This document shows, one piece after another, positions 1 through 64,000 of a stretch of 64,000 nt of DNA. Every line of letters begins with the position of its first letter. Positions within the stretch are counted from its first letter, which is position 1. This DNA is from Saprospiraceae bacterium (GTDB lineage: Bacteria > Bacteroidota > Bacteroidia > Chitinophagales > Saprospiraceae): assembly GCA_027080725.1 (NCBI GenBank), contig JALWRC010000095.1, forward strand, positions 7,415 through 71,414. Direction: 5' to 3'. The position numbers were made by a program, and so were the translations under genes. The notes beneath the pieces were generated by a model. That model did not search any database. It saw only the letters and a program-made list of their open reading frames with translations, and was not told the DNA's origin.

Positions 1-194
1 TGCTAAGTGATGCCTATGAATGTATCAATCCCGCAGAGATGTCCCCTTTTTAGCCCGGGACAAACGAAAGCGTATTGCAGGCTAGGGAAAACCCAAAACC
101 GTTTTGGCGGTATTTTTGCCCGGTCCAATAGGTTAAATGCTTGAGAAGTAGTGCCTGCAAAAATAGTGACAAAACAATGTATTGACTCCTTTTT

Positions 195-212
195 GTGCAG
201 TTGGTGATACAC
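195..212 (+). promoter_or_regulatory. Copy of the recurrent 18-nt motif GTGCAsTTkGyrATACAC (here GTGCAGTTGGTGATACAC)
   Basis: Read directly. It ends 39 bp upstream of the TAtcTTTG box of the PPK2 gene. A degenerate second copy (CTTTGCAATACACC) overlaps that box at 248-268. Confidence 0.5.
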
Positions 213-251
213 GCGCTTCATTCAAGCGTTGCGATAAATAGAAACATGTAG

Positions 252-259
252 TATCTTTG
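252..259 (+). promoter_or_regulatory. Bacteroidota-type -7 promoter box TAtcTTTG
   Basis: Matches TAnnTTTG and lies 31 bp upstream of ATG 290. Confidence 0.5.
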
Positions 260-289
260 CAATACACCGGCCGTCAAACCAAACCATTT

Positions 290-1033
290 ATGAAAAACAT
301 TTCCACATTGCCCACTACTCCTCCGAAGGAGTTGCACAAGAAAAAAATCGTAAAGAAAACCGAGAAACTGGCCAAACGCATCGGCGAGCTCTCCCGCATC
401 TTGCAGGCAGATGCCGGCCACAGCATCCTCGTCGTGCTCCAGGGGATGGATTCGAGTGGCAAAGACGGAGTAACCCGCGAAGTATTCAAATACTGTAGCC
501 CTTCCGTTGTCTGTGCCGTGTCCTACAAAAAGCCCACTCCTCTGGAATTTGCCCACGATTTTCTCTGGCGCGTACACCGGCACGCTCCCGCCAAAGGGAC
601 GATCAAAGTATTTATCCGCTCCCATTACGAAGATGTGCTCATCCAGCGGGTACACGGATGGATTGACGAAGAGCGGGTCAATATCCGTTTCGACGCCATC
701 AACGCCTTCGAAAAGCTGCTCCAAAAAGACAACAATACCGTTATTCTGAAGTATTTCCTACACCTCTCCCCCGAAAGACAGCTCGAAAAGCTGCAAGAGC
801 GCAAAGAAGAGGAGGATAAATACTGGAAACACAATCCCGGTGACTGGGAGGAGCGCAAATTATGGAAGGAATACATGCATTGCTACCAGGAAGTGTTGGA
901 GCGCTCGGAGATACCTTGGACCGTTATCCCCGCCGATGCCCGATGGTATCGCAACTATTGCGTAGCCAAGTCCGTATGTGAAGCCTTAGAAGCTCTCCAC
1001 CTAAAGTATCCACCCCTAAAGGAGGAGGTATGA
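290..1033 (+). CDS. Polyphosphate kinase 2 family protein (polyphosphate:nucleotide phosphotransferase)
   Basis: ORF 257..1033 trimmed to ATG 290, because the -7 box at 252-259 leaves no room for the 257 start. It has a P-loop-like motif LQGMDSSGKDG, and the size and sequence are typical of single-domain PPK2. Confidence 0.85.
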   Translation: MKNISTLPTTPPKELHKKKIVKKTEKLAKRIGELSRILQADAGHSILVVLQGMDSSGKDGVTREVFKYCSPSVVCAVSYKKPTPLEFAHDFLWRVHRHAPAKGTIKVFIRSHYEDVLIQRVHGWIDEERVNIRFDAINAFEKLLQKDNNTVILKYFLHLSPERQLEKLQERKEEEDKYWKHNPGDWEERKLWKEYMHCYQEVLERSEIPWTVIPADARWYRNYCVAKSVCEALEALHLKYPPLKEEV

Positions 1034-1428
1034 CCCTACAAAAAGTCAGAGTGGACCAATGGCTGTGGTCGGTGCGCATATTTAAGAGCCGCAGCAAAGC
1101 CACCGCAGCTTGCAAAGGTGGCAAAGTACGCATCGATGGGCACCCCGTCAAACCCTCCTTTCACCTCAAAGGAGGCGAAACGGTGCACGTCACCAAAGAC
1201 GGCTTTAACTTACAGTTTGAAGTCCTCCAATTGCTCCACAAACGCGTATCTTTCCCCCTCGCCCAATTGGCTTACAAAGACCGGACCCCACAAGAAGAAA
1301 GAGATAAATACAAGGATTGGTTTGTAGGCAAGTCCGGAGTGGAGTTTCGCGAAAAAGGAGCGGGCCGACCCTCCAAGAAAGACAGGCGCACCCTCGAATC
1401 CTTTAAAACGCATTACCTCGATGAGTAG
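1030..1428 (+). CDS. S4-domain RNA-binding protein, Hsp15/HslR-like
   Basis: N-terminal S4 signature VRVDQWLWSVRIFKSRSKA...GGKVRIDG in a 132-aa protein. The ATGA start overlaps the PPK2 stop. Confidence 0.75.
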   Translation: MTLQKVRVDQWLWSVRIFKSRSKATAACKGGKVRIDGHPVKPSFHLKGGETVHVTKDGFNLQFEVLQLLHKRVSFPLAQLAYKDRTPQEERDKYKDWFVGKSGVEFREKGAGRPSKKDRRTLESFKTHYLDE

Positions 1429-1456
1429 AGTCCCCCCCGGATTGCCTTCAATTCAC

Positions 1457-1464
1457 TACCTTTG
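1457..1464 (+). promoter_or_regulatory. -7 promoter box TAccTTTG
   Basis: Matches TAnnTTTG and lies 24 bp upstream of ATG 1489. Confidence 0.5.
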
Positions 1465-1488
1465 CCGGACGCAAAACCGAAAGCAATC

Positions 1489-4400
1489 ATGAAAACTATA
1501 AAGCCGTATTCTCCCAAGAATCACATCCGTATCGTTACCGCTGCCTCCCTGTTTGACGGGCACGATGCTGCCATCAATATCATGCGAAGGATATTGCAGA
1601 GTTCGGGTGCCGAAATTATCCACCTCGGGCACAATCGTAGCGTAGGGGATATTGTACGAGCGGCGATTCAAGAAGATGTGCAGGGTATTGCTTTGACGTC
1701 TTACCAAGGAGGGCACAACGAGTTTTTTAAGTATATGTATGATTTGTTGCAAGAGAAAGGGGCGAGTCATATCAAGATTTACGGAGGAGGAGGAGGTACG
1801 ATATTGCCTTCGGAGATTGAAGAGCTCGAGGCCTATGGTATTGCCAAGATTTATACTCCCGATGATGGGCGTGTGATGGGTTTGCAAGGGATGATCAACC
1901 ATCTTTTGGAGGGCTGTGATTTTCCCATTGGCAAGGACATTGGGGATGCTTTTGAACGCTTGCCCTCTAAGGACGATCACGCGATAGGGCGGATGATATC
2001 CGGTGTGGAGAACTATCCGGAGTTGCACCGGGAGGTGATAACCGAAATCACACGAATAGCATCTGAAAAGCGCATCCCTGTGCTTGGGATCACCGGGACA
2101 GGTGGTGCGGGTAAGTCGAGCTTGGTGGATGAGTTAATTCGGCGGTTTGTGTTGGACTTTCCGGACAAGAGCATCGGGATAATATCGGTGGATCCGACCA
2201 AGCGAAAGAGTGGGGGAGCGCTGTTGGGGGACCGCATCAGGATGAATGCGATCGACCGCCCCAATGTGTATATGCGTTCGCTGGCAACGCGGCAGGCCAA
2301 CCTCTCGGTCTCTGCTCATGTTCCTGTGGCGGTAGATATTCTGAAAGATGCCGATTTTGACTTCATCATTTTGGAAACCAGCGGCATTGGCCAATCCGAT
2401 ACGGCGATCGTGGACCACTGCGACATCTCTATGTACGTGATGACCCCCGAGTATGGAGCGGCCACCCAGTTGGAGAAAATCGATATGCTCGATTTTGCAG
2501 ATATCGTAGCCATTAACAAGTTTGATAAACGGGGAGCGGACGATGCCTTGATCGCTGTCCAAAAACAATTCATGCGCAATCACCAACTTTGGGACATAGA
2601 CCGGGAAGACTTGCCGGTATTTGGGACCATCGCTTCCCAGTTTAATGACCCCGGAACCAATGCTCTCTATAAGAATCTAATAGCAATACTCAACGAAAAA
2701 TTGGATTTGGGATGGGAGTCGACCCTGCCTATGATAGTGGACAAATCCCAAAAAGTATATATCATCCCTCCGCACCGCGTCCGCTATCTCTCCGAGATTA
2801 AAGAGAGCAACGAAGCCTACGACCGCTGGGTAGAGGAGCAAGCGGAGTGGGCACGCCAATGGCAGCATTTGCTCGAGGCAGAGGCCTTATTGAAAGAGCA
2901 GATGGAGACAAAACCGATAGCGGAAAAGGCGGAGGCCATTGCATTTAATATCTCTCCGGACAACAAGTTGCTCATCACCCGTTGGCCCGAGAAGGTGGCC
3001 AAATACGCCAGGGAAAAGGTCAGTTACTTTGTACGCGGTAAGGAAATCGTGGTGGATGCGCAGGTGGAGACCTTGTCCCACACCAAGATAAGAAAGGTGA
3101 TATTGCCCCGTACCAAGGACTATGGGGAGATACTCAAATGGCAGCTACAGGAGAATGTGCCGGGAGAATTTCCCTTTACCGCAGGGGTGTTTCCCTTCAA
3201 GCGGACAGGAGAACTACCGACGCGCATGTTTGCGGGGGAGGGCGGTCCGGAGCGGACCAACAAGCGCTTCCACTATGTTTCCGGCGAAATGCCTTTCAAG
3301 CGTCTATCTACCGCGTTTGATTCGGTGACATTGTACGGGGAAGATCCGGACGAAAGGCCGGATATCTACGGTAAAATTGGCAATTCCGGAGTGAGCATCT
3401 CTTGTTTGGATGATATGAAAAGGCTGTATTCGGGGTTTGACCTCAGCAGCCCTAAGACTTCGGTTTCGATGACGATCAACGGACCTGCCGCGCAGATGCT
3501 CGCCTTCTTTATGAATGCAGCCATCGACCAAAATTGTGAAAAATACATCAAGGAACACGGGTTGGAATCCCGGGTGGAGGAAGTACTAAAAGCGAAATAC
3601 GACCAACAGGGGATTCCTCGACCGGTGTACCGGGCGGAACTTCCCGAAGGCAATGATGGTCTGGGCCTGATGTTGCTCGGCATCACCGGAGACGAGGTGC
3701 TCCCAGGAGAGGTTTATGCACAAATCAAAGCGGATACCGTAAAGGTCGTGAGAGGAACCGTTCAGGCAGACATCTTGAAGGAAGACCAGGCACAAAATAC
3801 TTGTATTTATAGCACCGAGTTCTCCTTACGAATCATGGGAGATGTTCAGGAGTATTTTATCAACCACGGAGTGCGCAATTTTTATTCTGTCTCCATCTCC
3901 GGATACCACATCGCCGAAGCCGGGGCCAATCCGATCACCCAGGTGGCATTTACCCTATCCAATGCCTTCACTTACGTGGAGTATTACCTCTCCCGAGGGA
4001 TGGATATCAATGCCTTTGCCCCTAATCTGTCGTTTTTCTTTTCCAATGGCATGGATGCGGAATACGCCGTCATCGGTAGGGTAGCACGGCGCATTTGGGC
4101 CAAGGCGATGAAACTCAAATACGGGGCCAACGAACGTGCCCAAAAGCTCAAATACCATATTCAGACTTCCGGGCGCTCTTTGCACGCTCAGGAGATAGAC
4201 TTTAATGATATTCGCACGACCCTACAGGCCCTGTATGCCATTTATGACAATTGCAACAGCTTGCACACCAATGCCTACGACGAAGCGATAACGACTCCTA
4301 CAGAGGAAAGTGTGCGCAGGGCCATGGCGATACAGCTCATCATCAACTTCGAACTCGGCTTAGCCAAGAATGAAAATCCCTTGCAAGGGTCTTTTGTGAT

Positions 4401-4851
4401 AGAAGAGTTGACAGAGCTGGTCGAGGCGGCTATATTGATGGAGTTTGATCGATTGACTGAAAGAGGGGGTGTACTTGGAGCGATGGAGAATATGTACCAG
4501 CGCAATAAGATTCAGGAGGAGAGTTTGTATTATGAAAACTTGAAGAACAACGGTAAGCTCCCCATTACCGGGGTCAATTTCTTTTTGTCCAAAGAGGGGT
4601 CGCCCTTTGTATTGCCCGGGGAAGTCATCCGGGCGACGGAGGAAGAGAAAAAATTGCAAATCGAAGGCATCCGTCACCTGCACCGCGTAAGGGAAGAACA
4701 AGCTTCCGAATCGATACAAAACCTCATGGACACTGCGGTACAAAACAAGAACATCTTCGAGTCGTTGCTCTCCGCATCCAAATACTGTTCGCTCGGCCAA
4801 ATGACCCGTGCGCTATATACTGTCGGTGGGCAGTACCGACGGAATATGTAG
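1489..4851 (+). CDS. icmF: Fused isobutyryl-CoA mutase (B12-binding domain + MeaB-like GTPase + mutase barrel)
   Basis: ORF 1462..4851 trimmed to ATG 1489. It has an N-terminal cobalamin-binding [10 protein letters not shown] motif, a central G-protein P-loop [12 protein letters not shown], and a long C-terminal methylmalonyl-CoA-mutase-like domain. Confidence 0.85.
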
Positions 4852-4930
4852 GGATTTGCCGAGGATTTGTCCTGGATTTGTCCTGGATTTGCCGCCGTTG
4901 GGGTACCCTTCTCGCCCCACTGGACTGGTG

Positions 4931-5070
4931 CCATTTCATATCAGGCAAAAGGAGTGCCTGCAGATATAACTATATCCACACGCTCGACGATTACCATTTC
5001 ATACCTGGTAAAAGTGGAGCGGACAGACAATACTTATCCCGTGCACCTGAAGATCACTATTTCATACCGG
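4931..5070 (-). repeat. Phased triplet of the GGTATGAAATGG word (cores at 4931, 4994, 5057; 63-bp spacing)
   Basis: Read directly. The units have a conserved ~19-nt head (GGTATGAAATrGTrATC) and divergent bodies. They lie in the convergent gap between icmF and the 1862-aa gene. Confidence 0.8.
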
Positions 5071-5114
5071 AAGATATGCGTAGAGCTCCAAATGGAGTTA
5101 TGTCGAATGGCCGG

Positions 5115-8100
5115 CTATTTCAAGATAGAGATATTACCGGTTTTGATGAGGTCTTCCCCGCCCGTACAGCGCACTTTGAGGTAGTACGAATAGACGTCCG
5201 GGGTCAATGCCACTCCTTTGAAGGTCCCGTCCCAGGGAACGGAGATATCAAAGGTCTCAAATACCTTTTCTCCCCAACGGTCATAGATGACAAACTCTAT
5301 TTGGTCAATAAAATGCCCCCGGACGTAGAGGAGGTCATTGACACCATCTGCATTTGGGCTGAACGCATTGGGGACGAAGACGATGGAAGGGTCACATGGG
5401 GGAGGAAGGACGGTGACGGTCACATCCAGAATATGCTCGCATCCGTTTTCGTCGATGATGGTGACGGTGTAAGTGGTCGTGCTATCCGGGCTGGCATCCG
5501 GGCGGTCGCACTGGCTGCAAGAGAGGGTCGTCACAGGCTCCCACTCAAAAGTGCCCGGCCCTTTGACCCACAGATGGGCCGTGCCGCCGGGGAAAATGGA
5601 GGTGTCGGGAGAGATGGTGAATTGTCCTTGATCCACATCGAAAACCCTTACCTCAAATTGGCCGCTTCCAGGACAATCGTTGGGGTCGGTGAAGCGGACC
5701 GTCCATGTGTTGCTCTTCGTGGGATGGGCGATGGACGGTGAGCCCTTAAGCGGAGCAGCCGGGTCAGCTCCATCCCATATGATATCTCGTACACCTTCGA
5801 TTGTCAATACGATGGAGTCTCCAGGACACAACTCAAAATCGATTAAATCGGGCTCATATACCGGAAGGAAGTACAGCGTATAGTGATAGATCTGAGCGCA
5901 GAGGCTAGCATCGGATACGGTCAGGCGGTATTGTCTGGAGAAAATGCTATCGTTCTGGAAGGTGTGGGTGACCATGTTTGCGGCGCAATCGGTACATGCC
6001 AGGTCCATCCCTTCCCAATGATAACTGGCGCCTTCGATTTTGGCAATCCCGATCTCTGTAGATGCGCCCGGACACAGCGTGTCTGTAAAATACAAGTCCG
6101 GAGGCATGATAGAGAACGTGGCGGTCGCCGGTGTACAGATACAATTCTCCCCTTCCGGAAAGCTCAGTATAAAATGGCAGATTCCGGCGGGCAATTGCCC
6201 CGGAAAATGGATGCATATTTTGGAGGTGTCGTTGGGATATATCGTGTCGTGAACGGAGAAGGTTTGCACCTCGATGTCATCCGGAGAAAGACCGTTGCCG
6301 GTCCGGTCTCCCGTGAGAATGAAGTGAAAGGAGTCCGCATAAAATGGCAGATCCTTCCATTCACCTGTCAACTTGAAGCACAATCGTATACCCGATGGCT
6401 CTGAAGAAGTCAGGCTGTCGATATGGAGAAGGCTAATATGTCCTTTGTCCATACTAAAGCGGACGGATTCTGAGCCTTCGATGACATCCAGATTGCATTC
6501 CAAACCGGTGGTCTTACATATGGCTTTGGAGCTATGCGTCCCTTGAATCCGTATTTCATACGTGTCGCAATCCAGCAGATCGGGGTCGGTGGTAACTCCG
6601 ACACTGAAGGCGATATCTACAAATCCATCTATGACCTCTGAGGCATCCCATTCCAAAACAGTTCGACCATTTACGGTGATTATACGCGGCTCTTTAGCGG
6701 TAAAATGACTGATGGCTTGGATGGATTGGGGGCGGTAGAGCAGCCCGGCGGGTAGAATGATTTGTATTTTGTCGCCGGTCGAAAACGGTTTGGAGGCAAA
6801 GAGCTGTACGAATAATCTACCTTCGGCCTGACAAGTGAAATGTCCGGGCTCCATGTGGCTTCCGTTGAATGAAATGGTTTTGGTGGAGGGGTCGGTATTC
6901 CGGATATTTATCGGTGCCGAGTTGCGCCGGACGATATTCGTAGGGATGTAGCAATTGCTCACCCCCTTGACCTGGAAATGCAGATAGGCACCGGGTTGAA
7001 AGTTGCAATCCAAGGTGCCGGATACACGTATATGAATCTTGGAATAAGTCATCTCTACTCCCGGCCATCCATCTTCTTTGTATTGCTCTATCAGGTCATT
7101 CATTTGCCATTGGTATTGTCCCGGAGCACGCTCTTCCGGAAGGGGCATAGGTATGAAATGGTTGGCATCATCAAAGGAGTAAACCAGTTCATCAGCCAAA
7201 AGATTAAAGCCCAGGGGAAGGTCCATGTCCAGCCGGACATGGAAGGCGGCACCTCTGTTGGCATTCCAGACACTCACTTCGACATAGCGCATGGTGTCAC
7301 AGATATCAAAGGGACCGGGAGTGGTGCTGATATCCATTTCGAGTTCGGGCGGGTAGCTTTTGACGGAGAGGTTAAAGGTGTCGACGGAACAGGCAGTGGC
7401 GAAAAAATCACCAGTGGTGTCACAGTTCCATCCGCTGATAATCTTTAGATATTGCCAATCGCAACTCTCATTGTCGGCGATGATGGTCAGGTCTGTGATA
7501 CTGTCTGATAGGGGTTTTATCACAATTTCCCCATCGTTTTCAAGATAGACACGTCCATGGTTATCCCTGATGCGTACATTGTTCAGTTCCGGACTCAAGC
7601 TGATAATTTTAAATCGAACTTCTTTAAGCGAGCTGTCCAAATGGGTGATATGTCCTTGCCATTGGCCTTTGTCGGTGGTACTGCGGAGTTGTAATGTCGG
7701 AATGGAGTAGCTAAATAGATTGTAGTCTCTATCCCGTTCGAATCCATAAGCATGGCGCCACAGATGCCGGACGAGTTCGGCATCGTTGGTATTGTAGAAA
7801 TACACATCTGGACCGATGTGATTGGTGATTATCCTGGTAGTCTGGACAGAATCTGTAAAGCCGCTGACCAGATCATGGCAGTCCTTGAGGGAGATATAGG
7901 GATAGATGAGAACATCGTAGGCTTCATCGAGCGCAAAATCTTGCTTGACGGGAAAAACCCACTTGTGGGACGGGGGGGTACGTTGAGGGATAATGGTGGA
8001 CTTGTGGACGATATTTTGAACGATAACAGAGGTGTCCGGATAGTAGTAATGCAAGACGACGCTATCCAGGGTGATAGCGGGATCAATGGTATAGAAGAAA

Positions 8101-10703
8101 TCTTCGAGGGAGACGAAGGGTCTAAATTCGTTTGGAAAAAAGTTGGCCATTCCTTCATTCATAAACAGATGGTAATAACTCCTCGCGTTGGGTGGCGCGC
8201 ATGGGTCAATGTCCGGAGCGGACCCGAGGGGCTCAATATTGTAAATTAGCTTGCCGTATTCGATCGAATCCTTATACTCCGTACAGTAGAAGGGCTGGTG
8301 TTGGTAGGATTCGGTGAAGATGAAAATACGGGAATTTACAGGGAAGGTGAGCCCGTGTCTGTATCGTCGATCGGTGCTGGCTACAAAATCTACATTCACA
8401 AAGATGCTATCCCGGTCTTCATAGAAAAAATCATCCGGAATGCCGCATCCCAACGTCTTGAGGTAGGAAGGGTGAAAAATTACGGAAGCCCCTGTGGTAG
8501 TACTTGCTGGATTGACAATAGTCCTGCACTCGCCAATTTCTCCTTGACCGGTGATGATGCCAAGCGAATCAGAATAGCAGTGGTAGGTCTGTCCCGTACT
8601 ATAATCTTTAATCGTAATCTCCGCCCTTAATAATTCGAAGAAATTACTGTTCATTCCGGGGCTGACGTACATCCGGTCATAGGGGAGTTCCGGAAAATCG
8701 CTAAAGATTTCTCCTTCGAATCGGAGGCGCAAGGTATCGTGCTCCAGGCAGCGATTGTGACGGATACGAGCGCGATTGGCCGCGACGAGTGGGGTGTCGG
8801 GCAACCGGTCATTGTCCTCGTCTGTCAGTCCTATATTCAGCCGTTCTATGCTTCCGGTAAAGTCTACATATCCCGGGGCATATTGCTCCAGCGTGTCTCC
8901 GGAATGACACATGATGGGGGTTTTGACGGAGGCCCTTTCTATAAAATAACCACATATGTCTTCCGGTTCTTCCAATGGACAATCAGACATGATTAGCCCA
9001 ATACAGTGTTCGGAGAAAGCCTTTAGCTTGGAGAAGGCATCTCCTAAGGGACACGAACTGTGAATGACGAGCACCTCTGCAAGATTGCCCCTTTTTAGGC
9101 AAGGCGTATCACAAGTGAATTCCAGGTCCAGGTACCCTTCAACCGTATCCCTGCGAAATGGAAGTTTATAGCTGGCATAGACAAGGGTCGATGGAGGCTC
9201 TGTCGTGTCCACCACTGTCCGGGTAAGATAAGGATGTCTCCCTGCAATAACAAATCGATCGGGATGCGCGATAAATCCACATGGGACCGGATATAAGATG
9301 GTGAGCTGCCCATGACGGTATTGGGTGAGATTGCGGCTTCTTATTTGAAAGTGAATGGAAACCTTGTCCCCATCCTTGACGATTTCTGAAGTCTGGAAAG
9401 CCACCAATTGCGCATTGAGATCGGAAGCCTTGCGGACCTTTATTGAGGACGAGTCTTTGTTGTTCTCCGCGCATAGACTGGCATATTTGACCTTGGACTT
9501 TAACACTAAGTCAAAGGGATTGTGGACATTTAGTCCGAGGAATTGACTACACTGAGTGTAATAAAAGTGGATGTCAATGCATTCACCTGGTGCGATTTCC
9601 GGCAATTGGACATAGTATTTTGCGTAGATGGGCCCACAGATGGGCTTTTGTTTGCTAAATACTTCAAGGGGAATGCTGTCTGTTCCGCGCATCATCCATA
9701 TCGGATCAGGCAGGACACCTATAGGGTTCTTTGACGTTTGATGGAGCTCTAAAACAGTGTTGGTAGAGGAGGATAAGCCGTTGTTGCAGATGGTGAGGGT
9801 TTGCTCCTCGGGGTCGCAGGGGCACTTGGGGTAATTGGCGTTCATGCTGAGATCCAACCGGGCTTTTTCGATGAGTTGCTTGACTTCTACCACAACATCT
9901 GTAAATTGCTCTTCTTGACAGACTTCATCATTACAGCCCCATTGTACCAGGATGTCTGAACGCACGAGGCCTGTATTGCAGGAATCCAAGCTAATGAGCT
10001 CCTCCAATACTATTTTTTCATTGTAGTCAAAAAAAGCATCCTCGTTGCCGATCTTCTTAAAGTCCGAGCTATCGAGAAGAACACGAAGGAGGTTGGAGGT
10101 TTGTATGAGGACTTTGCCGGTGGTGGAAGTGACCGTTCCGGCTTCATGTGCATCTTCGAAGATGACCGTTTTAAGGCGCCCCAAACGGGTATTCTGAATG
10201 GTGACAAAGCGATGGGCAGTGTGCATTGCAGTGATCATCGTATCAACAGGATGGACGTCGGCAATGATTAAAAAAGGTGTCCGGATGGTGTAGGGAGGCC
10301 GGCTTTCAAAGATGTACTTGCCTTGACCGGATTCAAGTGACATGGTGTTGACAAACTTTTGTCCCTCTTTGGAGCGGGCTTCACAATCCGCGGCAATAGA
10401 CAGTACGATAGAGTCGATTTTGCCGGATGCGATGGAGGTTTTAACGAAAGTAGGGTCTTTCTGTGCACTTGTTTCAGAAGCCCCTTCAATGCTTCCCGCA
10501 ACATATGAAATGCCTGGTGGAAAATTCAAACTAATTTTAACATCTATGAGGTCTTCATCGTAACTATTTGTAAATCTATAGGTTATTTGCACGGTGTCAC
10601 ATACATAGACCGGGCCGTGGATGTTTTCTTCGATAAGGACGGTTTGCCCTTGAGTGATTACGGCTAATGAGAAAAAAAGTAAGGTTGATAATATTCGTTT
10701 CAT
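5115..10703 (-). CDS. Giant secreted surface protein with type-B T9SS C-terminal sorting domain (gliding-motility-associated CTD)
   Basis: ORF 5115..10799 trimmed to the MKRILSTLLFFSLAVITQGQ signal peptide. The C terminus (VPNAFSPNADGVNDLLYV...YDRWGEKVF...GNISILK) is the CHU_C/type-B sorting signature. Ig-like Cys-rich repeats lie upstream. Confidence 0.8.
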   Translation of the reverse strand: MKRILSTLLFFSLAVITQGQTVLIEENIHGPVYVCDTVQITYRFTNSYDEDLIDVKISLNFPPGISYVAGSIEGASETSAQKDPTFVKTSIASGKIDSIVLSIAADCEARSKEGQKFVNTMSLESGQGKYIFESRPPYTIRTPFLIIADVHPVDTMITAMHTAHRFVTIQNTRLGRLKTVIFEDAHEAGTVTSTTGKVLIQTSNLLRVLLDSSDFKKIGNEDAFFDYNEKIVLEELISLDSCNTGLVRSDILVQWGCNDEVCQEEQFTDVVVEVKQLIEKARLDLSMNANYPKCPCDPEEQTLTICNNGLSSSTNTVLELHQTSKNPIGVLPDPIWMMRGTDSIPLEVFSKQKPICGPIYAKYYVQLPEIAPGECIDIHFYYTQCSQFLGLNVHNPFDLVLKSKVKYASLCAENNKDSSSIKVRKASDLNAQLVAFQTSEIVKDGDKVSIHFQIRSRNLTQYRHGQLTILYPVPCGFIAHPDRFVIAGRHPYLTRTVVDTTEPPSTLVYASYKLPFRRDTVEGYLDLEFTCDTPCLKRGNLAEVLVIHSSCPLGDAFSKLKAFSEHCIGLIMSDCPLEEPEDICGYFIERASVKTPIMCHSGDTLEQYAPGYVDFTGSIERLNIGLTDEDNDRLPDTPLVAANRARIRHNRCLEHDTLRLRFEGEIFSDFPELPYDRMYVSPGMNSNFFELLRAEITIKDYSTGQTYHCYSDSLGIITGQGEIGECRTIVNPASTTTGASVIFHPSYLKTLGCGIPDDFFYEDRDSIFVNVDFVASTDRRYRHGLTFPVNSRIFIFTESYQHQPFYCTEYKDSIEYGKLIYNIEPLGSAPDIDPCAPPNARSYYHLFMNEGMANFFPNEFRPFVSLEDFFYTIDPAITLDSVVLHYYYPDTSVIVQNIVHKSTIIPQRTPPSHKWVFPVKQDFALDEAYDVLIYPYISLKDCHDLVSGFTDSVQTTRIITNHIGPDVYFYNTNDAELVRHLWRHAYGFERDRDYNLFSYSIPTLQLRSTTDKGQWQGHITHLDSSLKEVRFKIISLSPELNNVRIRDNHGRVYLENDGEIVIKPLSDSITDLTIIADNESCDWQYLKIISGWNCDTTGDFFATACSVDTFNLSVKSYPPELEMDISTTPGPFDICDTMRYVEVSVWNANRGAAFHVRLDMDLPLGFNLLADELVYSFDDANHFIPMPLPEERAPGQYQWQMNDLIEQYKEDGWPGVEMTYSKIHIRVSGTLDCNFQPGAYLHFQVKGVSNCYIPTNIVRRNSAPINIRNTDPSTKTISFNGSHMEPGHFTCQAEGRLFVQLFASKPFSTGDKIQIILPAGLLYRPQSIQAISHFTAKEPRIITVNGRTVLEWDASEVIDGFVDIAFSVGVTTDPDLLDCDTYEIRIQGTHSSKAICKTTGLECNLDVIEGSESVRFSMDKGHISLLHIDSLTSSEPSGIRLCFKLTGEWKDLPFYADSFHFILTGDRTGNGLSPDDIEVQTFSVHDTIYPNDTSKICIHFPGQLPAGICHFILSFPEGENCICTPATATFSIMPPDLYFTDTLCPGASTEIGIAKIEGASYHWEGMDLACTDCAANMVTHTFQNDSIFSRQYRLTVSDASLCAQIYHYTLYFLPVYEPDLIDFELCPGDSIVLTIEGVRDIIWDGADPAAPLKGSPSIAHPTKSNTWTVRFTDPNDCPGSGQFEVRVFDVDQGQFTISPDTSIFPGGTAHLWVKGPGTFEWEPVTTLSCSQCDRPDASPDSTTTYTVTIIDENGCEHILDVTVTVLPPPCDPSIVFVPNAFSPNADGVNDLLYVRGHFIDQIEFVIYDRWGEKVFETFDISVPWDGTFKGVALTPDVYSYYLKVRCTGGEDLIKTGNISILK

Positions 10704-10969
10704 AGACAAGTGGGTTAACGTATCAATCAGAATCTGGCACACAAAGAGCCCGGACGATGTTTTGTGAAAATCCATCGGAAGAAAAATGAAATCAAGCATT
10801 TGCGAGGTGCTATGGGTTGAACGTAACAGTAAAGATAGAAAAAAATGATATATAAACTCAAATCACAACATCAAAATAGCCGGGTCATAAAAAATAACCG
10901 AACAGATTAGCGCCAATTGCACTGTTTGTCCTTTCTATTAATTCAAAAACTCCCCGGTAACCATTGTAG

Positions 10970-12025
10970 TTAATACAGCATAAAGCTGACGCTAAATAGC
11001 CCCACAAGGAATAACAGACCTAAAACATAATAGAGAATAATGCCGGAAAGGAATTTTAATGCTGTTTTAATCCAACTGTCATGATAGTACCATTTCATAC
11101 TTAAAAAAACATAAACTATGGATAGCACTCCGGCTAAAATAAATACGAAGTCCGCCTCATTAAAAAAAGTTACGATGGCCAATGCTATGGAGAAACACAA
11201 GAATGCAAAGGCGTGATTGTGCAAAAGCAGGACCAAATGCTCTAAGTAATACTTTTTTTTACGGTAGTAGAGTAGTTTGAGAAAGAGGGCAAATGCCGGA
11301 ATGAGTAATATGATCATCCATATGAAGTGACCAATAACTTGCTTGCTAAAACCCGCAGGATTGTCACTTAGTTTGTAGGCCTGTGTGACCATTATTCGAT
11401 CCCAGTAATTTTTGATGTGGTACTTCTCAATGAGCTCTGCACTATTCAACCCGAGCAGGTCTGCCGTTTTGAAATAAAATGTTTTTCCGGACAGCAAATT
11501 AACTTCCATGGTACTGCTGTCAGAAAGGGCATTGGTGTTATTGCGGAGTAGGAAAGTATCCAATACGGCATAGGTCTTAGGGTCGCGGATTTGCGCTTCG
11601 TCCAAAGCCTGTTGGATTTCCTTTATGAGCAAATATTTTTTTGTCTTTCCTTTGAGCACACTTAGTGGATTATTTGTCTTCCCAAAGTCCATTTCAAGTG
11701 AGAAAGATGTGGTACTCAATAACCAAAAGAATAATACTGCCGAGACAAAAAAGAATCGAAAAGGTGGGTAATAACGATGGCGAATTCCGGCAAAATAGTC
11801 CTTGGTCAGTCGGCCGGGCAGTAGAGAACGCTTCAAAGTGCGTATGATTTTGGCATCCAGATTGAGCACCAGACTAAAAAAGTCATTGACCAATTCCCGG
11901 ACGGTAGGTATCCCTTTTTGCTGTTTTTGTCCACAATTGGGACAGTAAATCGCCTCATTATCTAAGGGATAGGAACAGTTTGGGCAGATGCTTTCTTGAG
12001 TCATAATCAAAGAGTATGAATGCAT
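10970..12025 (-). CDS. DUF3667-like membrane protein with N-terminal zinc ribbon
   Basis: It has CPNCSYPL...YCPNCGQKQ followed by multiple hydrophobic helices. The start may be Met8 at 12004. The gene is AT-rich relative to its neighbours. Confidence 0.55.
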   Translation of the reverse strand: MHSYSLIMTQESICPNCSYPLDNEAIYCPNCGQKQQKGIPTVRELVNDFFSLVLNLDAKIIRTLKRSLLPGRLTKDYFAGIRHRYYPPFRFFFVSAVLFFWLLSTTSFSLEMDFGKTNNPLSVLKGKTKKYLLIKEIQQALDEAQIRDPKTYAVLDTFLLRNNTNALSDSSTMEVNLLSGKTFYFKTADLLGLNSAELIEKYHIKNYWDRIMVTQAYKLSDNPAGFSKQVIGHFIWMIILLIPAFALFLKLLYYRKKKYYLEHLVLLLHNHAFAFLCFSIALAIVTFFNEADFVFILAGVLSIVYVFLSMKWYYHDSWIKTALKFLSGIILYYVLGLLFLVGLFSVSFMLY

Positions 12026-12259
12026 TTAACCGGTGCAAAATACAAATTTATTTTGGGGCTGCAGTTCAAAGACCATTTTGGTTAGATAGTGAAGGCGCAC
12101 AATTCCATAATTTTACTTATTTTTGGCACTTATTAGACGTGTAGAGCGCTTATTCGCATTTGAGGAATCTATCGTACATTTATTTTGCACACGAACGGGC
12201 GATGTTTAGAGCATCATTTTTTCGGGGCAGATTATTTCTAAAACGTAAAACACAAAAAA

Positions 12260-12997
12260 ATGAAAAAATTATTTACCGTTGCATTTCTTCTATTTGCCAC
12301 ACTTCATCTCTCGGCACAAAAGGTTGGATTTTGGTTTGATACCGGATTGAAAGCCGGAGCGGGCTTGAGCCTCCTGCAAAACAATAATATTTTTAGTGAT
12401 CGGGATTATGAGATGTTCTTGTCCACCGGTTATTCATTGGGTGGAAAGGTTGGAATCTTTTACGGCTACAATCACGGGATTAATATTGATGCGATGTACA
12501 CGCATGGTTCACAAAAATATGAGTTTGTACACGGAGAGAATAAAAATGCCAATCACAAGATCAGTTGGTCCACCACGGATGTCGCTTTGTTGTATCGCAT
12601 GCAAAAGGCAAGTGTGTATGTCGAATTGGGTCCCCAGATGAGTTTTGTCAATGGAGTGACACAGACCATACAAGCGGATAACCAACCCACCGACCTCAAG
12701 AAGTACTTCAATGAACAACTCCCCTCCGCTGTTTTTGGTGTTGGTGGATATGTCTTCTCGACAGGTACGTTCACTTTGATGTTTGGGATGCGGGCGATTT
12801 ATGGTTTGACGGACATGATATCCAACGAAGGCAAATCTGCCAATTACCCCAATCCTTTGGGCACTAAAGTGCCTTATGAGAGCTATGCAGAGACCCATCC
12901 TTTGCAGCTTCTGTTTATGTTTGAAGCCAATTACGGTATTGGGTATTTTGCCAAAACTACATGTAGTGACCGGATGACCTTCTTTAGGTTTAACTGA
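12260..12997 (+). CDS. Outer-membrane beta-barrel protein (OMP_b-brl_2/PorT-like size class)
   Basis: It has a signal peptide MKKLFTVAFLLFATLHLSAQ, alternating amphipathic strands and a C-terminal aromatic residue. Confidence 0.55.
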   Translation: MKKLFTVAFLLFATLHLSAQKVGFWFDTGLKAGAGLSLLQNNNIFSDRDYEMFLSTGYSLGGKVGIFYGYNHGINIDAMYTHGSQKYEFVHGENKNANHKISWSTTDVALLYRMQKASVYVELGPQMSFVNGVTQTIQADNQPTDLKKYFNEQLPSAVFGVGGYVFSTGTFTLMFGMRAIYGLTDMISNEGKSANYPNPLGTKVPYESYAETHPLQLLFMFEANYGIGYFAKTTCSDRMTFFRFN

Positions 12998-13287
12998 TGA
13001 AATTATATGTGGTGTTAGGTGTAATACCACTGTACTTTGTTTGGCGTTCATCGAGTGGTGAAAAATGTAGAAAACCACCTGCCAATAATAGCTTGAAGTC
13101 ACACGTTTTCTTGCGGGCTTTCCGGATTCTGTCAAAATGAGTTGGACTGTTTATAATGTATCCTTGGGCTGGAGGTAGCTAAACTCTATTGAAATCCGGA
13201 GAGGTATCGGATGAGCTGAACATGGGGCTTCATATCGGTCAGCGAAAAACGTTGGGGTAGTGGTTTGTTTATATGGCAATAAAAGTG

Positions 13288-13295
13288 TACCTTTG
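13288..13295 (+). promoter_or_regulatory. -7 promoter box TAccTTTG of the rimP-nusA-infB operon
   Basis: Matches TAnnTTTG and lies 60 bp upstream of ATG 13355. Confidence 0.5.
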
Positions 13296-13310
13296 CGGCA
13301 TAATTGTAAA

Positions 13311-13338
13311 AGGGGGAACGATGCGTTCCCTCTTTTTT
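13311..13338 (+). terminator. Leader hairpin plus T-run (candidate attenuator) upstream of rimP
   Basis: AGGGGGAACG-atg-CGTTCCCTCT followed by TTTTTT. It sits between the -7 box and the rimP start. Confidence 0.55.
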
Positions 13339-13354
13339 GTTAAACCCAATACGA

Positions 13355-13822
13355 ATGAGTGAACTATCGGAATGGATTGCATCTCTTTTGTCTGACTTCT
13401 TTGTAGAACAGGGATGGTCCGAACATTTTTTGGTGGAGGTGGTAATCAAAGGAAAGAAGTACCAGGTGTTTATCGATTCTGACCGGGGTGTTACAATAGG
13501 GGAGTGTCAGAAGGTGAGTCGATATTTGGAAGGGTACCTGGATGACAATCAAGAGGTTGTGGATGATTACAATCTGGAGGTGTCCTCACCCGGTTTGGAT
13601 AGGCCACTGCACATCAAACGACAGTACTTGAAGAATATCGGTAGGAGAGTGGAAGTGGTCTTTCCTTCCGGTAAAAAGGTGGAAGGCCAATTGGTGGATG
13701 CTGGTGATGATGGGTTTAAAATAGCAGTGCCTCACCCCGACAAAAGAAGAAAGGAGTTGGTACAGATGCCCTACAAGTACGAACAGGTGAAGCAGGTGAA
13801 AATAAAAATAACCTTTAGTTAG
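13355..13822 (+). CDS. rimP: Ribosome maturation factor RimP
   Basis: ORF 13337..13822 trimmed to ATG 13355. It lies immediately upstream of nusA-infB, and the size and the LEVSSPGLDRPL motif are typical. Confidence 0.85.
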   Translation: MSELSEWIASLLSDFFVEQGWSEHFLVEVVIKGKKYQVFIDSDRGVTIGECQKVSRYLEGYLDDNQEVVDDYNLEVSSPGLDRPLHIKRQYLKNIGRRVEVVFPSGKKVEGQLVDAGDDGFKIAVPHPDKRRKELVQMPYKYEQVKQVKIKITFS

Positions 13823-13926
13823 CGCGGGGCAATACCACCGTAGATGAGTTTATTATTTGATTTAAGAAACTAAAATTATTGGATGTCGCCAAGGCGATCG
13901 TCATTATAAAGTAAAATTTTTTTAAA

Positions 13927-15159
13927 ATGAGTTTGGTAGAAACCTTTTCGGAATTCAGGACGAATAAAAGCATTGATCGACCGACGATGATTCGCGTGAT
14001 GAAAGACGTTTTTAGAAGTTTGATAAAGAAGCGTTTTGGTACAGATGAAAATTTTGATATCATCGTCAACAACAATGGAGACCTCGAGATCTGGCGGGTA
14101 CGTAAAATTGTACCGGATGGTGAGGTGACCGATACGCAGACAGAAATATCCCTCTCCGAAGCGCAAACCATTGAAGAGGACTACGAGATTGGAGAGGATT
14201 CGTATGAATATATGGACTTCCGGATGTTTGGAAGGAGATCCATTCAGGCTGCTCGGCAGACACTTATCGCCAGAATATTGGAAATAGAAAAGGAAGAAGT
14301 CCAGAAACAATACTCTTCTCGGGTTGGGGATATGATTATTGGAGAGGTAAATCAGATCCTCAAGCATGAAATGTTGGTCATAGACGATGCTACCGGCAAT
14401 GAGTTGGTTTTGCCGCGCTCTGAGATGATTCGCGGGGACTTTTTTAAGAAAGGCGATATGATAAGAGCCGTTATCTTGAAGGTCGAAGTGCGCAACAATA
14501 ACCCCGCTGTCGTCTTGTCAAGGACGAGTGAGCTCTTTTTGGAACGATTACTCGAACAAGAGGTCCCTGAGATTGAAGACGGGTTAATCACTATCAAAAA
14601 GATTGTCCGTATGCCCGGTGACCGCGCCAAAGTAGCTGTCGAATCTTACGACGATCGCATTGACCCGGTCGGTGCTTGTGTGGGGATGAAAGGCTCCCGT
14701 ATCCATGGTATCGTTCGAGAGTTGAAAAACGAGAATATCGATATTATTAATTACACCACGAATGATATTCTCTTTATCCAAAGAGCATTGACTCCGGCTA
14801 AGGTGACGAGTATCGATCTGAACGAAGAAGAAAAAAGAGCCTCTGTTTACCTCCAACCGGATCAAGTATCTCTTGCTATCGGCCGGGGTGGCTCCAATAT
14901 CAAACTGGCCAGTCGATTGACAGGGTATGAAATTGATGTATACAGAGATAGCGATGAATTGGAGATGGATGATGTGGATTTGGATGAATTTTCAGATGAA
15001 ATTGATGAGTGGGTCATTGACCAACTCAAGTCCATTGGCTGTGATACCGCCAAAAGTGTTTTGGAATTAAGTAAAGATGAGCTTATTCGTCGTACTGATC
15101 TGGAAGAAGAAACAGTAGATGAAATTCTCAAAATTTTAGCAGATGAATTCGAAGAGTAA
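13927..15159 (+). CDS. nusA: Transcription termination/antitermination factor NusA
   Basis: It has S1 and KH domains (GACVGMKGSRI, GRGGSNIKLA), a C-terminal acidic tail and conserved operon context. Confidence 0.95.
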   Translation: MSLVETFSEFRTNKSIDRPTMIRVMKDVFRSLIKKRFGTDENFDIIVNNNGDLEIWRVRKIVPDGEVTDTQTEISLSEAQTIEEDYEIGEDSYEYMDFRMFGRRSIQAARQTLIARILEIEKEEVQKQYSSRVGDMIIGEVNQILKHEMLVIDDATGNELVLPRSEMIRGDFFKKGDMIRAVILKVEVRNNNPAVVLSRTSELFLERLLEQEVPEIEDGLITIKKIVRMPGDRAKVAVESYDDRIDPVGACVGMKGSRIHGIVRELKNENIDIINYTTNDILFIQRALTPAKVTSIDLNEEEKRASVYLQPDQVSLAIGRGGSNIKLASRLTGYEIDVYRDSDELEMDDVDLDEFSDEIDEWVIDQLKSIGCDTAKSVLELSKDELIRRTDLEEETVDEILKILADEFEE

Positions 15160-15216
15160 ACGAGATGTGATTTTGGTCCGCTCTTTGATTCATATATAAT
15201 AGAAATTAGTATTTTA

Positions 15217-18018
15217 ATGGCAGTCAAAAGATTAGTTAAAGTCGCCAAAGAACTTAATGTAGGTACCTCTACTATTATTGATTTTCTTACTCAGGCCGGG
15301 TATGAAATAGAGGATAAGCCTACGTCGAAAGTTTCGGACGAGATGTATGAAGTACTTCTCAAAGAGTTTCAAGGTTCGGTGGAGATCAAAGAAAGAGCAG
15401 AGCAGTTGACGATTGGCTCAAAGCCGGGAGAAGACGACTCTCCTGCTAAACCGCCTAAGAAGAATTTGTTTGCTCCAAAAACCCACCTTCTTGATCCGTT
15501 GCCTGATCTGAAGAAGACTGCTCCTAAGAAAGAGACACCGGTATCTCTTGACCCCAAAGCGGAAGAAGCCCCAACACCAAAGAAGGAAGAGGAAAAACCC
15601 GTTGATGTATCGGATAAAGAAGCACCTGCTCCTTCGTCTGATACCGAAGCTCCAAAACTCAAGGTTCTGGGAAATATTGACCTCTCAAAGACCGGGCGTA
15701 AACCGAAAAAGGACAAAGCGGAAAAGGCACCAAGCGAAGATCATAAAGATAATATAGAGGAAAATATAACCGCCCCACCTCAAAAAGAGCCGAAACCCGA
15801 AGAAGTGGCTAAAGCCCCTAAAAAGGATGTGGAGGAAAAAGTAGAAACTCCAAAGAAGGATGAAATCATCCGGGTTGAGGCTCCAACCCTTAAAGGGTTG
15901 ACAACTAAAGGAAAAGTGAGCCTCGAGACATTAAAGCGAACGTCCAGACCGGATAAGAAAAACGATGCTTCTGCTCAGGAAAAGAAAAAGCGAAAGAGAA
16001 AACGAAGGAAAATTACGGCAGATGATATCTCTGCAATAGGCAAAGGGCGAAAACGAAAAGGCGGTACCCCACCTAAACAGGAAATTGATCAGCAAGAGAT
16101 TGAAAAGAAGATCAAACAGATTCAAGTAAAGCTGAGTGGAGGAGTCGATAAATCTGGCAAGAGAAGAAAACGCAAACTAAAGAAAGAGAAAAGGGAAGCT
16201 AAAGAAGAGATTTTGGCTCAACAGGCAGAAGTGGAGGCCAAGACCCTCCAAGTAACGGAGTTTATTACCGCGAATGACTTGGCTGCCTTGATGGATGAAA
16301 GCGCCGTGAGTATTATCCAGAAGTGTTTCGAACTTGGGATGATGGTATCGATAAACCAAAGACTCGATGCGGAGATTATTGAGTTGATAGCAGATGAGTT
16401 TGGGTTTGATGTCGAATTCCAGACCGTAGAGGAGTCGTTTGATGATGAAGATGAAATCGTCGATGACCCGGCAGATCTCGTTCCTCGTGCCCCTATCGTA
16501 ACGGTTATGGGACACGTCGATCATGGTAAGACCTCTCTGCTGGACTTTATTCGAAAAGAAAATGTGGTCTCCGGTGAAGCCGGTGGAATCACACAGCATA
16601 TTGGTGCCTATGAAGCCGTGGTCGAAAGGGATGGGCAGAAAAGTAAAGTAACTTTCCTCGATACCCCCGGTCACGAAGCCTTTACCGCAATGCGGGCCCG
16701 TGGTGCCAAAATTACAGATGTCGCTATTATTATTATTGCGGCGGATGATAAGATTATGCCCCAAACCAAAGAGGCGATCAGCCACGCTCAGGCTGCCGGC
16801 GTCCCCATGGTTTTTGCCATTAATAAAATCGACAAACCGGGCGCCGATCCGGAAAGGATAAAACAAGAGCTGGCTGCTATGGACTTGCTCGTAGAAGAAT
16901 GGGGTGGCAAGTACCAGTCTCAGGATATCTCCGCAAAAAATGGAACAGGTATCGACGAACTCCTCGAGAAAGTGTTGCTCGAAGCCGAAATGCTCGAGCT
17001 GAAAGCCAATCCTAATCGACCTGCCGTCGGGGTTGTTATCGAAGCATCCCTCGATAAAGGACGGGGTTATGTTACCAATATCCTTGTCCAAAACGGAACC
17101 CTGCGTGTCGGTGATGTGGTATTGGCAGGAGCGCATTGGGGCAAAGTCAGGGCAATGCACAATGAAAAAGGACAACGCGTCAAAGAGGCAGGACCTTCGA
17201 CCCCCGTCCTGATGCTCGGAATGCAAGGAGCTCCCCAAGCTGGAGAACACCTTAAAGTCGTCGAAAGCGAGAAGGAAGTCAAGCGAATGGCCGCTAAGAG
17301 ACTCCAAATACAACGGGAACTCTCCGAGCGAACCATGAAACGTATTAGCCTGGATGAAATCGGAAGAAGATTGGCACTCGGCAATTTTAAAGAGCTCAAT
17401 ATTATCGTCAAAGGAGATGTCGATGGTTCTGTAGAAGCCCTCTCAGATTCGTTGATTAAATTGACCAATGAGGAAGTTAGCGTGAATGTTATACACAAAG
17501 CAGTCGGACAAATTACCGAATCCGATGTCCTCCTCGCCTCCGCGTCGGATGCCATCATCATTGGTTTTCAAGTCCGTCCTTCTCTCGAAGCTCGTAAAAT
17601 GGCAGAAACAGAAGGCGTACAGATTAAGACCTACAATGTCATCTACCAAGCCATCGATGAAGTCAAACAGGCCATCGAAGGTATGCTCGAGCCTACTAAA
17701 GAAGAAAAAGTTAAGGCCAATGTGGAAGTTCGTGAAGTCTTCAAAGTAAGTAAAGTAGGTACCGTCGCCGGATGCTATGTCAGAGACGGAGTCATCAATA
17801 GAAATAGCCTCATTCGGGTCGTGCGAAATGGTATTCTAATCTTCCCTACAAAAGAAAAGCAGGTCGGCGAACTGGCCTCCCTGAAACGCTTTAAGGATGA
17901 TGTCAAAGAAGTCAAACAGGGCTTGGAGTGCGGTATCGCTATCAAAAATTTTAATGATATAAAAGTAGGGGATGAGATTGAAGCCTATGAAATTATTGAA
18001 TTGAAAAGAACGATATAG
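15217..18018 (+). CDS. infB: Translation initiation factor IF-2
   Basis: It has an IF2_N start, a K/E/P-rich linker, a GTPase domain ([28 protein letters not shown]) and C-terminal IF2 domains. Confidence 0.95.
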
Positions 18019-18044
18019 TTTCAAATTCATAAAATGCAAAAATT

Positions 18045-18419
18045 ATGGATGATATGACAGTTAATCGCTATTCCGATGTAGAGTTGGAAGAATTTAAAAA
18101 AATAGTTACCGACAAGCTCGCTAAGGCTCGGGAGCAGTTGGATTATTACCTCAACCAATTGAAGGCTATGAACGATAGCGAAGACGCCAAACTCAAAGGC
18201 CTCGACGACGGAACAACCGCTCAGGAATTGGAACGCATCTCCACGTATGCCCTCAGACAGCGAAAGTTGATCGAACACCTAGAAAAAGCATTAGTGCGCA
18301 TCCATAATAAGTCTTACGGTGTATGTCGTGTGACAGGAAAACTTATATCCAAAGAACGGCTTAAGGCAGTTCCGCACGCCACCCTGAGCATCGAGGCTAA
18401 AAACAATATGTCCCGTTGA
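18045..18419 (+). CDS. DksA/TraR-family C4-type zinc-finger protein
   Basis: A coiled-coil N terminus followed by a C-terminal zinc-finger-like YGVCRVTGKLISKERLKAVPHA. It lies directly upstream of lspA, as in many Bacteroidota. Confidence 0.75.
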   Translation: MDDMTVNRYSDVELEEFKKIVTDKLAKAREQLDYYLNQLKAMNDSEDAKLKGLDDGTTAQELERISTYALRQRKLIEHLEKALVRIHNKSYGVCRVTGKLISKERLKAVPHATLSIEAKNNMSR

Positions 18420-19123
18420 ACACTATAAATACTTTCCCCGCTGACAGTACTTACTCCAGGAGGCGTGTAGCCTTTATCGTTACCGCTGTAGTGATGCTGA
18501 TACTTGTCCTCGACCAATGGCTTAAAATATGGATTAAGACGCATATGGAGGTCGGTCAAGAGTTTTCCCTTTTGGGCCAATCTTGGATGCGCATCCACTT
18601 TGTCGAAAATGAAGGTATGGCGTATGGGCTATCACTCGGTGGCAAGACCGGTAAGCTCATATTGACCCTCTTCAGGTTTGGAGCGATCGGCTTCTTAATC
18701 TATCTCATGCGTAAGATGATTAGAGAAGGCTATGCTGTCGGCTTGCTCATTTTCTTTGCCATGATCATTGGCGGAGCCATAGGCAATCTGTTGGACAGTA
18801 TCTTTTATGGGGTCATCTTCGATGATCCGGGATACCACGGGGGCGTGGCAAAACTCTTTCCCCCGGAGGGAGGCTATGGCAAGCTCTTATATGGACGAGT
18901 GGTGGATATGCTATACTTCCCCATCCTCGATTTCCATTGGCCGGATTGGATGCCTATCGTGGGGGGACAGCGCTTCGAATTCTTTCGCCCGGTGTTCAAC
19001 CTCGCTGATTCATGCATCACCACCGGTATCCTCGGCATCCTGCTCTTCTACCGAAAACACTTTTTTGGCATGTCTAAAAAAGAAATCAGTAAGACTTCCC
19101 CCGCACCTTCTTCTCCGGAATAA
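18416..19123 (+). CDS. lspA: Lipoprotein signal peptidase II
   Basis: Motifs FVENEGMAYG, NLLDSIFYG, VVDMLYFP and FNLADSCI. The TTG start overlaps the dksA-like stop, so the exact start is uncertain. Confidence 0.85.
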   Translation: MNTINTFPADSTYSRRRVAFIVTAVVMLILVLDQWLKIWIKTHMEVGQEFSLLGQSWMRIHFVENEGMAYGLSLGGKTGKLILTLFRFGAIGFLIYLMRKMIREGYAVGLLIFFAMIIGGAIGNLLDSIFYGVIFDDPGYHGGVAKLFPPEGGYGKLLYGRVVDMLYFPILDFHWPDWMPIVGGQRFEFFRPVFNLADSCITTGILGILLFYRKHFFGMSKKEISKTSPAPSSPE

Positions 19124-19401
19124 TACCCCCGTATTCTTTGTATGGGGCAGAATTTATACCCACGGACTACTTGGCTTCCCGTACTTATATGCGTCATATG
19201 GTATGAAATGGTTGAATTGGCGTTATGGGATATTTGATAAGGTGCCGCCAATATGGCAGTGCTTATGGAGTTGTTTTTATTGATACATGTCATATTGACG
19301 CCTTTCGAGCGCCGAATTTGCACATTTTGGGGGTTGGTACACGGATTGATAAGGGTAAGGTGTAGCAAATTTTAAACACAAACCATTAAAACCATAGAAT
19401 T

Positions 19402-19833
19402 ATGACACTAGTAAGATTTAGAAGACCGATGCCAAATCCTGTTGACTTTACAGAGATTTTTAATGACTTTTTTAACCAAGCCGTTTCCAATATTCCCACC
19501 CGCGCATTCCAAAATGCAGTCAATGTGTGGGAAGATGAAAAGAAAATTGTTTTGGAAGTCGCCCTTCCGGGCATCGACAAAAAAGATGTCGATATCCAAC
19601 TCAATGAAGACCTGTTAGAGATAAAAGTGGTAAAGGAAGAGACCAAAGAAGAGTCTCAAGACAATTACCTCAGAAAAGAGTTTGACTTTACCGCTTTCGA
19701 AAGAACCTTCCATCTTCCGGATACAGTTGATCCTAAGAAGATCGAAGCAAAGTTTGATAATGGTGTTTTGCACATCACTATGCAAAAGAAAGAAGAAGTA
19801 ATTATCGAGCCTAAGAAGATCAAGGTCAAGTAA
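19402..19833 (+). CDS. Hsp20/alpha-crystallin small heat-shock protein
   Basis: Alpha-crystallin domain (VNVWEDEKKIVLEVALPGIDKKDVDIQL...FERTFHLPD...NGVLHI). Confidence 0.9.
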   Translation: MTLVRFRRPMPNPVDFTEIFNDFFNQAVSNIPTRAFQNAVNVWEDEKKIVLEVALPGIDKKDVDIQLNEDLLEIKVVKEETKEESQDNYLRKEFDFTAFERTFHLPDTVDPKKIEAKFDNGVLHITMQKKEEVIIEPKKIKVK

Positions 19834-19864
19834 CAAAGGAGTTAGGACAATTGTCCCAAAAAAT

Positions 19865-19895
19865 GCCGGTACCTCTCAGTGTGCCGGCTTTTTTT
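19865..19895 (+). terminator. Intrinsic terminator after hsp20
   Basis: GCCGGTAC/GTGCCGGC stem followed by T7. Confidence 0.7.
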
Positions 19896-20038
19896 GTGTC
19901 TATTCATCTTTGCCAAATGGGTTTTCTGTAGATTTCTCAATTTTCGAGATAAAAAAATGCATCCCTCTCAAATTTTGAGAAAAATAGACCGCTATCCCCT
20001 CCTACCTTTGTATTATGAAAATTACACAATGAACACCC

Positions 20039-20215
20039 TATGTGTATTTAGTGTTTGCCAGAAAACTATCAAATTTTATGAAATGAGGGATTTTGGATGA
20101 GTTTTTTCGTTTTTCGAGACGAAGTGATGCCTGGGCATCAGTGAATTGAGAAAAATAAAAAGATCGCCAAAAGATACATTTCTAATTTTGAAGAGTTTTC
20201 TTGCATACACTATTT
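20039..20215 (+). repeat. 177-bp dispersed repeat, copy 1
   Basis: About 91 percent identical (15 mismatches by my alignment) to 41479-41655, in the same orientation and with sharp boundaries. Confidence 0.85.
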
Positions 20216-20268
20216 ATCAGACGAACCATTTTTTTCGGGCTGATACACTATGAGAAAGAGGCTTCCCC

Positions 20269-20970
20269 CTAAGGAGCCTCTTTGCTTTTTTGTCTTCTTC
20301 CCTCATATACCTTAAGGACTTCTTCTTTTTTCTTTCGCCGGATATTGGGTACCTGGACCCCCGGAGCGGGATATCCGACAGGCAACAGTAAGAAGGCGCG
20401 TTCGTTGTCAGGCCGCTCCAGGATTTTCTCTAAGAATCGCATCGGACTTGGGGTATGCGTCAAGGTGACCAACCCGGCTTGATGAATGGTAGAAATCAGA
20501 AAACCGGTAGCAATCCCTACCGACTCATTGACGTAATAATTCTTTTTCTTTTTGCCATTTACCCAATCAAATGGCTTTTTGAAAACCACAATGAGATACG
20601 GGGCAACCTCCAGAAATGGCTTCTGCCAATTGGTGCCAAAGGGCTCGAGATCCTCCAACCACTCCTCGCTCATTCGTGTTTCGTAACTCAACCGCTCTTC
20701 TTCCTCAGCCGCCTTTCGTATTTGCCTTTTGATGGCAGGGGCGCTGACGACACAAAAAGTCCAGGGTTGCTTATTGGCGCCCGAAGGGGCGGAGGCTGCG
20801 GTCATCACGATGTTTTCGATGATTTCAAATGGAACATCTTCAGCGGAAAAACTGCGGATGGATCGCCTCTTTCGCATCGTTTCCAGTAATTGACGACTAC
20901 GATCCATTCGGGTCGAATCATCGAGTTCTATTGGAGTGTAAGGGATAAACCTGTTGGTATCTGTAGGCAT
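20269..20970 (-). CDS. Nitroreductase-superfamily flavoprotein, iodotyrosine deiodinase (IYD)-like
   Basis: RRSIRSF...SAPSGANKQPW nitroreductase core. The segment RMSEEWLEDLEPFGTNWQKPFLEVAPYLIVVFKK...LLLPVGYP aligns closely with my recollection of animal IYD. Confidence 0.8.
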   Translation of the reverse strand: MPTDTNRFIPYTPIELDDSTRMDRSRQLLETMRKRRSIRSFSAEDVPFEIIENIVMTAASAPSGANKQPWTFCVVSAPAIKRQIRKAAEEEERLSYETRMSEEWLEDLEPFGTNWQKPFLEVAPYLIVVFKKPFDWVNGKKKKNYYVNESVGIATGFLISTIHQAGLVTLTHTPSPMRFLEKILERPDNERAFLLLPVGYPAPGVQVPNIRRKKKEEVLKVYEGRRQKSKEAP

Positions 20971-21094
20971 GCGCTAATTTTTATTATGAAGAATAACATA
21001 TCTCTTTTGCATGTTGTTCCTGCTGATGCGGTCCAAAGGAAACAGCACCCCTGAACAATCCGTGCTTTTTTCCATGAAGCGTGTTTCAGGAGCA

Positions 21095-23872
21095 CTATTT
21101 GATATGCAAGAGCTGAACGCCCTCAAAACGGAATTTCGGAGGATGCATTTTGTCCTTTTGTTCCCACACGAGCCCCTGCCAGGTATTGTCGCAACCATTG
21201 GTGAGGATGACATTCTGCAGGATGAGTTGGGCATCATCTTCGAGGATAATGCGGCCATTGGCCGGGAGACTCACCGTCACGGGCGCTTCTTTTGTTCCGG
21301 ATATCTGTAGGACATGCCCGGACGGAATCCGGATATCCCGGTCCAATCCCCGCGATTGGGTCCATGTTTCTTTAAGGCCAATGGTCCGGGCGACGGAACC
21401 GAGGTCTTCGGGAGAGGCCGCCAATGCCCCTTCCCAAATGCCCCTTCCGAAAGTCGCGGCGCGCAATTTGTTCATGCAGTAATTGATACGCAATTCGGTT
21501 ACCCGGACATTGGGGAAGTCGCACATATGTTTCCAACGGGACATCCCTTTGTCTTTGAAGTAAATGCCGGCATCGGTTCCGATGTAAAGCATATCCTCCG
21601 TACCGTTCTGGTAGACGATGTCGTTGACGGGTAGATTGGAGAGGGAACCCTCCGGGTCGGCATTCGTCCAGTGGTCCCCTCCGTCCTCCGTCTTCCAAAC
21701 CTTTATGCCGGGCTCATAACCCGTGAAGGTGATCCAGGCTTTTAGTGGATTTTCCGGGTCAAATACCACCGATGTCAATGCAGGAATCTCCAGGCTATCC
21801 CCTCGAAAGACCCTCGGCAGATAGTGCCGGTTGATGATACCACTGGCTTTGAGGCGCCCGGTGAGGTCCTTAAAGCAGGTGTCCTTCCGGTACCCATCGA
21901 TTCCGTCACACCCTCCTGTCGTGCTTAGGAAAAGATGGGATTGGACGACATACCCCTTCTTAAAGTCCTTCTGATATCCGTTGACGATGAGGTAGATGTA
22001 GTCGGGGTCAGAAGCGCAGATGTCGTATTCCGTCATTTGGCGCTTCCACCGGGCAGGGATGTATTTGCCGATATCCGAGCGCAGTACCCAAAGGCTATCC
22101 GCCGTATCGTTGCGCTTGGCCGGTCGATGCACTTTGCGTTCGTAAAGCTCGGTCATCGGTATCCAAACCCTGTCCGTGACCGGGTGGTTCTTCATTTGAA
22201 AGGACTTGATGAGGGGCAGTTTGCCGGTGGCCGGATCCCGGGGCAAAAGGCGCTTTATCCATTCGTTCTTCTGCCTTTTTGATATGAAATCGTAGGTCAT
22301 CAGGCGGTTGGACGAACCACTTCCCGCCCCAAATCCCAATCCACCTACCCAATCCACCTTGCCATTGTATCCGTCGCCTCCCTCGAACGTCGTCCACACT
22401 TTGCCGATGAGGACATCCGTGCCGTTGTCTTGGTTGCCGGTGATGATGTGATCCGGCCGGTCTGCCGCATCCCCAAACCGATGAATGGTCTTCACCTGCA
22501 ATCCCTCCGAGTCAAATTGCCATCCGGATGAACCGGCTCGGCTTACGGGTTTTTTGCTGATACCTCCATCCGTACCGGCATAAAGCGTCTTGCCATCCGG
22601 AGAAAAAACGAGGGTGTGCACATCGGCATGGTAGCCATTGCCGGAGTAGGATGAATATCCGCGAATATGGTGCATGTCTCCTCCGTACACCTTTGTGGTG
22701 CCGAAGAACAGGGTGTCGGCATTGCGGGGTGAAATCCCTATTGCTGTCCGTGTCGGGGTGGCCAACTCGAATGCACTGTAGGTCGTCGAATGGCGCAAAT
22801 GGTGCCATTTCATACCATCAAAATAGTAAATGTAATATTCCGGATGCCCGGAGTGCCCCACGATGTAGGCATACAATCGCTCCGGAGCGGCAGGGGTGAC
22901 CCCGATATTAATCCGGTCCACCTCAAATCCTTCGGACAAGGAGTCCAGCATTAGTCCGGTGCCGGGACCGGTCATACTCTGCCAATGCGCTCCCCCGTCC
23001 GTAGAGCGATAAATGTCCAAGCCGCTGGCGTAAAGCGTGTCGGGATGGGTCGGATGTAGCTCCAATCCCTTGAGTTGGCGATCCCGCTCGATGGTCGTGC
23101 CGGTAGCGGATATTTTTCTCCATTGGGGGAACGGTGCCTCGCGATCCGGACAGTAAAATATCCCCTCGCTGCTCACGATCCACATGCCCGGCGAACGCGG
23201 CGAAAGACGCACCTTACGAATCGCCCCTCCCTCCCGGAAGAACCCCAACAATGCCTCCTCCCGGCCATTTGCCGATTGCCAGTGAAGCCCACCGTCCCGG
23301 CTGCGAAAGACTCCGGCGGTGAAAATCGGGGTAAACTGACTCGAACTCCCGTCATCTGTGTTTTCTGCGTGGTGATTGGGGTTGTTTTCTCCATCCCCGG
23401 TCGTGACGAAAAGGGTGTTTTTATTCGCCGGGTCAATGGCCACATCCGATATCGAACTGTAAGGGAGTTGCCCTTGGCCGATGACATGCCATGCATGCCT
23501 CCCCTGTCGCTTCCAGAGGCCGCCGAAATTGCTGCCGGCATACATGACACTGTCGGTCTCATAATCGGGGCTGAAGGCGATGACGTGGATTTGCCCTTGC
23601 CCCTTGGAGGAGGTATAGCCCCCGGGGATGCCGGTCGGACCCAGACAATGCCATTGGGAATGATAGCAACCCGAATCCGCTCCGCCTAAGAAGGATATAG
23701 CGTAGCGCGTAATGTCCGGATCCGGTGGAAGCGTGTCGGTCCTGTTCTTATGGTATGAAATGGCACCATGTCCGGTGACGGCCAAATATCCGGCCCGGTC
23801 TCGTGACATGCTTATCCCGGACACCGCCCACATCCAAAATAATCCGAAAAACAGTAGGATAGTTCTTTGCAT
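21095..23872 (-). CDS. Secreted BNR/Asp-box repeat beta-propeller protein (sortilin/VPS10-like or glycosidase-like)
   Basis: Signal peptide MQRTILLFFGLFWMWAVSG. Repeated Asp-boxes SRDGGLHWQ, STDGGAHWQ and TEDGGDHW. Confidence 0.6.
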   Translation of the reverse strand: MQRTILLFFGLFWMWAVSGISMSRDRAGYLAVTGHGAISYHKNRTDTLPPDPDITRYAISFLGGADSGCYHSQWHCLGPTGIPGGYTSSKGQGQIHVIAFSPDYETDSVMYAGSNFGGLWKRQGRHAWHVIGQGQLPYSSISDVAIDPANKNTLFVTTGDGENNPNHHAENTDDGSSSQFTPIFTAGVFRSRDGGLHWQSANGREEALLGFFREGGAIRKVRLSPRSPGMWIVSSEGIFYCPDREAPFPQWRKISATGTTIERDRQLKGLELHPTHPDTLYASGLDIYRSTDGGAHWQSMTGPGTGLMLDSLSEGFEVDRINIGVTPAAPERLYAYIVGHSGHPEYYIYYFDGMKWHHLRHSTTYSAFELATPTRTAIGISPRNADTLFFGTTKVYGGDMHHIRGYSSYSGNGYHADVHTLVFSPDGKTLYAGTDGGISKKPVSRAGSSGWQFDSEGLQVKTIHRFGDAADRPDHIITGNQDNGTDVLIGKVWTTFEGGDGYNGKVDWVGGLGFGAGSGSSNRLMTYDFISKRQKNEWIKRLLPRDPATGKLPLIKSFQMKNHPVTDRVWIPMTELYERKVHRPAKRNDTADSLWVLRSDIGKYIPARWKRQMTEYDICASDPDYIYLIVNGYQKDFKKGYVVQSHLFLSTTGGCDGIDGYRKDTCFKDLTGRLKASGIINRHYLPRVFRGDSLEIPALTSVVFDPENPLKAWITFTGYEPGIKVWKTEDGGDHWTNADPEGSLSNLPVNDIVYQNGTEDMLYIGTDAGIYFKDKGMSRWKHMCDFPNVRVTELRINYCMNKLRAATFGRGIWEGALAASPEDLGSVARTIGLKETWTQSRGLDRDIRIPSGHVLQISGTKEAPVTVSLPANGRIILEDDAQLILQNVILTNGCDNTWQGLVWEQKDKMHPPKFRFEGVQLLHIK

Positions 23873-23947
23873 ATATAGTCTGATTTATTTCATTGGACCG
23901 GCTGGGTCTATCGATAATGATTGGCAGCACCTCGCGACCGCACACGA

Positions 23948-23955
23948 CAAAAATA
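23948..23955 (-). promoter_or_regulatory. -7 promoter box TAttTTTG (minus strand) for the BNR gene
   Basis: Matches TAnnTTTG and lies 76 bp upstream of ATG 23872. Confidence 0.45.
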
Positions 23956-23996
23956 CGATATCTTTACGGGAATGAGCTTTTGGGACGGAAAAAGGT

Positions 23997-24014
23997 GTGT
24001 ATTACAAAGTGCGC
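23997..24014 (-). promoter_or_regulatory. Copy of the 18-nt motif (GCGCACTTTGTAATACAC on the minus strand)
   Basis: Lies 41 bp upstream of the -7 box at 23948-23955. It is the inverted partner of the copy at 24743-24764. Confidence 0.5.
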
Positions 24015-24110
24015 TTTTTAGAGTATATTCAAAATTCAATCGCTTCAAAAGGAGAAGAATCCAGACACACGTTTTTATGTGGCTAAAGCCAATCTTTTCT
24101 AACTTTTAGA

Positions 24111-24190
24111 CCGTTCGCTGAAGCGAACGGCAAAAGCTGAAGCGAACGGCAAAGGGCTGAAGCGAACGGCAAAAGCTGAAGCAAATGAAA
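24111..24190. repeat. Tandem repeat, 19-20 bp unit GCTGAAGCGAACGGCAAAr, about 3.5 copies
   Basis: Read directly. The first unit completes the hairpin CCGTTCGC-tgaa-GCGAACGG. A single-unit version is at 52276-52310. Confidence 0.85.
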
Positions 24191-24234
24191 TAGGAACATT
24201 GCCCATGCTACATTCTTAAAAAATGCCCATAACT

Positions 24235-24564
24235 AGTGCTCCGCGCAGAAAATAACTATACACATAAACTTGCTCTTTCCCTCTGACTCTTCGTTGCTCA
24301 AACAGTCATTATACTACGGCATAACTCCCGTTTGAGCGTCTCGTGCCCCACGCAAGAAATAAGTAGATATAATAGGCGAAGTTATTTTTTATTTAGACGA
24401 GGCGAAGGTTCTCTTGAATAGCCTTAGCTATTTACGAGGTTCTTCAACGAAGTATAAATATAAAAGGACGAGCATAGATGTTTAGTTATTTTTTGCGTGG
24501 GGCACTACATTCAGAGAAAAATAGCTTCAGTTGCTATGTATATTTATTTCTTGCGCAGAGCACT
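24235..24564. repeat. Four copies of a 21-23 nt unit rGTGCyCyrCGCAAGAAATAA, arranged forward, forward, reverse, reverse (nested inverted repeats)
   Basis: Units at 24235-24257, 24342-24364, 24484-24506 and 24544-24564. The outer pair matches 18/21 and the inner pair 20/23. Confidence 0.8.
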
Positions 24565-24742
24565 GGAGCGTTTTATAATAAACATCATTGCCGTCAGTTT
24601 CAACTGACGGAAAAAGGAATGAAGAGAAATCGGCTTTAGCCTCATCAAACATATACGCGAGTGTATTCGTCCATTCGTGGCCATCAAATAAAAGCATTCG
24701 GGCAATGGTGGCTGTTAGCTTTGTAAGAGGAGTATTGAATTA

Positions 24743-24764
24743 GTGCAGTTTGTAGTACACACAC
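24743..24764 (+). repeat. Orphan copy of the 18-nt motif (GTGCAGTTTGTAGTACACACAC)
   Basis: No -7 box or gene lies downstream. It is the inverted partner of 23997-24014 (768-bp span). Confidence 0.5.
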
Positions 24765-25257
24765 GGAAAAAGGGTGCATAACAAAAGACACCAACACCAT
24801 CAAAACAAAAGAACCGCCCTGCTCGTGGCGACATATCGTCGCACAACGCACAAAAGTGGAGGTTTTAAACCTATGGTTTGCGGTGATTTTAGAAGTATGG
24901 TATTAGCCCTCTGCGTCAGAAAGATATAAGTATAGCAACCGAGGCTCTTGCCGTCCGGATCAAAGTGCCTAAACGGGAGCAAACATAGCCCACGGTTTTA
25001 ACCGTGGGTATGGGATACGAGACAATCCTTGGCAATGGTTTTAATCATTTTATCGAGCTTCATTTTTTGGAATGGACTCAAAAGTCAAAAAAAGAGCAAG
25101 GAAACATTTAGAGTAGTTTTTTTATAGTACCACTCGCTTAGCTTTGTTTCTCGTCATCGCTTTATACTATTGTTAGAATATTCATTGATGCAATCCTCAA
25201 GCCTAATTGTGATGGTTCTATTTACTTTAGAACATTTGTTTTGTTATGAAGGGCGAT

Positions 25258-25292
25258 TATATCAGAGGCTTCCGGATGAAGCCTCTGATATA
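25258..25292 (-). terminator. Perfect 15-bp hairpin just 3' of the lipoprotein gene (no clear U-run)
   Basis: TATATCAGAGGCTTC-cggat-GAAGCCTCTGATATA, 10 bp past the stop codon. Confidence 0.45.
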
Positions 25293-25301
25293 AATGCTCT
25301 G

Positions 25302-25967
25302 CTATGGCGAAAAATTTAAAAACACATCCAGATTTCCCTTTACATTTATGGTATCACGTCTGTCTTTTGTAATAAGAATTCCATTAATGTTGCCTTCTAA
25401 CCGTAGAACATGATAGTCCAACATGCAAATGCTTCCAAATTCTTCAAATTTACTGAACGTATAATTTTCGAATTTCAGCCCTGTTTCATCACGACTAATA
25501 TCAACAGGTAAACTTACAAGATTTCCATTCCACCAGTTTTGGTATATCTTCCCATCCTTTTTTAATTTTAGGAAAAAATCCCATTTATAAGGAGGGGAAT
25601 TGAATTCATACATTTGAGAATGAATATATGACCAGAACTCGTTTAAATAGGGTGATCCTTTGCCACTGGCAGGTACATCGTGGAAAACAAATCGAAAATA
25701 GAAGTCATCAGGCAAATTGGCAGGATCATAAGGATAAAATACCCCCGGACTAGAAACGAGGAGTCTCGGGACATCTCCGATACTTTCACTAGGGGTAGGA
25801 GCAAATTTGCCACACGAAGTATACGATGTGTCGAACAGCACTTCATTATCAGCAGAAATGAATATCTGTGATTTTGGGATTTCCAGTTCGTTCATAGGAC
25901 CCGGTTCCGGCTTTTTGCAGCATCCTAAGACTATTAAGAAAGCGAAAAGAAAGAGTGTTTTTGCCAT
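25302..25967 (-). CDS. Hypothetical lipoprotein, low GC
   Basis: Lipobox LIVLGC in MAKTLFLFAFLIVLGCCKK. I recognise no family. G+C is about one-third, against about one-half in flanking genes. Confidence 0.55.
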   Translation of the reverse strand: MAKTLFLFAFLIVLGCCKKPEPGPMNELEIPKSQIFISADNEVLFDTSYTSCGKFAPTPSESIGDVPRLLVSSPGVFYPYDPANLPDDFYFRFVFHDVPASGKGSPYLNEFWSYIHSQMYEFNSPPYKWDFFLKLKKDGKIYQNWWNGNLVSLPVDISRDETGLKFENYTFSKFEEFGSICMLDYHVLRLEGNINGILITKDRRDTINVKGNLDVFLNFSP

Positions 25968-26117
25968 GATATGATGATTTTCTATTTATTAATAAAGGAG
26001 AATAATTCCAGTGCTCCAGTTGTTCCTGCGCGATAAATCATTTAGTAAATCTCCGCTCCCAAGTCTTCCTTCGTCAGCTTTGGGGTTGGAGTTCTTCACG
26101 CTGTTTGTCTTAGATTA

Positions 26118-26135
26118 GTGCACTTTGCAATACCC
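26118..26135 (+). promoter_or_regulatory. Copy of the 18-nt motif (GTGCACTTTGCAATACC), followed by a C8 and (CA)4 tract
   Basis: Ends 42 bp upstream of the dctQ -7 box. Confidence 0.5.
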
Positions 26136-26177
26136 CCCCCACACACACCACATCCCTCCCATTACATAATTTCTGTA

Positions 26178-26185
26178 TATATTTG
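26178..26185 (+). promoter_or_regulatory. -7 promoter box TAtaTTTG for dctQM
   Basis: Matches TAnnTTTG and lies 41 bp upstream of ATG 26226. Confidence 0.5.
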
Positions 26186-26225
26186 TCGGGTTGTTTGTTC
26201 AAGTGTATGTTATTAATCAAAAGGG

Positions 26226-26717
26226 ATGAATCGATTGCAGCAGTTCAATGAGCGAATCGGCCGGTGGGTTTCGTGGCTCAATTTGGTCTTGATACTTTTG
26301 ATATGTTTTGATGTACTGTTTCGCTACGCATTTCATACCACCCACGCATGGATAATGGAGTTGGAATGGCAGCTATTTGCACTGATTTTTCTTCTCGGAG
26401 GGGCCTTTACTCTTGCCCGTGATAAACATGTGCGTGTTGACGTGTTTTATATACGACTGCCTGCAAAAGCGAAGGCTATCATAAACATAGCAGGTTATCT
26501 CTTATTGTTAACTCCATGGTGTTTGTTGATGATTTATACCGGTGGGAAGTATGCCCATCACGCCTTTGAGACGATGGAGGGGAGCCCCAATCCGGGCGGA
26601 TTGCCTTATTATTTTATTATAAAATCCATGATTGTATTTGGTTTTGCCTTGTTGTTGATACAAGGGATTGTGGAGATGATTTTAGAATTTAAGAAACTTC
26701 AGCATTGGAATACATAG
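26226..26717 (+). CDS. dctQ: TRAP transporter small permease (DctQ family)
   Basis: A 163-aa protein with four hydrophobic helices. It overlaps and precedes a DctM-type gene. Confidence 0.75.
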   Translation: MNRLQQFNERIGRWVSWLNLVLILLICFDVLFRYAFHTTHAWIMELEWQLFALIFLLGGAFTLARDKHVRVDVFYIRLPAKAKAIINIAGYLLLLTPWCLLMIYTGGKYAHHAFETMEGSPNPGGLPYYFIIKSMIVFGFALLLIQGIVEMILEFKKLQHWNT

Positions 26718-28060
26718 CACTCATACTATTCGGGGCGATATTAATCGTGTTACTGACCGGATTTCCGGTGGCATTTGTCCTCGGCGGGATGGCGGTGTTG
26801 GTGGGGTATTTTCAGCTCGGACCGGAGTTCTTTGCCTTTTTGCCCTCCAGGGTTATGGGCGTGATGAGCAATTATGTACTGATTGCCGTGCCCCTGTTTA
26901 TCTTTATGGGCATCACCATGCAGCGAACAGGCATCGCTGAGTCCCTTCTGATCTCCATGTCAAGGGTGTTTAGTCGAATAAAGGGCGGAATGGCGGTCTC
27001 CGTGATTGTTGTCGGTGCTTTGATGGCGGCCTCTACGGGAATTGTCGGGGCGACGGTGGTGACCATGGGGACGATAAGCTTGCCCATCATGTTGCGTTAT
27101 GGGTACAAGCCCTCCCTCGCGAGTGGGGTAGTGGCCTCTGCCGGGACGCTCGGACAAATCATCCCTCCATCGATTGTGTTGGTCTTGCTGGGGAGTGTGT
27201 TCAATATTTCCGTTGGTGACTTGTTTGGGGCTGCCGTGATTCCTGGGGTGTTATTGGTGTTGATGTATTTGGTTTATACCGTAGTCATTACACAGTTTAC
27301 TAAGGGAGCAATGGATACGAATAGCGCAAAATTAGAGATGATTAAGAGCGCGGGAGAAGAGGGCAGCCGGCAAAGTATAACACTTCTACTTAAAACCTTA
27401 GTAATACCTCTGACCCTGATAGTGGTCGTATTGGGGTCGATATTTGCCGGCATAGCCTCTCCCACGGAGGCCGCTGCTATCGGTGCTGCCGGCGCACTTT
27501 TGATCGGGGTGAGTCAAGGCAAGCTGGATTGGACCACTTTGAAGGACATCTCTGTCGAGACCACACACATGACGAGTATGGTGTTTTTTATTTTGCTTGG
27601 GGCGACGACCTTTACCTTGGTATTTCGCGGGCTGAATGGTGATATTTTTTTGATTGATTTCTTTACCGAAGGAGGATTTACCCCGTGGGGGTTCCTTGGG
27701 TTTGTGATGTTGGTGGTCTTTGTAGCCGGCTTTTTTATAGATTTTATCGAGATCATCTTTATATTGGTGCCCGTCATCCTTCCGATACTAAAGACGTATA
27801 ATCCATCCGATTTTTCTCCTGTATTTCATACCATGCCACAGCTTCTGCTTTGGTTTGCTTTGTTGCTGGCGCTCAATCTACAGACCTCCTTTTTGACACC
27901 TCCCTTTGGCTTCTCGCTGTTTTATCTCAAGGGAGTGGCACCCCCCGAAGTGCAAACCAAGGATATATACAGGGGAATTGTGCCTTTTATATTAATCCAA
28001 CTCGCATTAATCTTGTTGGTGATGTTCTACCCGCAAGTCATCACCTATGTGGTGAACTGA
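26705..28060 (+). CDS. dctM: TRAP transporter large permease (DctM family)
   Basis: A 451-aa polytopic protein with typical DctM sequence (GFPVAFVLGG..., LGQIIPPSI, PPFGFSLFYLKG). Confidence 0.85.
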   Translation: MEYIALILFGAILIVLLTGFPVAFVLGGMAVLVGYFQLGPEFFAFLPSRVMGVMSNYVLIAVPLFIFMGITMQRTGIAESLLISMSRVFSRIKGGMAVSVIVVGALMAASTGIVGATVVTMGTISLPIMLRYGYKPSLASGVVASAGTLGQIIPPSIVLVLLGSVFNISVGDLFGAAVIPGVLLVLMYLVYTVVITQFTKGAMDTNSAKLEMIKSAGEEGSRQSITLLLKTLVIPLTLIVVVLGSIFAGIASPTEAAAIGAAGALLIGVSQGKLDWTTLKDISVETTHMTSMVFFILLGATTFTLVFRGLNGDIFLIDFFTEGGFTPWGFLGFVMLVVFVAGFFIDFIEIIFILVPVILPILKTYNPSDFSPVFHTMPQLLLWFALLLALNLQTSFLTPPFGFSLFYLKGVAPPEVQTKDIYRGIVPFILIQLALILLVMFYPQVITYVVN

Positions 28061-28109
28061 TGGCATGAGTGCTTTTTGTATGCTTCAATCTGTTGATGAA
28101 GTATGCCTG

Positions 28110-28832
28110 TCATGCCCGGTCGATGTCCTGTTGAGCCTTCTTTTGTCCAAGCGGAAAACTAATCCCCAGTAGGAATCCAAATCCATGGTGCTTGATGTCG
28201 ACGGCAAGGATGGGATTGTGCAGCCATTGGATGAGGGAGCGGTGATAGCGGGCTTCAAAATGAAGTATCGCATAGCGAATGGGAATCTGGTAGCCAATAT
28301 TGGCCATCCACCCCAAATCGTAACGATTAAAAAGGCCGCTCGTAAGGGGAAGTGGGGTAGAGCTGATGTTAAAATCAATAATAGCGCGTATCTTGGTTCG
28401 CACAAATCCCTGGGTGTGATACCCGCCGTATAGTCCTCCGTTGATGTAGGCGGTGCTCCGGCTGTAAGGATTGAACCGGTATTTCAAAAGAACGGGAATC
28501 TGTATATAGTCGAGAAAAAAATCAAAGCGAATGCCCACCGGAATATCTTCTGGGAGAGCGCTGAGTATGAGGGTGTCCTTGACGCCGAGGGAGAACCCGT
28601 TTCTCTGGTAGGAGACCGCTGTATAGAAGCTCAAATGGTCGTCAATGGGGAAAAGAGCGTGAACGCCCAAGTTAAATCCGTCCACAATCTTGGGGTCGGG
28701 GATGTATCCATCAATGCCACGTATCCGCGCATTTGGATAATTCGGTCCACCATGAAAGCCGTAAAGGTTTTGGGCGTGGATTCCTGAGGGCAGGAGGAGC
28801 ATCAGGACAAAGAAGCATAGAATGCGTTTCAT
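28110..28832 (-). CDS. Outer-membrane beta-barrel protein (porin-family)
   Basis: ORF 28110..28925 trimmed to the signal peptide MKRILCFFVLMLLLPSGIHAQ. It has an alternating beta-strand pattern. Confidence 0.55.
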   Translation of the reverse strand: MKRILCFFVLMLLLPSGIHAQNLYGFHGGPNYPNARIRGIDGYIPDPKIVDGFNLGVHALFPIDDHLSFYTAVSYQRNGFSLGVKDTLILSALPEDIPVGIRFDFFLDYIQIPVLLKYRFNPYSRSTAYINGGLYGGYHTQGFVRTKIRAIIDFNISSTPLPLTSGLFNRYDLGWMANIGYQIPIRYAILHFEARYHRSLIQWLHNPILAVDIKHHGFGFLLGISFPLGQKKAQQDIDRA

Positions 28833-28870
28833 TGGGCATTGTTTTATATTAGGAAACGATATCGTTTGCA

Positions 28871-29278
28871 TTATTCTGGTTTCTGTAGTAGTAACGGTCG
28901 TAGTCTTATCGTTAGTACGGTCCATCCTGAGATGAAAAGCAATCCACCGATGGGTGTGAGAGGCCCTAGAATCTTGGTTGCTACCTCCGGTAAGTGCTCG
29001 CGGATGGACAAGAGATAAAGCGAACCTGAAAAACAGATTATTCCCATGAGAAACAGATAAAATACAAGGTGCAGGCGATTGGTCTTAAAATGGTAAGACA
29101 AAAGAAGTGCCATCCAGAGTGCCAATCCGTGAAAGAAGTGATATTTGCTCCCGGTTTGAAAAATGAGTTTGCCCGTATCATTCATGTAGGGCGCTAGCCC
29201 GTGCGCACCAAAGGCGCCGATTAACACAGCCAGAATCATGATTATCCCCGCAGTGGTGACAAAAAAAATGCTTTTCAT
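28871..29278 (-). CDS. DUF423 (YgdD-like) small membrane protein
   Basis: ORF trimmed to MKSIFFVTTAGIIMILAV. It has GAFGAHGL...YHFFHGLAL...PIGGLLFISGW, typical of DUF423. Confidence 0.7.
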   Translation of the reverse strand: MKSIFFVTTAGIIMILAVLIGAFGAHGLAPYMNDTGKLIFQTGSKYHFFHGLALWMALLLSYHFKTNRLHLVFYLFLMGIICFSGSLYLLSIREHLPEVATKILGPLTPIGGLLFISGWTVLTIRLRPLLLQKPE

Positions 29279-29535
29279 AATAAATGTATTTTCTGTAATT
29301 TGTTCTGATATTTCATACGTAAAATGCTTTATATGCCCTGCTAATATTGCTATTCTTCCGCATTCGTTCTTTTGGAGGGGCGCCTCAAATCTTCGAAAAA
29401 ACAGCCTTTTGGGCTCCCGAAAGCAAGAGGTTTTATGCGTTTCTATCCATTTGTCAGCCAGCAAGGTAATATATTGTTGAAAAAAATATGTAAGAAAACT
29501 TCCTTTTTTTATTGCTGCACCAACCAAATTGATAG

Positions 29536-29543
29536 TATATTTG
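29536..29543 (+). promoter_or_regulatory. Orphan -7-like box TAtaTTTG
   Basis: Matches TAnnTTTG. No ORF lies downstream for 570 bp. A hairpin plus T-run sits at 29664-29695. Confidence 0.3.
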
Positions 29544-30110
29544 CAGTACGAGAGAGGGATAATACTCCCCAAGTAATAACTCACACCCCTCTTTCCGGAA
29601 TTACAAAGTTACATTACATTAACATAGGGTATCATTAATATCCGGTCAAAACTCAACCGTCTTACACCATCTTATGGTGTCTCTTCGTGTTTTTTATTGG
29701 CTAAGGATTGGATGATGCCCGGAGGAAAGCGCCGGCGATTTCATACCGCATTAACAGTATAGTATGAGATGAGATGAGTCATTTATGTTATGAAATGGTC
29801 GAATCACGTGCAGGCATGGACCTCAAGAACAGCCCCCCACCTCGCGAGCTAACGAGTTTGCCATCTTACCCCCCAACAGGCATAGTCTTCCATGGATAGG
29901 CGTGCTAAAGCGGCACGCTGTCTTTGATAACCAAAACTCAAAACTCATAGTGTATTGGCCGGAATGCCGGCGAATATACGAACATACCGTTTGTATTCTT
30001 GCGACTGCACCAAAGAGGTGCGGTGGTGGAGTTTGGACGTGTGTCATGAGTTAGAGTGGAGGGAATATTTTTAAACATTGTTCCATTTATTAATGCAAAA
30101 TTTTTAACTT

Positions 30111-33100
30111 ATGAAACGAATTCAAACTCTTTATGAACGGAAAGGATTGATGCGTGCACTTCTCTTTGTTCTGTTCGCTTTTGCCGGCGTACAGTCCTAT
30201 GCGCAGTGCTCACTCAACCCAACCGTTGGCGGCGTTGCGACGTCAATCATTAGCCCGGCGACGCACACGATTCAGTTGCTGCCGGGTGAATGCTGTTCGG
30301 ATGCGGATGTGATTTTCGCACTCAGCAATGTCGGTTGCGCAGGTTGTACCGCCAATGACGTTACGATTACTTTTCCAGATGGAAGTGGCAGATTTATTTC
30401 CAGTGTAGATCGAGTCACGGATGAGTGCTGGCCTATTGGTACCACTCATATTGTATTCAAATATGCAGATTGTGCAAATACCGGAGTGCTGGAGTATACG
30501 CTTGACTTAACGGTCAACGAATTTCAACGTACGACAACTTCCATAGCTTGTAATGACCGAGTCCAAGTATCATTGGATGGCTCTTGTAGTGCCACGGTAA
30601 CGGCAGATCTTGTCTTGCAAGGCAAGAACTATGGTTGCTATGACAAATTTGAGGTGACTGTAGAGGACAAGTTTGGAAACACAATTGACCGCGACCCCGT
30701 AACCCCCGGCGTTCAAATTGATGGATCCGATCTCGGAAATTGCTACACCACCACTATTAGGGATACCACTACTGGCAATTCCTGCTGGGGTAAGATCTGT
30801 ATTGAAGACAAACTTCCACCGCAACTTACATGCCCCAATGATACTACTGTCTCTTGTAGAGACCCTCATGACTTGACCGGATTGAATACGCCTACCGTAA
30901 GTGACGGTTGTGGCTATACGTTGACCTACACAGATAAAGTCGAAGATGGATCTTGTGCACTTAATTACAGTGCACGTGTAAAAAGAACCTGGATTGCCAA
31001 AGATGCGACCGGTAACGAAAGTACCTGCGTCCAAATCATTACGGTCGCCTTGGGCGACTTGGATTCGGTAATGCCACCTCCATCTTATGATAGTCGTCCA
31101 GGCAATAAACCGATGCTGATGTGTGATCAAAGACGAAACAACAATGATTACTCATCTCATTATAACAATCCTGCTTTCTCTTGTGGAGTGGATAATTATA
31201 TCCTGGATAGAGACTGGGCCAACACACATGGTGGGGTTCGTCGTCCTGACACTTTGGGATGGAATTATATCCAAAGTGGGAAATATGCAGGCCACCCATC
31301 TCCTGACAATGTTTACTATCCTGCAAAGCCAGGTTGTTGGGGAGAAAATGAAGTTGTCATGTGGCAAGGGACAGGTTATCCCGAAGGTGCTTCATGCTTT
31401 AATATTAACTATACTTTTGAAGATAGAAAAATCGATATCTCAGATCCGGGATGTGATGCCGGAGACGTAGGTTGTTATAAGATTTTGAGAAGATGGATAG
31501 TCTTGGACTGGTGCTCTAGCGAAGTCAAGGAGTACAACCAGATTATCAAAGTGGTGGATACTACTGGTCCTACGACTGTAGTTCCGGATGAAATTACTTT
31601 GGGTACGGATGTGTGGAAGTGTTCCGCAACATTTAATGTGCCGGATCCGGATGCAACGGATAACTGTTCGAAGGAAGTGCATTACACTGTATTCTCAGCT
31701 GATGGTACACTCCTCGGTTCAGAAGCTAGTGGTTATATCGTTGCAGATCTCGGATTGGGTACGCACAATGTGATTATCAAGACTTCTGATTGCTGTGGTA
31801 ATCACACATTGGATACAATTAAGGTGACCGTGATTGATGACAAGCCCCCGCATCCTGTTTGCGATAAGCACACGGTAGTCTCTTTGATCTCGGGCAATGG
31901 TGCCGGGGACAATATCAGCAAAGTGTATGCACGCACATTTGATGACGGTTCATATGACAACTGCAATGACTCTGTTTGGTTTAAAGTGATCCGGATGGAG
32001 GATTTGAAAGGTACCAATGATGGCTCCTATACGGACAATAAAGAATCTTGTGACGGTGCCAATGGAGATGATGACCTTGCACGTTTAGGAAATCAAGTGT
32101 ATTTTGATGACTATGTAAAATTCTGCTGTGAAGACGGTGGAAAGACCATCATGGTGGTTTTCCGTGTATTCGATGTTAATCCGGGTGCAGGACCTGTAGT
32201 GCCAAGTAGAATGACCAGCGGAAACTTGAAAGGGCACTTCTCTGATTGTATGGTCGAAGTAGAAGTACAGGATAAATCAATACCTACCGTTGTGGCTCCA
32301 CCGGATATTGTGGTGACCTGTATGTTCTGGTTTGATGATAGCAAAGAGAGCTTGGAAGACGTCAATAATAAGACGTTTGGAAGACTTGTAAAGAAAGTAG
32401 AAGACAGAGAGCCGGTTACTACACATGACAAGGTCTGCCGGTTCTTCTGTAAACCAAATGACAAGACAGGATATCCCGTACTTTCCAAGGCATGTGATTT
32501 TTACAATACGCTGTATAATAGAAATCACCCGGGAAGACAATACGATTTGACCTGGGGTAGAGACGGATATGCCTTTGGTACATGTTCCTTGGATTGTAGC
32601 ATCAAGGTAGTAGACAAACGCGAGTGCGGTCAAGGACCGATCTATCGTTACTTTACAGTCACGGCCAATGGCAAGAAGTTTACAGATGTACAAGTGATCT
32701 GGGTAGTGGACTGTGATCCATTCTACATCAGTGATAATTGTACTGACCCGTATGATGATATCAAGTGGCCGTTAAATTGCCAGGATCCTGAGATTTTGGA
32801 GGGATGTGGTGCTCAAACAAGCCCGGATAATCCCGCTCTTGGACGCCCGGTTATCGACAACGGTGGCGATGACAATTGCTCTTTGATATCTATTGATTTT
32901 GAAGACAAGAAGTACACCATCGAAGCGGATGCCTGCTACAAAATACTGAGAGACTGGGTAGTAGTGGACTGGTGTCAGTTTGACCCACGTGTTGATCTCG
33001 ATAAGGACCAAGATGGTCAAATCGACTATTGGCATCCGCATCCGGGCGAATGGCATTACCTGCAGATTATTAAGGTCATTGACCACAATCCTCCTGTGGT

Positions 33101-35009
33101 AACGGTCAAGATCGGCGACTGTGAACCCGCTATCAAAGATTCACTTTGGAAGTGCAGAGGTCACATCAATCTTTCGGCAGATGCTGATGATAAGTGTACC
33201 AAGAATAGTTGGTTGAAGTACGAATATAAGATTGACCTCAATAATGACGGAACCGTAGATTACAATGTCGGACCTGCCAAACCGGGTGATATACCATTCG
33301 TACAGAATAATCCATATGCAGACGATTCCAAAGATGCTACCAACGCGAGTGGGGTGTATCCTACAGGATGGCACCGAATTACCTGGTATGTCGAGGATGG
33401 ATGTGGAAACATCGGAGTAAAAGACACGGTTTTCCACGTCAAAGATTGTAAGAATCCTACACCGTATTGTAGAAGTGGGATTGTGACCGTCGTGATGCCT
33501 ACGACAGGCGCAATTACCGTTTGGGCTACCGACCTCAACATCGGTTCCTATGACAATTGTACCGAAGAGCAAAACCTCAAGTTCTACTTCTTCGGAGATC
33601 CCAAATGGACAGGATATGTGATCAGCTGTGATACCTTCAAGAAGTATGGTGTCCAAGGAAAGTACACGACGGAAGTAGAGATGTGGGTAGAAGACGAAGA
33701 GGGTAATGCAGATTTCTGTAGAACCACTATCGAAGTCCAGGATCCGAATAACGTATGTGATGGGGCAGATTCTCTCGCTGCTATTGGAGGGAAACTATTC
33801 ACCAATGATAGACGGGAGCTGTCCAATACCAAAGTACAACTGTTCAATGGCGGTACCATGATGAAAGAGGGCAAATCTTCCGGCAAAGGAGATTATGCAT
33901 TCTATAACTTACCAATGAATCAGGATTATTCCGTCAAGCCGCTCAATAATGACAATATTCTCAACGGTGTCAACACCAGAGACCTTGTCGCCATCCAAAG
34001 GTACTTGTTAGGTAAGATGGATATCTCTGATCCTTACACACTAATCGCTGCAGATGCCAATAACAGCGGCTCTGTTTCTACAGGGGATATCGCGGTGATT
34101 AGAAAAGTAATCTTGGGTAAGTCCAAAGCGTTCAAAGGAGTGAACAGTTGGAGATTTGTGCCGGCCAACTACTTGTTTGCAGATCCGAGAGATCCATGGC
34201 AAAGTGCTTTCCCGGAAGAGATAAAGTACGAAAAACTCAATCGCCAAATGATGAATACCAACTTTGTATCTATCAAGGTGGGTGATTTGACCGGTGACGC
34301 TAAGACCAATGGCTTGAAAGGTAGCAGTACACGTACTTCCAAAATGACCTCTCTTGTGGTCGCTGACCAGGCAGTACAAGCAGGTCAGGAGGTCATAGTG
34401 CCGGTGACTTCTACGTCTCTGAATGGTGTCGAAGGATTCCAGTTTACGATGCATTATGATCCTACTGCAGTAGAATTCGTCCAAATGAGAAGTGGCGCTA
34501 TCCAAGTCTCCAGCGACAATTACGCAGTATTTGCCGATCGAGGTGTTATTACGATGAGTTGGCATGATATTAGCAGTATATCTGTTGATGACCAGACGGC
34601 ATTGTTCTCTTTCGTGTTCAAAGGAAAGGCGAAGAGTACTTTGAGTGAGATGTTGTATATCGACTCCGATATCACTCCCGCACTGGCTTTTGATAATGAT
34701 AATACCTATGGTGTTATCATGCGATTCGCCGGACAGGAGCGGGGCGAAGGATACGTGCTCTACCAAAATACTCCGAACCCATTCGATGGAAAAACAACCA
34801 TCGGATTTGAATTGCCGGAGGATATGGATGCATCAATCAGTGTGTACAACATGTCAGGTAAATTACTAAAGGTCGCTTTTGTATCCGGTCAAAAAGGATA
34901 CAATGAAGTGGTGTTTAAAGCTGCTGATTTTGGAGCGGAAAGTGTGCTGTATTATCAGTTGAACGCCGGAAGTTTCATCTCGACCAAGAAAATGGTAATT
35001 ATGAAATAG
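30111..35009 (+). CDS. Giant T9SS-secreted surface protein: HYR-like Cys-rich modules, dockerin-like and cohesin-like modules, type-A CTD
   Basis: It has a signal peptide and repeated ...DxC...W.V.D.C... modules. It also has a Ca-loop-like DANNSGSVSTGDIAVIRKVILG, the segment VPVTSTSLNGVEGFQFTMHYDPTAVEF, and a C-terminal NTPNPFDGKTTIGFELP...SVYNMSGKLL sorting domain. Confidence 0.75.
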   Translation: MKRIQTLYERKGLMRALLFVLFAFAGVQSYAQCSLNPTVGGVATSIISPATHTIQLLPGECCSDADVIFALSNVGCAGCTANDVTITFPDGSGRFISSVDRVTDECWPIGTTHIVFKYADCANTGVLEYTLDLTVNEFQRTTTSIACNDRVQVSLDGSCSATVTADLVLQGKNYGCYDKFEVTVEDKFGNTIDRDPVTPGVQIDGSDLGNCYTTTIRDTTTGNSCWGKICIEDKLPPQLTCPNDTTVSCRDPHDLTGLNTPTVSDGCGYTLTYTDKVEDGSCALNYSARVKRTWIAKDATGNESTCVQIITVALGDLDSVMPPPSYDSRPGNKPMLMCDQRRNNNDYSSHYNNPAFSCGVDNYILDRDWANTHGGVRRPDTLGWNYIQSGKYAGHPSPDNVYYPAKPGCWGENEVVMWQGTGYPEGASCFNINYTFEDRKIDISDPGCDAGDVGCYKILRRWIVLDWCSSEVKEYNQIIKVVDTTGPTTVVPDEITLGTDVWKCSATFNVPDPDATDNCSKEVHYTVFSADGTLLGSEASGYIVADLGLGTHNVIIKTSDCCGNHTLDTIKVTVIDDKPPHPVCDKHTVVSLISGNGAGDNISKVYARTFDDGSYDNCNDSVWFKVIRMEDLKGTNDGSYTDNKESCDGANGDDDLARLGNQVYFDDYVKFCCEDGGKTIMVVFRVFDVNPGAGPVVPSRMTSGNLKGHFSDCMVEVEVQDKSIPTVVAPPDIVVTCMFWFDDSKESLEDVNNKTFGRLVKKVEDREPVTTHDKVCRFFCKPNDKTGYPVLSKACDFYNTLYNRNHPGRQYDLTWGRDGYAFGTCSLDCSIKVVDKRECGQGPIYRYFTVTANGKKFTDVQVIWVVDCDPFYISDNCTDPYDDIKWPLNCQDPEILEGCGAQTSPDNPALGRPVIDNGGDDNCSLISIDFEDKKYTIEADACYKILRDWVVVDWCQFDPRVDLDKDQDGQIDYWHPHPGEWHYLQIIKVIDHNPPVVTVKIGDCEPAIKDSLWKCRGHINLSADADDKCTKNSWLKYEYKIDLNNDGTVDYNVGPAKPGDIPFVQNNPYADDSKDATNASGVYPTGWHRITWYVEDGCGNIGVKDTVFHVKDCKNPTPYCRSGIVTVVMPTTGAITVWATDLNIGSYDNCTEEQNLKFYFFGDPKWTGYVISCDTFKKYGVQGKYTTEVEMWVEDEEGNADFCRTTIEVQDPNNVCDGADSLAAIGGKLFTNDRRELSNTKVQLFNGGTMMKEGKSSGKGDYAFYNLPMNQDYSVKPLNNDNILNGVNTRDLVAIQRYLLGKMDISDPYTLIAADANNSGSVSTGDIAVIRKVILGKSKAFKGVNSWRFVPANYLFADPRDPWQSAFPEEIKYEKLNRQMMNTNFVSIKVGDLTGDAKTNGLKGSSTRTSKMTSLVVADQAVQAGQEVIVPVTSTSLNGVEGFQFTMHYDPTAVEFVQMRSGAIQVSSDNYAVFADRGVITMSWHDISSISVDDQTALFSFVFKGKAKSTLSEMLYIDSDITPALAFDNDNTYGVIMRFAGQERGEGYVLYQNTPNPFDGKTTIGFELPEDMDASISVYNMSGKLLKVAFVSGQKGYNEVVFKAADFGAESVLYYQLNAGSFISTKKMVIMK

Positions 35010-35053
35010 AATCCCGGACAAGGGTTTTAAGATTAACCCCCACATGAGATTAG

Positions 35054-35086
35054 AGAGGTGGCTACCCCAAGCCACCTCTTTTTTTG
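35054..35086 (+). terminator. Intrinsic terminator
   Basis: AGAGGTGGC-tacccaa-GCCACCTCT followed by T7. Confidence 0.8.
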
Positions 35087-35375
35087 TGCCTAATGGTGGG
35101 ATAAATCATTCGCATGTTTTCCTTTGATACGCTGCAGAATACGGGTTTTGATGGGGTATGAAATGGTGGAGTTCCATCCCATGGGCATAAATGATCTTTC
35201 AGCGAAAACAATCATATGAGTCGGACAGTATAGAAGGGCATTACGCTTCGATCTTTAGAAGGTAAAGTGTGTAAGTGATGATTTTATTGCTTTTCAATTG
35301 GGAATAGATGAAAAAATGCCCCTGGGATAAAAACAAATTGGTTGTGTTTTATATTAATATCCTAAAGCAGCGATA

Positions 35376-35714
35376 ATGGCAAAAAAGAAAAAGTATACCT
35401 TCTATTCTACCGACCCGGATTATGAATACCAGTTTGACGATGAGCAAGGCACTGAAACAGTAGCACCCCATGCACAGAAGCTCCGGGTTTCCTTAGACCG
35501 AAAGAAGCGTGGGGGAAAAAAGGTTACGCTCGTCTCCGGCTTTATAGGGCAAGAGGAGGATTTGAAGACGTTGGGCAAGCAACTCAAAGCAAAGTGCGGG
35601 GTGGGGGGCAGCGCCAAGGACGGCGAAATCCTGATTCAAGGCGATCAAAGAAATAAAATCGTACAATTCTTGAAGGATATGGGTTATTCCAATACCAAGA
35701 AGTCCGGAGGATGA
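35376..35714 (+). CDS. yciH: SUI1/eIF1-family translation initiation factor (YciH-like)
   Basis: KKVTLVSGF...LKTLGKQLKAKCGVGGS...ILIQGDQRNKIVQFL in a 112-aa protein. Confidence 0.85.
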   Translation: MAKKKKYTFYSTDPDYEYQFDDEQGTETVAPHAQKLRVSLDRKKRGGKKVTLVSGFIGQEEDLKTLGKQLKAKCGVGGSAKDGEILIQGDQRNKIVQFLKDMGYSNTKKSGG

Positions 35715-35727
35715 TGCGAGCCCTCTG

Positions 35728-36582
35728 TCACAACTCCATACGGACCATCCGTTGTTTGCCTTGTAAGTCTTTTTTTACAGAAACTTTTTGATACCCGAGT
35801 TCTATGGCGTGCTGCCGGACCTCAGAAGCATTGAACTCATTGCATTCAAAATAAATACGCCCTCCCTTTTTTAGATGCTCTTTGCCATAAGCCATAATGG
35901 TCTTGTAAAATAGAAGTGGGTCATGGTCCGGTACAAAGAGTGCGGCACTTGGTTCATGATAGATGACGGATGCATCCATACGGTCGCGCTCGCTATACGG
36001 GATATAGGGCGGGTTGGAGACGATGATATCCCATTCATGCTGCCGTAATAAATTTTTTTCCCACTCTAATATATTCGCTTCCATAAGGTCGATATCGACT
36101 TTATGGACTTTGGCATTTTCGGCTGCTAATGACAGGGCCTCTCTCGAAATGTCGATACCCGAGACCTTTAGGGGAGGATGTTTCTTTTTTAAGACGATGG
36201 GGATACAACCACTTCCCGTACCAACATCCAGTATTGACATGGAACGCTCCGTTGAAGATTGGATATCTTGCAAAGCCCAATGCGTAAGTTCCTCAGTTTC
36301 AGGTCTTGGTATTAGTGCTCTTTTGTCCGAACGAAATTGTAATCCATAAAAATACACCGTCTTTGTGATGTACTGAATTGGTGTGCCGGACTGAATTTGC
36401 TGTACCGCTTCTTTTACCGTTTTTAGGATGGTATTGTATTCCTTAGCTGCCGCACCGTCGGCTTGTAATGGAAGCAATAAATCCTCTTTGACGGCCCGCC
36501 AACAATCTTGTATTTCCCTTGTGGTTAGAATATCTTTGAGTCCCGCCTCGAAAAACTGGTACAATTCTTGAAATACAGTCAT
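35728..36582 (-). CDS. prmC: Release-factor glutamine N5-methyltransferase
   Basis: SAM motif ILDVGTGSGCI and catalytic IIVSNPPY. Confidence 0.85.
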   Translation of the reverse strand: MTVFQELYQFFEAGLKDILTTREIQDCWRAVKEDLLLPLQADGAAAKEYNTILKTVKEAVQQIQSGTPIQYITKTVYFYGLQFRSDKRALIPRPETEELTHWALQDIQSSTERSMSILDVGTGSGCIPIVLKKKHPPLKVSGIDISREALSLAAENAKVHKVDIDLMEANILEWEKNLLRQHEWDIIVSNPPYIPYSERDRMDASVIYHEPSAALFVPDHDPLLFYKTIMAYGKEHLKKGGRIYFECNEFNASEVRQHAIELGYQKVSVKKDLQGKQRMVRMEL

Positions 36583-36860
36583 ATGTAGAAAATACTTAAT
36601 GTTTTATGGATTGAGGATGTGTTAGTACTGGTTGATTTATATTTCATAGGATTATTTTTTAGATCATTCTTAGTGGACAATTTGAGAAGGACACTTGTAT
36701 CCTTCCTCATATCTCAATGTGCCTGAATGGTCGCAACCAATAGTATACAATATGCAACTACGGTTGCAATTAAATATTTTTTCATGGGACGGTACCTTGA
36801 CGGTGATGCATCAAGCGTCAAAGCTCGTACCTGCTCTTTAAAACTACAAAAAGCAAACAG

Positions 36861-39284
36861 ATGAAGGCCTTATACCATGTACCCAAAATAGGTTTGACTG
36901 CCATCCTGCTCGGCATCATCGTTAGCATTTCATACGCGCAAGATGTCGAATTGTTCAGGATGCAGGAAGGACACACATTGGCTGCCGGTCAGATTCCCTT
37001 TGATTCTACCCTTCAGTTTATGGATGTGGATTTGACTTTGATGCATCAATTGTCTGCGGGAATTCCGGATTTCAGCCATTTCATGCTGCCGATTAAATCG
37101 AAGCGGTACACCATCCGAATGCATAAATACTCTTTGTCAGACGTGGAGGTGAAGCGTTGGGATGGGGGAGAGTCTCGACCCGTACAAGTGCGTCCTACTC
37201 CGCTTTACACCGGTGAGGTAGAAGGCGAGCCTGGAAGTATGGTGTATACCTACTCTTCCGGCGGGGCCCTTTATGGTTCGGTCCATCTTTCGCGCAAGGG
37301 GAGCTTCGATTTTGGTCCTGCACCGGGAGACAAGACAGGCAAAAAGTATGTTTTGATTAGCAAAGTTAAGGCGCACCACGGCCGGGGATTCACTTGCTCG
37401 GCAATTGATGATTTGTACTATCGGGACCGCGCCGCCATTGAGTCCAGGATTGTGCGCACGACTTGCAAGAAGGTTCGATTTTCCATTCATGCCGATTATG
37501 ATTTGTATGTCAAACTCGGGTATGACATTCAGCGTGTGGTGGATTATGTCAAAGGGGTATTCCATGGTGCATCGCAGATTTACAGAAAGGAAGGGATTCA
37601 TGTACAGTTGAGCGAGATCGTGGTTCATACGGTCGAGGACGACCTGCCACATACTTCTGCCAATGATGACCTTTGGGCATTTAAACGGGTGTTTAAGACC
37701 TACAACGGGGATCTGGTGATGTTGCTCTCCGGTTATACCGATTCTCAGGGGCATCCATCTTTGGGAGGGGTGGCCTTTACCAATAGTCTCTGTATCAAAA
37801 GCTATTCATATGCCTACGGCAATGTAGAAATCGACCCCAAGGCTTATCCGGTTTACTCGTGGGATGTACATGTCTTTACCCATGAGATAGGGCATATTTT
37901 GGGCTCTCCCCATACGCATGAATGTGTTTGGGGTCCCTTTCACAATGAGCCCATCGACGGATGTTATCCCTCTTCCAACGGGTGTCCCGCAGGGCCCATT
38001 CCCACAAAAGGGACCATTATGAGTTATTGTCACCTACCCGGAAGACCGGGAATTGATTTTACTCTTGGCTTTGGCGAAGAACCTGGCAATAAGATTAGGG
38101 CAAAAGTCGAATCGTCTTCCTGTTTGTCAGAGTATATCCCCGGCGCCGCCATACCGGTAGCAGTCGGAGTGTACCACGCCAATATCGAATGTACGGACGG
38201 GACGACTATCCATTATTATTACGATAACAACACGGTAGATGAATCAGATGATTTGTGGCTCCTCTCCATCGATACACGAGGGGAGGATATCGGTCATGTA
38301 GGAGATCCCGGTTTTGAGGTCAAAGTCGAAGTTGTCAAAAGCTCCTACGAGCCGACAGACATTACCGCACAATATGTTCCGGATGGCAAGGTGTTTCACG
38401 TGATTAATCGCTACTGGTTTGTAGGTACTTCTATGCAGCCCAATAGCCCGGTGGAAGTGCAGTTTCCTTACGAGCCTGAAGATTTTGATGGGTTGGATGC
38501 CGCCCTGGGTGGAGTGGACATGCAGCAATTGGAAGCCTACAAAATCGAACAACCTGGGACACCCAACCCACGACTGAATCACGCCGGCGCCGACACCTCC
38601 AACTATTTCCAATATACTTACGCCAATACACCTTCGATGAGTACTTGGTCGAATAGCGTGACCCCGGAAGGATTCTATCTCGCCTCATACGAATTAGATC
38701 ACTTTTCCGGCGGTGGGCTCGGGGTTTACACGCAATCCGCTTTGGCGATTACACTCAATTCCTTTTTCGTGTATAAGCACGATCCGGAGGTGGTTCTGGA
38801 ATGGGTCATTGGAGACGGGTCCACATCGCTTCGATTTGACATCCAACGCTCTACCGACGGTGTGCATTTTGAACATATCGGTCAAGTGGACGCGAGAAAT
38901 GATCAATCAAGGATAAACACCTACCATTTCATAGATAAAAGCCCTGCTTTGGGTACAAGCTATTATCGACTGAAAATGGTGGATTCGGATAGGAGTTACA
39001 CCTATTCCTCCATCCTGACTATACACCGGAGTGCGAACGATAGAGACGCGGAGCTGATAGTGGCTCCTAACCCAGTGACCGGCAGCATGGCCCAGCTGGT
39101 TTTAAGAGATGTCCCACTGCCCGCCACCCTTATGGTGTTTAACACTTTGGGTCTGAAGGTTATGGAGCAAAGAATCGTTGCAGATCGGACCGCGATTCAC
39201 CTATACTACTTGCCCTCCGGAATGTATTGGCTCGAGTTGCGTTCGAATGGTCAGTTACTAAGAAAGAATATAGTGATTCGCTGA
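36861..39284 (+). CDS. Secreted zinc metalloprotease (reprolysin/M12B-like HExxHxxGxxH) with type-A T9SS CTD
   Basis: It has HEIGHILGSPHTHE, a signal peptide, and a C-terminal APNPVTG...MVFNTLGLKV...YWLELRS sorting domain. Confidence 0.7.
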   Translation: MKALYHVPKIGLTAILLGIIVSISYAQDVELFRMQEGHTLAAGQIPFDSTLQFMDVDLTLMHQLSAGIPDFSHFMLPIKSKRYTIRMHKYSLSDVEVKRWDGGESRPVQVRPTPLYTGEVEGEPGSMVYTYSSGGALYGSVHLSRKGSFDFGPAPGDKTGKKYVLISKVKAHHGRGFTCSAIDDLYYRDRAAIESRIVRTTCKKVRFSIHADYDLYVKLGYDIQRVVDYVKGVFHGASQIYRKEGIHVQLSEIVVHTVEDDLPHTSANDDLWAFKRVFKTYNGDLVMLLSGYTDSQGHPSLGGVAFTNSLCIKSYSYAYGNVEIDPKAYPVYSWDVHVFTHEIGHILGSPHTHECVWGPFHNEPIDGCYPSSNGCPAGPIPTKGTIMSYCHLPGRPGIDFTLGFGEEPGNKIRAKVESSSCLSEYIPGAAIPVAVGVYHANIECTDGTTIHYYYDNNTVDESDDLWLLSIDTRGEDIGHVGDPGFEVKVEVVKSSYEPTDITAQYVPDGKVFHVINRYWFVGTSMQPNSPVEVQFPYEPEDFDGLDAALGGVDMQQLEAYKIEQPGTPNPRLNHAGADTSNYFQYTYANTPSMSTWSNSVTPEGFYLASYELDHFSGGGLGVYTQSALAITLNSFFVYKHDPEVVLEWVIGDGSTSLRFDIQRSTDGVHFEHIGQVDARNDQSRINTYHFIDKSPALGTSYYRLKMVDSDRSYTYSSILTIHRSANDRDAELIVAPNPVTGSMAQLVLRDVPLPATLMVFNTLGLKVMEQRIVADRTAIHLYYLPSGMYWLELRSNGQLLRKNIVIR

Positions 39285-39423
39285 TAGATTGGAGTAAACT
39301 GTTTTGCCTGAATTGTCTCGTATGAAATGGTCGATATTTTCCATTCACATTAAATTTATTCTTAATGCATTATATTTTTATAATTAAATGCTTATAAATT
39401 AGGAATGATTGGCAAATCCTTTT

Positions 39424-39431
39424 TAAATTTG
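39424..39431 (+). promoter_or_regulatory. -7 promoter box TAaaTTTG
   Basis: Matches TAnnTTTG and lies 98 bp upstream of ATG 39529. Confidence 0.4.
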
Positions 39432-39528
39432 CGCTGCAATACGTCTAAGTCACTTGTTTGCTTATGATTATATCGGCAGATGAACGGCGTAGTTCGAATT
39501 AGGTCTTACTTACAAGAAATATGTTGTT

Positions 39529-41148
39529 ATGAATAAGTATTTACTCGCCCTCGTTCTCTCCTTTGTTGTATTTTTTTCGCTAAGTGCACAACATTCGGGG
39601 ATGAAAAATGGGGTATTCTTCAAAAGGGTATTCGCCGACTACCAGACTCCAGAAGGAGGTAGTTTTTTTAATTTCAAATCCTATCGCCCCGCATGGGAGA
39701 TGGGCTACAATCGTCAATTGTTTCCACATTTGAATCTGTCAATACCTATAAGAGCCGGGGTCTACTCGGTCAATTCAGAAAATTCTGTCAATCGGCCCTA
39801 CTTTGGCGCGGATCTTCTGTTGCAGTACTACTTCGGTGGAGATAAGCATGTTATTTTACCTTTTGTGTTTGGAGGAGTTGGGGGGCATAGAGCGTATGAT
39901 GGTTCGTTGAACATTCAAGCTCCCGTCGGGGCCGGATTGTTTATTCGGATGTATGACGGTGCGTACTTTACCGCTGATGCATCATATAGATTTGGCACAA
40001 AGAAAAGCAACTTGCAGTATGGTGTGGGATTTGTCTACTCCCTCAATAAATTGGTAGAAAAGATGAAAATTTCTGATACAGGGAAAAGGTCCATGGATAG
40101 TGATGGGGACGGCATCATTGATGAATTGGATTTATGTCCTTCGATTGCCGGTTTGGAGAAGTTCATGGGATGTCCTGACTCTGATGAGGATGGGATAGAG
40201 GATAGCAAGGACAAATGTCCCGATGTGGCAGGGCCGAAATCGCTAATGGGATGTCCCGATAGCGATGGGGATGGTGTCGCCGACGTAGAAGACACATGCC
40301 CCAATCTTAAAGGAGTGGCATCCAATCATGGCTGTCCGGAGACTGCGGCTGATAGTGATAAGGATGGAGTTCCTGATGATAAAGACAAATGTCCGGATGT
40401 CGCCGGTTCGTCCTCTACCATGGGCTGTCCCGACACGGATGGTGACGGAATTGCGGATTACGAAGACAATTGCCCCAATTTGAAAGGCGTGGCTTCCAAT
40501 CACGGCTGCCCGGGCGTCTTGGATAGCGACGGAGACGGAGTCTCTGATAGTGAGGATAATTGTCCAAATATCAAAGGATTGGCGTCTAATCACGGTTGCC
40601 CGGGAATTGCAGATAGTGACGGAGATGGCATCGAAGATAGTAAAGATAAATGTCCTAATCAGGTAGGTGTTATCCAGTTTAGTGGTTGTCCGGATAGTGA
40701 TGGAGACGGCATTCCCGATAGTGAGGACTATTGTCCTAACACCAGAGGACCGAAGAGTACACACGGTTGTCCTGAGATTAAGAAGGAAGACCGGGATGTA
40801 TTGGATATCGCGATGCGCGCTGTTCAGTTTGAGACCGGTAAGGCGACGTTAAAATACTCTTCGTTCACCATTTTGGATAAAATCGCCGAAATTATGCGAA
40901 AATACCGGGATTATAATTTGATCATCAGTGGCCATACCGATAATACCGGTCGTGCTGTTATCAATCAAAGACTGTCCGAACGCCGGGCAAAAGCCTGTTA
41001 CGAATACCTCATTAATAAGGGAGTCGCACCATCAAGAATGCGCTATGCTGGATATGGAGAATCCCGGCCTATCGCCGATAACTTGACAGCACAAGGGCGA
41101 GCCCTTAACCGCAGAGTCGAATTTAAATTAGTGCCTTCAAGAAGATAG
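39529..41148 (+). CDS. OmpA-family protein with thrombospondin type-3 (Ca-binding) repeats
   Basis: It has an N-terminal beta-barrel-like region and about ten DSDGDGIxDxxDxCP repeats. The C-terminal OmpA domain carries ISGHTDNTG...NQRLSERRA...NRRVEF. Confidence 0.85.
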   Translation: MNKYLLALVLSFVVFFSLSAQHSGMKNGVFFKRVFADYQTPEGGSFFNFKSYRPAWEMGYNRQLFPHLNLSIPIRAGVYSVNSENSVNRPYFGADLLLQYYFGGDKHVILPFVFGGVGGHRAYDGSLNIQAPVGAGLFIRMYDGAYFTADASYRFGTKKSNLQYGVGFVYSLNKLVEKMKISDTGKRSMDSDGDGIIDELDLCPSIAGLEKFMGCPDSDEDGIEDSKDKCPDVAGPKSLMGCPDSDGDGVADVEDTCPNLKGVASNHGCPETAADSDKDGVPDDKDKCPDVAGSSSTMGCPDTDGDGIADYEDNCPNLKGVASNHGCPGVLDSDGDGVSDSEDNCPNIKGLASNHGCPGIADSDGDGIEDSKDKCPNQVGVIQFSGCPDSDGDGIPDSEDYCPNTRGPKSTHGCPEIKKEDRDVLDIAMRAVQFETGKATLKYSSFTILDKIAEIMRKYRDYNLIISGHTDNTGRAVINQRLSERRAKACYEYLINKGVAPSRMRYAGYGESRPIADNLTAQGRALNRRVEFKLVPSRR

Positions 41149-41181
41149 CGTATTCCAGGGTATTTAGATAGAATAATGCCA

Positions 41182-41214
41182 AGAGGGCAAGCAGGATGCT
41201 TGCCCTCTTTTTTT
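41182..41214 (+). terminator. Intrinsic terminator
   Basis: AGAGGGCAAGC-agga-TGCTTGCCCTCT followed by T6. Confidence 0.8.
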
Positions 41215-41478
41215 ACGTGTCACAGGGGATTGCTAATGTCCTGTAGTGGAGGCATATGTGTAAGTAGTGTTGTGGAACTATAAAAATTAAGGGTTTACCC
41301 TTAATTTTTACTTTTTATATTGAAATATTTCATAATATGTATATTCTGTTATTAAAATTGATTATATATTTGTGAAATCTTTGATACATTATTGAAGGTC
41401 ACCCCAAGCAGTAAACAAGAATAGTCGCGGAATTATCAGCTGATGCCGGAAGATGCATTTTGCTTGAATCCGGATGGA

Positions 41479-41655
41479 ATGTGTATTTAGTGCTTGCCAG
41501 AAAACTGTCAAATTTCATAAAATGAAAGATTTTGGATGAGCTTTTTCATTTTTCGAGACGAAGTGATGCCGGGGTATCAGTGAGTTGAGAAGAATATAAA
41601 GATCGCCAAAAGATACATTTCTAATTTTGAAGAGTTTTCTTGCAAGCACTATTTA
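41479..41655 (+). repeat. 177-bp dispersed repeat, copy 2
   Basis: See copy 1 at 20039-20215. Confidence 0.85.
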
Positions 41656-41942
41656 ATGCGGAGTTAACTGCGGGTTGATGATGTATTGATGTGCCATTTT
41701 ATTTGGGGCCATGCGAATACTTTTCTGGTGTAAGCGCTTTATTTAATAACAAGGAGCTTGATTCAATAGTAAGGGGCCTTGGTCGTAAGGTGTTGTCTCC
41801 TTTCTCTGTCGCCCGCGGGTAAAGTTGGTGCTTGGTATTTTATCTCATGCCAAGGTTTACCCGTTTACTTCTGAGAATGCGTGCTACGTCTCCGCCCATT
41901 GGTGTTTTTGCGTTTGGACTAAGCTCGTCAAAGGTCATTTTT

Positions 41943-44516
41943 ATGAAGAAAACTCAAACTACTTTCACCATCCTCCTTCTGACTTGGATAATGATTGTTG
42001 TCTCTTTCGCATCCGAACCGGAGCTCTCCTTTAGATTGGAGTGCCCGGGCAATGTGACGGTCTCCTGTATGGATGAGCTTTGGGATTTGTCCATCTATGG
42101 GCATGCCTATATATGGGAGCATTATGTAAAGCGAGATGCAGGACCGCCAACCCGTGTAGAACGGGATTTGAATTCCTGCGGTGTCGGGGAAATTCGACGC
42201 ATATGGGAGGTCGAAGACCCCAATTGGAATATCGTCACCTGTACCCAAACCATCACGGTCGGTGCTAGAGGGGGCTTTGGCGAGAAGGACATTATTTGGC
42301 CGGAGTCGTTTGATACTTCGGGGTGTACCCTGGACCTCGATCCGTACAAGCTTCCCAAGAAGTACTCGATTCCCAGATTTAAGCGGGTAGCGTGCTCTAA
42401 GCCCGGATATTCCTATAAGGACAGAGTGTTCACCGTGAATGGCAGCTGCAAAAAGATTATGCGTACCTGGGAAGTCGTGGATTGTTGCAATTGGAATCCG
42501 GATGACCCATGGGGGAAAGGGTATTGGAAGCACTATCAGATCATTAAATTGATTCAGAAAGATTCTCCGACCATTACCAACTGCCCGAAGAAAATCGAGG
42601 TAGAGGCAAAGACCTGTGATGGCGCTTTTGTCGATCTAGATACGGTCGTAGCGATAGATAAGTGCGGCAATAAGCTAAAGGTGTGGCACAATTCGCCCTA
42701 TGCAGATACGAGTAGAGGTCCGGATGCGACAGGTACCTATCCCATTGGCACGACCAAATTCTACTACATCATCAAATACTCCTGCGGACGTACCATAAAA
42801 TGTCCTGTCGAAATCACCGTTAAGAACAACTTGCAGCCGCGGGTCTATTGCCGCAGTGGTGTAATTACCACCCTTATGGGTATGGATACGGACGGAGACG
42901 GAGTAAACGACGAGGGAATGGCTGAGATTTGGGCAAAGGATTTGGATCGGGGAAGCACACCCAAATGTGGTGGGAAGCGACTTTGGTTCTCCTTCTCCAG
43001 CGACACCTCCGATATGTCACGTATTTTTACCTGTGATAATGTCGGTGAGAACGAAGTGCATGTATGGGTGACAGATGAGTTTGGCAACCAAACCTACTGT
43101 GTCACCAAAGTGATTATTCAGAACAATGCCTCGAATATCAAAGATTGTATGCCGGATTCATTGCGACCCAAGATTAATCACCTGGCTGGTATTATTGCCA
43201 CTTCTAAAGGGGAGCCTATAGAAGAAGCACATGTCACATTAACTGATTCGGAAAAGCGCCTGGTGGTACATACGACTTGGGATACTTCCATAGTGGAAAC
43301 AAGAGATACTTTTATCGGTAAATCCGGTAATCAATATGTCCGGATCCATAAAGACACCACCATCACAGCTACCCAAGACAGGAGTTATGAGGCGGTAGTG
43401 TATCGTGTTTCTTCCAATTCAGCCGGGACGTATGCTTACGATAGTATCCCCAAAGGGAGGTCTTATCGCTTGGCTGTATCCATGGGGGGACAGGCCGGTG
43501 ACGGGGTCAATACCCATGATTTGTTCCGTTTGATGAACCACCTTAACGGATTTGCACCCTTCCAATCTGCCTATTCCTATATCGCAGCGGATCTGGATGA
43601 GAATGGGATAGTCGATCAGAAGGATTATTCCATATTGCTTTCCAGTCTTATGCCATTTGGTCGAAAAACAGACCCCTTCCGCGCATGGAAATTTATCGAC
43701 AAACATAAGGAGATAGACCTTAGTAAAACACTGGATTACAATCATCTTGAAAATTGTGTCTTTGGTCCGCTTGATGCAGACCATACCGATATGGATTTCG
43801 TAGCCATAAAACTCGGAGATATCGACCGGGCAGGAAGCGGTCAACCTTGGCTTCGACAAGAGTCTCTAACGGTTATGCGATGGGGTGATGCCGTTATAAC
43901 GAAGGATGACAAAGTGCTTATCCCGGTATTTTTGGATAAAAAAGGACAAACTTCGGGGATGGTCAACCTCGAGTGGCCGGAGCACTGGAGGGGGTATACC
44001 ACACTTGTTGATGGCACCGCAATGGTTTCCTCACAATCAGATGACGCTACGGGCTATAGGACGATAGTGTGGGTAGATCCCTTTGTACACCCGAGTGGAG
44101 TTCCACTCTTTTACATCCGTCTCAATACCTCAGAGGAGGCTCTCCAATCCTTACGCTCTGTCCGGATAGTTGATGGACAGGATGCTTATTGTATGGATAA
44201 GGATGGTGTGTCCACCCGGTTGGATCTGAGGTTTGCAGATGAGAAGATTTCTGGTCTTTCCTCCGACAGGCCAACTGTAGGCCCCAATCCATTTGTCCAT
44301 TCCTTTCATGTTCGTTTTTCGCATGAAATGGTGGACCATTCGTGCAAGGTTGAAGTCTATGATGTCGTAGGAAAAATAGTGATGACATGGGCAGGCATGG
44401 CAAGGGTAGAAGGGAAAGTATTCCATCTTCCTTCCGGCACAAAGGGCAATGTCTTTATTTGCAAAATACAATCCGGAGCACGTACTTATAGCACAAAGTT
44501 GGTTAGATTGAAATAG
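41943..44516 (+). CDS. T9SS-secreted surface protein, shorter paralog of 30111..35009
   Basis: ORF trimmed to MKKTQTTFTILLLTWIMIVVSFA. Collinear matches to the large paralog include YCRSGVITT.M, W.KDLD.GS, and dockerin-like DLDENGIVDQKDYSILLSSLM. It ends in a type-A CTD (GPNPFVHSF...VYDVVGKIV). Confidence 0.75.
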   Translation: MKKTQTTFTILLLTWIMIVVSFASEPELSFRLECPGNVTVSCMDELWDLSIYGHAYIWEHYVKRDAGPPTRVERDLNSCGVGEIRRIWEVEDPNWNIVTCTQTITVGARGGFGEKDIIWPESFDTSGCTLDLDPYKLPKKYSIPRFKRVACSKPGYSYKDRVFTVNGSCKKIMRTWEVVDCCNWNPDDPWGKGYWKHYQIIKLIQKDSPTITNCPKKIEVEAKTCDGAFVDLDTVVAIDKCGNKLKVWHNSPYADTSRGPDATGTYPIGTTKFYYIIKYSCGRTIKCPVEITVKNNLQPRVYCRSGVITTLMGMDTDGDGVNDEGMAEIWAKDLDRGSTPKCGGKRLWFSFSSDTSDMSRIFTCDNVGENEVHVWVTDEFGNQTYCVTKVIIQNNASNIKDCMPDSLRPKINHLAGIIATSKGEPIEEAHVTLTDSEKRLVVHTTWDTSIVETRDTFIGKSGNQYVRIHKDTTITATQDRSYEAVVYRVSSNSAGTYAYDSIPKGRSYRLAVSMGGQAGDGVNTHDLFRLMNHLNGFAPFQSAYSYIAADLDENGIVDQKDYSILLSSLMPFGRKTDPFRAWKFIDKHKEIDLSKTLDYNHLENCVFGPLDADHTDMDFVAIKLGDIDRAGSGQPWLRQESLTVMRWGDAVITKDDKVLIPVFLDKKGQTSGMVNLEWPEHWRGYTTLVDGTAMVSSQSDDATGYRTIVWVDPFVHPSGVPLFYIRLNTSEEALQSLRSVRIVDGQDAYCMDKDGVSTRLDLRFADEKISGLSSDRPTVGPNPFVHSFHVRFSHEMVDHSCKVEVYDVVGKIVMTWAGMARVEGKVFHLPSGTKGNVFICKIQSGARTYSTKLVRLK

Positions 44517-44541
44517 TCGAACACAAGCCTTAAACCGATAG

Positions 44542-44577
44542 CGGGGAGTATCATGTGGATACTTCCCGTTTTTTTTT
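44542..44577 (+). terminator. Intrinsic terminator
   Basis: CGGGGAGTATC-atgtg-GATACTTCCCG followed by T9. Confidence 0.8.
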
Positions 44578-44653
44578 GTTAATAGCGGTGATAATTCTGC
44601 AATTTATTCTTTTAAAAAAGAAACCATACAGCAGGTTGAATAAGAAAAACATT

Positions 44654-44661
44654 TACCTTTA
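44654..44661 (+). promoter_or_regulatory. -7-like box TAccTTTA of the rhamnose operon
   Basis: One mismatch to TAnnTTTG. It abuts the operator at 44661-44676. Confidence 0.4.
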
Positions 44662-44676
44662 CGCAATCGTTTGCAT
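44661..44676. promoter_or_regulatory. LacI-family-type operator ACGCAATCGTTTGCAT
   Basis: A 14/16 match to the perfect palindrome at 57068-57083. It fits the TGnAAnCGnTTnCA consensus and lies 25 bp upstream of ATG 44701. Confidence 0.65.
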
Positions 44677-44700
44677 AAATAGCTAATTTCGATTCAACAG

Positions 44701-46800
44701 ATGACTCATATGTACAGATTAAAATATATGGACAACAAGTGGAACCCGGACGAAATCCTGGCTTCCGGCAATGTAGATGTCGCACAATTGGTGTATCGTT
44801 CGAACCTCCTGGGGGCAGATTTGAGAATCACTAATTTTGGTGGTGGTAATACCAGCTGCAAAACCATTAAAAATGATCCCTTGACCGGAGACCCGGTAGA
44901 GGTGTTGTATGTCAAGGGCTCAGGAGGGGATTTGGGCACTATCCGGAGGGAGGGATTCGCCGCTTTGTACATGGATCGATTGAATCATATGCGCGAGATG
45001 TACAAAGGCCTCGAGTTTGAAGACGAAATGGTGGATTTGTACAAGCGGTGCCTGTTTGATTTGGAGAGCAGGGCGCCTTCCATTGATACGGCATTGCATG
45101 CGTTTTTACCCTTCCGGCACATAGACCATTTGCATCCGGATGCGGTCATTGCGATTGCGGCTACCAAGGACAGCAAAAGACTGACTCAAGAGATTTGGGG
45201 AGAGGATATGGGGTGGTTGCCCTGGCAACGGCCGGGATTCGATTTGGGTATCCAACTCGCTGAGTTGGTAGAGAAGCATCCCAATCTGAAAGGAATTATT
45301 TTGGAAGGGCATGGCCTTTTTACCTGGGGAGATACCGCAGAGAGTTGCTATTTCAACAGTCTGGAAGCCATTGACCGGGCCACGGATTACCTGGAGCAGC
45401 ATTTCAAAAAGCAAAATCCATTTGGACAGTCTATTATAGAATCTATCGCACCGGAAAAACGTAGGCGTCAAGCTGCTAAAATTGCTCCACTTCTTCGAGG
45501 CTATTGTTCCTCGGAAAACCGCATGGTGGGACATTTTACAGATGCCCCGGAGGTGTTGGAGTTTATCCAAAGTGACCGGTTGGATGACCTGGCACCATTA
45601 GGGACCTCCTGCCCGGATCATTTTCTCAGGACAAAGATAAAACCTCTTGTCCTCCGGCTTTCCCCTGAGGCCGATTTGGAGGCCGAGACCGAAATTCACA
45701 ATTACTTAGACGAGGCCTTTCAAGGGTACAGAGCATCTTACAAAGAATACTACGATTCTCAAAAGCGAGTGACAAGTCCCCCGATGCGGGACCCCAATCC
45801 GGTGGTGATCTTATATCCCGGAGTAGGGATGTTTACCTTTGCCAAAAACAAACAGACGGCGCGCGTGGCATCCGAATTCTATATCAATGCCATTAACGTA
45901 ATGAAAGGGGCTGAGGCAGTTTCCCGATACGTCGCCCTTCCACTTCAGGAGGCTTTTGATATAGAATATTGGCTCTTGGAAGAGGCGAAATTAAAGCGGC
46001 AACCTCCTGAAAAAGCCCTGTCCCGCCGTGTGGCTATCGTCACCGGTGCCGGAGGGGGGATCGGTAAGGCCATAGCACATGAGCTGATCCGGCAAGGGGC
46101 GGTTGTGGTCTTCTCGGATAGGGACGAAGCACGATTAAAAGAGGCGACAGAAGGACTTTCCAAAGACCTCTATCGCATCTTCGTTTCTGATATGACGGAC
46201 GCAACGAGCTTGCAATCCCTCATCGATTTCACCTCACTGCATTTTGGAGGGGTGGATATCGTGGTGAACAGCGCGGGGTTGGCCATTTCAAAAAAGCTCG
46301 AAGATACCCTGGCAGAAGACTGGGATACGCTGCAAAACGTGTTAGTTAAAGGGCAATTTTTATTGGCTAAAGGGACGGCAAAAGTCATGCGCCAACAAGG
46401 TCAGGGTGGGGATTTTATCTCTATCGTAAGTAAAAATGCCTTGGTCTCCGGCCCGAATAATATCGGGTATGGCACGGCTAAGGCCGCACAATTGCATATG
46501 TCCAGATTATTGGCTGCCGAACTCGGACCGGACAAAATCCGGGTCAATGTCGTCAACCCCGATGCGGTCATCGTGGGAAGTAAGATATGGGAAGGCAAAT
46601 GGGCAGAAGGGCGCGCAAAAGCCTACGGAGTAGCTGTCGAAGATTTGCCGGCATTCTATGCCAAACGAACGCTCCTCAATGAGATTATCTTACCGGAGGA
46701 TATAGCAGCCGCAGTCAGCGCTTTTTTGATACAATTGAAGAAGAGTACAGGGAATATCATCAATGTGGATGGGGGTGTGTCTCCGGCATTTCCGCGATGA
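44701..46800 (+). CDS. Bifunctional rhamnulose-1-phosphate aldolase / lactaldehyde (short-chain) dehydrogenase (RhaEW/YuxG-like)
   Basis: It has an N-terminal class II aldolase/adducin domain and a C-terminal SDR domain (VTGAGGGIGKA, YGTAKAA). It is 699 aa and sits in a rhamnose gene context. Confidence 0.8.
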   Translation: MTHMYRLKYMDNKWNPDEILASGNVDVAQLVYRSNLLGADLRITNFGGGNTSCKTIKNDPLTGDPVEVLYVKGSGGDLGTIRREGFAALYMDRLNHMREMYKGLEFEDEMVDLYKRCLFDLESRAPSIDTALHAFLPFRHIDHLHPDAVIAIAATKDSKRLTQEIWGEDMGWLPWQRPGFDLGIQLAELVEKHPNLKGIILEGHGLFTWGDTAESCYFNSLEAIDRATDYLEQHFKKQNPFGQSIIESIAPEKRRRQAAKIAPLLRGYCSSENRMVGHFTDAPEVLEFIQSDRLDDLAPLGTSCPDHFLRTKIKPLVLRLSPEADLEAETEIHNYLDEAFQGYRASYKEYYDSQKRVTSPPMRDPNPVVILYPGVGMFTFAKNKQTARVASEFYINAINVMKGAEAVSRYVALPLQEAFDIEYWLLEEAKLKRQPPEKALSRRVAIVTGAGGGIGKAIAHELIRQGAVVVFSDRDEARLKEATEGLSKDLYRIFVSDMTDATSLQSLIDFTSLHFGGVDIVVNSAGLAISKKLEDTLAEDWDTLQNVLVKGQFLLAKGTAKVMRQQGQGGDFISIVSKNALVSGPNNIGYGTAKAAQLHMSRLLAAELGPDKIRVNVVNPDAVIVGSKIWEGKWAEGRAKAYGVAVEDLPAFYAKRTLLNEIILPEDIAAAVSAFLIQLKKSTGNIINVDGGVSPAFPR

Positions 46801-46897
46801 TATTACCGTTTGGGTTATAAAAGAGGTGCAGGTGGAAGTATAAATGCTTTTTGAAACTCCGGTACCAATCAACGGATAAATGCCAAATTAGTGTATT

Positions 46898-48181
46898 ATG
46901 AAGATTACAAAGGACCAAATAGATTCTCTGAATGCCGGTCGTATGAAGAGACATTCCGTACAGTATTCGTACTGCAAAGAGCAATGTGAAGCAGCCGGGA
47001 TAGACATGGAATGGGTTACAGATCAGGTGGCCGCATTTGAAGTGGCGATTCCGAGTTGGGCACTTGGTGCCGGAGGGACACGCTTTGGCCGTTTTCAGTA
47101 CGGTGGAGAGCCCGGCAATCTTTACCAAAAAATAGAAGATATCGGCGTGCTTCATGCCTTGTCCGGTTCCGCCGGAGAAGTGTCTCTGCACATCCCTTGG
47201 GATATTCCGGAGGATACCAATCGCATTCTCCGGCACGCCGACCAATGCGGTATTGGCTTTAACGCCATGAACTCAAATACCTTTCAAGACCAACCGGGGC
47301 AGTCACTCAGTTACAAATACGGATCTCTATGTCATGTCGATGCCGGTGTGCGCCGGTTGGCGGTCCAACACAACAAAGAGGTGATCGATTACGGTGTCCA
47401 ATTGGGGTCCAAATCCCTGACCGTGTGGTTGGCGGACGGGAGCAACTTTCCCGGCCAGCTCAATTTTAGACGGGCATTGCAGAATACCCTCCAAAGTCTC
47501 CGGGAGATATACGACCATCTGCCGGCGGATTGGAGTATGTTTATCGAGTACAAGCCCTACGAACCCAATTTTTATTCCATGGTCATCCCCGATTGGGGGA
47601 CCTCACATTTTCTCGCCAATCGGCTGGGAGAGCAAGCCTACTCGCTGGTGGACTTAGGGCATCACCTTCCCAATACCAACATCGAGCAGATTGTCGCGAC
47701 CCTAATGATGACCGGAAAACTTGGAGGATTCCATTTCAATGATAGCAAATACGGAGATGATGACCTGACGGTGGGGAGCATAAAACCCTACCAGTTGTTT
47801 TTGATATTCAATGAACTGGTCTATGGGTTTAATCACAACGAATCAAACAATCCGGTTCCGGCCTGGATGATTGATGCCAGTCACAATGTCAAGGATCCGT
47901 TGGAAGACCTGCTACAATCTTTGCACGCCATTGAAACCGCTTACGCCAAGGCCCTGCTGGTCGATCAAGTTGCCTTGGAGGATGCTCAAAGTAAAAACGA
48001 TGTTGTAGCAGCCGAAAGGGTGTTGCACGAGGCATTCCAGCAGGATGTGCGCCCCATTCTGGCAGAAGCCAGAAAGCGAAGAGGCGCGGCTATGGCCCCG
48101 GTTGAAGCGTTTCGCGCACTGGATGTGCGCAATCAATTGATCAGGGAACGTGGATCTCAACAGACCGCCACCGGACTATAA
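46898..48181 (+). CDS. rhaI: L-rhamnose isomerase (about 430-aa RhaI subtype, TIM-barrel sugar isomerase)
   Basis: The size, the sequence (FEVAIPSWALGAGGTRFGRF..., HLPNTNIEQIV) and the gene context all fit. Confidence 0.8.
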   Translation: MKITKDQIDSLNAGRMKRHSVQYSYCKEQCEAAGIDMEWVTDQVAAFEVAIPSWALGAGGTRFGRFQYGGEPGNLYQKIEDIGVLHALSGSAGEVSLHIPWDIPEDTNRILRHADQCGIGFNAMNSNTFQDQPGQSLSYKYGSLCHVDAGVRRLAVQHNKEVIDYGVQLGSKSLTVWLADGSNFPGQLNFRRALQNTLQSLREIYDHLPADWSMFIEYKPYEPNFYSMVIPDWGTSHFLANRLGEQAYSLVDLGHHLPNTNIEQIVATLMMTGKLGGFHFNDSKYGDDDLTVGSIKPYQLFLIFNELVYGFNHNESNNPVPAWMIDASHNVKDPLEDLLQSLHAIETAYAKALLVDQVALEDAQSKNDVVAAERVLHEAFQQDVRPILAEARKRRGAAMAPVEAFRALDVRNQLIRERGSQQTATGL

Positions 48182-48200
48182 TAGATAGAAGTGTTGCTCC

Positions 48201-49535
48201 ATGTATACCCTCATCTTTGATATCGGAAAGACCAATAAAAAGTGTTTTGTCTTTGATGAACAGTTGGAGGTGGTATATAGTGATGCGATCACCTTCGCAG
48301 AGATAGAAGACGATGACGGGTTCCCTTGTGATGATTTGGAAGCGCTGACGTGTTGGGTTAGAACCCAATTTGCAGCCTTGACAGACCGGTATCCCATACA
48401 AAACATCAATTTCTCTACTTACGGAGCGTCCTTCGTACACATCGGGGCAGAGGACAAGCCGCTGCTCCCTCTTTTTAATTATCTAAAACCCTTACCGGAG
48501 GAAGTGGAGCGTGCTTTCCTTCAGAATTATGGGAGTATGATGCGATTTTCCCTCGAGACAGCTTCACCGTATTTAGGTATGCTCAACTCCGGGTTGCAGC
48601 TCTATTGGTTGAAGCATACCTATCTTGAAGTTTATAAGAAGATGAAGTACAGCCTCCATTTTCCACAGTATTTGAGCTTTTTGTTCTCCGGGCAAGCCTG
48701 TTCGGATTACACGAGTTTGGGGTGTCATACCGGGTTGTGGACATTTCATACCGGACAATATGCCGGCTGGGTGTCAAAGGAAGGGCTGGATAAAATACTC
48801 GCCCCCGTACGGCCTACCACCGACGTGCTGTCATCCGGGAGGTATGCCATTGGCACAGGAATCCACGATAGCTCCGCAGCGCTTGTGCCTTACCTGGTTG
48901 GCTCTGAGGGGCGGTTTGTATTGTTGTCAACGGGGACGTGGAGCATCGCTCTTAATCCATTCAATGAAGCGCCTTTGTCTGAAGAGGACTTGCTTCATGA
49001 CACCCTCCTTTTTATGGATATTTACGGGCGCCCTGTCAAGGCTTCCCGCCTTTTTCTGGGCAAGGAACACGATGAACAGGTTGCCCGGCTCACCCGTCGT
49101 TTTAAGGTCCGGGGGGAGGCATACAAATCGGTATCGTTTGATTTAGGATTTTATATGAAATGGCGGAGTAGGGGAGTGATGCCCACTTTCGAGTACCTCA
49201 ATGGAGGTCCGGACGGCTCAGACGACTATAAAAAGTGCAGTACCTTTGAAGAGGCATATCATCTGTTGATGTATGGACTGGTGCGGGTGCAGTTGGAGGC
49301 TCTAAGTCGCTGTATTGGGGATACCAAGGAGATAACCCGTATTTTTGTGGATGGAGGATTTGCCAACAACGCGCTATTTGTGCGGATGCTGGCCTTGGAG
49401 TTGCAGCCGATTGAAGTGATTACTTCGCAATTGGCCGGAGGGTCTGCATTAGGGGCGGCACTCGTGATGGATACCTCCCGCTTCGATAATGTACGATTTC
49501 ATACCAACTTAAATCTAAAGAAAATACCGGTTTGA
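48201..49535 (+). CDS. FGGY-family carbohydrate kinase, probable rhamnulokinase
   Basis: FGGY N- and C-terminal domains (FDIGKTNKK, GIHDSSAAL, STGTW, VDGGFANN). It lies between rhaI and lutA. Confidence 0.7.
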   Translation: MYTLIFDIGKTNKKCFVFDEQLEVVYSDAITFAEIEDDDGFPCDDLEALTCWVRTQFAALTDRYPIQNINFSTYGASFVHIGAEDKPLLPLFNYLKPLPEEVERAFLQNYGSMMRFSLETASPYLGMLNSGLQLYWLKHTYLEVYKKMKYSLHFPQYLSFLFSGQACSDYTSLGCHTGLWTFHTGQYAGWVSKEGLDKILAPVRPTTDVLSSGRYAIGTGIHDSSAALVPYLVGSEGRFVLLSTGTWSIALNPFNEAPLSEEDLLHDTLLFMDIYGRPVKASRLFLGKEHDEQVARLTRRFKVRGEAYKSVSFDLGFYMKWRSRGVMPTFEYLNGGPDGSDDYKKCSTFEEAYHLLMYGLVRVQLEALSRCIGDTKEITRIFVDGGFANNALFVRMLALELQPIEVITSQLAGGSALGAALVMDTSRFDNVRFHTNLNLKKIPV

Positions 49536-50278
49536 AAATAAAGTTGGCCATACCTTGTTTTATTCAGCAGTTTTATCCGCAGGTTGCAAGGGATGTCTGT
49601 GCCCTGCTGGATGAGTTGGAGGTGTCCTGCCTGGTTCCCGGGGGGCAGACTTGTTGTGGACAACCCCTGGCCAATGGCGGGTTTGAGGCCGAGGCACAGG
49701 GAGCATACCGGCATTTTGTGAATGGCTTTGGGGATGCCGATATGACGCTGTTTATTTCGGGGAGCTGTACGTATCATGTCCGCAGCCATTATGATACGAT
49801 CGAGCAAACAGATGCCGTGGTGCACCTTAGGAAACACATTCGGGATGTGACGGAATTTATCTTCACGGAGCATAGTCATCACTTGCCGAATGTGTCTTTT
49901 CCACATAAGGTGAGCCTCCACACGGGCTGTCATAGTTTACGAGGCTTGGGCATGGGCCGTCCTTCGGAGTCCAATCCACCCGGACAATCTTTTGGGTTGC
50001 CCGTCCTCAACCGGGTCCGTGATATGGAGATTATTCCATTGGAACGCCCCGATGAGTGTTGTGGTTTTGGCGGAACCTTTGCGGTCAATTTTCCCGAACT
50101 CTCTGTACGGATGGGGATGGATAAATTGGTAGATGCGATAGATAAAGGAGTGGAGGTGATTTTGAGCAATGACATGTCCTGCTTGATGCATCTCGACGGC
50201 ATCATTGCCAAGCGGGGATTGCCTTTGCGCACGATGCACGTTCTTCAGGTCTTTAACCGTTCAAATCGCGTGCTATGA
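49532..50278 (+). CDS. lutA: Lactate utilization protein A (Fe-S oxidoreductase, CCG domains)
   Basis: Two cysteine-rich CCG-type motifs (CCGQP, CCGFGG). The TTG start overlaps the kinase stop. Confidence 0.8.
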   Translation: MKIKLAIPCFIQQFYPQVARDVCALLDELEVSCLVPGGQTCCGQPLANGGFEAEAQGAYRHFVNGFGDADMTLFISGSCTYHVRSHYDTIEQTDAVVHLRKHIRDVTEFIFTEHSHHLPNVSFPHKVSLHTGCHSLRGLGMGRPSESNPPGQSFGLPVLNRVRDMEIIPLERPDECCGFGGTFAVNFPELSVRMGMDKLVDAIDKGVEVILSNDMSCLMHLDGIIAKRGLPLRTMHVLQVFNRSNRVL

Positions 50279-51618
50279 GTTCTACTTTCCATGACAAATC
50301 CAATGCATTTTTAAAGGAGGAATCTCGTTCCAACTGGCATGATAAAGCCTTGTGGTATGTTCGCGAAAAACGGGATAATGCGATGAGTGATGTGCCGGAT
50401 TGGGAGAAGCTGAGAACGGCTGCATCCCGGATAAAAGCCCACACTTTGACCCATTTGGACGCCTATTTGCTCGACTTCGAAGCGGCGGCAGCGGCCAATG
50501 GAGTGCGAGTGCATTGGGCAAAAGATGCCACGGAACACAATAGGGCCATCTACGAGATTTTGAAGGGACATGAAGTCACAAAGGTCGTCAAAAGCAAATC
50601 AATGCTGACGGAAGAATGTGGATTGAATCCCTATTTGGAGGCACGAGGTGTCGAGGTAATCGATACGGATTTAGGAGAGCGCATTATCCAGCTAAAAGGA
50701 GAGCCACCGAGCCATATTGTCTTACCGGCCATTCATATCACTAAAGAAGAGGTTTCCGAGATTTTTCATTCGGCTTGGGGGACCCAACAGGGCAATTCAG
50801 ATCCGAAATATCTAACGCTGGCGGCGCGAGCATCGTTGCGGGAGGATTTTATGACCTCCGGAGCTGCGATTACAGGGGTCAATTTTGCCATCGCGGAGAC
50901 CGGAGAAGTGGTGGTATGCACCAATGAAGGCAATGCTGACCTCGGTACACATATCCATCCATTGCAAATTCACTCGATGGGCATCGAAAAACTCATTCCG
51001 CGAAGGACAGACCTCGGTGTTTTTACACGCTTGCTGGCCAGAAGTGCCACCGGGCAGCCCATTACGGTGTACACCTCCCATTTCCAAAGGCCCAAACCCG
51101 GAGGAGAGATGCATATTGTTATCGTGGACAATGGTCGCAGTCGCCGCTTGGGAGAGGAGACATTTTGGTCTTCATTGAAGTGCATTCGCTGTGGTGCCTG
51201 TATCAATACCTGCCCCATTTACCGTCGTTCGGGAGGGCACAGTTACGGGCATACTATCCCCGGCCCGATCGGGTCGATTTTGGCACCTGATACGGACCTC
51301 CGGCGTTATTCCCAGCTCCCTTTTGCTTCTACTTTGTGCGGATCTTGTAGCGAAGTGTGCCCGGTGCAGATCGACATCCACAACCAACTTTACCGTTGGC
51401 GCCAGGTGGCTGTAGGACAAGGGCAGGTATCCGGCTTGAAATCCCGGATGATGCGCATCGCTGGCAAAATATTGGCCAATCCTCGTTGGTATCGTCGCGT
51501 CATGTCGATGATGAGATGGGGTATGAAATGGTTGCCCGCCAGTTGGTTGCACCACCGTTGGAATGCCTGGGCGAAAGGGCGAAGTATGCCACAAATCAAG
51601 AACAAAAACGATGAGTGA
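50275..51618 (+). CDS. lutB: Lactate utilization protein B (4Fe-4S, LUD domain)
   Basis: CIRCGACINTCP and CGSCSEVCP ferredoxin motifs plus a LUD domain. Confidence 0.85.
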   Translation: MSSTFHDKSNAFLKEESRSNWHDKALWYVREKRDNAMSDVPDWEKLRTAASRIKAHTLTHLDAYLLDFEAAAAANGVRVHWAKDATEHNRAIYEILKGHEVTKVVKSKSMLTEECGLNPYLEARGVEVIDTDLGERIIQLKGEPPSHIVLPAIHITKEEVSEIFHSAWGTQQGNSDPKYLTLAARASLREDFMTSGAAITGVNFAIAETGEVVVCTNEGNADLGTHIHPLQIHSMGIEKLIPRRTDLGVFTRLLARSATGQPITVYTSHFQRPKPGGEMHIVIVDNGRSRRLGEETFWSSLKCIRCGACINTCPIYRRSGGHSYGHTIPGPIGSILAPDTDLRRYSQLPFASTLCGSCSEVCPVQIDIHNQLYRWRQVAVGQGQVSGLKSRMMRIAGKILANPRWYRRVMSMMRWGMKWLPASWLHHRWNAWAKGRSMPQIKNKNDE

Positions 51619-52195
51619 CAGCAGAGACCATATCATAAACCGCATTCGAAAAGCCCTAAAGGGAAGAGAACCGGTGCCGCTTCCTTCTTTGGAAGTCAGC
51701 CGGACAGAGCCGTCATTGGAGCGCTTTGAAAATGCATTGGCAAAGGCGGGAGCCCGGTGTCAGAGGCTCGCGGATGCCGGTGCAGCGCTACAATATATGA
51801 AAGGGTTACACCCCGGTGAAAGTCGGTGGATTACCTGCCTGCAGGAGCAGCGGGAGGGATTGGAATTTGCCGAAGGTATGGATATAAAGACGCTCTTCCC
51901 ACTCGAATGGGCGATGATAAAGGGCAGGTTTGGGGTAGAGGAAAATGGGGCGATTTGGATAGAAGGAGGGGATCTGCCCCATCGTATGATTCCATTTATG
52001 TGTGAGACCTTGGCGGTGGTGTTGGATGCTCGCCAGCTCGTCGCCGACATGGGCCAGGCGTATGAACGCATTGGTAGGGTGCAGTACGATTACGGGTGCT
52101 TTATTGCGGGACCATCCAAGACAGCAGATATAGAACAAACCTTGGTGACAGGGGCACAGGGGCCTAAAGCGCTATGGGTATTAATGGTGGGTTAG
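51611..52195 (+). CDS. lutC: Lactate utilization protein C (LUD domain)
   Basis: ORF 51563..52195 trimmed to ATG 51611, which overlaps the lutB stop. The size and position are typical. Confidence 0.75.
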   Translation: MSDSRDHIINRIRKALKGREPVPLPSLEVSRTEPSLERFENALAKAGARCQRLADAGAALQYMKGLHPGESRWITCLQEQREGLEFAEGMDIKTLFPLEWAMIKGRFGVEENGAIWIEGGDLPHRMIPFMCETLAVVLDARQLVADMGQAYERIGRVQYDYGCFIAGPSKTADIEQTLVTGAQGPKALWVLMVG

Positions 52196-52226
52196 TACTG
52201 CAACAAACGAAATACCTCCTTTATTG

Positions 52227-52533
52227 ACACACCCGTTTTTATGTGGCTAAAGCTAATTTTCTCCTTATTCTCAGACCGTTCGCTGAAGCGTACGGCAAAA
52301 GGCAGAAGCAAACAAAATTAGGAGAGGTTATTATGCAGGATAGATTTATTATATGGTCCATTCCGGCGCAATTACCAAGCGGGAACCGGCGCTAACCCGG
52401 TATAGTGGTATTATGTCTTCTATGGTCTAATGCTCCAAGAATGAAATAGAGGGCCTACGAACCGAAGTTATTTTTTGCTGAATCGAGGCCCTCAAACAGG
52501 AGTAAGCATAGCCCACGGTTTTAACAGCGGGAT
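52227..52533. repeat. Short relative of the 24.07-25.01 kb repeat mosaic
   Basis: It shares the left end CACAC(C)CGTTTTTATGTGGCTAAAGC., the CCGTTCGCTGAAGCG.ACGGCAAAA unit, and the right end CATAGCCCACGGTTTTAAC. Confidence 0.75.
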
Positions 52534-52736
52534 GGAGCTTTTTCTACCTAGATTTTGATAATAACCAGTGACGTCTTTATTATGTTTCTATACTTTTTGG
52601 ATTAGGGGGCAGAGTTCGACAAAAAGTTGCGAGATTATACAGTGAGGCAGTCGGCAGCAGTCAATGCCATAGCTCTTTCAATAATGATTTTTCAAAAGGA
52701 TTTGAAAATTGATAACTTTTAAGTTAACTTTGCAGT

Positions 52737-53090
52737 ATGGAAACTGAAAGGCAGATAATTTTTTATGGTCAATATTTTACTCAGTTTTATTTAAAACAAA
52801 CGGAGAAAGTTCAGGAAAAAATTGAATATGTCTTTAAAATAATAAGTACAGTCCAAAATGTGCCGAAAAAGTTTCTTAACCATATTAGCGGAACGGAAGG
52901 TCTCTATGAAATAAGAATTGAATTTCAAAGTAATATCTACAGGGTTTTCTGTTGCTTTGACCATTTGAATTTGGTAGTATTGTTTAATGGATTTCAGAAA
53001 AAATCTAAAAAGACGCCAAAAAATGAAATTAAATTAGCTTTGAGATTAAAATCAGAATATTTTAACTCTAAAAAGAAAAATAGTGAATAA
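52737..53090 (+). CDS. Type II toxin, RelE/ParE superfamily (phage Gp49/HigB-like)
   Basis: GLYEIRIEFQSNIYRVFCCFD...LVVLFNGFQKKSKKTP is typical of the Gp49-like family. G+C is about 30 percent. Confidence 0.8.
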   Translation: METERQIIFYGQYFTQFYLKQTEKVQEKIEYVFKIISTVQNVPKKFLNHISGTEGLYEIRIEFQSNIYRVFCCFDHLNLVVLFNGFQKKSKKTPKNEIKLALRLKSEYFNSKKKNSE

Positions 53091-53388
53091 AGAGAAAATT
53101 ATAAATGCTAAGAACTTTGATGAATTATTGGACATCAAATACGGAAATATTGGAACTGAAGAACGTGATATGTTCGAGGAGAAAGCTCAATATTTTGTAA
53201 TTAGTGAGGTATTGAAAGCAGCTCGTAAAGAAGCAAATATGACCCAAGAACAACTCGCGAGAAAAGTCGGAACAAAGAAAAGTTATATTTCAAGACTTGA
53301 AAATGGAAAATGCGATATTCAACTTTCAACTTTATACAGAATTTTTGAATTTGGACTTGGAAAGAGAGTAAAGTTAGTTTTCGAATAA
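53083..53388 (+). CDS. XRE-family HTH antitoxin (HigA-like)
   Basis: It has the HTH MTQEQLARKVGTKKSYISRLENGK and overlaps the toxin gene by 8 bp. Confidence 0.8.
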   Translation: MNKEKIINAKNFDELLDIKYGNIGTEERDMFEEKAQYFVISEVLKAARKEANMTQEQLARKVGTKKSYISRLENGKCDIQLSTLYRIFEFGLGKRVKLVFE

Positions 53389-53453
53389 TAGGTGATAGGT
53401 TTTCCACCTGTTTCTCTTCTTTTGAATCCCTAATGCTCTGAAAGCCCCCCCCC

Positions 53454-54488
53454 CTACAAATTACTACCCAAACCTACCATCAAGATGGCGATGATAATGA
53501 TGGCCAGTCCTGTGGCGAGAATCCGGACCGTCTGCTTGCTGACCCCCTTCCACTCACGGAAGTAAAGCCCCCAGAGATTGCTGAAGAATATGATGAATGC
53601 CATATGAATAGACCAACTGGCAAAATCGTATTTCTTTCCCAAAAACGTCGTCCCCATGCCGTAGAAAAAAAACTGCAAATACCAGGTGACTCCCCCGATA
53701 ATAGCCCAGAGGTAGTTCTTTTGCAAAGGGGCGCCGCGGTCGGTAAAATCATGCCAGGAATGATTCTTCATGCTCAACACCATCGTCCATATAAAATTAG
53801 TCAATATCCCTCCCCAGAGTATCCATACCAGCACGGCATTATTCTGAAATAACGAACGGGTGCCTTGGGATAAAGAGGCTTCGGCGATGGGCTTACCGGC
53901 TTCCAACCCAAAGGCAAAACTGGCGCTGAGGATGCCGGAGATGGCGGCGACAAGGAGTCCTTTCCAGAGGTTGAATTCCTTGATGGATTCTTGCTTTGTC
54001 TGGTCCGGAACTTCTTTTTCTTTGCGCATCCCAGCGAGGCCGCTGACAGCAATACCCACGAGGGCCAGGAGAATTCCTGCAAACACGACTTTTCCACTTT
54101 GTGTGGTCAATAGTTGGCCAAACTCGCCCTTGTAAATCGGGGGCAATAGCGTGCCAAAGGCCGTCGTAAACCCCAGTGCAACGGTCATCCCCAGGGATAT
54201 CCCCAGATATCGCATGGTGAGTCCGAAGGTCAACGCGCCGATGCCCCAAAGTACACCGAAGAGGAAGGTCCAAAACAGAGTCGATTGCTCTGCACCGAAT
54301 AATACGGCACTTAAATTGGGTGTGGTGGTGTAGGCAAATAGCAGTGGGGCGACGACCCATGCCGCAATACCGAGGACGAGCCAGGAAGTTTCCCATTTCC
54401 ATTTTTTTACCAGATTAATCGGGATATAAAAGCTCCCTGCGGCAAATCCACCGATCGCATGTAAAATGACACCAATAATTGCACTCAT
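53454..54488 (-). CDS. rhaT: L-rhamnose/proton symporter
   Basis: A 344-aa, 10-TM protein starting MSAIIGVILHAIGGFAAGSFYIP, typical of RhaT. Confidence 0.8.
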   Translation of the reverse strand: MSAIIGVILHAIGGFAAGSFYIPINLVKKWKWETSWLVLGIAAWVVAPLLFAYTTTPNLSAVLFGAEQSTLFWTFLFGVLWGIGALTFGLTMRYLGISLGMTVALGFTTAFGTLLPPIYKGEFGQLLTTQSGKVVFAGILLALVGIAVSGLAGMRKEKEVPDQTKQESIKEFNLWKGLLVAAISGILSASFAFGLEAGKPIAEASLSQGTRSLFQNNAVLVWILWGGILTNFIWTMVLSMKNHSWHDFTDRGAPLQKNYLWAIIGGVTWYLQFFFYGMGTTFLGKKYDFASWSIHMAFIIFFSNLWGLYFREWKGVSKQTVRILATGLAIIIIAILMVGLGSNL

Positions 54489-54511
54489 ATCATTTGATTT
54501 TACTTCATAAC

Positions 54512-55474
54512 TTAGGCAGGCTCATAGTCTTTGTCGATACATTCGGCTGCCTTGCGCAACATCTCTTCGTCGAAGGGGGCTGCGTCTGAAGCCCCAATGG
54601 CTTCTGCGAGTTCTTTGCTGTTTTTTGCCCCTGACAAGACGGTAGAGACGCCGGTCTGATCCAATACCCATCGCAAGGCGGCCTGTACCATCGAAAGTTG
54701 TTGTTTATCTTTGAGAAATTCGAAGGCTTTGACTTGATCTACCCGCTCGATGATTTCTTCTCTCGAGTATCGAGCATTGAGGGTCCCCGGGGCAAAAGTG
54801 GTATTGTGATCAAAGACACCGGCCAAAAAGCCGTTGGCCAGACATTCTCTTGCTACTATTCCGATGGGATACTTGGAGAGGGCTTCCAGTAGAGGCAAAC
54901 TCTCCCGGTACATCAAACTCACGACGACCTGGATGACGTCGATTTTACCTGCTTCCGCCCAGTCCCTCGCCATGTGCTCCGTCGCTTTAAACATCGAGAT
55001 GGAATGCCCCATAAAACGCACTTTACCGCTTTTGATGACCTGCTCGACTCCTTCCCATACATCATCGTGAATTTCATCTTCGCTAAATGGTGAGTGAAAG
55101 AACAACACATCCAGGTAGTCCGTCTGTAAGCGCCGGAGACTCTCTTCGACGGAGGCGATAATCCTCGATTTGTAGAATTGGGGAGCACCGTCTTCAATGG
55201 TGAAGTTCCGGCCGAATTTGCTTTGGATGACTACGTTTTGGCGCTTGCCCTTCAGGGCTTTTCCGAGGACGATTTCTGCGACCCCATCTTGCTCTTTGGT
55301 GCCGTATTGCGGGGCGGTGTCAAACAAGGTGACTCCCAGGTCTATGGCTTCATGAATGGTCCGGATGCCCTCTTTTTCGGCGACTCCGCCATAGACATTG
55401 TTGCCGAATGCCCAGGTGCCCAGTCCGATTTCGCTGACTTCTATGCCGGTGCGGCCTAATGTTCTGTATTTCAT
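54512..55474 (-). CDS. Aldo/keto reductase
   Basis: MKYRTLGRTGIEVSEIGLGTWAFG..., LFDTAPQYG, and AKR fold length. Confidence 0.85.
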   Translation of the reverse strand: MKYRTLGRTGIEVSEIGLGTWAFGNNVYGGVAEKEGIRTIHEAIDLGVTLFDTAPQYGTKEQDGVAEIVLGKALKGKRQNVVIQSKFGRNFTIEDGAPQFYKSRIIASVEESLRRLQTDYLDVLFFHSPFSEDEIHDDVWEGVEQVIKSGKVRFMGHSISMFKATEHMARDWAEAGKIDVIQVVVSLMYRESLPLLEALSKYPIGIVARECLANGFLAGVFDHNTTFAPGTLNARYSREEIIERVDQVKAFEFLKDKQQLSMVQAALRWVLDQTGVSTVLSGAKNSKELAEAIGASDAAPFDEEMLRKAAECIDKDYEPA

Positions 55475-55497
55475 GGATCTTGTTGGTTGGATAGTGA

Positions 55498-56208
55498 TTA
55501 GATGGAAGATAAGAGGGATTGAATAGTCCGGTTGGCGGCCGACAAAAACTGCTCCGCCAGGAATTTTCCATAAGTAGCGGTGGCAGTTCTGGGATCTCTT
55601 CCCGCTACGGCATCCCGCTCTAAGGTGATGTCCCCGTCTTGGGGGAGCCTGGAGAGGTCCACCGTCTCCGGTGCATAGTACAACTGCAAGGAGGTCTCTC
55701 CCAATGCGGAGTGATTGGGGGTGAGCTCCTCAATCAAATCAAATTCGGCCACTGTCCAAAACCGGTGCCCGGGATAACGACCGGCAAATGCCTCTGCCTC
55801 TTCCCTCAAAATATCGATATGGGGCTCCCCGGCGTGCCCTGAAATACAAACGATGATTTTGAAATCCGCCTCCATCAATTGTCGGAAATAAGCCTGACAG
55901 GTGGAGCGCACAAGCGATTCGGGGAACTCCAACGAATGCTTTTTGAAATCCACCCCGGGATAGGATTTGATCAAATTGGCGGCGTGGTAAACGGGGGGAA
56001 TGACGATGCCACCGTTGGCCTTGGCCAAATCTACGGCAAGCGCATGTGCTTTGATGCCATCGAGCCCCACCGGGTTGTGGACCCCATGGTATTCCAATGC
56101 TCCCCATGGAAGATAGGCGATGGGGGCGGCGGATTGGATGGCTTCGATTTCCCTGGGCTTCAGTCTCTCGTAAAGTCCCCAGAGCGGAAGGGAAGGATTA
56201 TTCTGCAT
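55498..56208 (-). CDS. Creatininase-family (creatinine amidohydrolase-like) metal hydrolase
   Basis: LPWGALEYHGVHNPVGLD and ISGHAG motifs in a 236-aa protein. Confidence 0.7.
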   Translation of the reverse strand: MQNNPSLPLWGLYERLKPREIEAIQSAAPIAYLPWGALEYHGVHNPVGLDGIKAHALAVDLAKANGGIVIPPVYHAANLIKSYPGVDFKKHSLEFPESLVRSTCQAYFRQLMEADFKIIVCISGHAGEPHIDILREEAEAFAGRYPGHRFWTVAEFDLIEELTPNHSALGETSLQLYYAPETVDLSRLPQDGDITLERDAVAGRDPRTATATYGKFLAEQFLSAANRTIQSLLSSI

Positions 56209-56211
56209 ACC

Positions 56212-57036
56212 TCAGTCCATGTTTTTGTGGTAAATAAGTGGGTTTTGCGCTTCGTTGTCGAGCACATCCCCGACCTTCAGCGAATGGAAGTATTCATCGG
56301 GTAAGACATTTTGTTTGCCGTTGAAGGTGGCTCCATCCGGCATAAAGGCACAGGTCATAGCCCGTCGCATTCCCGTCGTCATGTTGGGGCCTGCTGCATG
56401 GATGTTGAGCCCGTTGTGAAAGGTGCAACTCCCTGCCTTTAACTCTGCGGCAAAGGGCTCCCGGGAATAGTACTTGGGATATTGCTCAAAGATCTCTCCC
56501 ATGTTCATGCCGATCTTTGGCTCATCAAATTGGGTGTCGTGATTGGAGCCGGGCATGAAGAACAGACATCCATTTTGAATCGTGACATCGTCCAGTGCAA
56601 TCCAAATACTCAATGCCTCCCGGTGGCTAAATGACCAGAAAGGTGTGTCGAGATGCCATGAGGTGGGATTGGCCCATGGACGTTTGAACAATGCTTGGTC
56701 ATGCCAAACCCGTATGCCATCGACTTGTGCGAGTTGAGCGGCCATTTTGCCGATGCGCCGGTCCAGAATGAGCGACTTGACTTCTTCGTCGGTCATCCAT
56801 AAGTTGATGATTTGGTCGAATACCTTACCAAAATAATCCGCGTTGGCATTGATGCCGTCATCTTGTCCTGTTTTGATTTCAGAGTGCGGAAACTTTCGCC
56901 CTTCGCGCGCATCCATCGCCCTTTCAATCGCCTGACTCCAATGCCGTACCTCTTCCTGATCGAGAAAATTCTCCACCACTACAAACCCGTTTTGACGGTA
57001 AAAGTCGATTTGTTCCTGGGTTAAATTTGCTTGCAT
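56212..57036 (-). CDS. Phytanoyl-CoA dioxygenase (PhyH) family Fe(II)/2-oxoglutarate dioxygenase
   Basis: N terminus LTQEQIDFYRQNGFVVVENFL, plus WHLD and TFHNGLNIHAAGPN (His-Asp...His triad pattern). Confidence 0.75.
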   Translation of the reverse strand: MQANLTQEQIDFYRQNGFVVVENFLDQEEVRHWSQAIERAMDAREGRKFPHSEIKTGQDDGINANADYFGKVFDQIINLWMTDEEVKSLILDRRIGKMAAQLAQVDGIRVWHDQALFKRPWANPTSWHLDTPFWSFSHREALSIWIALDDVTIQNGCLFFMPGSNHDTQFDEPKIGMNMGEIFEQYPKYYSREPFAAELKAGSCTFHNGLNIHAAGPNMTTGMRRAMTCAFMPDGATFNGKQNVLPDEYFHSLKVGDVLDNEAQNPLIYHKNMD

Positions 57037-57067
57037 ACTATCTTAAATTTTAGTGATAAAACCCCTT

Positions 57068-57083
57068 ATGCAAACGTTTGCAT
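57068..57083. promoter_or_regulatory. LacI-family-type operator, perfect palindrome ATGCAAACGTTTGCAT
   Basis: Read directly. It lies between the -7 box (57094-57101, minus strand) and ATG 57036. Confidence 0.7.
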
Positions 57084-57093
57084 AAAGCAATAG

Positions 57094-57101
57094 CAAAAGT
57101 A
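57094..57101 (-). promoter_or_regulatory. -7 promoter box TActTTTG (minus strand) of the phyH-rhaT operon
   Basis: Matches TAnnTTTG and lies 58 bp upstream of ATG 57036. Confidence 0.5.
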
Positions 57102-57130
57102 GTAAAATTTGTTGAAATATATAATAAAGT

Positions 57131-57148
57131 GTGTATTACAAAGTGCAC
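57131..57148 (-). promoter_or_regulatory. Copy of the 18-nt motif (GTGCACTTTGTAATACAC on the minus strand)
   Basis: Lies 29 bp upstream of the -7 box at 57094-57101. It is the inverted partner of 57590-57609. Confidence 0.5.
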
Positions 57149-57165
57149 TTTATTATAACCTCATA

Positions 57166-57545
57166 TCGCCACGGTGGCACAGGCTCCCCCCATCCCTACC
57201 GCCACAAAGGCACAGGCTCTACTCCTTCATAAACTGTGACGCCTCGGCGTTATATCAATCTGTACATCGTGTATATATTTATGATGAAGGAGAGGGGGGG
57301 CTTATGTTTCTCTAACTGTAGGGAATTTCATTAGGGTAATACTCAGCTAAATATAGAGTGTATCCCTACCGCCACGGCGGCACAGGCTCTCCTTTGGCTA
57401 AGTATTTACTATATTACTTGATGTATTTCAAAGGAGAAGAGCCTGTGCCGCTTTAGCGGTAGGTTAGGGGATGAGGTTGTTTAGACGGGATTCGGGATTT
57501 AGAGGGTGTATTCTCTCTTCCTATACCGCCACGGCGGCACAGGTT
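57166..57545. repeat. REP-like cluster: five copies of (CC)TACCGCCACGGCGGCACAGGCTC
   Basis: Copies at 57166-57187 (+), 57195-57220 (+), 57364-57390 (+), 57438-57470 (-) and 57523-57545 (+). Copies 3 and 4 form a long inverted repeat. Confidence 0.8.
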
Positions 57546-57589
57546 ATGCTAATTGAAACCTATGACACCAAGGCGTACAAGACGTAATA

Positions 57590-57609
57590 GTGCAGTTTGT
57601 AATACACCC
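57590..57609 (+). repeat. Orphan copy of the 18-nt motif (GTGCAGTTTGTAATACACCC)
   Basis: It points into the 3' end of radC with no -7 box downstream. With 57131-57148 it brackets a 479-bp ORF-free segment. Confidence 0.5.
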
Positions 57610-57663
57610 ACCCACGTACTATCACAGGATATACTTAATCCGCATTGGAATACTCCGGCATGT

Positions 57664-58371
57664 TTACATCAATCCTTCGTCCATGAAACTGTAATACTGA
57701 TCATCACAGGCAATGATGTGGTCCAGAACCTTGATGTCCATCGTCTTTCCGGCTTCCTTTATCTTATTGGTAAGATTGATATCGTGCTGGCTGGGGGAAG
57801 GATTGCCGGAAGGATGATTGTGGGATAGAATGATGGAGGATGCACCTGCTTCCAGCGCCAGGCGAAATACCATTCTCACATCCACAACGGTACTGTCTAG
57901 ACCCCCTATACTTATCCTTTTGGCTGAAATTAATCCCAGGCGTCGATTGAGCAATAAAATCCAGAACTCTTCATGCATCAGGTCTTGAATCCTACCCCGG
58001 ATGTAGTTGTACACCAATCCACTGCTATTCAGTATTGGAAATTTTCCGGGATCATTGGGGATTCGCCTGCGTCCAAGTTCGAGTGCCGATTGTATGGTGA
58101 CGGCTTTGGCCTTGCCGATACCGTTAAATTTTTGTAAATCGACGATAGACATCTTCGAAAGGGTGTTGATGTTGTTGTCCACCGCCGACATGATGCTTTT
58201 TGCCAGGTCCAATGCCGACATTTTGGGGGTCCCAGAAGAGATGAGAATCGCTAGCAACTCTGCTACGGTCAGTGCTTTGGGGCCCTGCTGTAAAAGCTTT
58301 TCTCTGGGACGGTCCTCTTCTGCCCAATACTTGATGGAGGTGGGTGGGGTAGTGTAATTTGGAGTGTTCAT
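57664..58371 (-). CDS. radC: RadC-family JAB/MPN-domain protein
   Basis: It has a helix-hairpin-helix region (LQKFNGIGKAKA) and the JAB motif IILSHNHPSGNPSPSQHD. Confidence 0.85.
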   Translation of the reverse strand: MNTPNYTTPPTSIKYWAEEDRPREKLLQQGPKALTVAELLAILISSGTPKMSALDLAKSIMSAVDNNINTLSKMSIVDLQKFNGIGKAKAVTIQSALELGRRRIPNDPGKFPILNSSGLVYNYIRGRIQDLMHEEFWILLLNRRLGLISAKRISIGGLDSTVVDVRMVFRLALEAGASSIILSHNHPSGNPSPSQHDINLTNKIKEAGKTMDIKVLDHIIACDDQYYSFMDEGLM

Positions 58372-58490
58372 ACTTCACAATTATTAATGTGTTCGACAGG
58401 GTAAAGATAGGAAAAGCCCACCATTTCATACCTGATTTGATTAATTTTTTTATGTTTGGGAGTATTTTATCATATCACAAACATGCTCAT

Positions 58491-59978
58491 ATGGAGTCTT
58501 ACGGTTTTTTGTCTGTTCTACCCCCCGTTTTAGCCATTCTCCTGGCCATCCGGACCAAGCAGGTCTATGTTTCTTTGGTCTTCGGCATCGGCTTGGGCTG
58601 GTTGATTCTTTCGCACTGGAACCCGTGGGTGGGTTTTCTCAATACCATCGAAGCTTTTGTGAACGTATTTCAATCTCGGGGCAATACCCGAACCATCATG
58701 TTTAGTGCACTCGTGGGAAGTCTCATCGTGCTGATACAACGCTCGGGCGGTGTGCATGGGTTTATCGATGGGGTGGAGCGCTATCTCGAGCGCCTCGAGG
58801 GACGCGATATTCAGCATAAGCGCAGGTTTGTTCAGATGTTGGCGTGGCTGGTTGGCGTCATTGTCTTTGTAGAGACGAGCATCTCCTCTTTGACCGTGGG
58901 AACCCTTTTTCGCCCGATATTTGACAAATTGCACATCTCGAGGGAAAAGCTGGCTTACATAGCGGATGCGAGTTCGGCTGCCACTTCGATTATGATACCC
59001 TTTAATGCTTGGGGGGCTTTTATCATGGGACTATTGATAACGCAGGGCTTCGACGAGCCGTTTACGGCGATGTTTCGCTCCATGCCGTACAATTTCTACC
59101 CCATATTGACGCTGGCCATGGTACCCATCCTCGTCTGGTGGTCTTTGGACTTTGGCCCGATGAAAAAGGCGGAACTCCGCGCCAATACCACCGGAAAAGT
59201 CATCGCCGACGGAGCGAAACCCATGATAAGTGAGGACCTCCTCCATGTCGAACCCGTAGAGGGTAAGCCTCGACGGATGATGAACATGCTTATCCCTATC
59301 GGTGTCATGGTAGGGATGATGCCCGTGATGCTTTCGATTACCGGATGGCAAGATGCCGTCACTGCCAACCCCGATGCCGGAACCTTTGCGACCATCCTCA
59401 CCGCTATAGGTAAGGGGTCCGGATCGACCTCTGTGCTGGTGTCCGTCATTTTAGCGATATTGGTGTGCATGTTGCTCTACTGGGGGCAGCGTCTGATGGG
59501 GTTTCTGGAGATGGTGGAACTCTCGATTAAGGGCCTCTCCAATATGATGCCGCTGGCTTTGCTCATGCTTCTCGCCTTTGCCATCGGAGCTGTGTGCAAA
59601 TCCCTTGGGACCGGCCAATATGTAGCCGAGGTAGCCAAATCCTGGTTGTCGCCCGCTCTCGTTCCGTCCATCGTTTTTGTCGTAAGTGCGTTTATCGCCT
59701 TTTCTACCGGCACCTCCTGGGGGACCTTTGCGATTATGATTCCCATCGCCGTGCCCATGGCGCAGACCATGGATGTCAATGTCTATATGGCCATCGCAGC
59801 GGCTTTGGGCGGGGGCGTTTATGGCGACCACAGTTCGCCGATATCCGACACCACGATTATATCATCCATGGCTTCCGCGAGCGACCATATCGACCATGTC
59901 AACACCCAAATGCCCTACGCCCTTGTCGCCGGGGGCATATCTGTCGTCCTGTATTTGATATTGGGTTTTATCCGGTAG
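58491..59978 (+). CDS. Na+/H+ antiporter NhaC-family membrane protein
   Basis: ORF 58359..59978 trimmed to MESYGFLSVLPPVLAILLAIRTKQ. It is a polytopic protein with NhaC-like sequence. Confidence 0.75.
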   Translation: MESYGFLSVLPPVLAILLAIRTKQVYVSLVFGIGLGWLILSHWNPWVGFLNTIEAFVNVFQSRGNTRTIMFSALVGSLIVLIQRSGGVHGFIDGVERYLERLEGRDIQHKRRFVQMLAWLVGVIVFVETSISSLTVGTLFRPIFDKLHISREKLAYIADASSAATSIMIPFNAWGAFIMGLLITQGFDEPFTAMFRSMPYNFYPILTLAMVPILVWWSLDFGPMKKAELRANTTGKVIADGAKPMISEDLLHVEPVEGKPRRMMNMLIPIGVMVGMMPVMLSITGWQDAVTANPDAGTFATILTAIGKGSGSTSVLVSVILAILVCMLLYWGQRLMGFLEMVELSIKGLSNMMPLALLMLLAFAIGAVCKSLGTGQYVAEVAKSWLSPALVPSIVFVVSAFIAFSTGTSWGTFAIMIPIAVPMAQTMDVNVYMAIAAALGGGVYGDHSSPISDTTIISSMASASDHIDHVNTQMPYALVAGGISVVLYLILGFIR

Positions 59979-59987
59979 AGGATGTGC

Positions 59988-60145
59988 AGGTATGAAATGG
60001 TGGAGATTGGTGTTGTGGTGGACCATCTTGCTATCTGATATGGATCCTGTTCTTTTCCGGTATGAAATGGTGGAGTTGTCGTTGTACACAAGACATTTCA
60101 TCTTCTGAAGTGCCTTTGGTTTTTTTCGGTATGAAATGGCGGGCG
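59988..60145 (+). repeat. Phased triplet of the GGTATGAAATGG word (cores at 59991, 60061, 60130; 70- and 69-bp spacing)
   Basis: Read directly. It starts 13 bp after the nhaC-like stop, and the bodies between the heads are divergent. Confidence 0.8.
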
Positions 60146-60728
60146 GTAGTAGGTTAAAGCCCAATTCGACGCTACCTGATTTTCTGTATGATGCCGACCG
60201 GTTGGTGAAATGCACCCGGAAATACAGTTGGGGATAAGAATATCCGGCAATGATTTACTTTGTAGAATAAATTCATTGTGCTAAGCAATGGGAAATTTTA
60301 GATTTAGCTCCGTCCTATATGCAGTATAGGCGCACGCGAAATTTATATCAACTAAAATCAGCGTTACAGTTCTACATGAAGAAAGTACATTACTCGATTT
60401 AATATCCTTTTAGGGCTACGAGTTGTCTCTTTTGTTAGTCCTTACCTGAGATGTTGTTGACCAAAAGAGATGTTTCCTGGTTTGGAGAGTTTTTTTTACT
60501 GGCATTAAAGAGGAACGCACTAATTTATTGTGGACTCTGTTTTTTCCATAAGAGAATGCTGCAAAACCGTTAACTTTCTCAGATTTAAATCATTGTAACT
60601 CATGCATTGCGTAATATGAATATGTCTTCATCATAGTACCCATAAACTCTACAGTAAAATTCGAACTATCGATTTTATGCAAAATCAAAAATGATTTGCT
60701 CTTATAGCTTCATAAAATGAAAAGTATG

Positions 60729-60736
60729 TATATTTG
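60729..60736 (+). promoter_or_regulatory. -7 promoter box TAtaTTTG for tRNA-His
   Basis: Matches TAnnTTTG and ends 14 bp before the tRNA 5' end. Confidence 0.6.
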
Positions 60737-60749
60737 CGCTCTCAAAAAT

Positions 60750-60825
60750 GGTGGATGTAGCTCAGTTGGTTAGAGCGCTGGATTGTGGTTCCAGAGGTCG
60801 CCGGTTCAAATCCGGTCTTCCACCC
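60750..60825 (+). tRNA. tRNA-His (anticodon GTG), with encoded G-1
   Basis: Cloverleaf folded by hand. The anticodon stem is CTGGA/TCCAG, the loop is TTGTGGT, the T-loop is TTCAAAT, and an extra 5' G pairs with discriminator C. Confidence 0.9.
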
Positions 60826-60986
60826 TTTTTTGCCTTCTTGAGATACTTTATATGTCTGTATGTCAGATAGTTATCGCTTGTGAGCAGCGCCAAAAATGGC
60901 TAAAAATTTGGCAGAGTTTTGGCAGAGTTTTTTCTCAAGTGGGGTTTTTGTAAGGGGAATGTCCAATCGTTTACCTTCGCAGCCTC

Positions 60987-60994
60987 TAAGTTTG
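60987..60994 (+). promoter_or_regulatory. -7 promoter box TAagTTTG for tRNA-Ser
   Basis: Matches TAnnTTTG and ends 6 bp before the tRNA 5' end. Confidence 0.6.
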
Positions 60995-60999
60995 TATTC

Positions 61000-61087
61000 G
61001 GAGGAGTGGCAGAGCTGGTTGAATGCACCGGTCTTGAAAACCGGCGTACTCGAAAGGGTACCGGGGGTTCGAATCCCTCCTCCTCCG
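61000..61087 (+). tRNA. tRNA-Ser (anticodon TGA), long variable arm
   Basis: The acceptor stem is GGAGGAG/CTCCTCC, the anticodon stem CCGGT/ACCGG, the loop CTTGAAA and the T-loop TTCGAAT. The variable arm is 17 nt. Confidence 0.9.
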
Positions 61088-61093
61088 CTTTGT

Positions 61094-61132
61094 ACAAAAC
61101 CCATTCCGTACACGAATGGGTTTTGTGTTTTA
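61094..61132 (+). terminator. Intrinsic terminator after tRNA-Ser
   Basis: Perfect 13-bp stem ACAAAACCCATTC/GAATGGGTTTTGT followed by a T-rich tail. Confidence 0.75.
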
Positions 61133-61264
61133 TGGGGCACTCGCTAAGGTCGTTACTGCAATATTACTTTTGCGCGGAGCCCCAAAGTTGTCATCGGGAG
61201 ACTTTGGAACGGAGATTTAAAGAAGCTTTATCACCCGGGAGCGATTGGTTTAAACTTGGAAACT

Positions 61265-61284
61265 GTGCAGTTTGTAATGTACAC
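61265..61284 (+). promoter_or_regulatory. Copy of the 18-nt motif (GTGCAGTTTGTAATGTACAC, 2-nt insertion)
   Basis: Ends 37 bp upstream of the topA -7 box. Confidence 0.5.
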
Positions 61285-61321
61285 CTTTATATTCTTTCCT
61301 TGCCATTAGATGTTTTTTATC

Positions 61322-61329
61322 TACTTTTG
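61322..61329 (+). promoter_or_regulatory. -7 promoter box TActTTTG for topA
   Basis: Matches TAnnTTTG and lies 26 bp upstream of ATG 61355. Confidence 0.5.
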
Positions 61330-61354
61330 CCTTTCAATTAACAAAATGAACCAT

Positions 61355-63907
61355 ATGGCAAGTAAATTAATGATTGTCGAGTCCCCTGCAAAAGCTAAGA
61401 CACTCGAAAAGTATTTGGGAGGCGATTTTGAAGTCAAATCCAGCTATGGGCACATCCGTGATTTGGATAAAGGCGACAAGGCGATTGATATCGATCATAA
61501 TTACACCCCAAAGTATATCATCCCCGAAGAGAAAAAAAAGGTCGTCAGCGAATTAAAAAAAGCCGTTAAGCGTGTAAGCGAAGTATGGCTCGCGACGGAT
61601 GAGGACCGCGAGGGAGAAGCCATTTCATGGCATTTGAGTGAAGTGCTAGGATTGGATTTGGACAATACCAAGCGCATCGTATTTCATGAGATTACAAAAC
61701 CCGCAATAAAAAAAGCGGTGGAGAATCCCCGGCATGTCGATATTAACCTCGTCAATGCCCAACAGGCCAGAAGAATCCTGGATCGATTGGTCGGATTCAA
61801 ATTGTCTGAGCTATTATGGCGCAAGGTGAAAAACAAACTCTCCGCAGGAAGGGTCCAGTCGGTTACCCTTCGCCTTATCGTCGAACGCGAGCGGGAGATT
61901 CAAAATTTTTCGCCGGAGAAATATTATAAGGTCACTGCAGTATTCCTCGTGAAGAACGAAGCAGGAAACAGGGTGGAACTAAAAGCCGAATTAAAAGAAC
62001 GCCTCGAAGGAGAAAATGCTGCAGAAGAATTTGTAAAAAAAGCACAACACGCGAGTTTCACTATTAAGAACATTGAGAAAAAACCGGTTCAGAAAAAGCC
62101 TGCTCCACCTTTTACTACCAGTACTTTGCAGCAGGAAGCAAGCCGTAAGTTGGGCTTTCCTGTGAGCAAAACCATGTCGGTCGCCCAAAAACTGTACGAG
62201 CAGGGACTTATCACTTATATGAGGACGGACTCGGTCAGCATGAGCAACCTCGCTTTGGGCGCGATAGCCAATCTGGTGAAGGAGAAGTTTGGGGAGAATT
62301 ATTCACAAGTTCGAAAATATCAAAATAAGAATAAATCGGCACAAGAAGCGCACGAAGCTATACGTCCCGCTTATGTCGATAGGAAATTTGCCGGTTCGAC
62401 CAATGACCAACAGCGGCTTTACGAATTGATATGGAAGCGCGCTATAGCCTCCCAAATGGCCAATGCCCAACTTGAAAAGACCTTAGTGCAGATTGGCATT
62501 TCAACCATCCCGGATAAACCTCTGAAAGCTGAAGGGGAAGTGATTAAGTTTGATGGATTTCTCAAGGTCTATATGGCCTCTACCGATGAGGACCAAGATC
62601 AGGATGTTAGGGGAATGTTGCCTCCTTTACACATCGGGCAAAACCTGGATTTAAAGGTGCTGACCGCACTCGAAAGACAGACCAAGCCACCTGCTCGTTA
62701 TACGGAAGCGAGTTTGGTTAAAAAGTTGGAAGAACTCGGTATCGGACGGCCTTCTACCTATGCCCCAACTATTACCAAGATAATGGAGAAAGGTAGAGGA
62801 TATGTGACGAAGGAAACCAGAGAGGGTACTCCTACCGCTTTCAAACAGTTTACCCTTTCTGATGGTGAGATAAAAGTTAGCGAAAAGGTGGAAAATGTGG
62901 GAAGCGTCAAGAATAGACTTTTTGCCAGTGACGTCGGGATGATCGTGACAGATTTTTTGAAGGAGCATTTTGAAGAGATAATGAATTTTGGTTTTACCGC
63001 CGATATCGAGCGGCAGTTTGATGAGGTCGCTGCAGGCAAAATCAAATGGCAGGAGATGATTGATGCCTTTTATACTCCCTTCAAATCTATCCTTGATAAG
63101 ACGATGGAAGAGGCGCAACGCGCCAAAGGGCGTCGTGTACTTGGTAAAGACCCGGAAAGTGGTCATTCGGTTCTGGTGCAGCTCACCCGTTTTGGGCCCG
63201 TGGTGCAGATCGGTACCCGCGAAGAGGTGGGAGAAGACCAAAAGCCTCGTTTTGCTAATCTGAAGCCGGGACAATCTATGGAGAAGATTACCTACGAAGA
63301 GGCGATGGAACTATTTAAACTACCTCGAAACTTGGAGGACTACCTTGGCAAACCGGTGATGATCGGTGCAGGGCGCTTTGGTCCTTATGTCAAGTGGGAC
63401 GACAAGTTTATCTCTATACCTCGTGGTGAGGACCCATTAGAACTGACTTACGAACGGGCTGTCCAATTGATTGACCAAAAGCGAAAGCAAGATGAGCCCA
63501 TTGCAGAATATGAAGGAAAGCCGATAACGCAGGGGAAAGGCCGCTTTGGCCCTTTCTTGAAATGGAATGGCTTGTTTGTCAATATTCCTCGCAAATACGA
63601 CCCGGATAATCTATCGCACGAGCAGGTTATAGAGCTACTGAAAGCCAAAATCGAGAAAGAAGCCAACCGCTACATTCATCGTTGGGATGACCTCGATCTT
63701 TCCGTTCAAAATGGAAGATGGGGGCCGTTTATCAAATACGGCAAGAAGAATATCAAGATTCCTAAAATTAACGGTGAGCGAATGACCGGTGAACAGGTAA
63801 AGCAACTCACTTTGGAAGAGGTCAAAAAGATGGTCACCAATGAGATTCCGTCCGCCTTTAAAGCCAAAAAAACGAAGGCAAAGAAAACTGCTTCAAAGAA
63901 GAAATAA
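61355..63907 (+). CDS. topA: DNA topoisomerase I
   Basis: ORF 61310..63907 trimmed to MASKLMIVESPAKAKTLEKYLG. It has Toprim, the catalytic region (GLITYMRTDS), C-terminal repeated GRFGP(Y/F) modules and a lysine-rich tail. Confidence 0.95.
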   Translation: MASKLMIVESPAKAKTLEKYLGGDFEVKSSYGHIRDLDKGDKAIDIDHNYTPKYIIPEEKKKVVSELKKAVKRVSEVWLATDEDREGEAISWHLSEVLGLDLDNTKRIVFHEITKPAIKKAVENPRHVDINLVNAQQARRILDRLVGFKLSELLWRKVKNKLSAGRVQSVTLRLIVEREREIQNFSPEKYYKVTAVFLVKNEAGNRVELKAELKERLEGENAAEEFVKKAQHASFTIKNIEKKPVQKKPAPPFTTSTLQQEASRKLGFPVSKTMSVAQKLYEQGLITYMRTDSVSMSNLALGAIANLVKEKFGENYSQVRKYQNKNKSAQEAHEAIRPAYVDRKFAGSTNDQQRLYELIWKRAIASQMANAQLEKTLVQIGISTIPDKPLKAEGEVIKFDGFLKVYMASTDEDQDQDVRGMLPPLHIGQNLDLKVLTALERQTKPPARYTEASLVKKLEELGIGRPSTYAPTITKIMEKGRGYVTKETREGTPTAFKQFTLSDGEIKVSEKVENVGSVKNRLFASDVGMIVTDFLKEHFEEIMNFGFTADIERQFDEVAAGKIKWQEMIDAFYTPFKSILDKTMEEAQRAKGRRVLGKDPESGHSVLVQLTRFGPVVQIGTREEVGEDQKPRFANLKPGQSMEKITYEEAMELFKLPRNLEDYLGKPVMIGAGRFGPYVKWDDKFISIPRGEDPLELTYERAVQLIDQKRKQDEPIAEYEGKPITQGKGRFGPFLKWNGLFVNIPRKYDPDNLSHEQVIELLKAKIEKEANRYIHRWDDLDLSVQNGRWGPFIKYGKKNIKIPKINGERMTGEQVKQLTLEEVKKMVTNEIPSAFKAKKTKAKKTASKKK

Positions 63908-64000
63908 TCATAAGTAGATTAAGGTTTGTTGGATACTAAATACTTACTCAAACGAAACGAAATATTAGCATAATAGCCTGGATGAATGCCGCCCGGCTGC

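Follow-up and report, generated by a model that had tools for sequence, protein, structure and literature searches.

A terminal inverted repeat common to several MITE families lies at a near-fixed distance upstream of -7 boxes in an uncultured Saprospiraceae species

Insertion-site choice is strongly non-random for several mobile elements and is directed by a recognizable sequence or structure. IS1397 and ISKpn1 target REP sequences, IS30 targets its own inverted repeats and hot-spots, and Tn7 targets attTn7. The retrotransposons TRE5-A of Dictyostelium, which integrates ∼48 bp upstream of tRNA genes, and Ty3 and Ty1 of yeast, which integrate upstream of Pol III genes, are tethered by TFIIIB/TFIIIC. 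ISPpu9 inserts into REP sequences (PMC12288879), and bacterial MITEs are represented by Correia/CREE (Neisseria), ERIC, RUP, MITEAba12 and BrickBuilt (Porphyromonas gingivalis) (PMC10969869; PMC4596501; PMC6382973). The elements described here resemble these known MITEs in being small, ORF-less, multi-copy, intergenic and strain-variable, in carrying terminal inverted repeats (TIRs) and target-site duplications (TSDs), and in often lying just upstream of genes. Whereas known bacterial MITEs are reported as generally ‘intergenic’ or with outward promoters or IHF sites of their own, the present MITEs contribute no core promoter, lie 38–41 bp upstream of a host -7 box, where the same target is re-hit, and carry several unrelated interiors under one TIR. 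They share with TRE5 and Ty a near-fixed upstream distance, a gene left unharmed (a ‘safe haven’) and the possibility of repeat hits, but are derivatives of bacterial cut-or-copy DNA transposons at putative sigma-A-type promoters, with a tethering that we infer. They also share strongly non-random site choice with IS1397/ISKpn1, ISPpu9, IS30 and Tn7; for those systems the target is a specific sequence or repeat at the insertion point, whereas in the present MITEs the duplicated target is variable and weakly C-rich, and what stays constant is a box 30–40 bp away. As MITEs the elements are ordinary; the near-fixed distance between promoter and element is apparently undescribed for bacterial transposons, as a review and papers on bacterial MITEs describe no fixed spacing to a host promoter, and a search of the literature for this TIR sequence, or for bacterial transposition targeted to promoters, returned no precedent.

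The window (the whole 64-kb stretch of DNA that was analysed) contains seven matches to an 18-nt motif, GTGCASTTTGYAATACAC, at ≤3 mismatches (195+, 23997-, 24743+, 26118+, 57131-, 57590+ and 61265+). Shuffled sequences give an expectation of 0.14 matches and none of 100 shuffles reached seven, in agreement with the recurrence claimed in the original prediction. A TGTAATACA palindrome and a half-site, GTGCAC, lie within the motif, which makes up the outer 18 nt of a 20-bp TIR, GTGTGTATTACAAA(G/C)TGCAC. Several non-autonomous DNA transposon (MITE) families have this TIR in common, and all seven copies in the window are MITE ends. Two inverted pairs had been recognized previously, and these are found at 23995–24762 (768 bp) and 57129–57609 (481 bp). 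The copies at 195, 26118 and 61265 had been taken to stand alone, but all three are intact ends of MITEs of family B or D, with a partner end that lies beyond the window start or has mutated past recognition. A further, degenerate copy had been proposed at 248–268 and is instead the -7 box of PPK2, TATCTTTG (252–259), followed by CAATACAC. This locus carries no MITE subterminal sequence, the sole such case in ∼0.65 Mb, and the box with its TIR-like tail may be a relic TIR. Rfam and tRNA scans of the window gave no match to a known RNA family where the motif lies, two tRNAs being the sole Rfam matches.

The elements were examined in ∼0.59 Mb of same-species contigs together with the window, using the metagenome Ga0256832, which contains a strain 97–98% identical to the window. 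Loci were chosen for an exact TIR, and therefore copy-number estimates are biased; spacing is unaffected. The set comprises 201 TIR ends, of which 155 bear a subterminal 25-mer of one of ten recurrent kinds, and at least six MITE families (145–800 bp) with one common TIR in one uncultured Saprospiraceae species. The 70 inward-facing TIR pairs, many with 0–2 mismatches per 18-mer, give element sizes of 143–839 bp, and MITE interiors are 72–93% identical across copies. No ORF of ≥100 aa is present in the window elements, and no multicopy ORF in the 0.65 Mb. Exact flanking direct repeats of 8–12 bp are found for 14/70 pairs (chance ∼1e-4 per pair), and the absence of a recognizable TSD from 47/70 pairs is due partly to mis-assigned array pairs and partly to age. 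Strains and relatives differ in occupancy. In L063, two extra MITEs are each flanked by CCCCCCACAC, of which the window has a single copy at that position, and the tRNA-Ser–topA site is MITE-free in two sister species (TopA identity 83–86%) that keep both the synteny and the TACTTTTG box, the MITE at this site (61135..61284) being found in three assemblies of the host species. An L024 MITE is missing from the window at ∼12092 and does not form a clean TSD/empty-site pair. TSDs and empty sites in relatives, which had been proposed as checks, were thus both found (14/70 pairs; L063; topA), and the mobile-element reading of the original prediction is borne out by the TIRs, 8–10-bp TSDs, subterminal families, strain polymorphism and empty sites. 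Elements of the IS200/IS605-REP/RAYT type or of the integrase type were rejected; 8–10-bp TSDs are present, and no tRNA/att logic was seen.

Within the window, a family B MITE (1..214, +) is truncated by the window start (∼18 nt missing) and directs its right 20-bp TIR (195–214) toward the predicted PPK2 promoter, the -7 box of which, TATCTTTG (252..259, +), starts 39 nt past the 18-mer. Its subterminal caaaacaatgtattgactccttttt matches class B1, its interior (19–194) is like 23 B/E-family copies at 72–91% identity, and a syntenic counterpart is present in L035. The family C MITE (23995..24762; TIRs 23995–24014 and 24743–24762) is flanked on both sides by the TSD ACGGAAAAAG (23985..23994 and 24763..24772), and 41 nt past its end is the -7 box TATTTTTG (23948..23955, -) of a BNR/sortilin-like gene (21095–23872, -; weak Sortilin-Vps10 match in Pfam). 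Hairpin-repeat modules are nested inside this MITE, which has no ORF of ≥100 aa; the strain L115 copy shares 92.7% identity with it, and further matching C-family copies are present in L017, L038, L108 and L113. Adjoining it is an older, decayed MITE with a degenerate TIR (24773..24791, -; 13/18 matches), and the 13-nt spacer between the two has the usual length of a MITE–MITE junction. A family D MITE of ∼155 bp (25983..26137), the left TIR of which is unrecognizable by mutation, has an intact right TIR (26118–26137) toward the putative dctQM promoter, with the -7 box TATATTTG (26178..26185, +) 42 nt past the 18-mer; it aligns to D copies in L077, L036, L030 and L111, and its interior (25998–26119) matches 13 D copies. 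The C-rich target CCCCCCACACACAC (26138..26151) is unoccupied in the window and bears two further tandem MITEs in the related strain L063.

The family A MITE (57129..57609; TIRs 57129–57148 and 57590–57609) has an interior of CCTACCGCCACGGCGGCACAGGCTCT hairpin units, its right end facing the 3′ end of radC, and 29 nt past its other end is the -7 box TACTTTTG (57094..57101, -) of the phyH–creatininase–aldo/keto reductase–rhaT operon. At least 12 similar copies of this family (75–84% identity) all terminate at the TIR, and the A element of strain L106 lacks the internal segment 57387–57523. Finally, a family D MITE at 61135..61284 (left boundary approximate, left ∼45 nt degenerate) directs its intact right TIR (61265–61284) toward the predicted topA promoter, with the -7 box TACTTTTG (61322..61329, +) 39 nt past the 18-mer. 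Measured from the 18-mer end to the first TAnnTTTG, the spacings reported earlier for PPK2, BNR, dctQ and phyH (39, 41, 42 and 29) stand, and that for topA is 39, not 37, the latter having been counted from 20-nt coordinates. The gene identities given earlier are likewise supported by Pfam (PPK2, PhyH, Toprim/Topoisom_bac, DctQ/DctM and weak Sortilin-Vps10), and comparison of the motif-to-box DNA among the five units found no relatedness, as had been noted. Of the ∼12 ORFs in the window that are preceded by an exact box, five have a docked MITE.

TAnnTTTG boxes are regarded here as putative promoters on the basis of consensus, position and conservation. Among 146 unique free ends, 37 have an exact TAnnTTTG starting 39–43 nt past the 18-mer, as compared with 0.39 expected, and 28 of these 37 lie at 40–41 nt. 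A box at 45–79 nt is seen for ∼1 of the 146 free ends and a box at 20–38 nt for 13 ends, and boxes in reverse orientation show no spacing peak. A plot of motif-to-box distance had been suggested as a check, and over ∼0.65 Mb it gives this 39–43-nt peak; its maximum at 40–41 nt agrees with the proposal that a MITE end preferentially lands ∼40 bp upstream of promoters. The spacing is alike in all ten end classes and precise to ∼1 bp. Derivation of the anchored flanks from fragments of older MITEs was ruled out, as none matches a MITE interior, and the flanks are alike in three pairs only, from paralogous loci. The TIR was also ruled out as the source of the -33 element because its TTTG lies ∼48 nt from the box. 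At least one side is anchored in 30/50 complete elements or arrays, and ∼40% of elements have no adjacent exact box. On the anchored side, the ORF always reads away from the element and the region from -33 to -7 is uninterrupted in every case, and on the distal side there is usually 200–900 nt more intergenic DNA; half of all ends point toward the 3′ end of a gene or toward another repeat. Neither chance nor the available space would predict so many ends ∼40 bp from the -7 box on its upstream side, which suggests promoter-guided insertion.

The tandem arrays bear on how this spacing is to be understood. Spacers of 11–14 nt, i.e. one TSD plus the TIR tips, are found at 15/19 MITE–MITE junctions, an identical TSD occurs three times in L094, and triple TSD copies are present in L063 as well. 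At the promoter side of the arrays, the box lies at 39 nt in L094 and L063 and at 41 nt in L089. The same 9–10-bp target is repeatedly re-hit by new copies, giving tandem arrays. Near-random intergenic insertion, with the 40-bp spacing left by selection against closer or other insertions, would be in keeping with the restriction of the MITEs to intergenic DNA, with a -33 to -7 region that is never broken in anchored cases, and with the fact that surviving insertions alone are visible. Such selection accounts for the lower bound but not for the missing tail (37 ends at 39–43 nt versus ∼1 at 45–79 nt), despite the further 200–900 nt of non-coding DNA usually present on the distal side; nor does it account for the reuse of an identical target, as seen in the TSD-sized junction spacers and triple TSDs, or for ∼1-bp precision across ten different end classes, and we consider it unlikely. 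The arrays could alternatively reflect IS30-like self-targeting, in which new copies are drawn to existing TIRs and not to promoters; abutting ends are often separated by a TSD-sized spacer, and the two extra MITEs of L063 directly adjoin an older D-family end. As this leaves unexplained both the single, non-arrayed elements at 39–43 nt from a -7 box and the constant promoter-side spacing of the arrays, it is extremely improbable as an account of the data; self-targeting could be additional to promoter anchoring.

The motif resembles class I activator sites (CRP at -61.5, for instance) and UP elements in promoter-relative position and in partial dyad symmetry. The original prediction had entertained a global activator or UP-like site at approximately -55 to -65, spread by a MITE or co-opted, of which the promoter-proximal copies would be functional. 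The class I/UP position, the TGTAATACA palindrome with its GTGCAC half-site, and the intact promoter-proximal and decayed distal TIRs at dctQ and topA are all consistent with such a role. Unlike class I/UP sites, however, the motif is part of a transposon end and fails the tests expected of a conserved regulatory site. MITE subterminal sequence accompanies all seven window copies and 155/201 ends overall, sister-species topA promoters keep the -7 box without the motif, and TIR decay is no less on the anchored side: across 27 elements anchored at one end, mismatches number 1.26 for the anchored TIR and 1.04 for its partner (Wilcoxon p = 0.72). Promoter-proximal ends are therefore no better conserved than distal ends and give no sign of co-option. 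Solo ends show no anchoring enrichment (p = 0.29), and half of the ends are directed at the 3′ end of a gene or at another repeat, neither of which favours a regulatory site. The motif is also all but missing from 185,579 reference genomes, in which the exact 18-mer has 13 matches, all singletons and not above a rough chance estimate (∼35 for 596 Gb); 12 of these look like chance, and the remaining one, from a Saprospiraceae MAG, is on a contig identical to one in Ga0256832. A scan of viral contigs returned two chance matches, and motif matches outside Ga0256832 either fall by coincidence in coding sequence or belong to an unrelated 42-bp tandem array. Compared by eye, the sigma-54, CRP/FNR and IHF consensus sequences do not fit the motif. 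Taken with the subterminal sequences, the motif-free sister promoters and the undiminished TIR decay at anchored ends, a regulator site is very unlikely.

TIR-bearing MITE families with promoter-directed integration by a trans-acting transposase thus provide what is, in our judgement, quite probably the best overall explanation. One DDE-type transposase would recognize the common TIR and mobilize all families in trans, and the cognate ORF would be flanked by GTGTGTATTACAAASTGCAC. Integration would place the promoter-proximal edge of the element 38–41 bp upstream of TAnnTTTG, the Bacteroidota -7 box, i.e. at approximately -52, just upstream of the -33 element, and the transposase may read the box directly or may dock on promoter-bound RNA polymerase/sigma or on its DNA bend. 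Insertion would leave both the core promoter and the duplicated target whole, and therefore the same site could be re-hit, building MITE–TSD–MITE–TSD–promoter arrays. That the transposase reads promoter architecture, directly or via sigma-A/RNA polymerase, with ∼1-bp precision ∼39 bp upstream of the -7 box, is a proposition that we favour slightly; the evidence on targeting comes entirely from copies that have survived. Searches of the window, of 0.8 Mb of retrieved loci and of viral contigs turned up neither an autonomous element nor a transposase associated with this TIR, and hence we infer the enzyme family and the mobilization in trans. An all-against-all BLASTP of 651 ORFs revealed no multicopy ORF, and relaxed TIR pairs 0.9–3.5 kb apart around an ORF were chance matches only. 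A Pedobacter TIR pair was rejected as an autonomous element; its ends sit in a radical-SAM gene and a ferritin-like gene.

If promoter-directed integration is correct, these MITEs would be a natural bacterial case of protein- or architecture-guided integration alongside Tn7/CAST and the REP-hunting IS elements, and a prokaryotic counterpart of the ‘safe-haven’ targeting of Ty3 and TRE5, in which many consensus promoters are colonised and genes are not inactivated. It would explain how the genome tolerates hundreds of insertions, and it would offer a sequence-only marker of active Bacteroidota promoters in an uncultured lineage as well as a transposase usable for promoter-proximal DNA delivery. 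It also cautions that repeated near-palindromes upstream of promoters are not necessarily regulator sites. Comparison of docked and undocked promoters revealed no discrete extra motif in the consensus; docked promoters show a weak excess of C and deficit of G across the 20 nt beside the TIR and a G before the TA of the box.

A search of the window for the 18-mer GTGCASTTTGYAATACAC at ≤3 mismatches returns seven matches, at 195 (+), 23997 (−), 24743 (+), 26118 (+), 57131 (−), 57590 (+) and 61265 (+), against 0.14 expected from dinucleotide-preserving shuffles, none of 100 of which gets to seven. Outward of five copies, a Bacteroidota-type −7 promoter box (TAnnTTTG) is present at 39, 41, 42, 29 and 39 nt; of the other two, the copy at 24743 faces a decayed repeat and that at 57590 the 3′ end of radC. 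Taken with the Pfam assignments of the neighbouring genes (PPK2, a sortilin/BNR-like protein, DctQ/DctM, PhyH and TopA), the motif count and box distances therefore bear out the descriptive part of the original prediction. The degenerate copy that it had placed at 248–268 (+) exists as a stretch, but is made up of the PPK2 −7 box plus CAATACAC, a combination found at this locus only, and may be a relic terminal inverted repeat (TIR).

TopA homologues put the organism in Saprospiraceae, with just two known sister species (86% and 83% identity) and every other homologue at ≤66%, and one window protein is 100% identical in the ENA metagenome scaffold ERZ23491061 JOHN19-1 scaffold_247. Among 185,579 reference genomes the exact motif has 13 matches, all singletons and not above chance by a rough estimate (∼35 for 596 Gb, not tool-computed); one lies on a contig of a Saprospiraceae MAG that is also present, in identical form, in metagenome Ga0256832. 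A scan of JGI metagenomes for the motif gave 113 loci, ∼82 of them from the single sample Ga0256832, which holds a strain 97–98% identical to the window across long syntenic stretches. The same-species set from this sample comprises ∼0.59 Mb of DNA with 201 motif copies at ≤3 mismatches. A 42-bp tandem array (6–11 units) whose unit includes the exact 18-mer GTGCACTTTGTAATACAC, seen at metagenome loci L060, L067, L070, L088, L118 and L125 (Ga03079xx), is unrelated and has no MITE features.

On its inner side the motif falls into recurrent classes, with 155 of the 201 copies matching one of ten 25-nt subterminal sequences, and the outer-side DNA differs without relation from copy to copy. Copies of paired end classes face one another, 145–800 bp apart, and BLAST of the window against the element interiors gives similarity over whole elements, ending exactly at the motif. 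The inverted repeat measures 20 bp, i.e. the 18-mer plus two bases outward. Where target-site duplications (TSDs) were looked for, exact direct repeats of 8–12 bp (mostly 8–10 bp) lie directly outside it in 14 pairs, including ACGGAAAAAG at both flanks of the window element at 23995–24762. In the window, the 23997/24743 pair forms an element of family C and the 57131/57590 pair one of family A. The 195 (+) copy belongs to family B, the partner end lying just past the window start, whereas 26118 (+) and 61265 (+) each mark the end of a family D element whose other end has decayed.

Insertion differences are seen between strains and species. In the related strain, at locus L063, two extra elements directly follow the counterpart of the 26118 copy, each bounded by CCCCCCACAC, which occurs once at the corresponding window site. 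An empty site in relatives is provided by the tRNA-Ser–topA intergenic region, in which both sister species keep the TACTTTTG box and the element is absent. Locus L024 of the related strain has a family B MITE at 2660–2894, separating the divergently oriented promoters of genes for a DUF3667 protein and an OMP, that is absent from the window at 12092–12096. The pair offers no clean TSD/empty site; the filled allele has no TSD, and 9 nt of the window (AGTGAAGGC) are unmatched. The difference may stem from recombination or be the footprint of an excision. No ORFs were found inside the elements. Paired TIRs, TSDs, recurrent subterminal classes, the lack of ORFs and insertion differences thus identify the elements as MITEs, and every other MITE feature tested was found; a search for a cognate autonomous IS, covering the window, 0.8 Mb of metagenome loci and viral contigs, found none. 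As several families have one common TIR, they would all be mobilised in trans by one transposase. In a separate comparison, synteny between the window from 24763 onward and locus L115 (1–2767) is lost precisely where the family C MITE ends on its right, past which the L115 contig goes on with unrelated sequence, suggesting either a rearrangement associated with the MITE or a join made in assembly.

The motif-to-box distance was then scored across loci, excluding ends that abut another MITE and removing duplicate loci, which left 146 independent free ends, all from surviving insertions only. The first TAnnTTTG past the 18-mer starts at 39–43 nt in 37 of these (28 at 40 or 41 nt) versus 0.39 expected from the box density of these sequences, so that the spacing originally noted at five promoters recurs as a distinct peak. 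A further 13 free ends have the box at 20–38 nt and about one has it between 45 and 79 nt, ∼9 more have a one-mismatch box at equal offset, and boxes in reverse orientation give no peak at free ends. The same spacing holds in all ten end classes, and is thus a property of the common TIR and its machinery rather than of element interiors. No match to a MITE interior was seen in any anchored flank (those at such a box), and the only flanks that resemble one another are three pairs from paralogous loci. On the anchored side there is always an ORF pointing away from the element and starting 50–180 nt off; the other side usually holds 200–900 nt more non-coding DNA, so the position is not forced by lack of room. 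At least one side is anchored in 30 of 50 complete elements or arrays, and in the window, an unselected sequence, a docked MITE occurs at 5 of the ∼12 ORFs preceded by an exact box. About 40% of elements have no exact box nearby, some of these having near-boxes at the right offset.

Individual targets are also used repeatedly. Where MITEs abut, the spacer from 18-mer to 18-mer is 11–14 nt in 15 of 19 junctions, the length of a single TSD together with the two-base tips of the TIRs. Locus L094 carries CCTTTACATC three times, to the left of the first element, between both and to the right of the second, which is followed 39 nt on by TATCTTTG; the same triple arrangement is found at L063 with CCCCCCACAC. 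In the window, a decayed older TIR (24773–24791) flanks the intact family C element on the side farther from the promoter, across a 13-nt spacer. Successive insertions therefore enter the identical 9–10-bp target beside the promoter, displacing older copies away from it.

The alternative first proposed, that the motif is a global regulator or UP-type site, is disfavoured by three tests: the motif is not conserved at orthologous promoters, promoter-proximal TIRs show no extra constraint (1.26 versus 1.04 mismatches, p = 0.72) and solo ends are not enriched for anchoring (p = 0.29). Random insertion followed by selection accounts for the lower bound of the spacing, but leaves both the missing tail and the re-use of identical targets unaccounted for, and self-targeting to existing TIRs, which may contribute to arrays, cannot place the first copy. 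We favour placement by the promoter, which would anchor target choice by a putative DDE-type transposase cutting with an 8–10-bp stagger. Taking the box as about −12 to −5, the TIR tip would lie at about −52 and the duplicated target at ∼−51 to −42, adjoining the −33 element on its upstream side. Just upstream of −33, promoter-bound RNA polymerase bends the DNA, and sigma region 4 and the alpha-CTD sit there. The precision could be explained by the transposase either docking on polymerase or reading the box directly. Apart from a weak C-rich, G-poor bias, no consensus is seen in the duplicated target.

Bacterial MITEs are described as intergenic, at times with their own promoters, and a fixed distance to a host promoter is not described for them in the reviews and papers searchable. 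The closest known functional analogues are retrotransposons of eukaryotes whose integration sites lie a fixed distance upstream of Pol III genes, the apparent likeness being in fixed-distance upstream placement. By itself the motif is an ordinary transposon end, and the interest lies in its promoter-anchored placement.

Several other repeats occur in the window. The interiors of MITEs (24099–24175, 24230–24565, 57159–57550) are pieced together from smaller families of hairpin repeats, namely tandem units of CCGTTCGCTGAAGCGAACGG, inverted repeats of GTGCCCCACGCAAGAAATAA and units of CCTACCGCCACGGCGGCACAGGCTCT, the number of which varies by strain (e.g. L106, a related-strain locus, is without 57387–57523). 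The 788-bp segment 52230–53017 corresponds to 119 bp in L106; it has hairpin-repeat modules in common with MITE interiors at 52229–52531, no recognisable TIR, and includes the 5′ portion of a gene for a Gp49-like toxin (52737–53090), which is paired with an HTH gene (53083–53388). A 177-nt repeat is present twice, at 20040–20216 and 41479–41655 (92% identity), without flanking TIRs, and also within a composite MITE at locus L059. The 12-mer GGTATGAAATGG is ∼50-fold over-represented (22 window matches at ≤1 mismatch versus 0.44 expected), for example at 4931–5068 (minus strand, three tandem copies), 19200, 35155, 39319, 59989/60059/60128 (three tandem copies) and 29736 (−)/29787 (+). It occurs about equally on both strands, in and out of ORFs, often just 3′ of genes behind a T-run and sometimes in 63–70-nt tandem units or inverted pairs; exact copies number 79 across the ∼0.59-Mb same-species contig set and 1 across ∼30 kb from sister species, with 0 in 126 kb of unrelated loci. 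The 12-mer may be a word akin to an uptake signal or one associated with terminators. Finally, 40095–40779, within the ORF at 39529–41148, is a run of 81–93-nt coding repeats (GATAGTGATGGAGACGGC…) of a thrombospondin-type-3/calcium-binding-like type.

What the first reader, a model, noticed from the sequence alone, without database searches (positions are those of the whole stretch)
23873..25301. A 1.4-kb ORF-free island packed with tandem repeats, nested inverted repeats and hairpin modules
No ORF of 60 aa or more with any recognisable character lies between the BNR gene and the low-GC lipoprotein gene. Instead the island contains:
- A 19-20 bp tandem repeat (GCTGAAGCGAACGGCAAAr, about 3.5 copies) at 24111-24190.
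- Four copies of a 21-23 nt unit rGTGCyCyrCGCAAGAAATAA, ordered forward, forward, reverse, reverse, at 24235, 24342, 24484 and 24544. They can form two nested stems (18/21 and 20/23 matches) enclosing further short repeats such as GGCGAAG and ACGAGG..GGTTCTTC. A split fifth copy lies at 26010-26040.
- Perfect small hairpins: CCGTTCGC-tgaa-GCGAACGG (24111), CCGTCAGTT-tca-ACTGACGG (24591), CCCACGGTT-tt-AACCGTGGG (24989), and GGCTAAAGCC / GGCTTTAGCC (24081, 24632).

Most of this lies between the inverted 18-nt motif pair. The density and nesting suggest either successive insertions of miniature elements into one hotspot or a large structured non-coding RNA locus.
Basis: seen in the sequence. Interest (0 to 1): 0.62.

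Follow-up and report, generated by a model that had tools for sequence, protein, structure and literature searches.

The report
Nest of miniature transposable elements
The gene-free 1.4-kb stretch is a pile-up of small non-coding "jumping DNA" repeats (MITEs) inserted into one another, not one large RNA gene; it is ordinary in kind, though one repeat family is an old 162-base hairpin element spread widely through Saprospiraceae.

Summary
Nearly all of the island (23991-25301) consists of dispersed repeats of this Saprospiraceae genome.

- **Outer element (FamC):** about 430 bp, with GTGTATTACAAAGTGCAC-type inverted ends. It carries the 19-bp tandem repeat and three of the listed hairpin or stem features.
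- **Nested elements:** FamC is split by a 163-nt TA-flanked hairpin element (FamA), which is itself split by a related 163-nt element (FamB). Their four ends are the "forward, forward, reverse, reverse" 21-nt units.
- **Remainder:** a low-copy 720-bp duplication holding a roughly 70-nt double-hairpin repeat (FamE).
- **Negative results:** no Rfam family and no protein remnant.

A metagenome strain (98.5% identical overall) has the same nest with one tandem unit fewer. It loses synteny exactly at FamC's outer end.

FamA and FamB belong to one superfamily:
- at least 72 copies here;
- present in 88 of 151 sampled genera of the family, and sporadically elsewhere in Bacteroidota;
- 35 of 43 stem pairs show compensatory changes;
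- one strand folds markedly better;
- flanks look like a CTAG-type target with TA duplication, as for IS630.

No autonomous partner was found.

Verdict: a MITE nest, a new member of a known kind.

The parts
23873..23993 (-). Unique upstream region of the BNR/sortilin-like gene (ATG at 23872 on the - strand), with a Bacteroidota-type -7 box TATTTTTG at 23948-23955 (-). Not repeated elsewhere.
   Evidence: Repeat depth is 0. The TANNTTTG scan finds the box. It is 95% identical in the related metagenome strain.
23994..24233 (+). FamC, left part. FamC is an approximately 430-bp MITE of superfamily S2. Its left terminal inverted repeat is GGTGTGTATTACAAAGTGCGC at 23994-24015. This part holds GGCTAAAGCC (24081) and the hairpin CCGTTCGC-tgaa-GCGAACGG (24111).
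   Evidence: Alignment with copies on C101, C98, C67, C74 and C21. The terminal motif occurs 269 times in the genome.
24117..24182 (+). 19-nt tandem repeat GCTGAAGCGAACGGCAAAA, 3.4 copies: a minisatellite inside FamC.
   Evidence: TRF result. Other FamC copies have 1.4 units, or 2.4 on C74. The related strain has exactly one unit fewer at this same locus.
24234..24565 (-). FamA, an S1-superfamily 163-nt hairpin MITE (24236-24342 plus 24508-24563), interrupted by FamB. Ends are GTGCTCCGCGCAGAAAATAA / TTATTTCTTGCGCAGAGCAC. Flanking dinucleotides are TA (24234-24235) and TG (24564-24565). The better-folding 'sense' strand is the window's - strand.
   Evidence: 27 uninterrupted full-length copies. 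Empty FamC sites on C98 and C101 carry a single T(A/G). The composite copy on C7:29597-29927 is 95% identical. Strand test.
24343..24505 (+). FamB, an S1-superfamily 163-nt hairpin element nested in FamA in the opposite orientation. Ends are GTGCCCCACGCAAGAAATAA / TTATTTTTTGCGTGGGGCAC. Core is AGACGAGGCGAAGGTTC ... TAGCCTTAGCTA ... GGTTCTTCAACGAAG. The left junction is TC rather than TA (non-canonical).
   Evidence: Best hit of covariance model R1 in the window: 144 bits, E=1.5e-29. FamA copies lacking it are contiguous across 24343|24509. Fold energy is -71 kcal/mol.
24566..24762 (+). FamC, right part. It holds the hairpin CCGTCAGTT-tca-ACTGACGG (24591), GGCTTTAGCC (24632) and the right terminal inverted repeat AGTGCAGTTTGTAGTACACAC (24740-24762).
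   Evidence: This part is only 82% identical in the related strain, whose copy resembles the C98 copy (95%). Synteny ends at 24762.
24790..25301 (.). Low-copy duplicated segment, which continues to 25510 into the 3' end of the lipoprotein gene. It includes the 23-nt-arm hairpin at 25250-25300 just after that gene's stop codon.
   Evidence: 93-95% identical to C79:1-718, which runs off the contig end. 24790-25050 is also found on C88. Inverted repeat I5.
24980..25049 (+). FamE: a dispersed double-hairpin module, AACATAGCCCACGGTTTTAACCGTGGG ... AATGGTTTTAA(C/T)CATT. It is REP-like.
   Evidence: 59 BLAST hits in the genome; alignment. It gives a weak sub-threshold Rfam hit only (Acido-Lenti-1, 22 bits against a gathering score of 37).
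26012..26135 (+). FamF: a roughly 120-nt dispersed element upstream of the lipoprotein gene and dctQM. Its right end carries the S2 terminal motif and runs into the C8(CA)4 tract.
   Evidence: About 40 BLAST hits. S2 motif end at 26135.

Best explanation
The island is a nest of non-autonomous miniature transposable elements (MITEs) and other dispersed intergenic repeats. They accumulated between the BNR gene's promoter and the next gene.

**Shown**
- A roughly 430-bp FamC element sits next to the BNR promoter. FamC has 20-bp inverted ends and an internal 19-nt minisatellite.
- A 163-nt TA-flanked hairpin element (FamA) is inserted into FamC.
- A related 163-nt element (FamB) is inserted into FamA in the opposite orientation.
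- The composite has itself been copied elsewhere in the genome.
- The rest of the island is a low-copy duplication carrying a REP-like double hairpin (FamE).
- FamA and FamB belong to one superfamily (S1) of about 162-nt long-hairpin elements. S1 is common in Saprospiraceae.

**Inferred**
- S1 elements are mobilised in trans by an IS630/Tc1-mariner-type DDE transposase that targets CTAG-like sites and duplicates TA. No partner with matching ends is in this assembly.
- The elements are mainly selfish DNA.
- Their main consequences at this locus are a variable minisatellite and homologous-recombination breakpoints.
- The hairpin is kept by selection acting on one strand as a single-stranded molecule. 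That molecule is most simply RNA, as reported for ERIC and Correia elements.
For: **The island is a mosaic of repeats**
- Window 23991-25510 is covered by repeats of the same genome.
- Repeats with 5 or more copies make up 3.3% of the genome.

**Nesting is shown by empty sites**
- FamC copies on C98 and C101 run straight from 24232 to 24566 and carry a single T(A/G) at the site.
- More than 20 FamA copies run straight from 24343 to 24509.

**FamA properties**
- There are 27 uninterrupted copies, 166-168 nt as extracted with their flanking T/A bases (163 nt from GTGC to GCAC), with 21-nt inverted ends.
- 23 end pairs lie at the 160-170 nt spacing, and none encloses a gene.

**Flanks of 52 S1 copies**
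- C at position -3 in 42.
- TA at positions -2..-1 in 23.
- TA at positions +1..+2 in 35.
- G or A at position +3 in 41.
- This equals a CTAG/CTAA-like site with TA duplication, which is the IS630 habit (my own knowledge, Tenzen et al. 1990). The review gives RUP/IS630-Spn1 and TA.

**An IS630-family element in this genome**
- A DDE_3 IS630-family element lies at C53:1-1180. It is TA-flanked and begins with GTG.

**Superfamily evidence**
- Covariance model R1, built from 20 elements of 18 genera, finds 72 copies here, including FamA on the opposite strand.
- R1 finds matches in 88 of 151 sampled genera of the family.
- It finds a few genomes in other families and classes of the phylum.

**Hairpin conservation**
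- 35 of 43 pairs show compensatory changes.

**Strand asymmetry**
- The sense strand folds better in 20 of 20 seed elements (mean -67.7 against -50.0 kcal/mol) and in 27 of 27 FamA copies (-74.0 against -56.4).
- In a strand-neutral arm-against-arm alignment, G.T outnumbers A.C mismatches 137 to 55, and in 19 of 20 sequences.

**Related strain** (metagenome contig, 98.5% identical over 10 kb)
- It has the same FamC[FamA[FamB]] nest.
- It has one 19-nt unit fewer.
- Its FamC right half is a different allele (82% identity).
- Synteny is lost exactly at FamC's outer end.

**Negative results**
- No Rfam family and no Pfam remnant.
Against: - No autonomous element with S1 or S2 ends was found, either in this draft genome or next to unpaired S1 ends in the near-complete genome G126.
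- The resident IS630's ends (GTGTCAAGTCAAG...) share only the first bases with FamA's.
- The TA duplication rests on flank statistics and one paralogous empty-site comparison, in which the right copy reads TG.
- FamB's left junction is TC, not TA.
- Conserved interior with variable ends is the reverse of the usual MITE pattern.
- S1 orientation shows no bias relative to neighbouring genes: 14 co-directional against 16 anti-directional (crude ORF calls). This argues against a cis-acting mRNA role.
Confidence: 0.85

Rival explanations
1. S1 elements (FamA and FamB) are not merely selfish. Each would be, or would carry, a functional single-stranded structured module. That module could be a transcribed 162-nt hairpin RNA, or a folded DNA strand, with a conserved internal loop and apex that binds a protein or is processed. 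This is comparable to ERIC or Correia RNA hairpins that alter mRNA stability.
For: - 35 of 43 pairs covary across 18 genera.
- The sense strand folds better in 20 of 20 and 27 of 27 elements.
- G.T outnumbers A.C mismatches 137 to 55.
- The unpaired motifs AGGCG / CAACG and the apex GCCnnAGC are conserved, even in other classes of the phylum.
- Length is held at 159-166 nt.
Against: - There is no orientation bias relative to flanking genes: 14 against 16.
- No -33/-7 promoter consensus was seen inside the element by eye, and the TANNTTTG scan shows none within 24236-24563.
- There is no expression data.
- Copies are freely interrupted by other elements, as FamA is here.
- Hairpin arms of palindromic DNA can co-evolve through repair or conversion without any RNA function.
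Confidence: 0.25
2. S1 elements are moved by something other than an IS630-type DDE transposase. Candidates are a serine recombinase that uses TA as its crossover dinucleotide, or a single-strand (Y1/HUH, IS200/IS605- or RAYT-like) transposase acting on the folded sense strand.
For: - No IS630 partner with matching ends was found.
- Strand-specific folding would suit a single-strand mechanism.
- The genome has one Y1_Tnp gene, at C17:90868-91272, about 175 nt from an S1 copy.
- An earlier scan note (e1-2077679) proposed a serine recombinase for other TA-flanked MITEs.
Against: - No large-serine-recombinase domain (PF07508) is present in this genome.
- The Y1 gene is an ordinary IS200-type TnpA with its own hairpins. 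The DNA between it and the S1 copy is unique, so the adjacency looks accidental.
- IS200/IS605 elements make no duplication, yet TA is found on both sides of most copies.
Confidence: 0.12
3. The island is one large structured non-coding RNA locus, or an invertible (phase-variable) promoter cassette bounded by the 21-nt inverted units.
For: - The inverted repeats are dense and nested.
- Predicted folds are very stable.
- Bacteroidota are known for invertible promoters (my own knowledge).
Against: - Each module is an independent multi-copy repeat found in unrelated intergenic regions, in both orientations.
- No Rfam hit.
- The same-genus genome lacks the island.
- The related strain has the 24234-24565 segment in the same orientation at 100% identity.
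- The right part of the island is not even syntenic between strains.
Confidence: 0.03
4. The island is the decayed remnant of a protein-coding gene.
For: It is an unusually long non-coding gap (1.4 kb) with many short ORFs.
Against: - None of 10 stop-to-stop frames has a Pfam match above noise.
- 23991-25301 is accounted for by non-coding repeats.
Confidence: 0.01

Closest known systems
IS630-type TA-duplicating bacterial MITEs: RUP of Streptococcus pneumoniae, Correia/NEMIS of Neisseria, ERIC/IRU of enterobacteria (reviewed in PMC2229807)
   Same: - 100-170-nt, non-coding, intergenic, multi-copy.
- Inverted ends, 5'-TA-3' at the termini, TA target duplication.
- Transcripts predicted to form long stem-loops.
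- Like ERIC, S1 is conserved across many genera and has no identified transposase.
- Like RUP, it inserts into other mobile elements.
   Different: - No sequence similarity.
- S1's interior core and apex are conserved while its ends differ between genera.
- Length is held at about 162 nt across a whole family, with outliers in other classes of Bacteroidota.
- Effects on RNA, IHF sites and promoters, which are documented for Correia and ERIC, are untested here.
BrickBuilt MITE of Porphyromonas gingivalis, which contains a 23-nt minisatellite (PMC4596501)
   Same: FamC is a Bacteroidota MITE with small inverted ends. It carries an internal tandem repeat (19 nt) whose unit number differs between copies and between strains. 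It is always intergenic.
   Different: - Different sequence and unit length.
- FamC usually has only 1.4 units.
- Promoter activity, which was shown for BrickBuilt, is untested.
- FamC shares its ends with several other element lengths (about 230, 390, 457 and 513 nt).
REP / BIME / REPIN elements with RAYT transposases
   Same: FamE is a short (roughly 70-nt) dispersed module of two GC-rich hairpins. It occurs in many intergenic regions and often next to other repeats.
   Different: - No GTAG head.
- No RAYT flanked by FamE was found. The only Y1 gene is an IS200-type TnpA with different hairpins.
- S1 elements have TA flanks that look like a target duplication, which REPINs lack.

Membership tests
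MITE (miniature inverted-repeat transposable element, generic) | Short (under about 500 bp) and without coding capacity | tested here: met
   FamA and FamB are 163 nt and FamC is about 430 nt. No ORF has a Pfam match.
MITE (generic) | Terminal inverted repeats | tested here: met
   FamA has 21-nt ends. FamB has 20-nt ends (I3). FamC has about 20-nt ends, a motif found 269 times in the genome.
MITE (generic) | Many dispersed copies with sharp common boundaries | tested here: met
   120 BLAST hits and 27 full copies of FamA. 72 covariance-model hits for S1. 78 adjacent inward-facing pairs of the S2 end motif, about 68 of them less than 1 kb apart.
MITE (generic) | Filled and empty sites, with target-site duplication | tested here: met
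   Paralogous empty sites exist for FamA in FamC (a single T(A/G) against TA...TG) and for FamB in FamA. No orthologous empty site between strains was seen, because the related strain has the same insertions.
IS630/Tc1-mariner-derived MITE | TA duplication at a CTAG-like target | tested here: met
   C at -3 in 42 of 52 copies, TA on the right in 35 of 52 and on the left in 23 of 52, G or A at +3 in 41 of 52. TA|GTGC...GCAC|TA in most other genera.
IS630/Tc1-mariner-derived MITE | Ends match those of a transposase-bearing IS630-family element in the same or a related genome | tested here: not met
   The only DDE_3 element (C53) has ends GTGTCAAGTCAAGTTTGG..., which share only GTG with FamA. They partly resemble the ends of one element from another genus, L102. 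No partner was found in G126.
Rfam RNA families (any) | Covariance-model match at or above the gathering score | tested here: not met
   cmscan of 23000-27000 on both strands at E up to 1 gave four sub-threshold chance-level hits and none in 24233-24564.
REP/REPIN-RAYT system (considered for FamE and S1) | Cognate RAYT (Y1 HUH) gene flanked by the repeats, and a GTAG-type head | tested here: not met
   There is one Y1_Tnp gene, of IS200 type. It is not flanked by FamE, and the nearby S1 copy is separated from it by unique DNA. FamE and S1 have no GTAG head.
Invertible promoter (inverton) | Both orientations of the segment between the inverted repeats are present; a nearby invertase gene | tested here: inconclusive
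   Only one orientation is seen, in the assembly and in the related strain. Read-level data are unavailable. No large-serine-recombinase domain (PF07508) was found in the genome; small serine and tyrosine invertases were not searched. The same 'cassette' occurs at 72 loci, which argues against this reading.

The most novel reading that the evidence does not exclude
The S1 elements would be an ancient superfamily of mobile elements, spread through Saprospiraceae and sporadically elsewhere in Bacteroidota, whose conserved part is not the transposase-binding ends. Instead it would be a strand-specific 162-nt folded module, comprising the internal loop AGGCG/CAACG, G.U-rich stems and the apex GCCnnAGC. 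That module would work as RNA or as folded single-stranded DNA, for example as the recognition structure for a still unidentified mobilising or processing protein. 'TIR plus TA' would then be a misleading resemblance to IS630 MITEs.
Probability: 0.2. Interest if true: 0.6.

Novelty: new member of a known kind. Interest (0 to 1): 0.35.

Why it matters
**For annotating this genome**
- It removes a candidate 'large ncRNA locus'.

**More generally**
- About 3% of this genome is miniature repeats. They nest, carry a variable minisatellite and mark a synteny breakpoint between strains that are 98.5% identical. They therefore drive micro-rearrangement and break assemblies in Saprospiraceae.
- The S1 superfamily now has a covariance model, was found in 88 of 151 sampled genera, and shows strong covariation and strand asymmetry. 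That makes it a tractable case for a long-standing question about ERIC-like elements: whether they persist through selection on a folded single strand or simply through transposition.

Tried and rejected
- **Rfam scan:** nothing credible.
- **Pfam scan of the ten longest stop-to-stop frames:** noise only.
- **Exact 22-mer of the FamA end in 185,579 species genomes:** no match. FamA's ends are therefore lineage-specific.
- **The look-up of encoding contigs for the BNR protein:** not on record.
- **Search for an autonomous partner, all negative:**
  - S1 end pairs up to 5 kb apart;
  - the IS630 end motif elsewhere in the genome;
  - S2 end pairs of 0.9-6 kb, which enclose housekeeping genes only;
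  - six unpaired S1 ends in G126, with no transposase beside them.
- **S1 core pattern in viral contigs:** none.
- **K-turn reading of the conserved GGCGAAGG loop:** considered by eye and rejected. The position after the bulge is G-G rather than G-A, and the alternative register breaks the GAAGG/CUUC helix.
- **Orientation bias of S1 relative to genes:** none, 14 against 16.
- **RNAalifold on FamA copies alone:** little covariation signal (covariation term -0.18), because the copies are 90% identical on average. My own structure gave 7 pairs with double changes against 3.9 expected, which is suggestive only.
Full report
**Observation**

- TRF reports a 19-nt unit, 3.4 copies, at 24117-24182.
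- The four 20-21-nt units start at 24236 (+), 24343 (+), 24505 (-) and 24563 (-). They form nested inverted repeats.
- The small hairpins are all present.
- None of ten stop-to-stop frames has a Pfam match above noise.
- Rfam gives only four sub-threshold hits, none in the nested-repeat part.
- The island has 40.5% G+C against 44.9% for the genome.

**What the pieces are**

A search of the window's own genome (3.8 Mb, 110 contigs) shows that 23991-25510 is a mosaic of repeats found elsewhere in that genome. The organism is a member of Saprospiraceae: its NusA is 75% identical to Phaeodactylibacter and Lewinellaceae MAGs.

I name the families as follows.

*FamC* (23994-24233 plus 24566-24762)
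- It is a roughly 430-bp element with inverted ends GTGTGTATTACAAAGTGCRC.
- Copies on C101, C98, C67, C74 and C21 align end to end.
- All copies contain the CCGTTCGC-tgaa-GCGAACGG hairpin, the CCGTCAGTT-tca-ACTGACGG hairpin and the GGCTAAAGCC/GGCTTTAGCC pair. These 'hairpin modules' are therefore simply parts of FamC.
- The 19-nt unit is present 1.4 times in most copies, 2.4 times on C74 and 3.4 times here. It is a minisatellite inside a MITE, as in BrickBuilt of P. gingivalis.

*FamA* (24236-24342 plus 24508-24563)
- It is a 163-nt element with 21-nt inverted ends.
- Twenty-seven uninterrupted copies were extracted.
- FamC copies on C98 and C101 pass directly from 24232 to 24566 with a single T(A/G), whereas the window has TA...TG around FamA.

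*FamB* (24343-24505)
- It is a second 163-nt element with similar ends, lying inside FamA.
- More than 20 FamA copies are contiguous across 24343|24509.
- The FamA[FamB] composite recurs on C7 (95% identity), and partly on C70 and C80, so the nest itself has been copied.

*Remainder of the island*
- 24790-25510 is a low-copy duplication, 93-95% identical to C79:1-718 and running into the lipoprotein gene's 3' end.
- It contains FamE, a roughly 70-nt double-hairpin module with 59 hits.

*Just outside the island*
- FamF (26012-26135) has about 40 BLAST hits and FamG (20045-20216) about 60-70.

Repeats with five or more copies cover 3.3% of the genome.

**Two superfamilies**

FamC and FamF share a terminal motif, AGTGCAYTTTGTAATACAC. 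It occurs 269 times in the genome, with preferred end-to-end spacings of about 230, 390, 457 and 513 nt. I call this superfamily S2.

FamA and FamB belong to another superfamily, S1.
- BLAST with FamB found its interior, but not its ends, in 35 of 151 sampled genera of the family.
- In those genomes the elements are again 159-166 nt and mostly TA|GTGC...GCAC|TA. The arms are quite different in sequence from genus to genus.
- An alignment of 20 elements from 18 genera gives one long hairpin. Thirty-five of its 43 predicted pairs show compensatory double changes.
- The conserved parts are AGAC(R)AGGCGAAGGTTC, the apex TAGCCnnAGCTA, and GGTTCTTCAACGAAG.
- A covariance model built from this alignment (R1) gave these results:
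  - 72 copies in the window's genome, with FamA copies matching full length on the strand opposite to FamB's orientation;
  - matches in a few genomes of other families and another class of the phylum, with the same layout.
- FamG gives only weak R1 hits of 24 bits.

**Mechanism**

Flanks of 52 S1 copies in this genome are as follows:
- C at position -3 in 42;
- TA immediately left in 23;
- TA immediately right in 35;
- G or A at position +3 in 41.

This amounts to a CTAG/CTAA-like site with the central TA on both sides, which is the known habit of IS630 (my own knowledge). RUP of pneumococcus is attributed to IS630-Spn1 on the same grounds (PMC2229807). Because a filled site recreates C-TA-G at each end, this also explains the head-to-tail S1 pairs. 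It likewise fits the one IS630-family element in the assembly (DDE_3, C53:1-1180). That element's TA-flanked right end, which begins with GTG, abuts an S1-like end.

I therefore infer trans-mobilisation by an IS630-type transposase. The following points count against that inference:
- no partner with matching ends was found in this genome;
- none was found beside unpaired S1 ends in genome G126;
- FamB's own left junction is TC rather than TA.

A large serine recombinase was raised for other TA-flanked repeats by an earlier scan note. That domain is absent from this genome. The single Y1 transposase gene is an ordinary IS200-type TnpA whose nearness to one S1 copy looks accidental.

**A feature that is not typical of MITEs**

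In S1 the interior is conserved and the ends vary, and the hairpin is strand-specific.
- The 'sense' strand folds better in 20 of 20 seed elements (mean -67.7 against -50.0 kcal/mol). The alignment fold is -27.6 against -16.5.
- It also folds better in 27 of 27 FamA copies (-74.0 against -56.4).
- In a strand-neutral arm-against-arm alignment, G.T mismatches outnumber A.C by 137 to 55 (binomial p=3e-9). G.T exceeds A.C in 19 of 20 sequences.

This points to selection on one folded single strand. The simplest candidate is RNA, as reported for ERIC and Correia elements. However, S1 orientation is unbiased relative to flanking genes (14 co-directional against 16 anti, crude gene calls). No expression data could be obtained. 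I hold a function beyond selfish spread at about 20-25%.

**Comparison with relatives**

The same-genus genome G001 (65-75% protein identity) keeps the nitroreductase-BNR pair. It has no counterpart of the island or the lipoprotein gene beside BNR or dctQM.

A metagenome contig (Ga0256832_1000156) is 98.5% identical to window 14760-24762. Segment by segment:

| Segment | Identity |
|---|---|
| BNR gene | 98.2% |
| Unique promoter region | 95.0% |
| FamC-left | 100%, but one 19-nt unit fewer |
| FamA + FamB | 100% |
| FamC-right | 82% |

- In that strain FamC-right resembles the C98 copy (95%).
- Beyond FamC's outer end at 24762 the contig continues into tRNA-Cys, MarR-like and SDR genes. These correspond to C98:5604-6339 of this genome, not to the lipoprotein-dctQM region.
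- The nest is therefore older than the split between the two strains.
- The minisatellite varies between the strains.
- A recombination or rearrangement breakpoint lies within or at the end of FamC.

**Verdict**

The thing is a MITE nest, which is a known kind. Its families appear undescribed:
- no Rfam family matches;
- I found no paper on Saprospiraceae MITEs;
- bulk MITE censuses of Bacteroidota do exist;
- an earlier scan note already reported a roughly 163-nt MITE in another Saprospiraceae genome.

Interest is modest. The residual interest lies in the S1 superfamily's conserved, strand-specific fold.

Noticed in passing
window 20045-20216 and 41479-41655: FamG is a roughly 172-nt hairpin repeat with about 60-70 BLAST hits in the genome. 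It gives weak hits to the S1 model (24 bits), so it may be a distant relative. Four genomic copies (C7, C23, C43, C74) have a FamA element inserted at its apex (GATG|CC|TGGG).
   Followed up: partly
window 57131-57607; genome-wide: The S2 terminal motif AGTGCAYTTTGTAATACAC occurs 269 times in the genome, with several discrete element lengths (about 230, 390, 457 and 513 nt). Another complete pair lies in the window at 57131-57607. No autonomous partner was found.
   Followed up: partly
S2 ends normally continue ...ATACAC(AC), so the tract may be an expanded element terminus rather than a promoter spacer.
   Followed up: no
window 24790-25510 and G000:C79:1-718: The 3' 209 nt of the low-GC lipoprotein gene, together with 510 nt downstream of it, are duplicated at 93-95% identity at a contig end. 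A second (partial?) copy of this orphan gene therefore exists. The related metagenome strain does not have the gene at this locus.
   Followed up: partly
L135 (metagenome contig Ga0256832_1000156), compared with window 23994-24565: FamC-left, FamA and FamB are 100% identical between the two strains over about 570 nt, while the adjacent promoter region is 95% and the BNR gene 98.2% identical. This could be a recent conversion or transfer tract, or constraint. It is unexplained.
   Followed up: no
G000:C53:1-1180: This is the only IS630-family (DDE_3) element in the assembly. It is cut by the contig start. Its right end is GACAC|TA and abuts an S1-like end (GTGTGTCAGGAACAAAG) and a FamE hairpin.
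   Followed up: partly
G000:C17:90868-91272: A single IS200-type Y1 transposase gene lies at a contig end, about 175 nt from an S1 (FamA) copy at 90531-90692. The intervening DNA is unique and has its own hairpins.
   Followed up: partly
G000:C98:1-1360: This is a second MITE nest. It holds an empty FamC copy (116-509), followed by another S2 element (524-1359) that contains two S1 elements in opposite orientation (641-800 on the - strand, 825-985 on the + strand).
   Followed up: partly
L129 (G126:C6:70400-73400): Three kilobases next to an unpaired S1 end contain no ORF of 100 aa or more. This may be another repeat nest or an RNA locus in that genome.
   Followed up: no
In the same-genus genome G001, dctQ is preceded after only about 80 nt by a 283-aa ORF on the same strand as dctQM.
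   Followed up: no

What the first reader, a model, noticed from the sequence alone, without database searches (positions are those of the whole stretch)
59988..60145. Second phased triplet of the same word (70/69-bp spacing) directly after the nhaC-like gene
The heads are GGTATGAAATGGTGGAG (59989), GGTATGAAATGGTGGAG (60059) and GGTATGAAATGGCGGGC (60128). They are separated by unrelated ~50-nt bodies and begin 13 bp after the stop codon. A 600-bp AT-rich ORF-free stretch follows, leading to tRNA-His.

The architecture matches the 4931-5070 array but has a different period. That argues for a reiterated functional unit rather than a single ancient duplication.
Basis: seen in the sequence. Interest (0 to 1): 0.6.

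Follow-up and report, generated by a model that had tools for sequence, protein, structure and literature searches.

The report
Tandem trio of a genome-wide DNA word
The three evenly spaced heads after the nhaC-like gene are local copies of a 13-17 base DNA word that is scattered about 600 times through this Saprospiraceae-type genome, inside and between genes. It behaves like the DNA-uptake tags of Haemophilus and Neisseria, which I did not find described for this phylum in the papers I searched.

Summary
GGTATGAAATGG starts at 59989, 60059 and 60128 (spacing 70 and 69), beginning 10 nt after the nhaC-like stop codon.

The heads are not a local invention:
- The 11-mer core occurs 605 times in the 3.8-Mb genome, against about 2 expected.
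- It lies on both strands equally, and 58% of copies are inside ORFs, in five reading frames.
- It is evenly spread and scarcer in low-GC DNA.
- Among 150 sampled genera of the family, only this genus and one other carry it.
- It is kept at orthologous sites while the flanks diverge.

A sister strain (about 98.5% identical) has the same trio. There, words 1 and 2 are unchanged while the bodies differ by 9-21%.

The bodies occur nowhere else in the genome. They match no phage or plasmid and do not fold.

Phased same-strand trios occur 7 times genome-wide against 0.17 expected. They range from perfect duplicates to decayed ones. I therefore read the trio as an old tandem amplification of a word-plus-body unit, in which only the word stayed constrained.

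The word itself most resembles a DNA uptake signal. No type IV pilus genes were found, but the pilus-independent Riemerella-type competence genes are present. Uptake is untested.

Earlier scan notes report similar words in other Saprospiraceae. I could not reproduce one of them in this family sample.

The parts
58491..59978 (+). nhaC-like Na+/H+ antiporter gene (495 aa as called in public relatives; the longest ATG ORF starts at 58452); stop TAG at 59976-59978
   Evidence: ORF listing. Pfam PF03553 on 120 homologues and on the called gene in the sister strain.
59989..60005 (+). Word copy 1, GGTATGAAATGGTGGAG (13-nt core plus 3' extension)
   Evidence: Identical 13-mer in the sister strain. A single word sits at the same place in the same-genus species G001.
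60006..60058 (+). Body 1: unique sequence ending in a T-rich run (cctgttcttttcc)
   Evidence: Found only here in the genome. 12 of 58 positions differ from the sister strain. 44% identical to body 2 by my own count of the ungapped alignment; z = 1.9.
60059..60075 (+). Word copy 2, GGTATGAAATGGTGGAG, identical to copy 1 over 17 nt
   Evidence: Unchanged in the sister strain.
60076..60127 (+). Body 2: unique sequence ending in a T-rich run (cctttggtttttttc)
   Evidence: Found only here in the genome. 5 of 56 positions differ from the sister strain.
60128..60144 (+). Word copy 3, GGTATGAAATGGCGGGC, with a different 3' continuation
   Evidence: The sister strain has GGCATGAAATGG here, a one-base decay.
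58420..58432 (-). Solitary word copy in the radC / nhaC divergent spacer
   Evidence: Conserved in the sister strain and decayed to GTTATGAAATGCT in the species whose NhaC is 87% identical.
4931..5067 (-). Companion phased trio (63/63 bp) in a convergent gene gap
   Evidence: Bodies A1 and A2 keep residual similarity, z = 4.1, p = 0.005.
22803..22815 (-). Word copy inside the 925-aa gene, read as G-M-K-W
   Evidence: The exact DNA word is conserved in the G001 orthologue (64% aa identity) while the flanks differ.
23753..23765 (+). Word copy antisense inside the same 925-aa gene, read as A-I-S-Y
   Evidence: The exact word is conserved in the G001 orthologue, including four synonymous sites.
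60146..60750 (.). AT-rich, ORF-poor spacer between the trio and tRNA-His. It is not part of the array.
   Evidence: 98-100% identical in the sister strain. In G001 and in the 87% species different DNA (other genes) follows nhaC. No Rfam hit reaching a gathering score.
60751..60825 (+). tRNA-His (GTG)
   Evidence: ARAGORN and Rfam.

Best explanation
The trio is a small tandem array of a genome-wide, lineage-specific DNA word.

The motif. It is a T-rich run, then G-GTATGAAATGG-T-n-G-A, with some signal out to about +21. That is about 25-30 bp around a 13-bp core.

Shown:
- The word is hyper-abundant.
- It is independent of strand, reading frame and gene orientation.
- It is evenly spread and scarcer in low-GC DNA.
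- It is restricted to this genus and one other genus of the family.
- It is conserved at orthologous positions while the surrounding DNA diverges.

Inferred for this locus:
- One word sat just after the nhaC stop, as relatives still show.
- A unit of about 70 bp (word plus body) was tandemly amplified by slippage or unequal exchange between direct word copies. This gave word-body-word-body-word with equal spacing.
- The bodies, being unconstrained, decayed almost to randomness. The words were kept by selection or by a sequence-biased drive.

Inferred for the word:
- It is a DNA-level recognition signal that works like the uptake signal sequences of Pasteurellaceae and Neisseriaceae, marking the cell's own DNA for preferential uptake or recombination.
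- It would be read here by the pilus-independent Bacteroidota competence apparatus (CarboxypepD_reg outer-membrane protein, DUF5689/DUF5017 surface protein, triple-HhH protein, ComEC, DprA) rather than by a type IV pilus.

My confidence is about 0.8 that the trio is a duplicated cluster of the genome-wide word. It is about 0.4 that the word is an uptake signal.
For: Abundance and motif:
- 605 copies of the 11-mer against about 2 expected; 384 / 780 / 1362 13-mers at 0 / up to 1 / up to 2 mismatches.
- The extended motif is also seen in copies deep inside ORFs and in G001.

Placement:
- 354 of 605 copies lie in ORFs: 174 sense and 180 antisense, in five frames.
- There is no bias with GC skew or gene strand. 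20-kb bins are under-dispersed (mean 3.1, variance 2.3, p = 0.013). Density rises with GC, although the word itself is AT-rich.
- About 90% of copies sit in unique flanks.

Distribution among relatives:
- 440 and 345 copies of the 12-mer in the two species of the genus, 52 in genus g128 (836 within 2 mismatches of the 13-mer, against 51 in the control), and 0-6 in the other 148 genera.

Conservation:
- 6 of 14 alignable G001 words are exact in this genome, at about 70% DNA identity. The expectation is 2-5%, p below 3e-5.
- Both coding words of the 925-aa gene and the word after the nhaC stop are conserved.
- In the sister strain, 1 of 39 word positions changed against 24 of 137 neighbouring positions (Fisher p = 0.018). 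The 5.7-kb background is about 1.5% divergent.

Duplication:
- 7 phased same-strand trios against 0.17 expected.
- The excess is confined to same-strand pairs.
- The C81 array has two identical 29-nt units followed by a third word with a different continuation.
- A1-A2 z = 4.1 and B1-B2 z = 1.9, with the third body unrelated.
- Heads 1 and 2 are identical over 17 nt, and head 3 differs after 12.
- G001-type genomes have one word at this site, and the 87% species has none.

Competence genes:
- ComEC overlaps a 322-aa protein with three HHH_3 domains. A 917-aa protein with an N-terminal CarbopepD_reg hit (24.2 bits, below Pfam's 32.2-bit cut-off) is adjacent to a 645-aa DUF5689(x2)/DUF5017 protein. 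DprA is present.
- Apart from that weak hit, these are the domain types of the genes essential for pilus-free natural transformation in Riemerella anatipestifer (PMC8459023).
Against: Against an uptake signal:
- No uptake experiment exists.
- The classical receptor route was not found in this 100%-complete genome: no secretin, no PilB/PilT-type ATPase and no N-methyl pilin motif.
- The Riemerella-type genes are widespread in relatives that lack any hyper-abundant word, for example G003 and G009. Their presence is therefore not specific.
- Unlike DUS and USS, inverted word pairs are not terminators. The T-run precedes the word, and no terminator-like site was found at the locus.
- Density, about 1 per 3-6 kb, is several-fold lower than DUS or USS.
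- No viral contig carries more than one copy.

Against a duplication origin:
- The similarity of body 1 to body 2 is only marginal (p = 0.06).

An alternative reading:
- The locally raised divergence between strains could mean array instability or an imported tract rather than neutral decay.
Confidence: 0.55

Rival explanations
1. The word is the binding site of an abundant chromosomal protein, such as a nucleoid-associated, condensin-loading or global regulatory protein. Phased arrays like this one would be cooperative high-affinity loading sites. DNA uptake would play no part.
For: - Words are evenly spaced and independent of strand.
- The motif extends 25-30 bp, a typical protein footprint.
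- Words are conserved at orthologous sites.
- Direct-repeat spacing classes are over-represented at 20-39 and 60-79 bp.
- Seven perfect 26-bp head-to-head palindromes could seat dimers.
Against: - Array periods vary (20, 29, 37-41, 63, 65-78 bp) and do not share a helical phase.
- Arrays lie between unrelated housekeeping genes.
- G001 has a single word at this site.
- To my knowledge (recalled, not searched here), no architectural site system has hundreds of exact 13-mers inside coding DNA.
- No candidate protein was identified.
Confidence: 0.2
2. The word is a selfish or repair-driven iterated sequence with no cellular function. It would spread by biased gene conversion or by a miniature mobile mechanism, as is debated for the cyanobacterial HIP1 repeat. 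The trio would be a local pile-up.
For: - Hyper-abundance with roughly equal numbers of perfect and one-off copies, consistent with a balance between drive and mutation.
- Gains and losses between species occur by point substitution.
- Local clusters and duplications are common.
Against: - 58% of copies lie in ORFs without frame disruption, and orthologous copies encode the same residues. Insertion is therefore excluded for these.
- About 90% of flanks are unique, and the averaged flanks show no conserved terminal repeats or longer element.
- The word is asymmetric, unlike HIP1.
- Exact conservation across about 30% DNA divergence needs a sustained force.
Confidence: 0.15
3. The trio is a CRISPR-like or other spacer-bearing array, in which the approximately 52-nt bodies are acquired foreign sequences.
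For: The layout is regular, with a conserved head and an unrelated body of constant length. A second array in the window has another period.
Against: - The head is only 13-17 nt and is solitary in about 90% of its copies, more than half of them inside genes.
- The bodies match nothing in phages, plasmids or the rest of the genome.
- There is no repeat hairpin or stable fold.
- Flanking genes are radC, nhaC and topA, not cas genes.
- The sister strain has the same bodies changed by point mutation, with no spacer turnover.
Confidence: 0.02
4. The units are small RNA or micro-peptide genes. Each head contains ATG-AAA-TGG (M-K-W), and each body ends in a T-run.
For: An ATG lies inside every head and a T-rich run precedes the next head. 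The second unit reads through the third head in frame.
Against: - Spacings of 70 and 69 break the frame between units.
- Folding is no better than shuffled sequence (z = +1.1 and +0.6).
- There is no promoter-like or terminator-like site on the + strand and no Rfam family.
- Genome-wide, the word is neutral to gene orientation and used in five frames.
Confidence: 0.03

Closest known systems
Uptake signal sequence (USS) of Pasteurellaceae (Hin-type core AAGTGCGGT with AT-rich flanking segments)
   Same: - A short asymmetric core inside a longer, weaker motif with an A/T-rich flank.
- Hundreds of copies on both strands, in genes in several frames and between genes.
- Evenly spread.
- Lineage-restricted.
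- Conserved at homologous positions and gained or lost by point substitution.
   Different: - The density is several-fold lower.
- The A/T-rich flank is a single 5' T-run.
- No type IV pilus genes were found.
- Inverted pairs are not terminators.
- Uptake preference is untested.
- The phylum is different (Bacteroidota).
DNA uptake sequence (DUS) of Neisseriaceae and its dialects, bound by the minor pilin ComP (PMC3630211, PMC3868556)
   Same: - A 12-13-nt word specific to a clade.
- A variant form in a related genus: g128 favours T/C-GTATGAAATGGT and GGTATGAAATCGT.
- Enriched in resident rather than atypical-GC DNA (compare PMC2397512).
   Different: - No ComP-type pilin or secretin was found.
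- About half of DUS lie in terminators (bioRxiv 10.1101/2025.10.24.684340); that is not the case here.
- To my recollection (not checked here), phased direct arrays such as this trio are not a described DUS feature.
Pilus-independent natural transformation of Riemerella anatipestifer (Bacteroidota), PMC8459023
   Same: The same set of gene types is present: ComEC, a three-HhH periplasmic protein, a CarboxypepD_reg outer-membrane protein next to a DUF5689/DUF5017 protein, and DprA. The CarbopepD_reg hit is below Pfam's cut-off.
   Different: A term search of that paper found no mention of an uptake sequence for Riemerella. Competence of this organism is unknown. The genes also occur in relatives without a word.
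HIP1 (highly iterated palindrome GCGATCGC) of cyanobacteria
   Same: A hyper-abundant short word in coding and non-coding DNA whose function is debated. A preprint links it to transformation efficiency (bioRxiv 10.1101/2024.09.10.611283).
   Different: HIP1 is an 8-nt palindrome tied to methylation. This word is a 13-nt asymmetric core with flanks.
Mosaic repeat arrays: BIMEs (REP elements) of enterobacteria and NIMEs (dRS3 repeats) of Neisseria
   Same: A short conserved repeat alternates with differing inter-repeat segments in intergenic DNA.
   Different: This description of BIMEs and NIMEs is from my own knowledge, not checked here. In those arrays the linkers belong to recurring families and the repeats are palindromic and extragenic. 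Here the bodies are unique, the word is not palindromic, and 58% of copies are in ORFs.

Membership tests
DNA uptake enhancing sequences (USS/DUS) | A short word present in hundreds to thousands of copies, orders of magnitude above expectation | tested here: met
   605 copies of the 11-mer against about 2 expected. About 1280 non-chance 13-mers within 2 mismatches (1362 found, about 84 expected by my own estimate).
DNA uptake enhancing sequences (USS/DUS) | Both strands, inside and between genes, in several reading frames, with no replication-strand bias | tested here: met
   174 sense and 180 antisense copies in ORFs, in five frames. No association with GC skew.
DNA uptake enhancing sequences (USS/DUS) | Restricted to a clade, with variant forms (dialects) in related taxa | tested here: met
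   Found only in genus g1 and genus g128 among 150 genera sampled. g128 favours variants in the first base and at GG to CG.
DNA uptake enhancing sequences (USS/DUS) | Copies conserved at homologous positions; turnover by point substitution, not insertion | tested here: met
   6 of 14 copies exact at about 70% DNA identity. Coding copies align without indels. Words are intact in the sister strain amid about 15% local divergence.
DNA uptake enhancing sequences (USS/DUS) | Frequent inverted pairs that serve as transcription terminators | tested here: not met
   The T-run lies 5' of the word, so head-to-head pairs read T-run / hairpin / A-run on both strands. No terminator-like site was found at the locus.
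DNA uptake enhancing sequences (USS/DUS) | Type IV pilus uptake machine with a pilin receptor (ComP in Neisseria; ComN proposed in Pasteurellaceae) | tested here: not met
   No PF00263 secretin, PF00437 ATPase or PF07963 pilin motif in a 100%-complete genome. The first two were also not found in G001.
DNA uptake enhancing sequences (USS/DUS) | Word-bearing DNA is preferentially taken up or transforms better | not testable with these tools
   This needs a competent culture and competition assays.
CRISPR array | Identical repeats of 23-55 nt, unique spacers of foreign origin, and a leader and/or cas genes nearby | tested here: not met
   The repeat is 13-17 nt and mostly solitary or genic. The bodies have no phage or plasmid match. 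The neighbours are radC, nhaC and topA.
REP/BIME or MITE-type mobile repeats | An extragenic, palindromic or TIR-bounded element with a recurring body | tested here: not met
   58% of copies are in ORFs. The word is not self-complementary. The bodies are unique. About 90% of flanks are unique.
Iteron or phased operator array | Direct repeats at fixed, helically phased spacing next to the replicon or gene they control | tested here: inconclusive
   Direct orientation and equal spacing are met here. Periods differ between arrays (20-78 bp), neighbours are unrelated housekeeping genes, and G001 has one copy at this site.

The most novel reading that the evidence does not exclude
GGTATGAAATGGT, with its 5' T-run, is a genuine DNA uptake or self-recognition signal. 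It is read by the pilus-independent Bacteroidota transformation apparatus, with the DUF5689/DUF5017 surface protein or its CarboxypepD_reg partner as receptor. I found no uptake-signal system described outside Proteobacteria in the papers I searched, so this may be the first, and it would use a different receptor class. Tandem arrays such as this trio would then be by-products of, or boosters for, word-directed uptake and recombination. The 170-bp tract around it that is hyper-divergent between strains would be an imported segment.
Probability: 0.35. Interest if true: 0.85.

Novelty: new variant of a known kind. Interest (0 to 1): 0.6.

Why it matters
As far as I know and as the papers I searched describe, sequence-specific DNA uptake is known only from Pasteurellaceae and Neisseriaceae, and in both it is tied to type IV pili. 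A word with the same genomic hallmarks, in a Bacteroidota lineage where I found no pilus genes but did find the Riemerella-type competence genes, has two implications. Self-DNA tagging may have evolved independently on a different uptake machine. It also offers a concrete word and candidate receptor genes to test.

The trio itself is a useful natural experiment. Duplicated units decayed, and even diverged about 15% between two strains that are otherwise about 98.5% identical. The 13-mers stayed intact, which isolates the constrained part of the motif.

For annotation, it warns that such phased arrays are neither CRISPR-like loci nor sRNA genes.

Tried and rejected
Local structure and homology:
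- Tandem Repeats Finder and MAFFT on the units found no array call and no alignable bodies.
- Rfam on 58-62 kb found only the two tRNAs.
- RNA folding of both strands was no better than shuffles.
- The sigma-70 promoter and terminator scan found nothing on the + strand.

Bodies as spacers or reusable modules:
- BLAST against the whole genome, phages and plasmids found nothing.

The word as part of a larger mobile element:
- All-against-all BLAST of the flanks linked only about 63 of 604 word windows to another word window, mostly through unrelated dispersed repeats or neighbouring words.

A special gene next to the densest arrays:
- The neighbours are hutU/hutH, ftsH/rsfS, sufB/sufC, gcvT and similar (named by eye from the translations).

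Chi- or KOPS-like polarity:
- No skew association.

Dialects in other genera:
- 100-kb k-mer profiles of four relatives found no comparable word in three. The fourth has a different 14-nt palindrome.

Earlier-notes word:
- ATACTGAGGGG is not abundant in any of the 150 genera of this family sample.

Phages carrying the word:
- 96 viral contigs have one match each, which I estimate to be about chance level.

Other sources:
- An exact scan of metagenome contigs for head plus body 1 found nothing.
- A literature search for the word found only unrelated primers.

Full report
**1. Observation**

GGTATGAAATGGTGGAG is at 59989 and 60059, and GGTATGAAATGGCGGGC is at 60128, giving spacings of 70 and 69. 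The nhaC-like ORF ends with TAG at 59976-59978, so the first head starts 10 nt after the stop. The gene is a PF03553 Na+/H+ antiporter; public relatives call it at 495 aa. RadC lies upstream on the other strand. tRNA-His, tRNA-Ser and topoisomerase I lie downstream. MAFFT aligns only the heads, and Tandem Repeats Finder is silent here.

**2. The head is a genome-wide word**

- In the window, the 11-mer core with up to 1 mismatch occurs 29 times against 1.75 expected.
- In the 3.80-Mb genome (110 contigs, 44.9% G+C), GTATGAAATGG occurs 605 times against about 2 expected. The 13-mer GGTATGAAATGGT occurs 384 / 780 / 1362 times at 0 / up to 1 / up to 2 mismatches.
- The aligned copies give an extended motif: a T-rich run at -8 to -2, G at -1, the core, T at +11, G at +13, A at +14, and a weak signal out to about +21. 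Nothing is conserved beyond that.
- The same flanks are seen in copies at least 60 nt inside ORFs and in the second species, so they belong to the motif rather than to intergenic context.

**3. Where the word sits**

- With a crude ORF map (85% of the genome), 354 of 605 copies are inside ORFs. Of these, 174 are sense and 180 antisense, in five of six frames. The sixth frame would contain TGA.
- Intergenic copies show no preferred orientation toward either neighbour.
- Orientation does not follow GC skew or local gene strand. Counts per 20-kb bin are under-dispersed (mean 3.1, variance 2.3, lower-tail p = 0.013). Density rises from 0.7 to 2.3 per 10 kb as bin G+C rises, although the word itself is AT-rich.
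- About 90% of copies have flanks with no similarity to any other copy. The word is therefore not the end of a larger mobile element.

**4. Who has it**

- The same-genus species G001 (about 71% DNA identity in nhaC) has 244 exact 13-mers. Twenty-nine other genomes of the family and order have 0-1.
- In a sample of one genome from each of 150 genera of the family, only this genus (440 and 345 12-mers) and genus g128 (52 exact 12-mers) stand out. g128 has 836 13-mers within 2 mismatches against 51 for the reversed control. All others have 0-6.
- g128 is more distant (64-68% DNA identity in nhaC and topA). It favours variants such as TGTATGAAATGGT and GGTATGAAATCGT, a dialect-like shift.
- K-mer profiles of 100 kb from four other genera showed no comparable word in three. 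The fourth (G011) has an unrelated 14-nt palindrome.

**5. The word is conserved as DNA**

- In the 925-aa gene, both words are identical in G001 although the proteins are only 64% identical and the flanks differ. One is read DGMKW and the other, antisense, AISY.
- Of 14 G001 words whose surroundings align to this genome, 6 are exact. Others differ by 1-4 substitutions without gaps, and a few fall in indels. Exact retention is expected for 2-5% at this divergence (p below 3e-5).
- Words therefore persist, and they are gained and lost by point substitution. That excludes insertion for the genic copies.

**6. The trio in relatives**

- A sister assembly (GCA_027078505.1, NhaC 99% identical) aligns at about 98.5% over 5.7 kb and carries the same trio.
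- The stretch from the last nhaC codons to the third word is the most divergent part of the alignment, with 25 differences in about 170 nt.
  - 7 lie in the 23 columns before word 1.
  - 12 of 58 positions differ in body 1.
  - 5 of 56 positions differ in body 2.
  - Words 1 and 2 are unchanged.
  - Word 3 has one change (GGCATG).
  - The next 60 nt are identical.
- Word positions against neighbouring positions give 1/39 against 24/137, Fisher p = 0.018.
- G001-type genomes have a single word 6 nt after the nhaC stop, followed by unrelated DNA. A species whose NhaC is 87% identical has no word there. It does keep a decayed copy at the radC-nhaC spacer, where this genome has an intact one.
- The locus is therefore not strain-specific. 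The ancestral state was probably one word, and the trio arose in this species.

**7. Why the copies are phased**

- Genome-wide there are 7 same-strand trios with near-equal spacing, against 0.17 expected when each word is shuffled within its own gene or spacer.
- Same-strand neighbour pairs are in excess at 20-39 bp (21 against 9.6) and at 60-79 bp (17 against 6.8). Opposite-strand pairs are not in excess. That asymmetry is what tandem duplication predicts.
- The arrays form an age series:
  - On contig C81, two identical 29-nt units are followed by a third word with a different continuation.
  - In the companion array at 4931-5067, bodies A1 and A2 retain similarity (z = 4.1, p = 0.005).
  - Here, B1 and B2 are 44% identical by my own count (z = 1.9, p = 0.06) and share a similar start and a T-rich end.
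  - In every case the sequence after the third word is unrelated.
- Heads 1 and 2 share 17 nt, and head 3 diverges after 12.
- Array periods differ (20, 29, 37-41, 63, 65-78 bp). This argues against a fixed functional phasing.
- The arrays sit between unrelated housekeeping genes, such as hutU/hutH, sufB/sufC and ftsH/rsfS (named by eye from the translations).

**8. What the bodies are not**

- They occur nowhere else in the genome.
- They match no phage or plasmid record.
- They do not fold better than shuffled sequence on either strand.
- They contain no Rfam family.
- They carry no terminator-like site and no + strand promoter-like site.
- The 70/69 spacing breaks any common reading frame.

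**9. What the word most likely does**

The combination of features matches the two established uptake-signal systems, USS and DUS (PMC2817400, PMC2397512, PMC3630211; bioRxiv 10.1101/2025.10.24.684340). Those features are:
- an asymmetric core in a longer motif with an A/T-rich flank;
- hundreds of copies, neutral to strand and frame;
- even spacing;
- depletion in atypical DNA;
- clade restriction with a variant in a related genus;
- orthologous conservation with substitutional turnover.

Two defining features fail. Inverted pairs are not terminators, and the genome has no secretin, PilB/T-type ATPase or pilin motif.

However, natural transformation in the Bacteroidota species Riemerella anatipestifer is pilus-independent. 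It needs ComEC, DprA, a three-HhH protein, a CarboxypepD_reg outer-membrane protein and an adjacent DUF5689/DUF5017 protein (PMC8459023). This genome has all of these gene types:
- ComEC overlapping a 322-aa triple-HHH_3 gene;
- a 917-aa protein with an N-terminal CarbopepD_reg hit (24.2 bits, below Pfam's 32.2-bit cut-off) next to a 645-aa DUF5689(x2)/DUF5017 protein;
- DprA.

These genes are also common in relatives without a word. They make the idea feasible but do not prove it. I put the uptake-signal reading at about 0.4, an architectural or regulatory binding site at about 0.2, and a function-less driven repeat at about 0.15.

**10. Earlier notes of this scan**

- Notes on this window had already flagged the genome-wide word and the 63-bp trio. 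I re-derived both.
- Notes on other genomes describe different hyper-abundant words in Saprospiraceae-like clades. I tested one, ATACTGAGGGG. It is not abundant in any of the 150 genera sampled from this family, so I could not confirm a family-wide pattern here.

**11. Limits**

- Gene calls are a crude longest-ORF map.
- G001 was sampled on contigs chosen because they carry words. This does not affect the conservation test.
- Only 5.7 kb of the sister strain was available.

Noticed in passing
window 59966-60131: Between this genome and the sister strain (about 98.5% identical overall), a tract of about 170 bp from the last nhaC codons to word 3 is about 15% divergent. The stop codon also changes from TAG to TAA. 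The next 600 bp of non-coding DNA are 98-100% identical. This looks like a short imported tract or a local mutational hotspot bounded by the words.
   Followed up: partly
window 57195-57545: A different GC-rich repeat (CCCTACCGCCACGGCGGCACAGGCTC) occurs 3-4 times in both orientations. This genome has about 157 bp (roughly 57367-57523) that the sister strain lacks, between two direct copies of that repeat.
   Followed up: partly
own genome, for example C10:25205-25230, C110:3685-3710, C15:43022-43047, C17:4580-4605, C80:120235-120260: Perfect 26-bp palindromes made of two words head to head (GGTATGAAATGGTACCATTTCATACC) occur about 7 times, typically with a T-run before and an A-run after. This is the reverse of a bidirectional terminator.
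   Followed up: partly
own genome C64:74840-79562 and C64:94645-97736: A 917-aa protein with a weak N-terminal CarboxypepD_reg hit lies next to a DUF5689(x2)/DUF5017 protein. About 15 kb downstream on the same contig, comEC overlaps a triple-HhH gene. Two words lie inside comEC. This is the domain set of the Riemerella pilus-independent competence genes.
   Followed up: partly
G011:C3:100001-200000 (L056-L060): Another genus of the family (58.5% G+C) carries a hyper-abundant 14-nt perfect palindrome, TCGTCGGCCGACGA. Its 12-mer GTCGGCCGACGA occurs 14 times per 100 kb.
   Followed up: no
window 60301-60337: Inside the AT-rich spacer, a short palindromic motif (CCTATATGCAGTATAGG and surroundings) has 23-36-nt matches on four other contigs (C16, C34, C100, C2). 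It is a separate small dispersed repeat.
   Followed up: no
window 60919-61341: The 140-aa ORF that is called as a gene in the sister assembly overlaps tRNA-Ser and has no Pfam hit. It is probably a spurious call.
   Followed up: no
own genome C64:100000-120000: A 20-kb bin with 39% G+C contains no word at all and holds capsule or exopolysaccharide-type genes (judged by eye from the translations). It is a likely acquired island, consistent with the word marking resident DNA.
   Followed up: no
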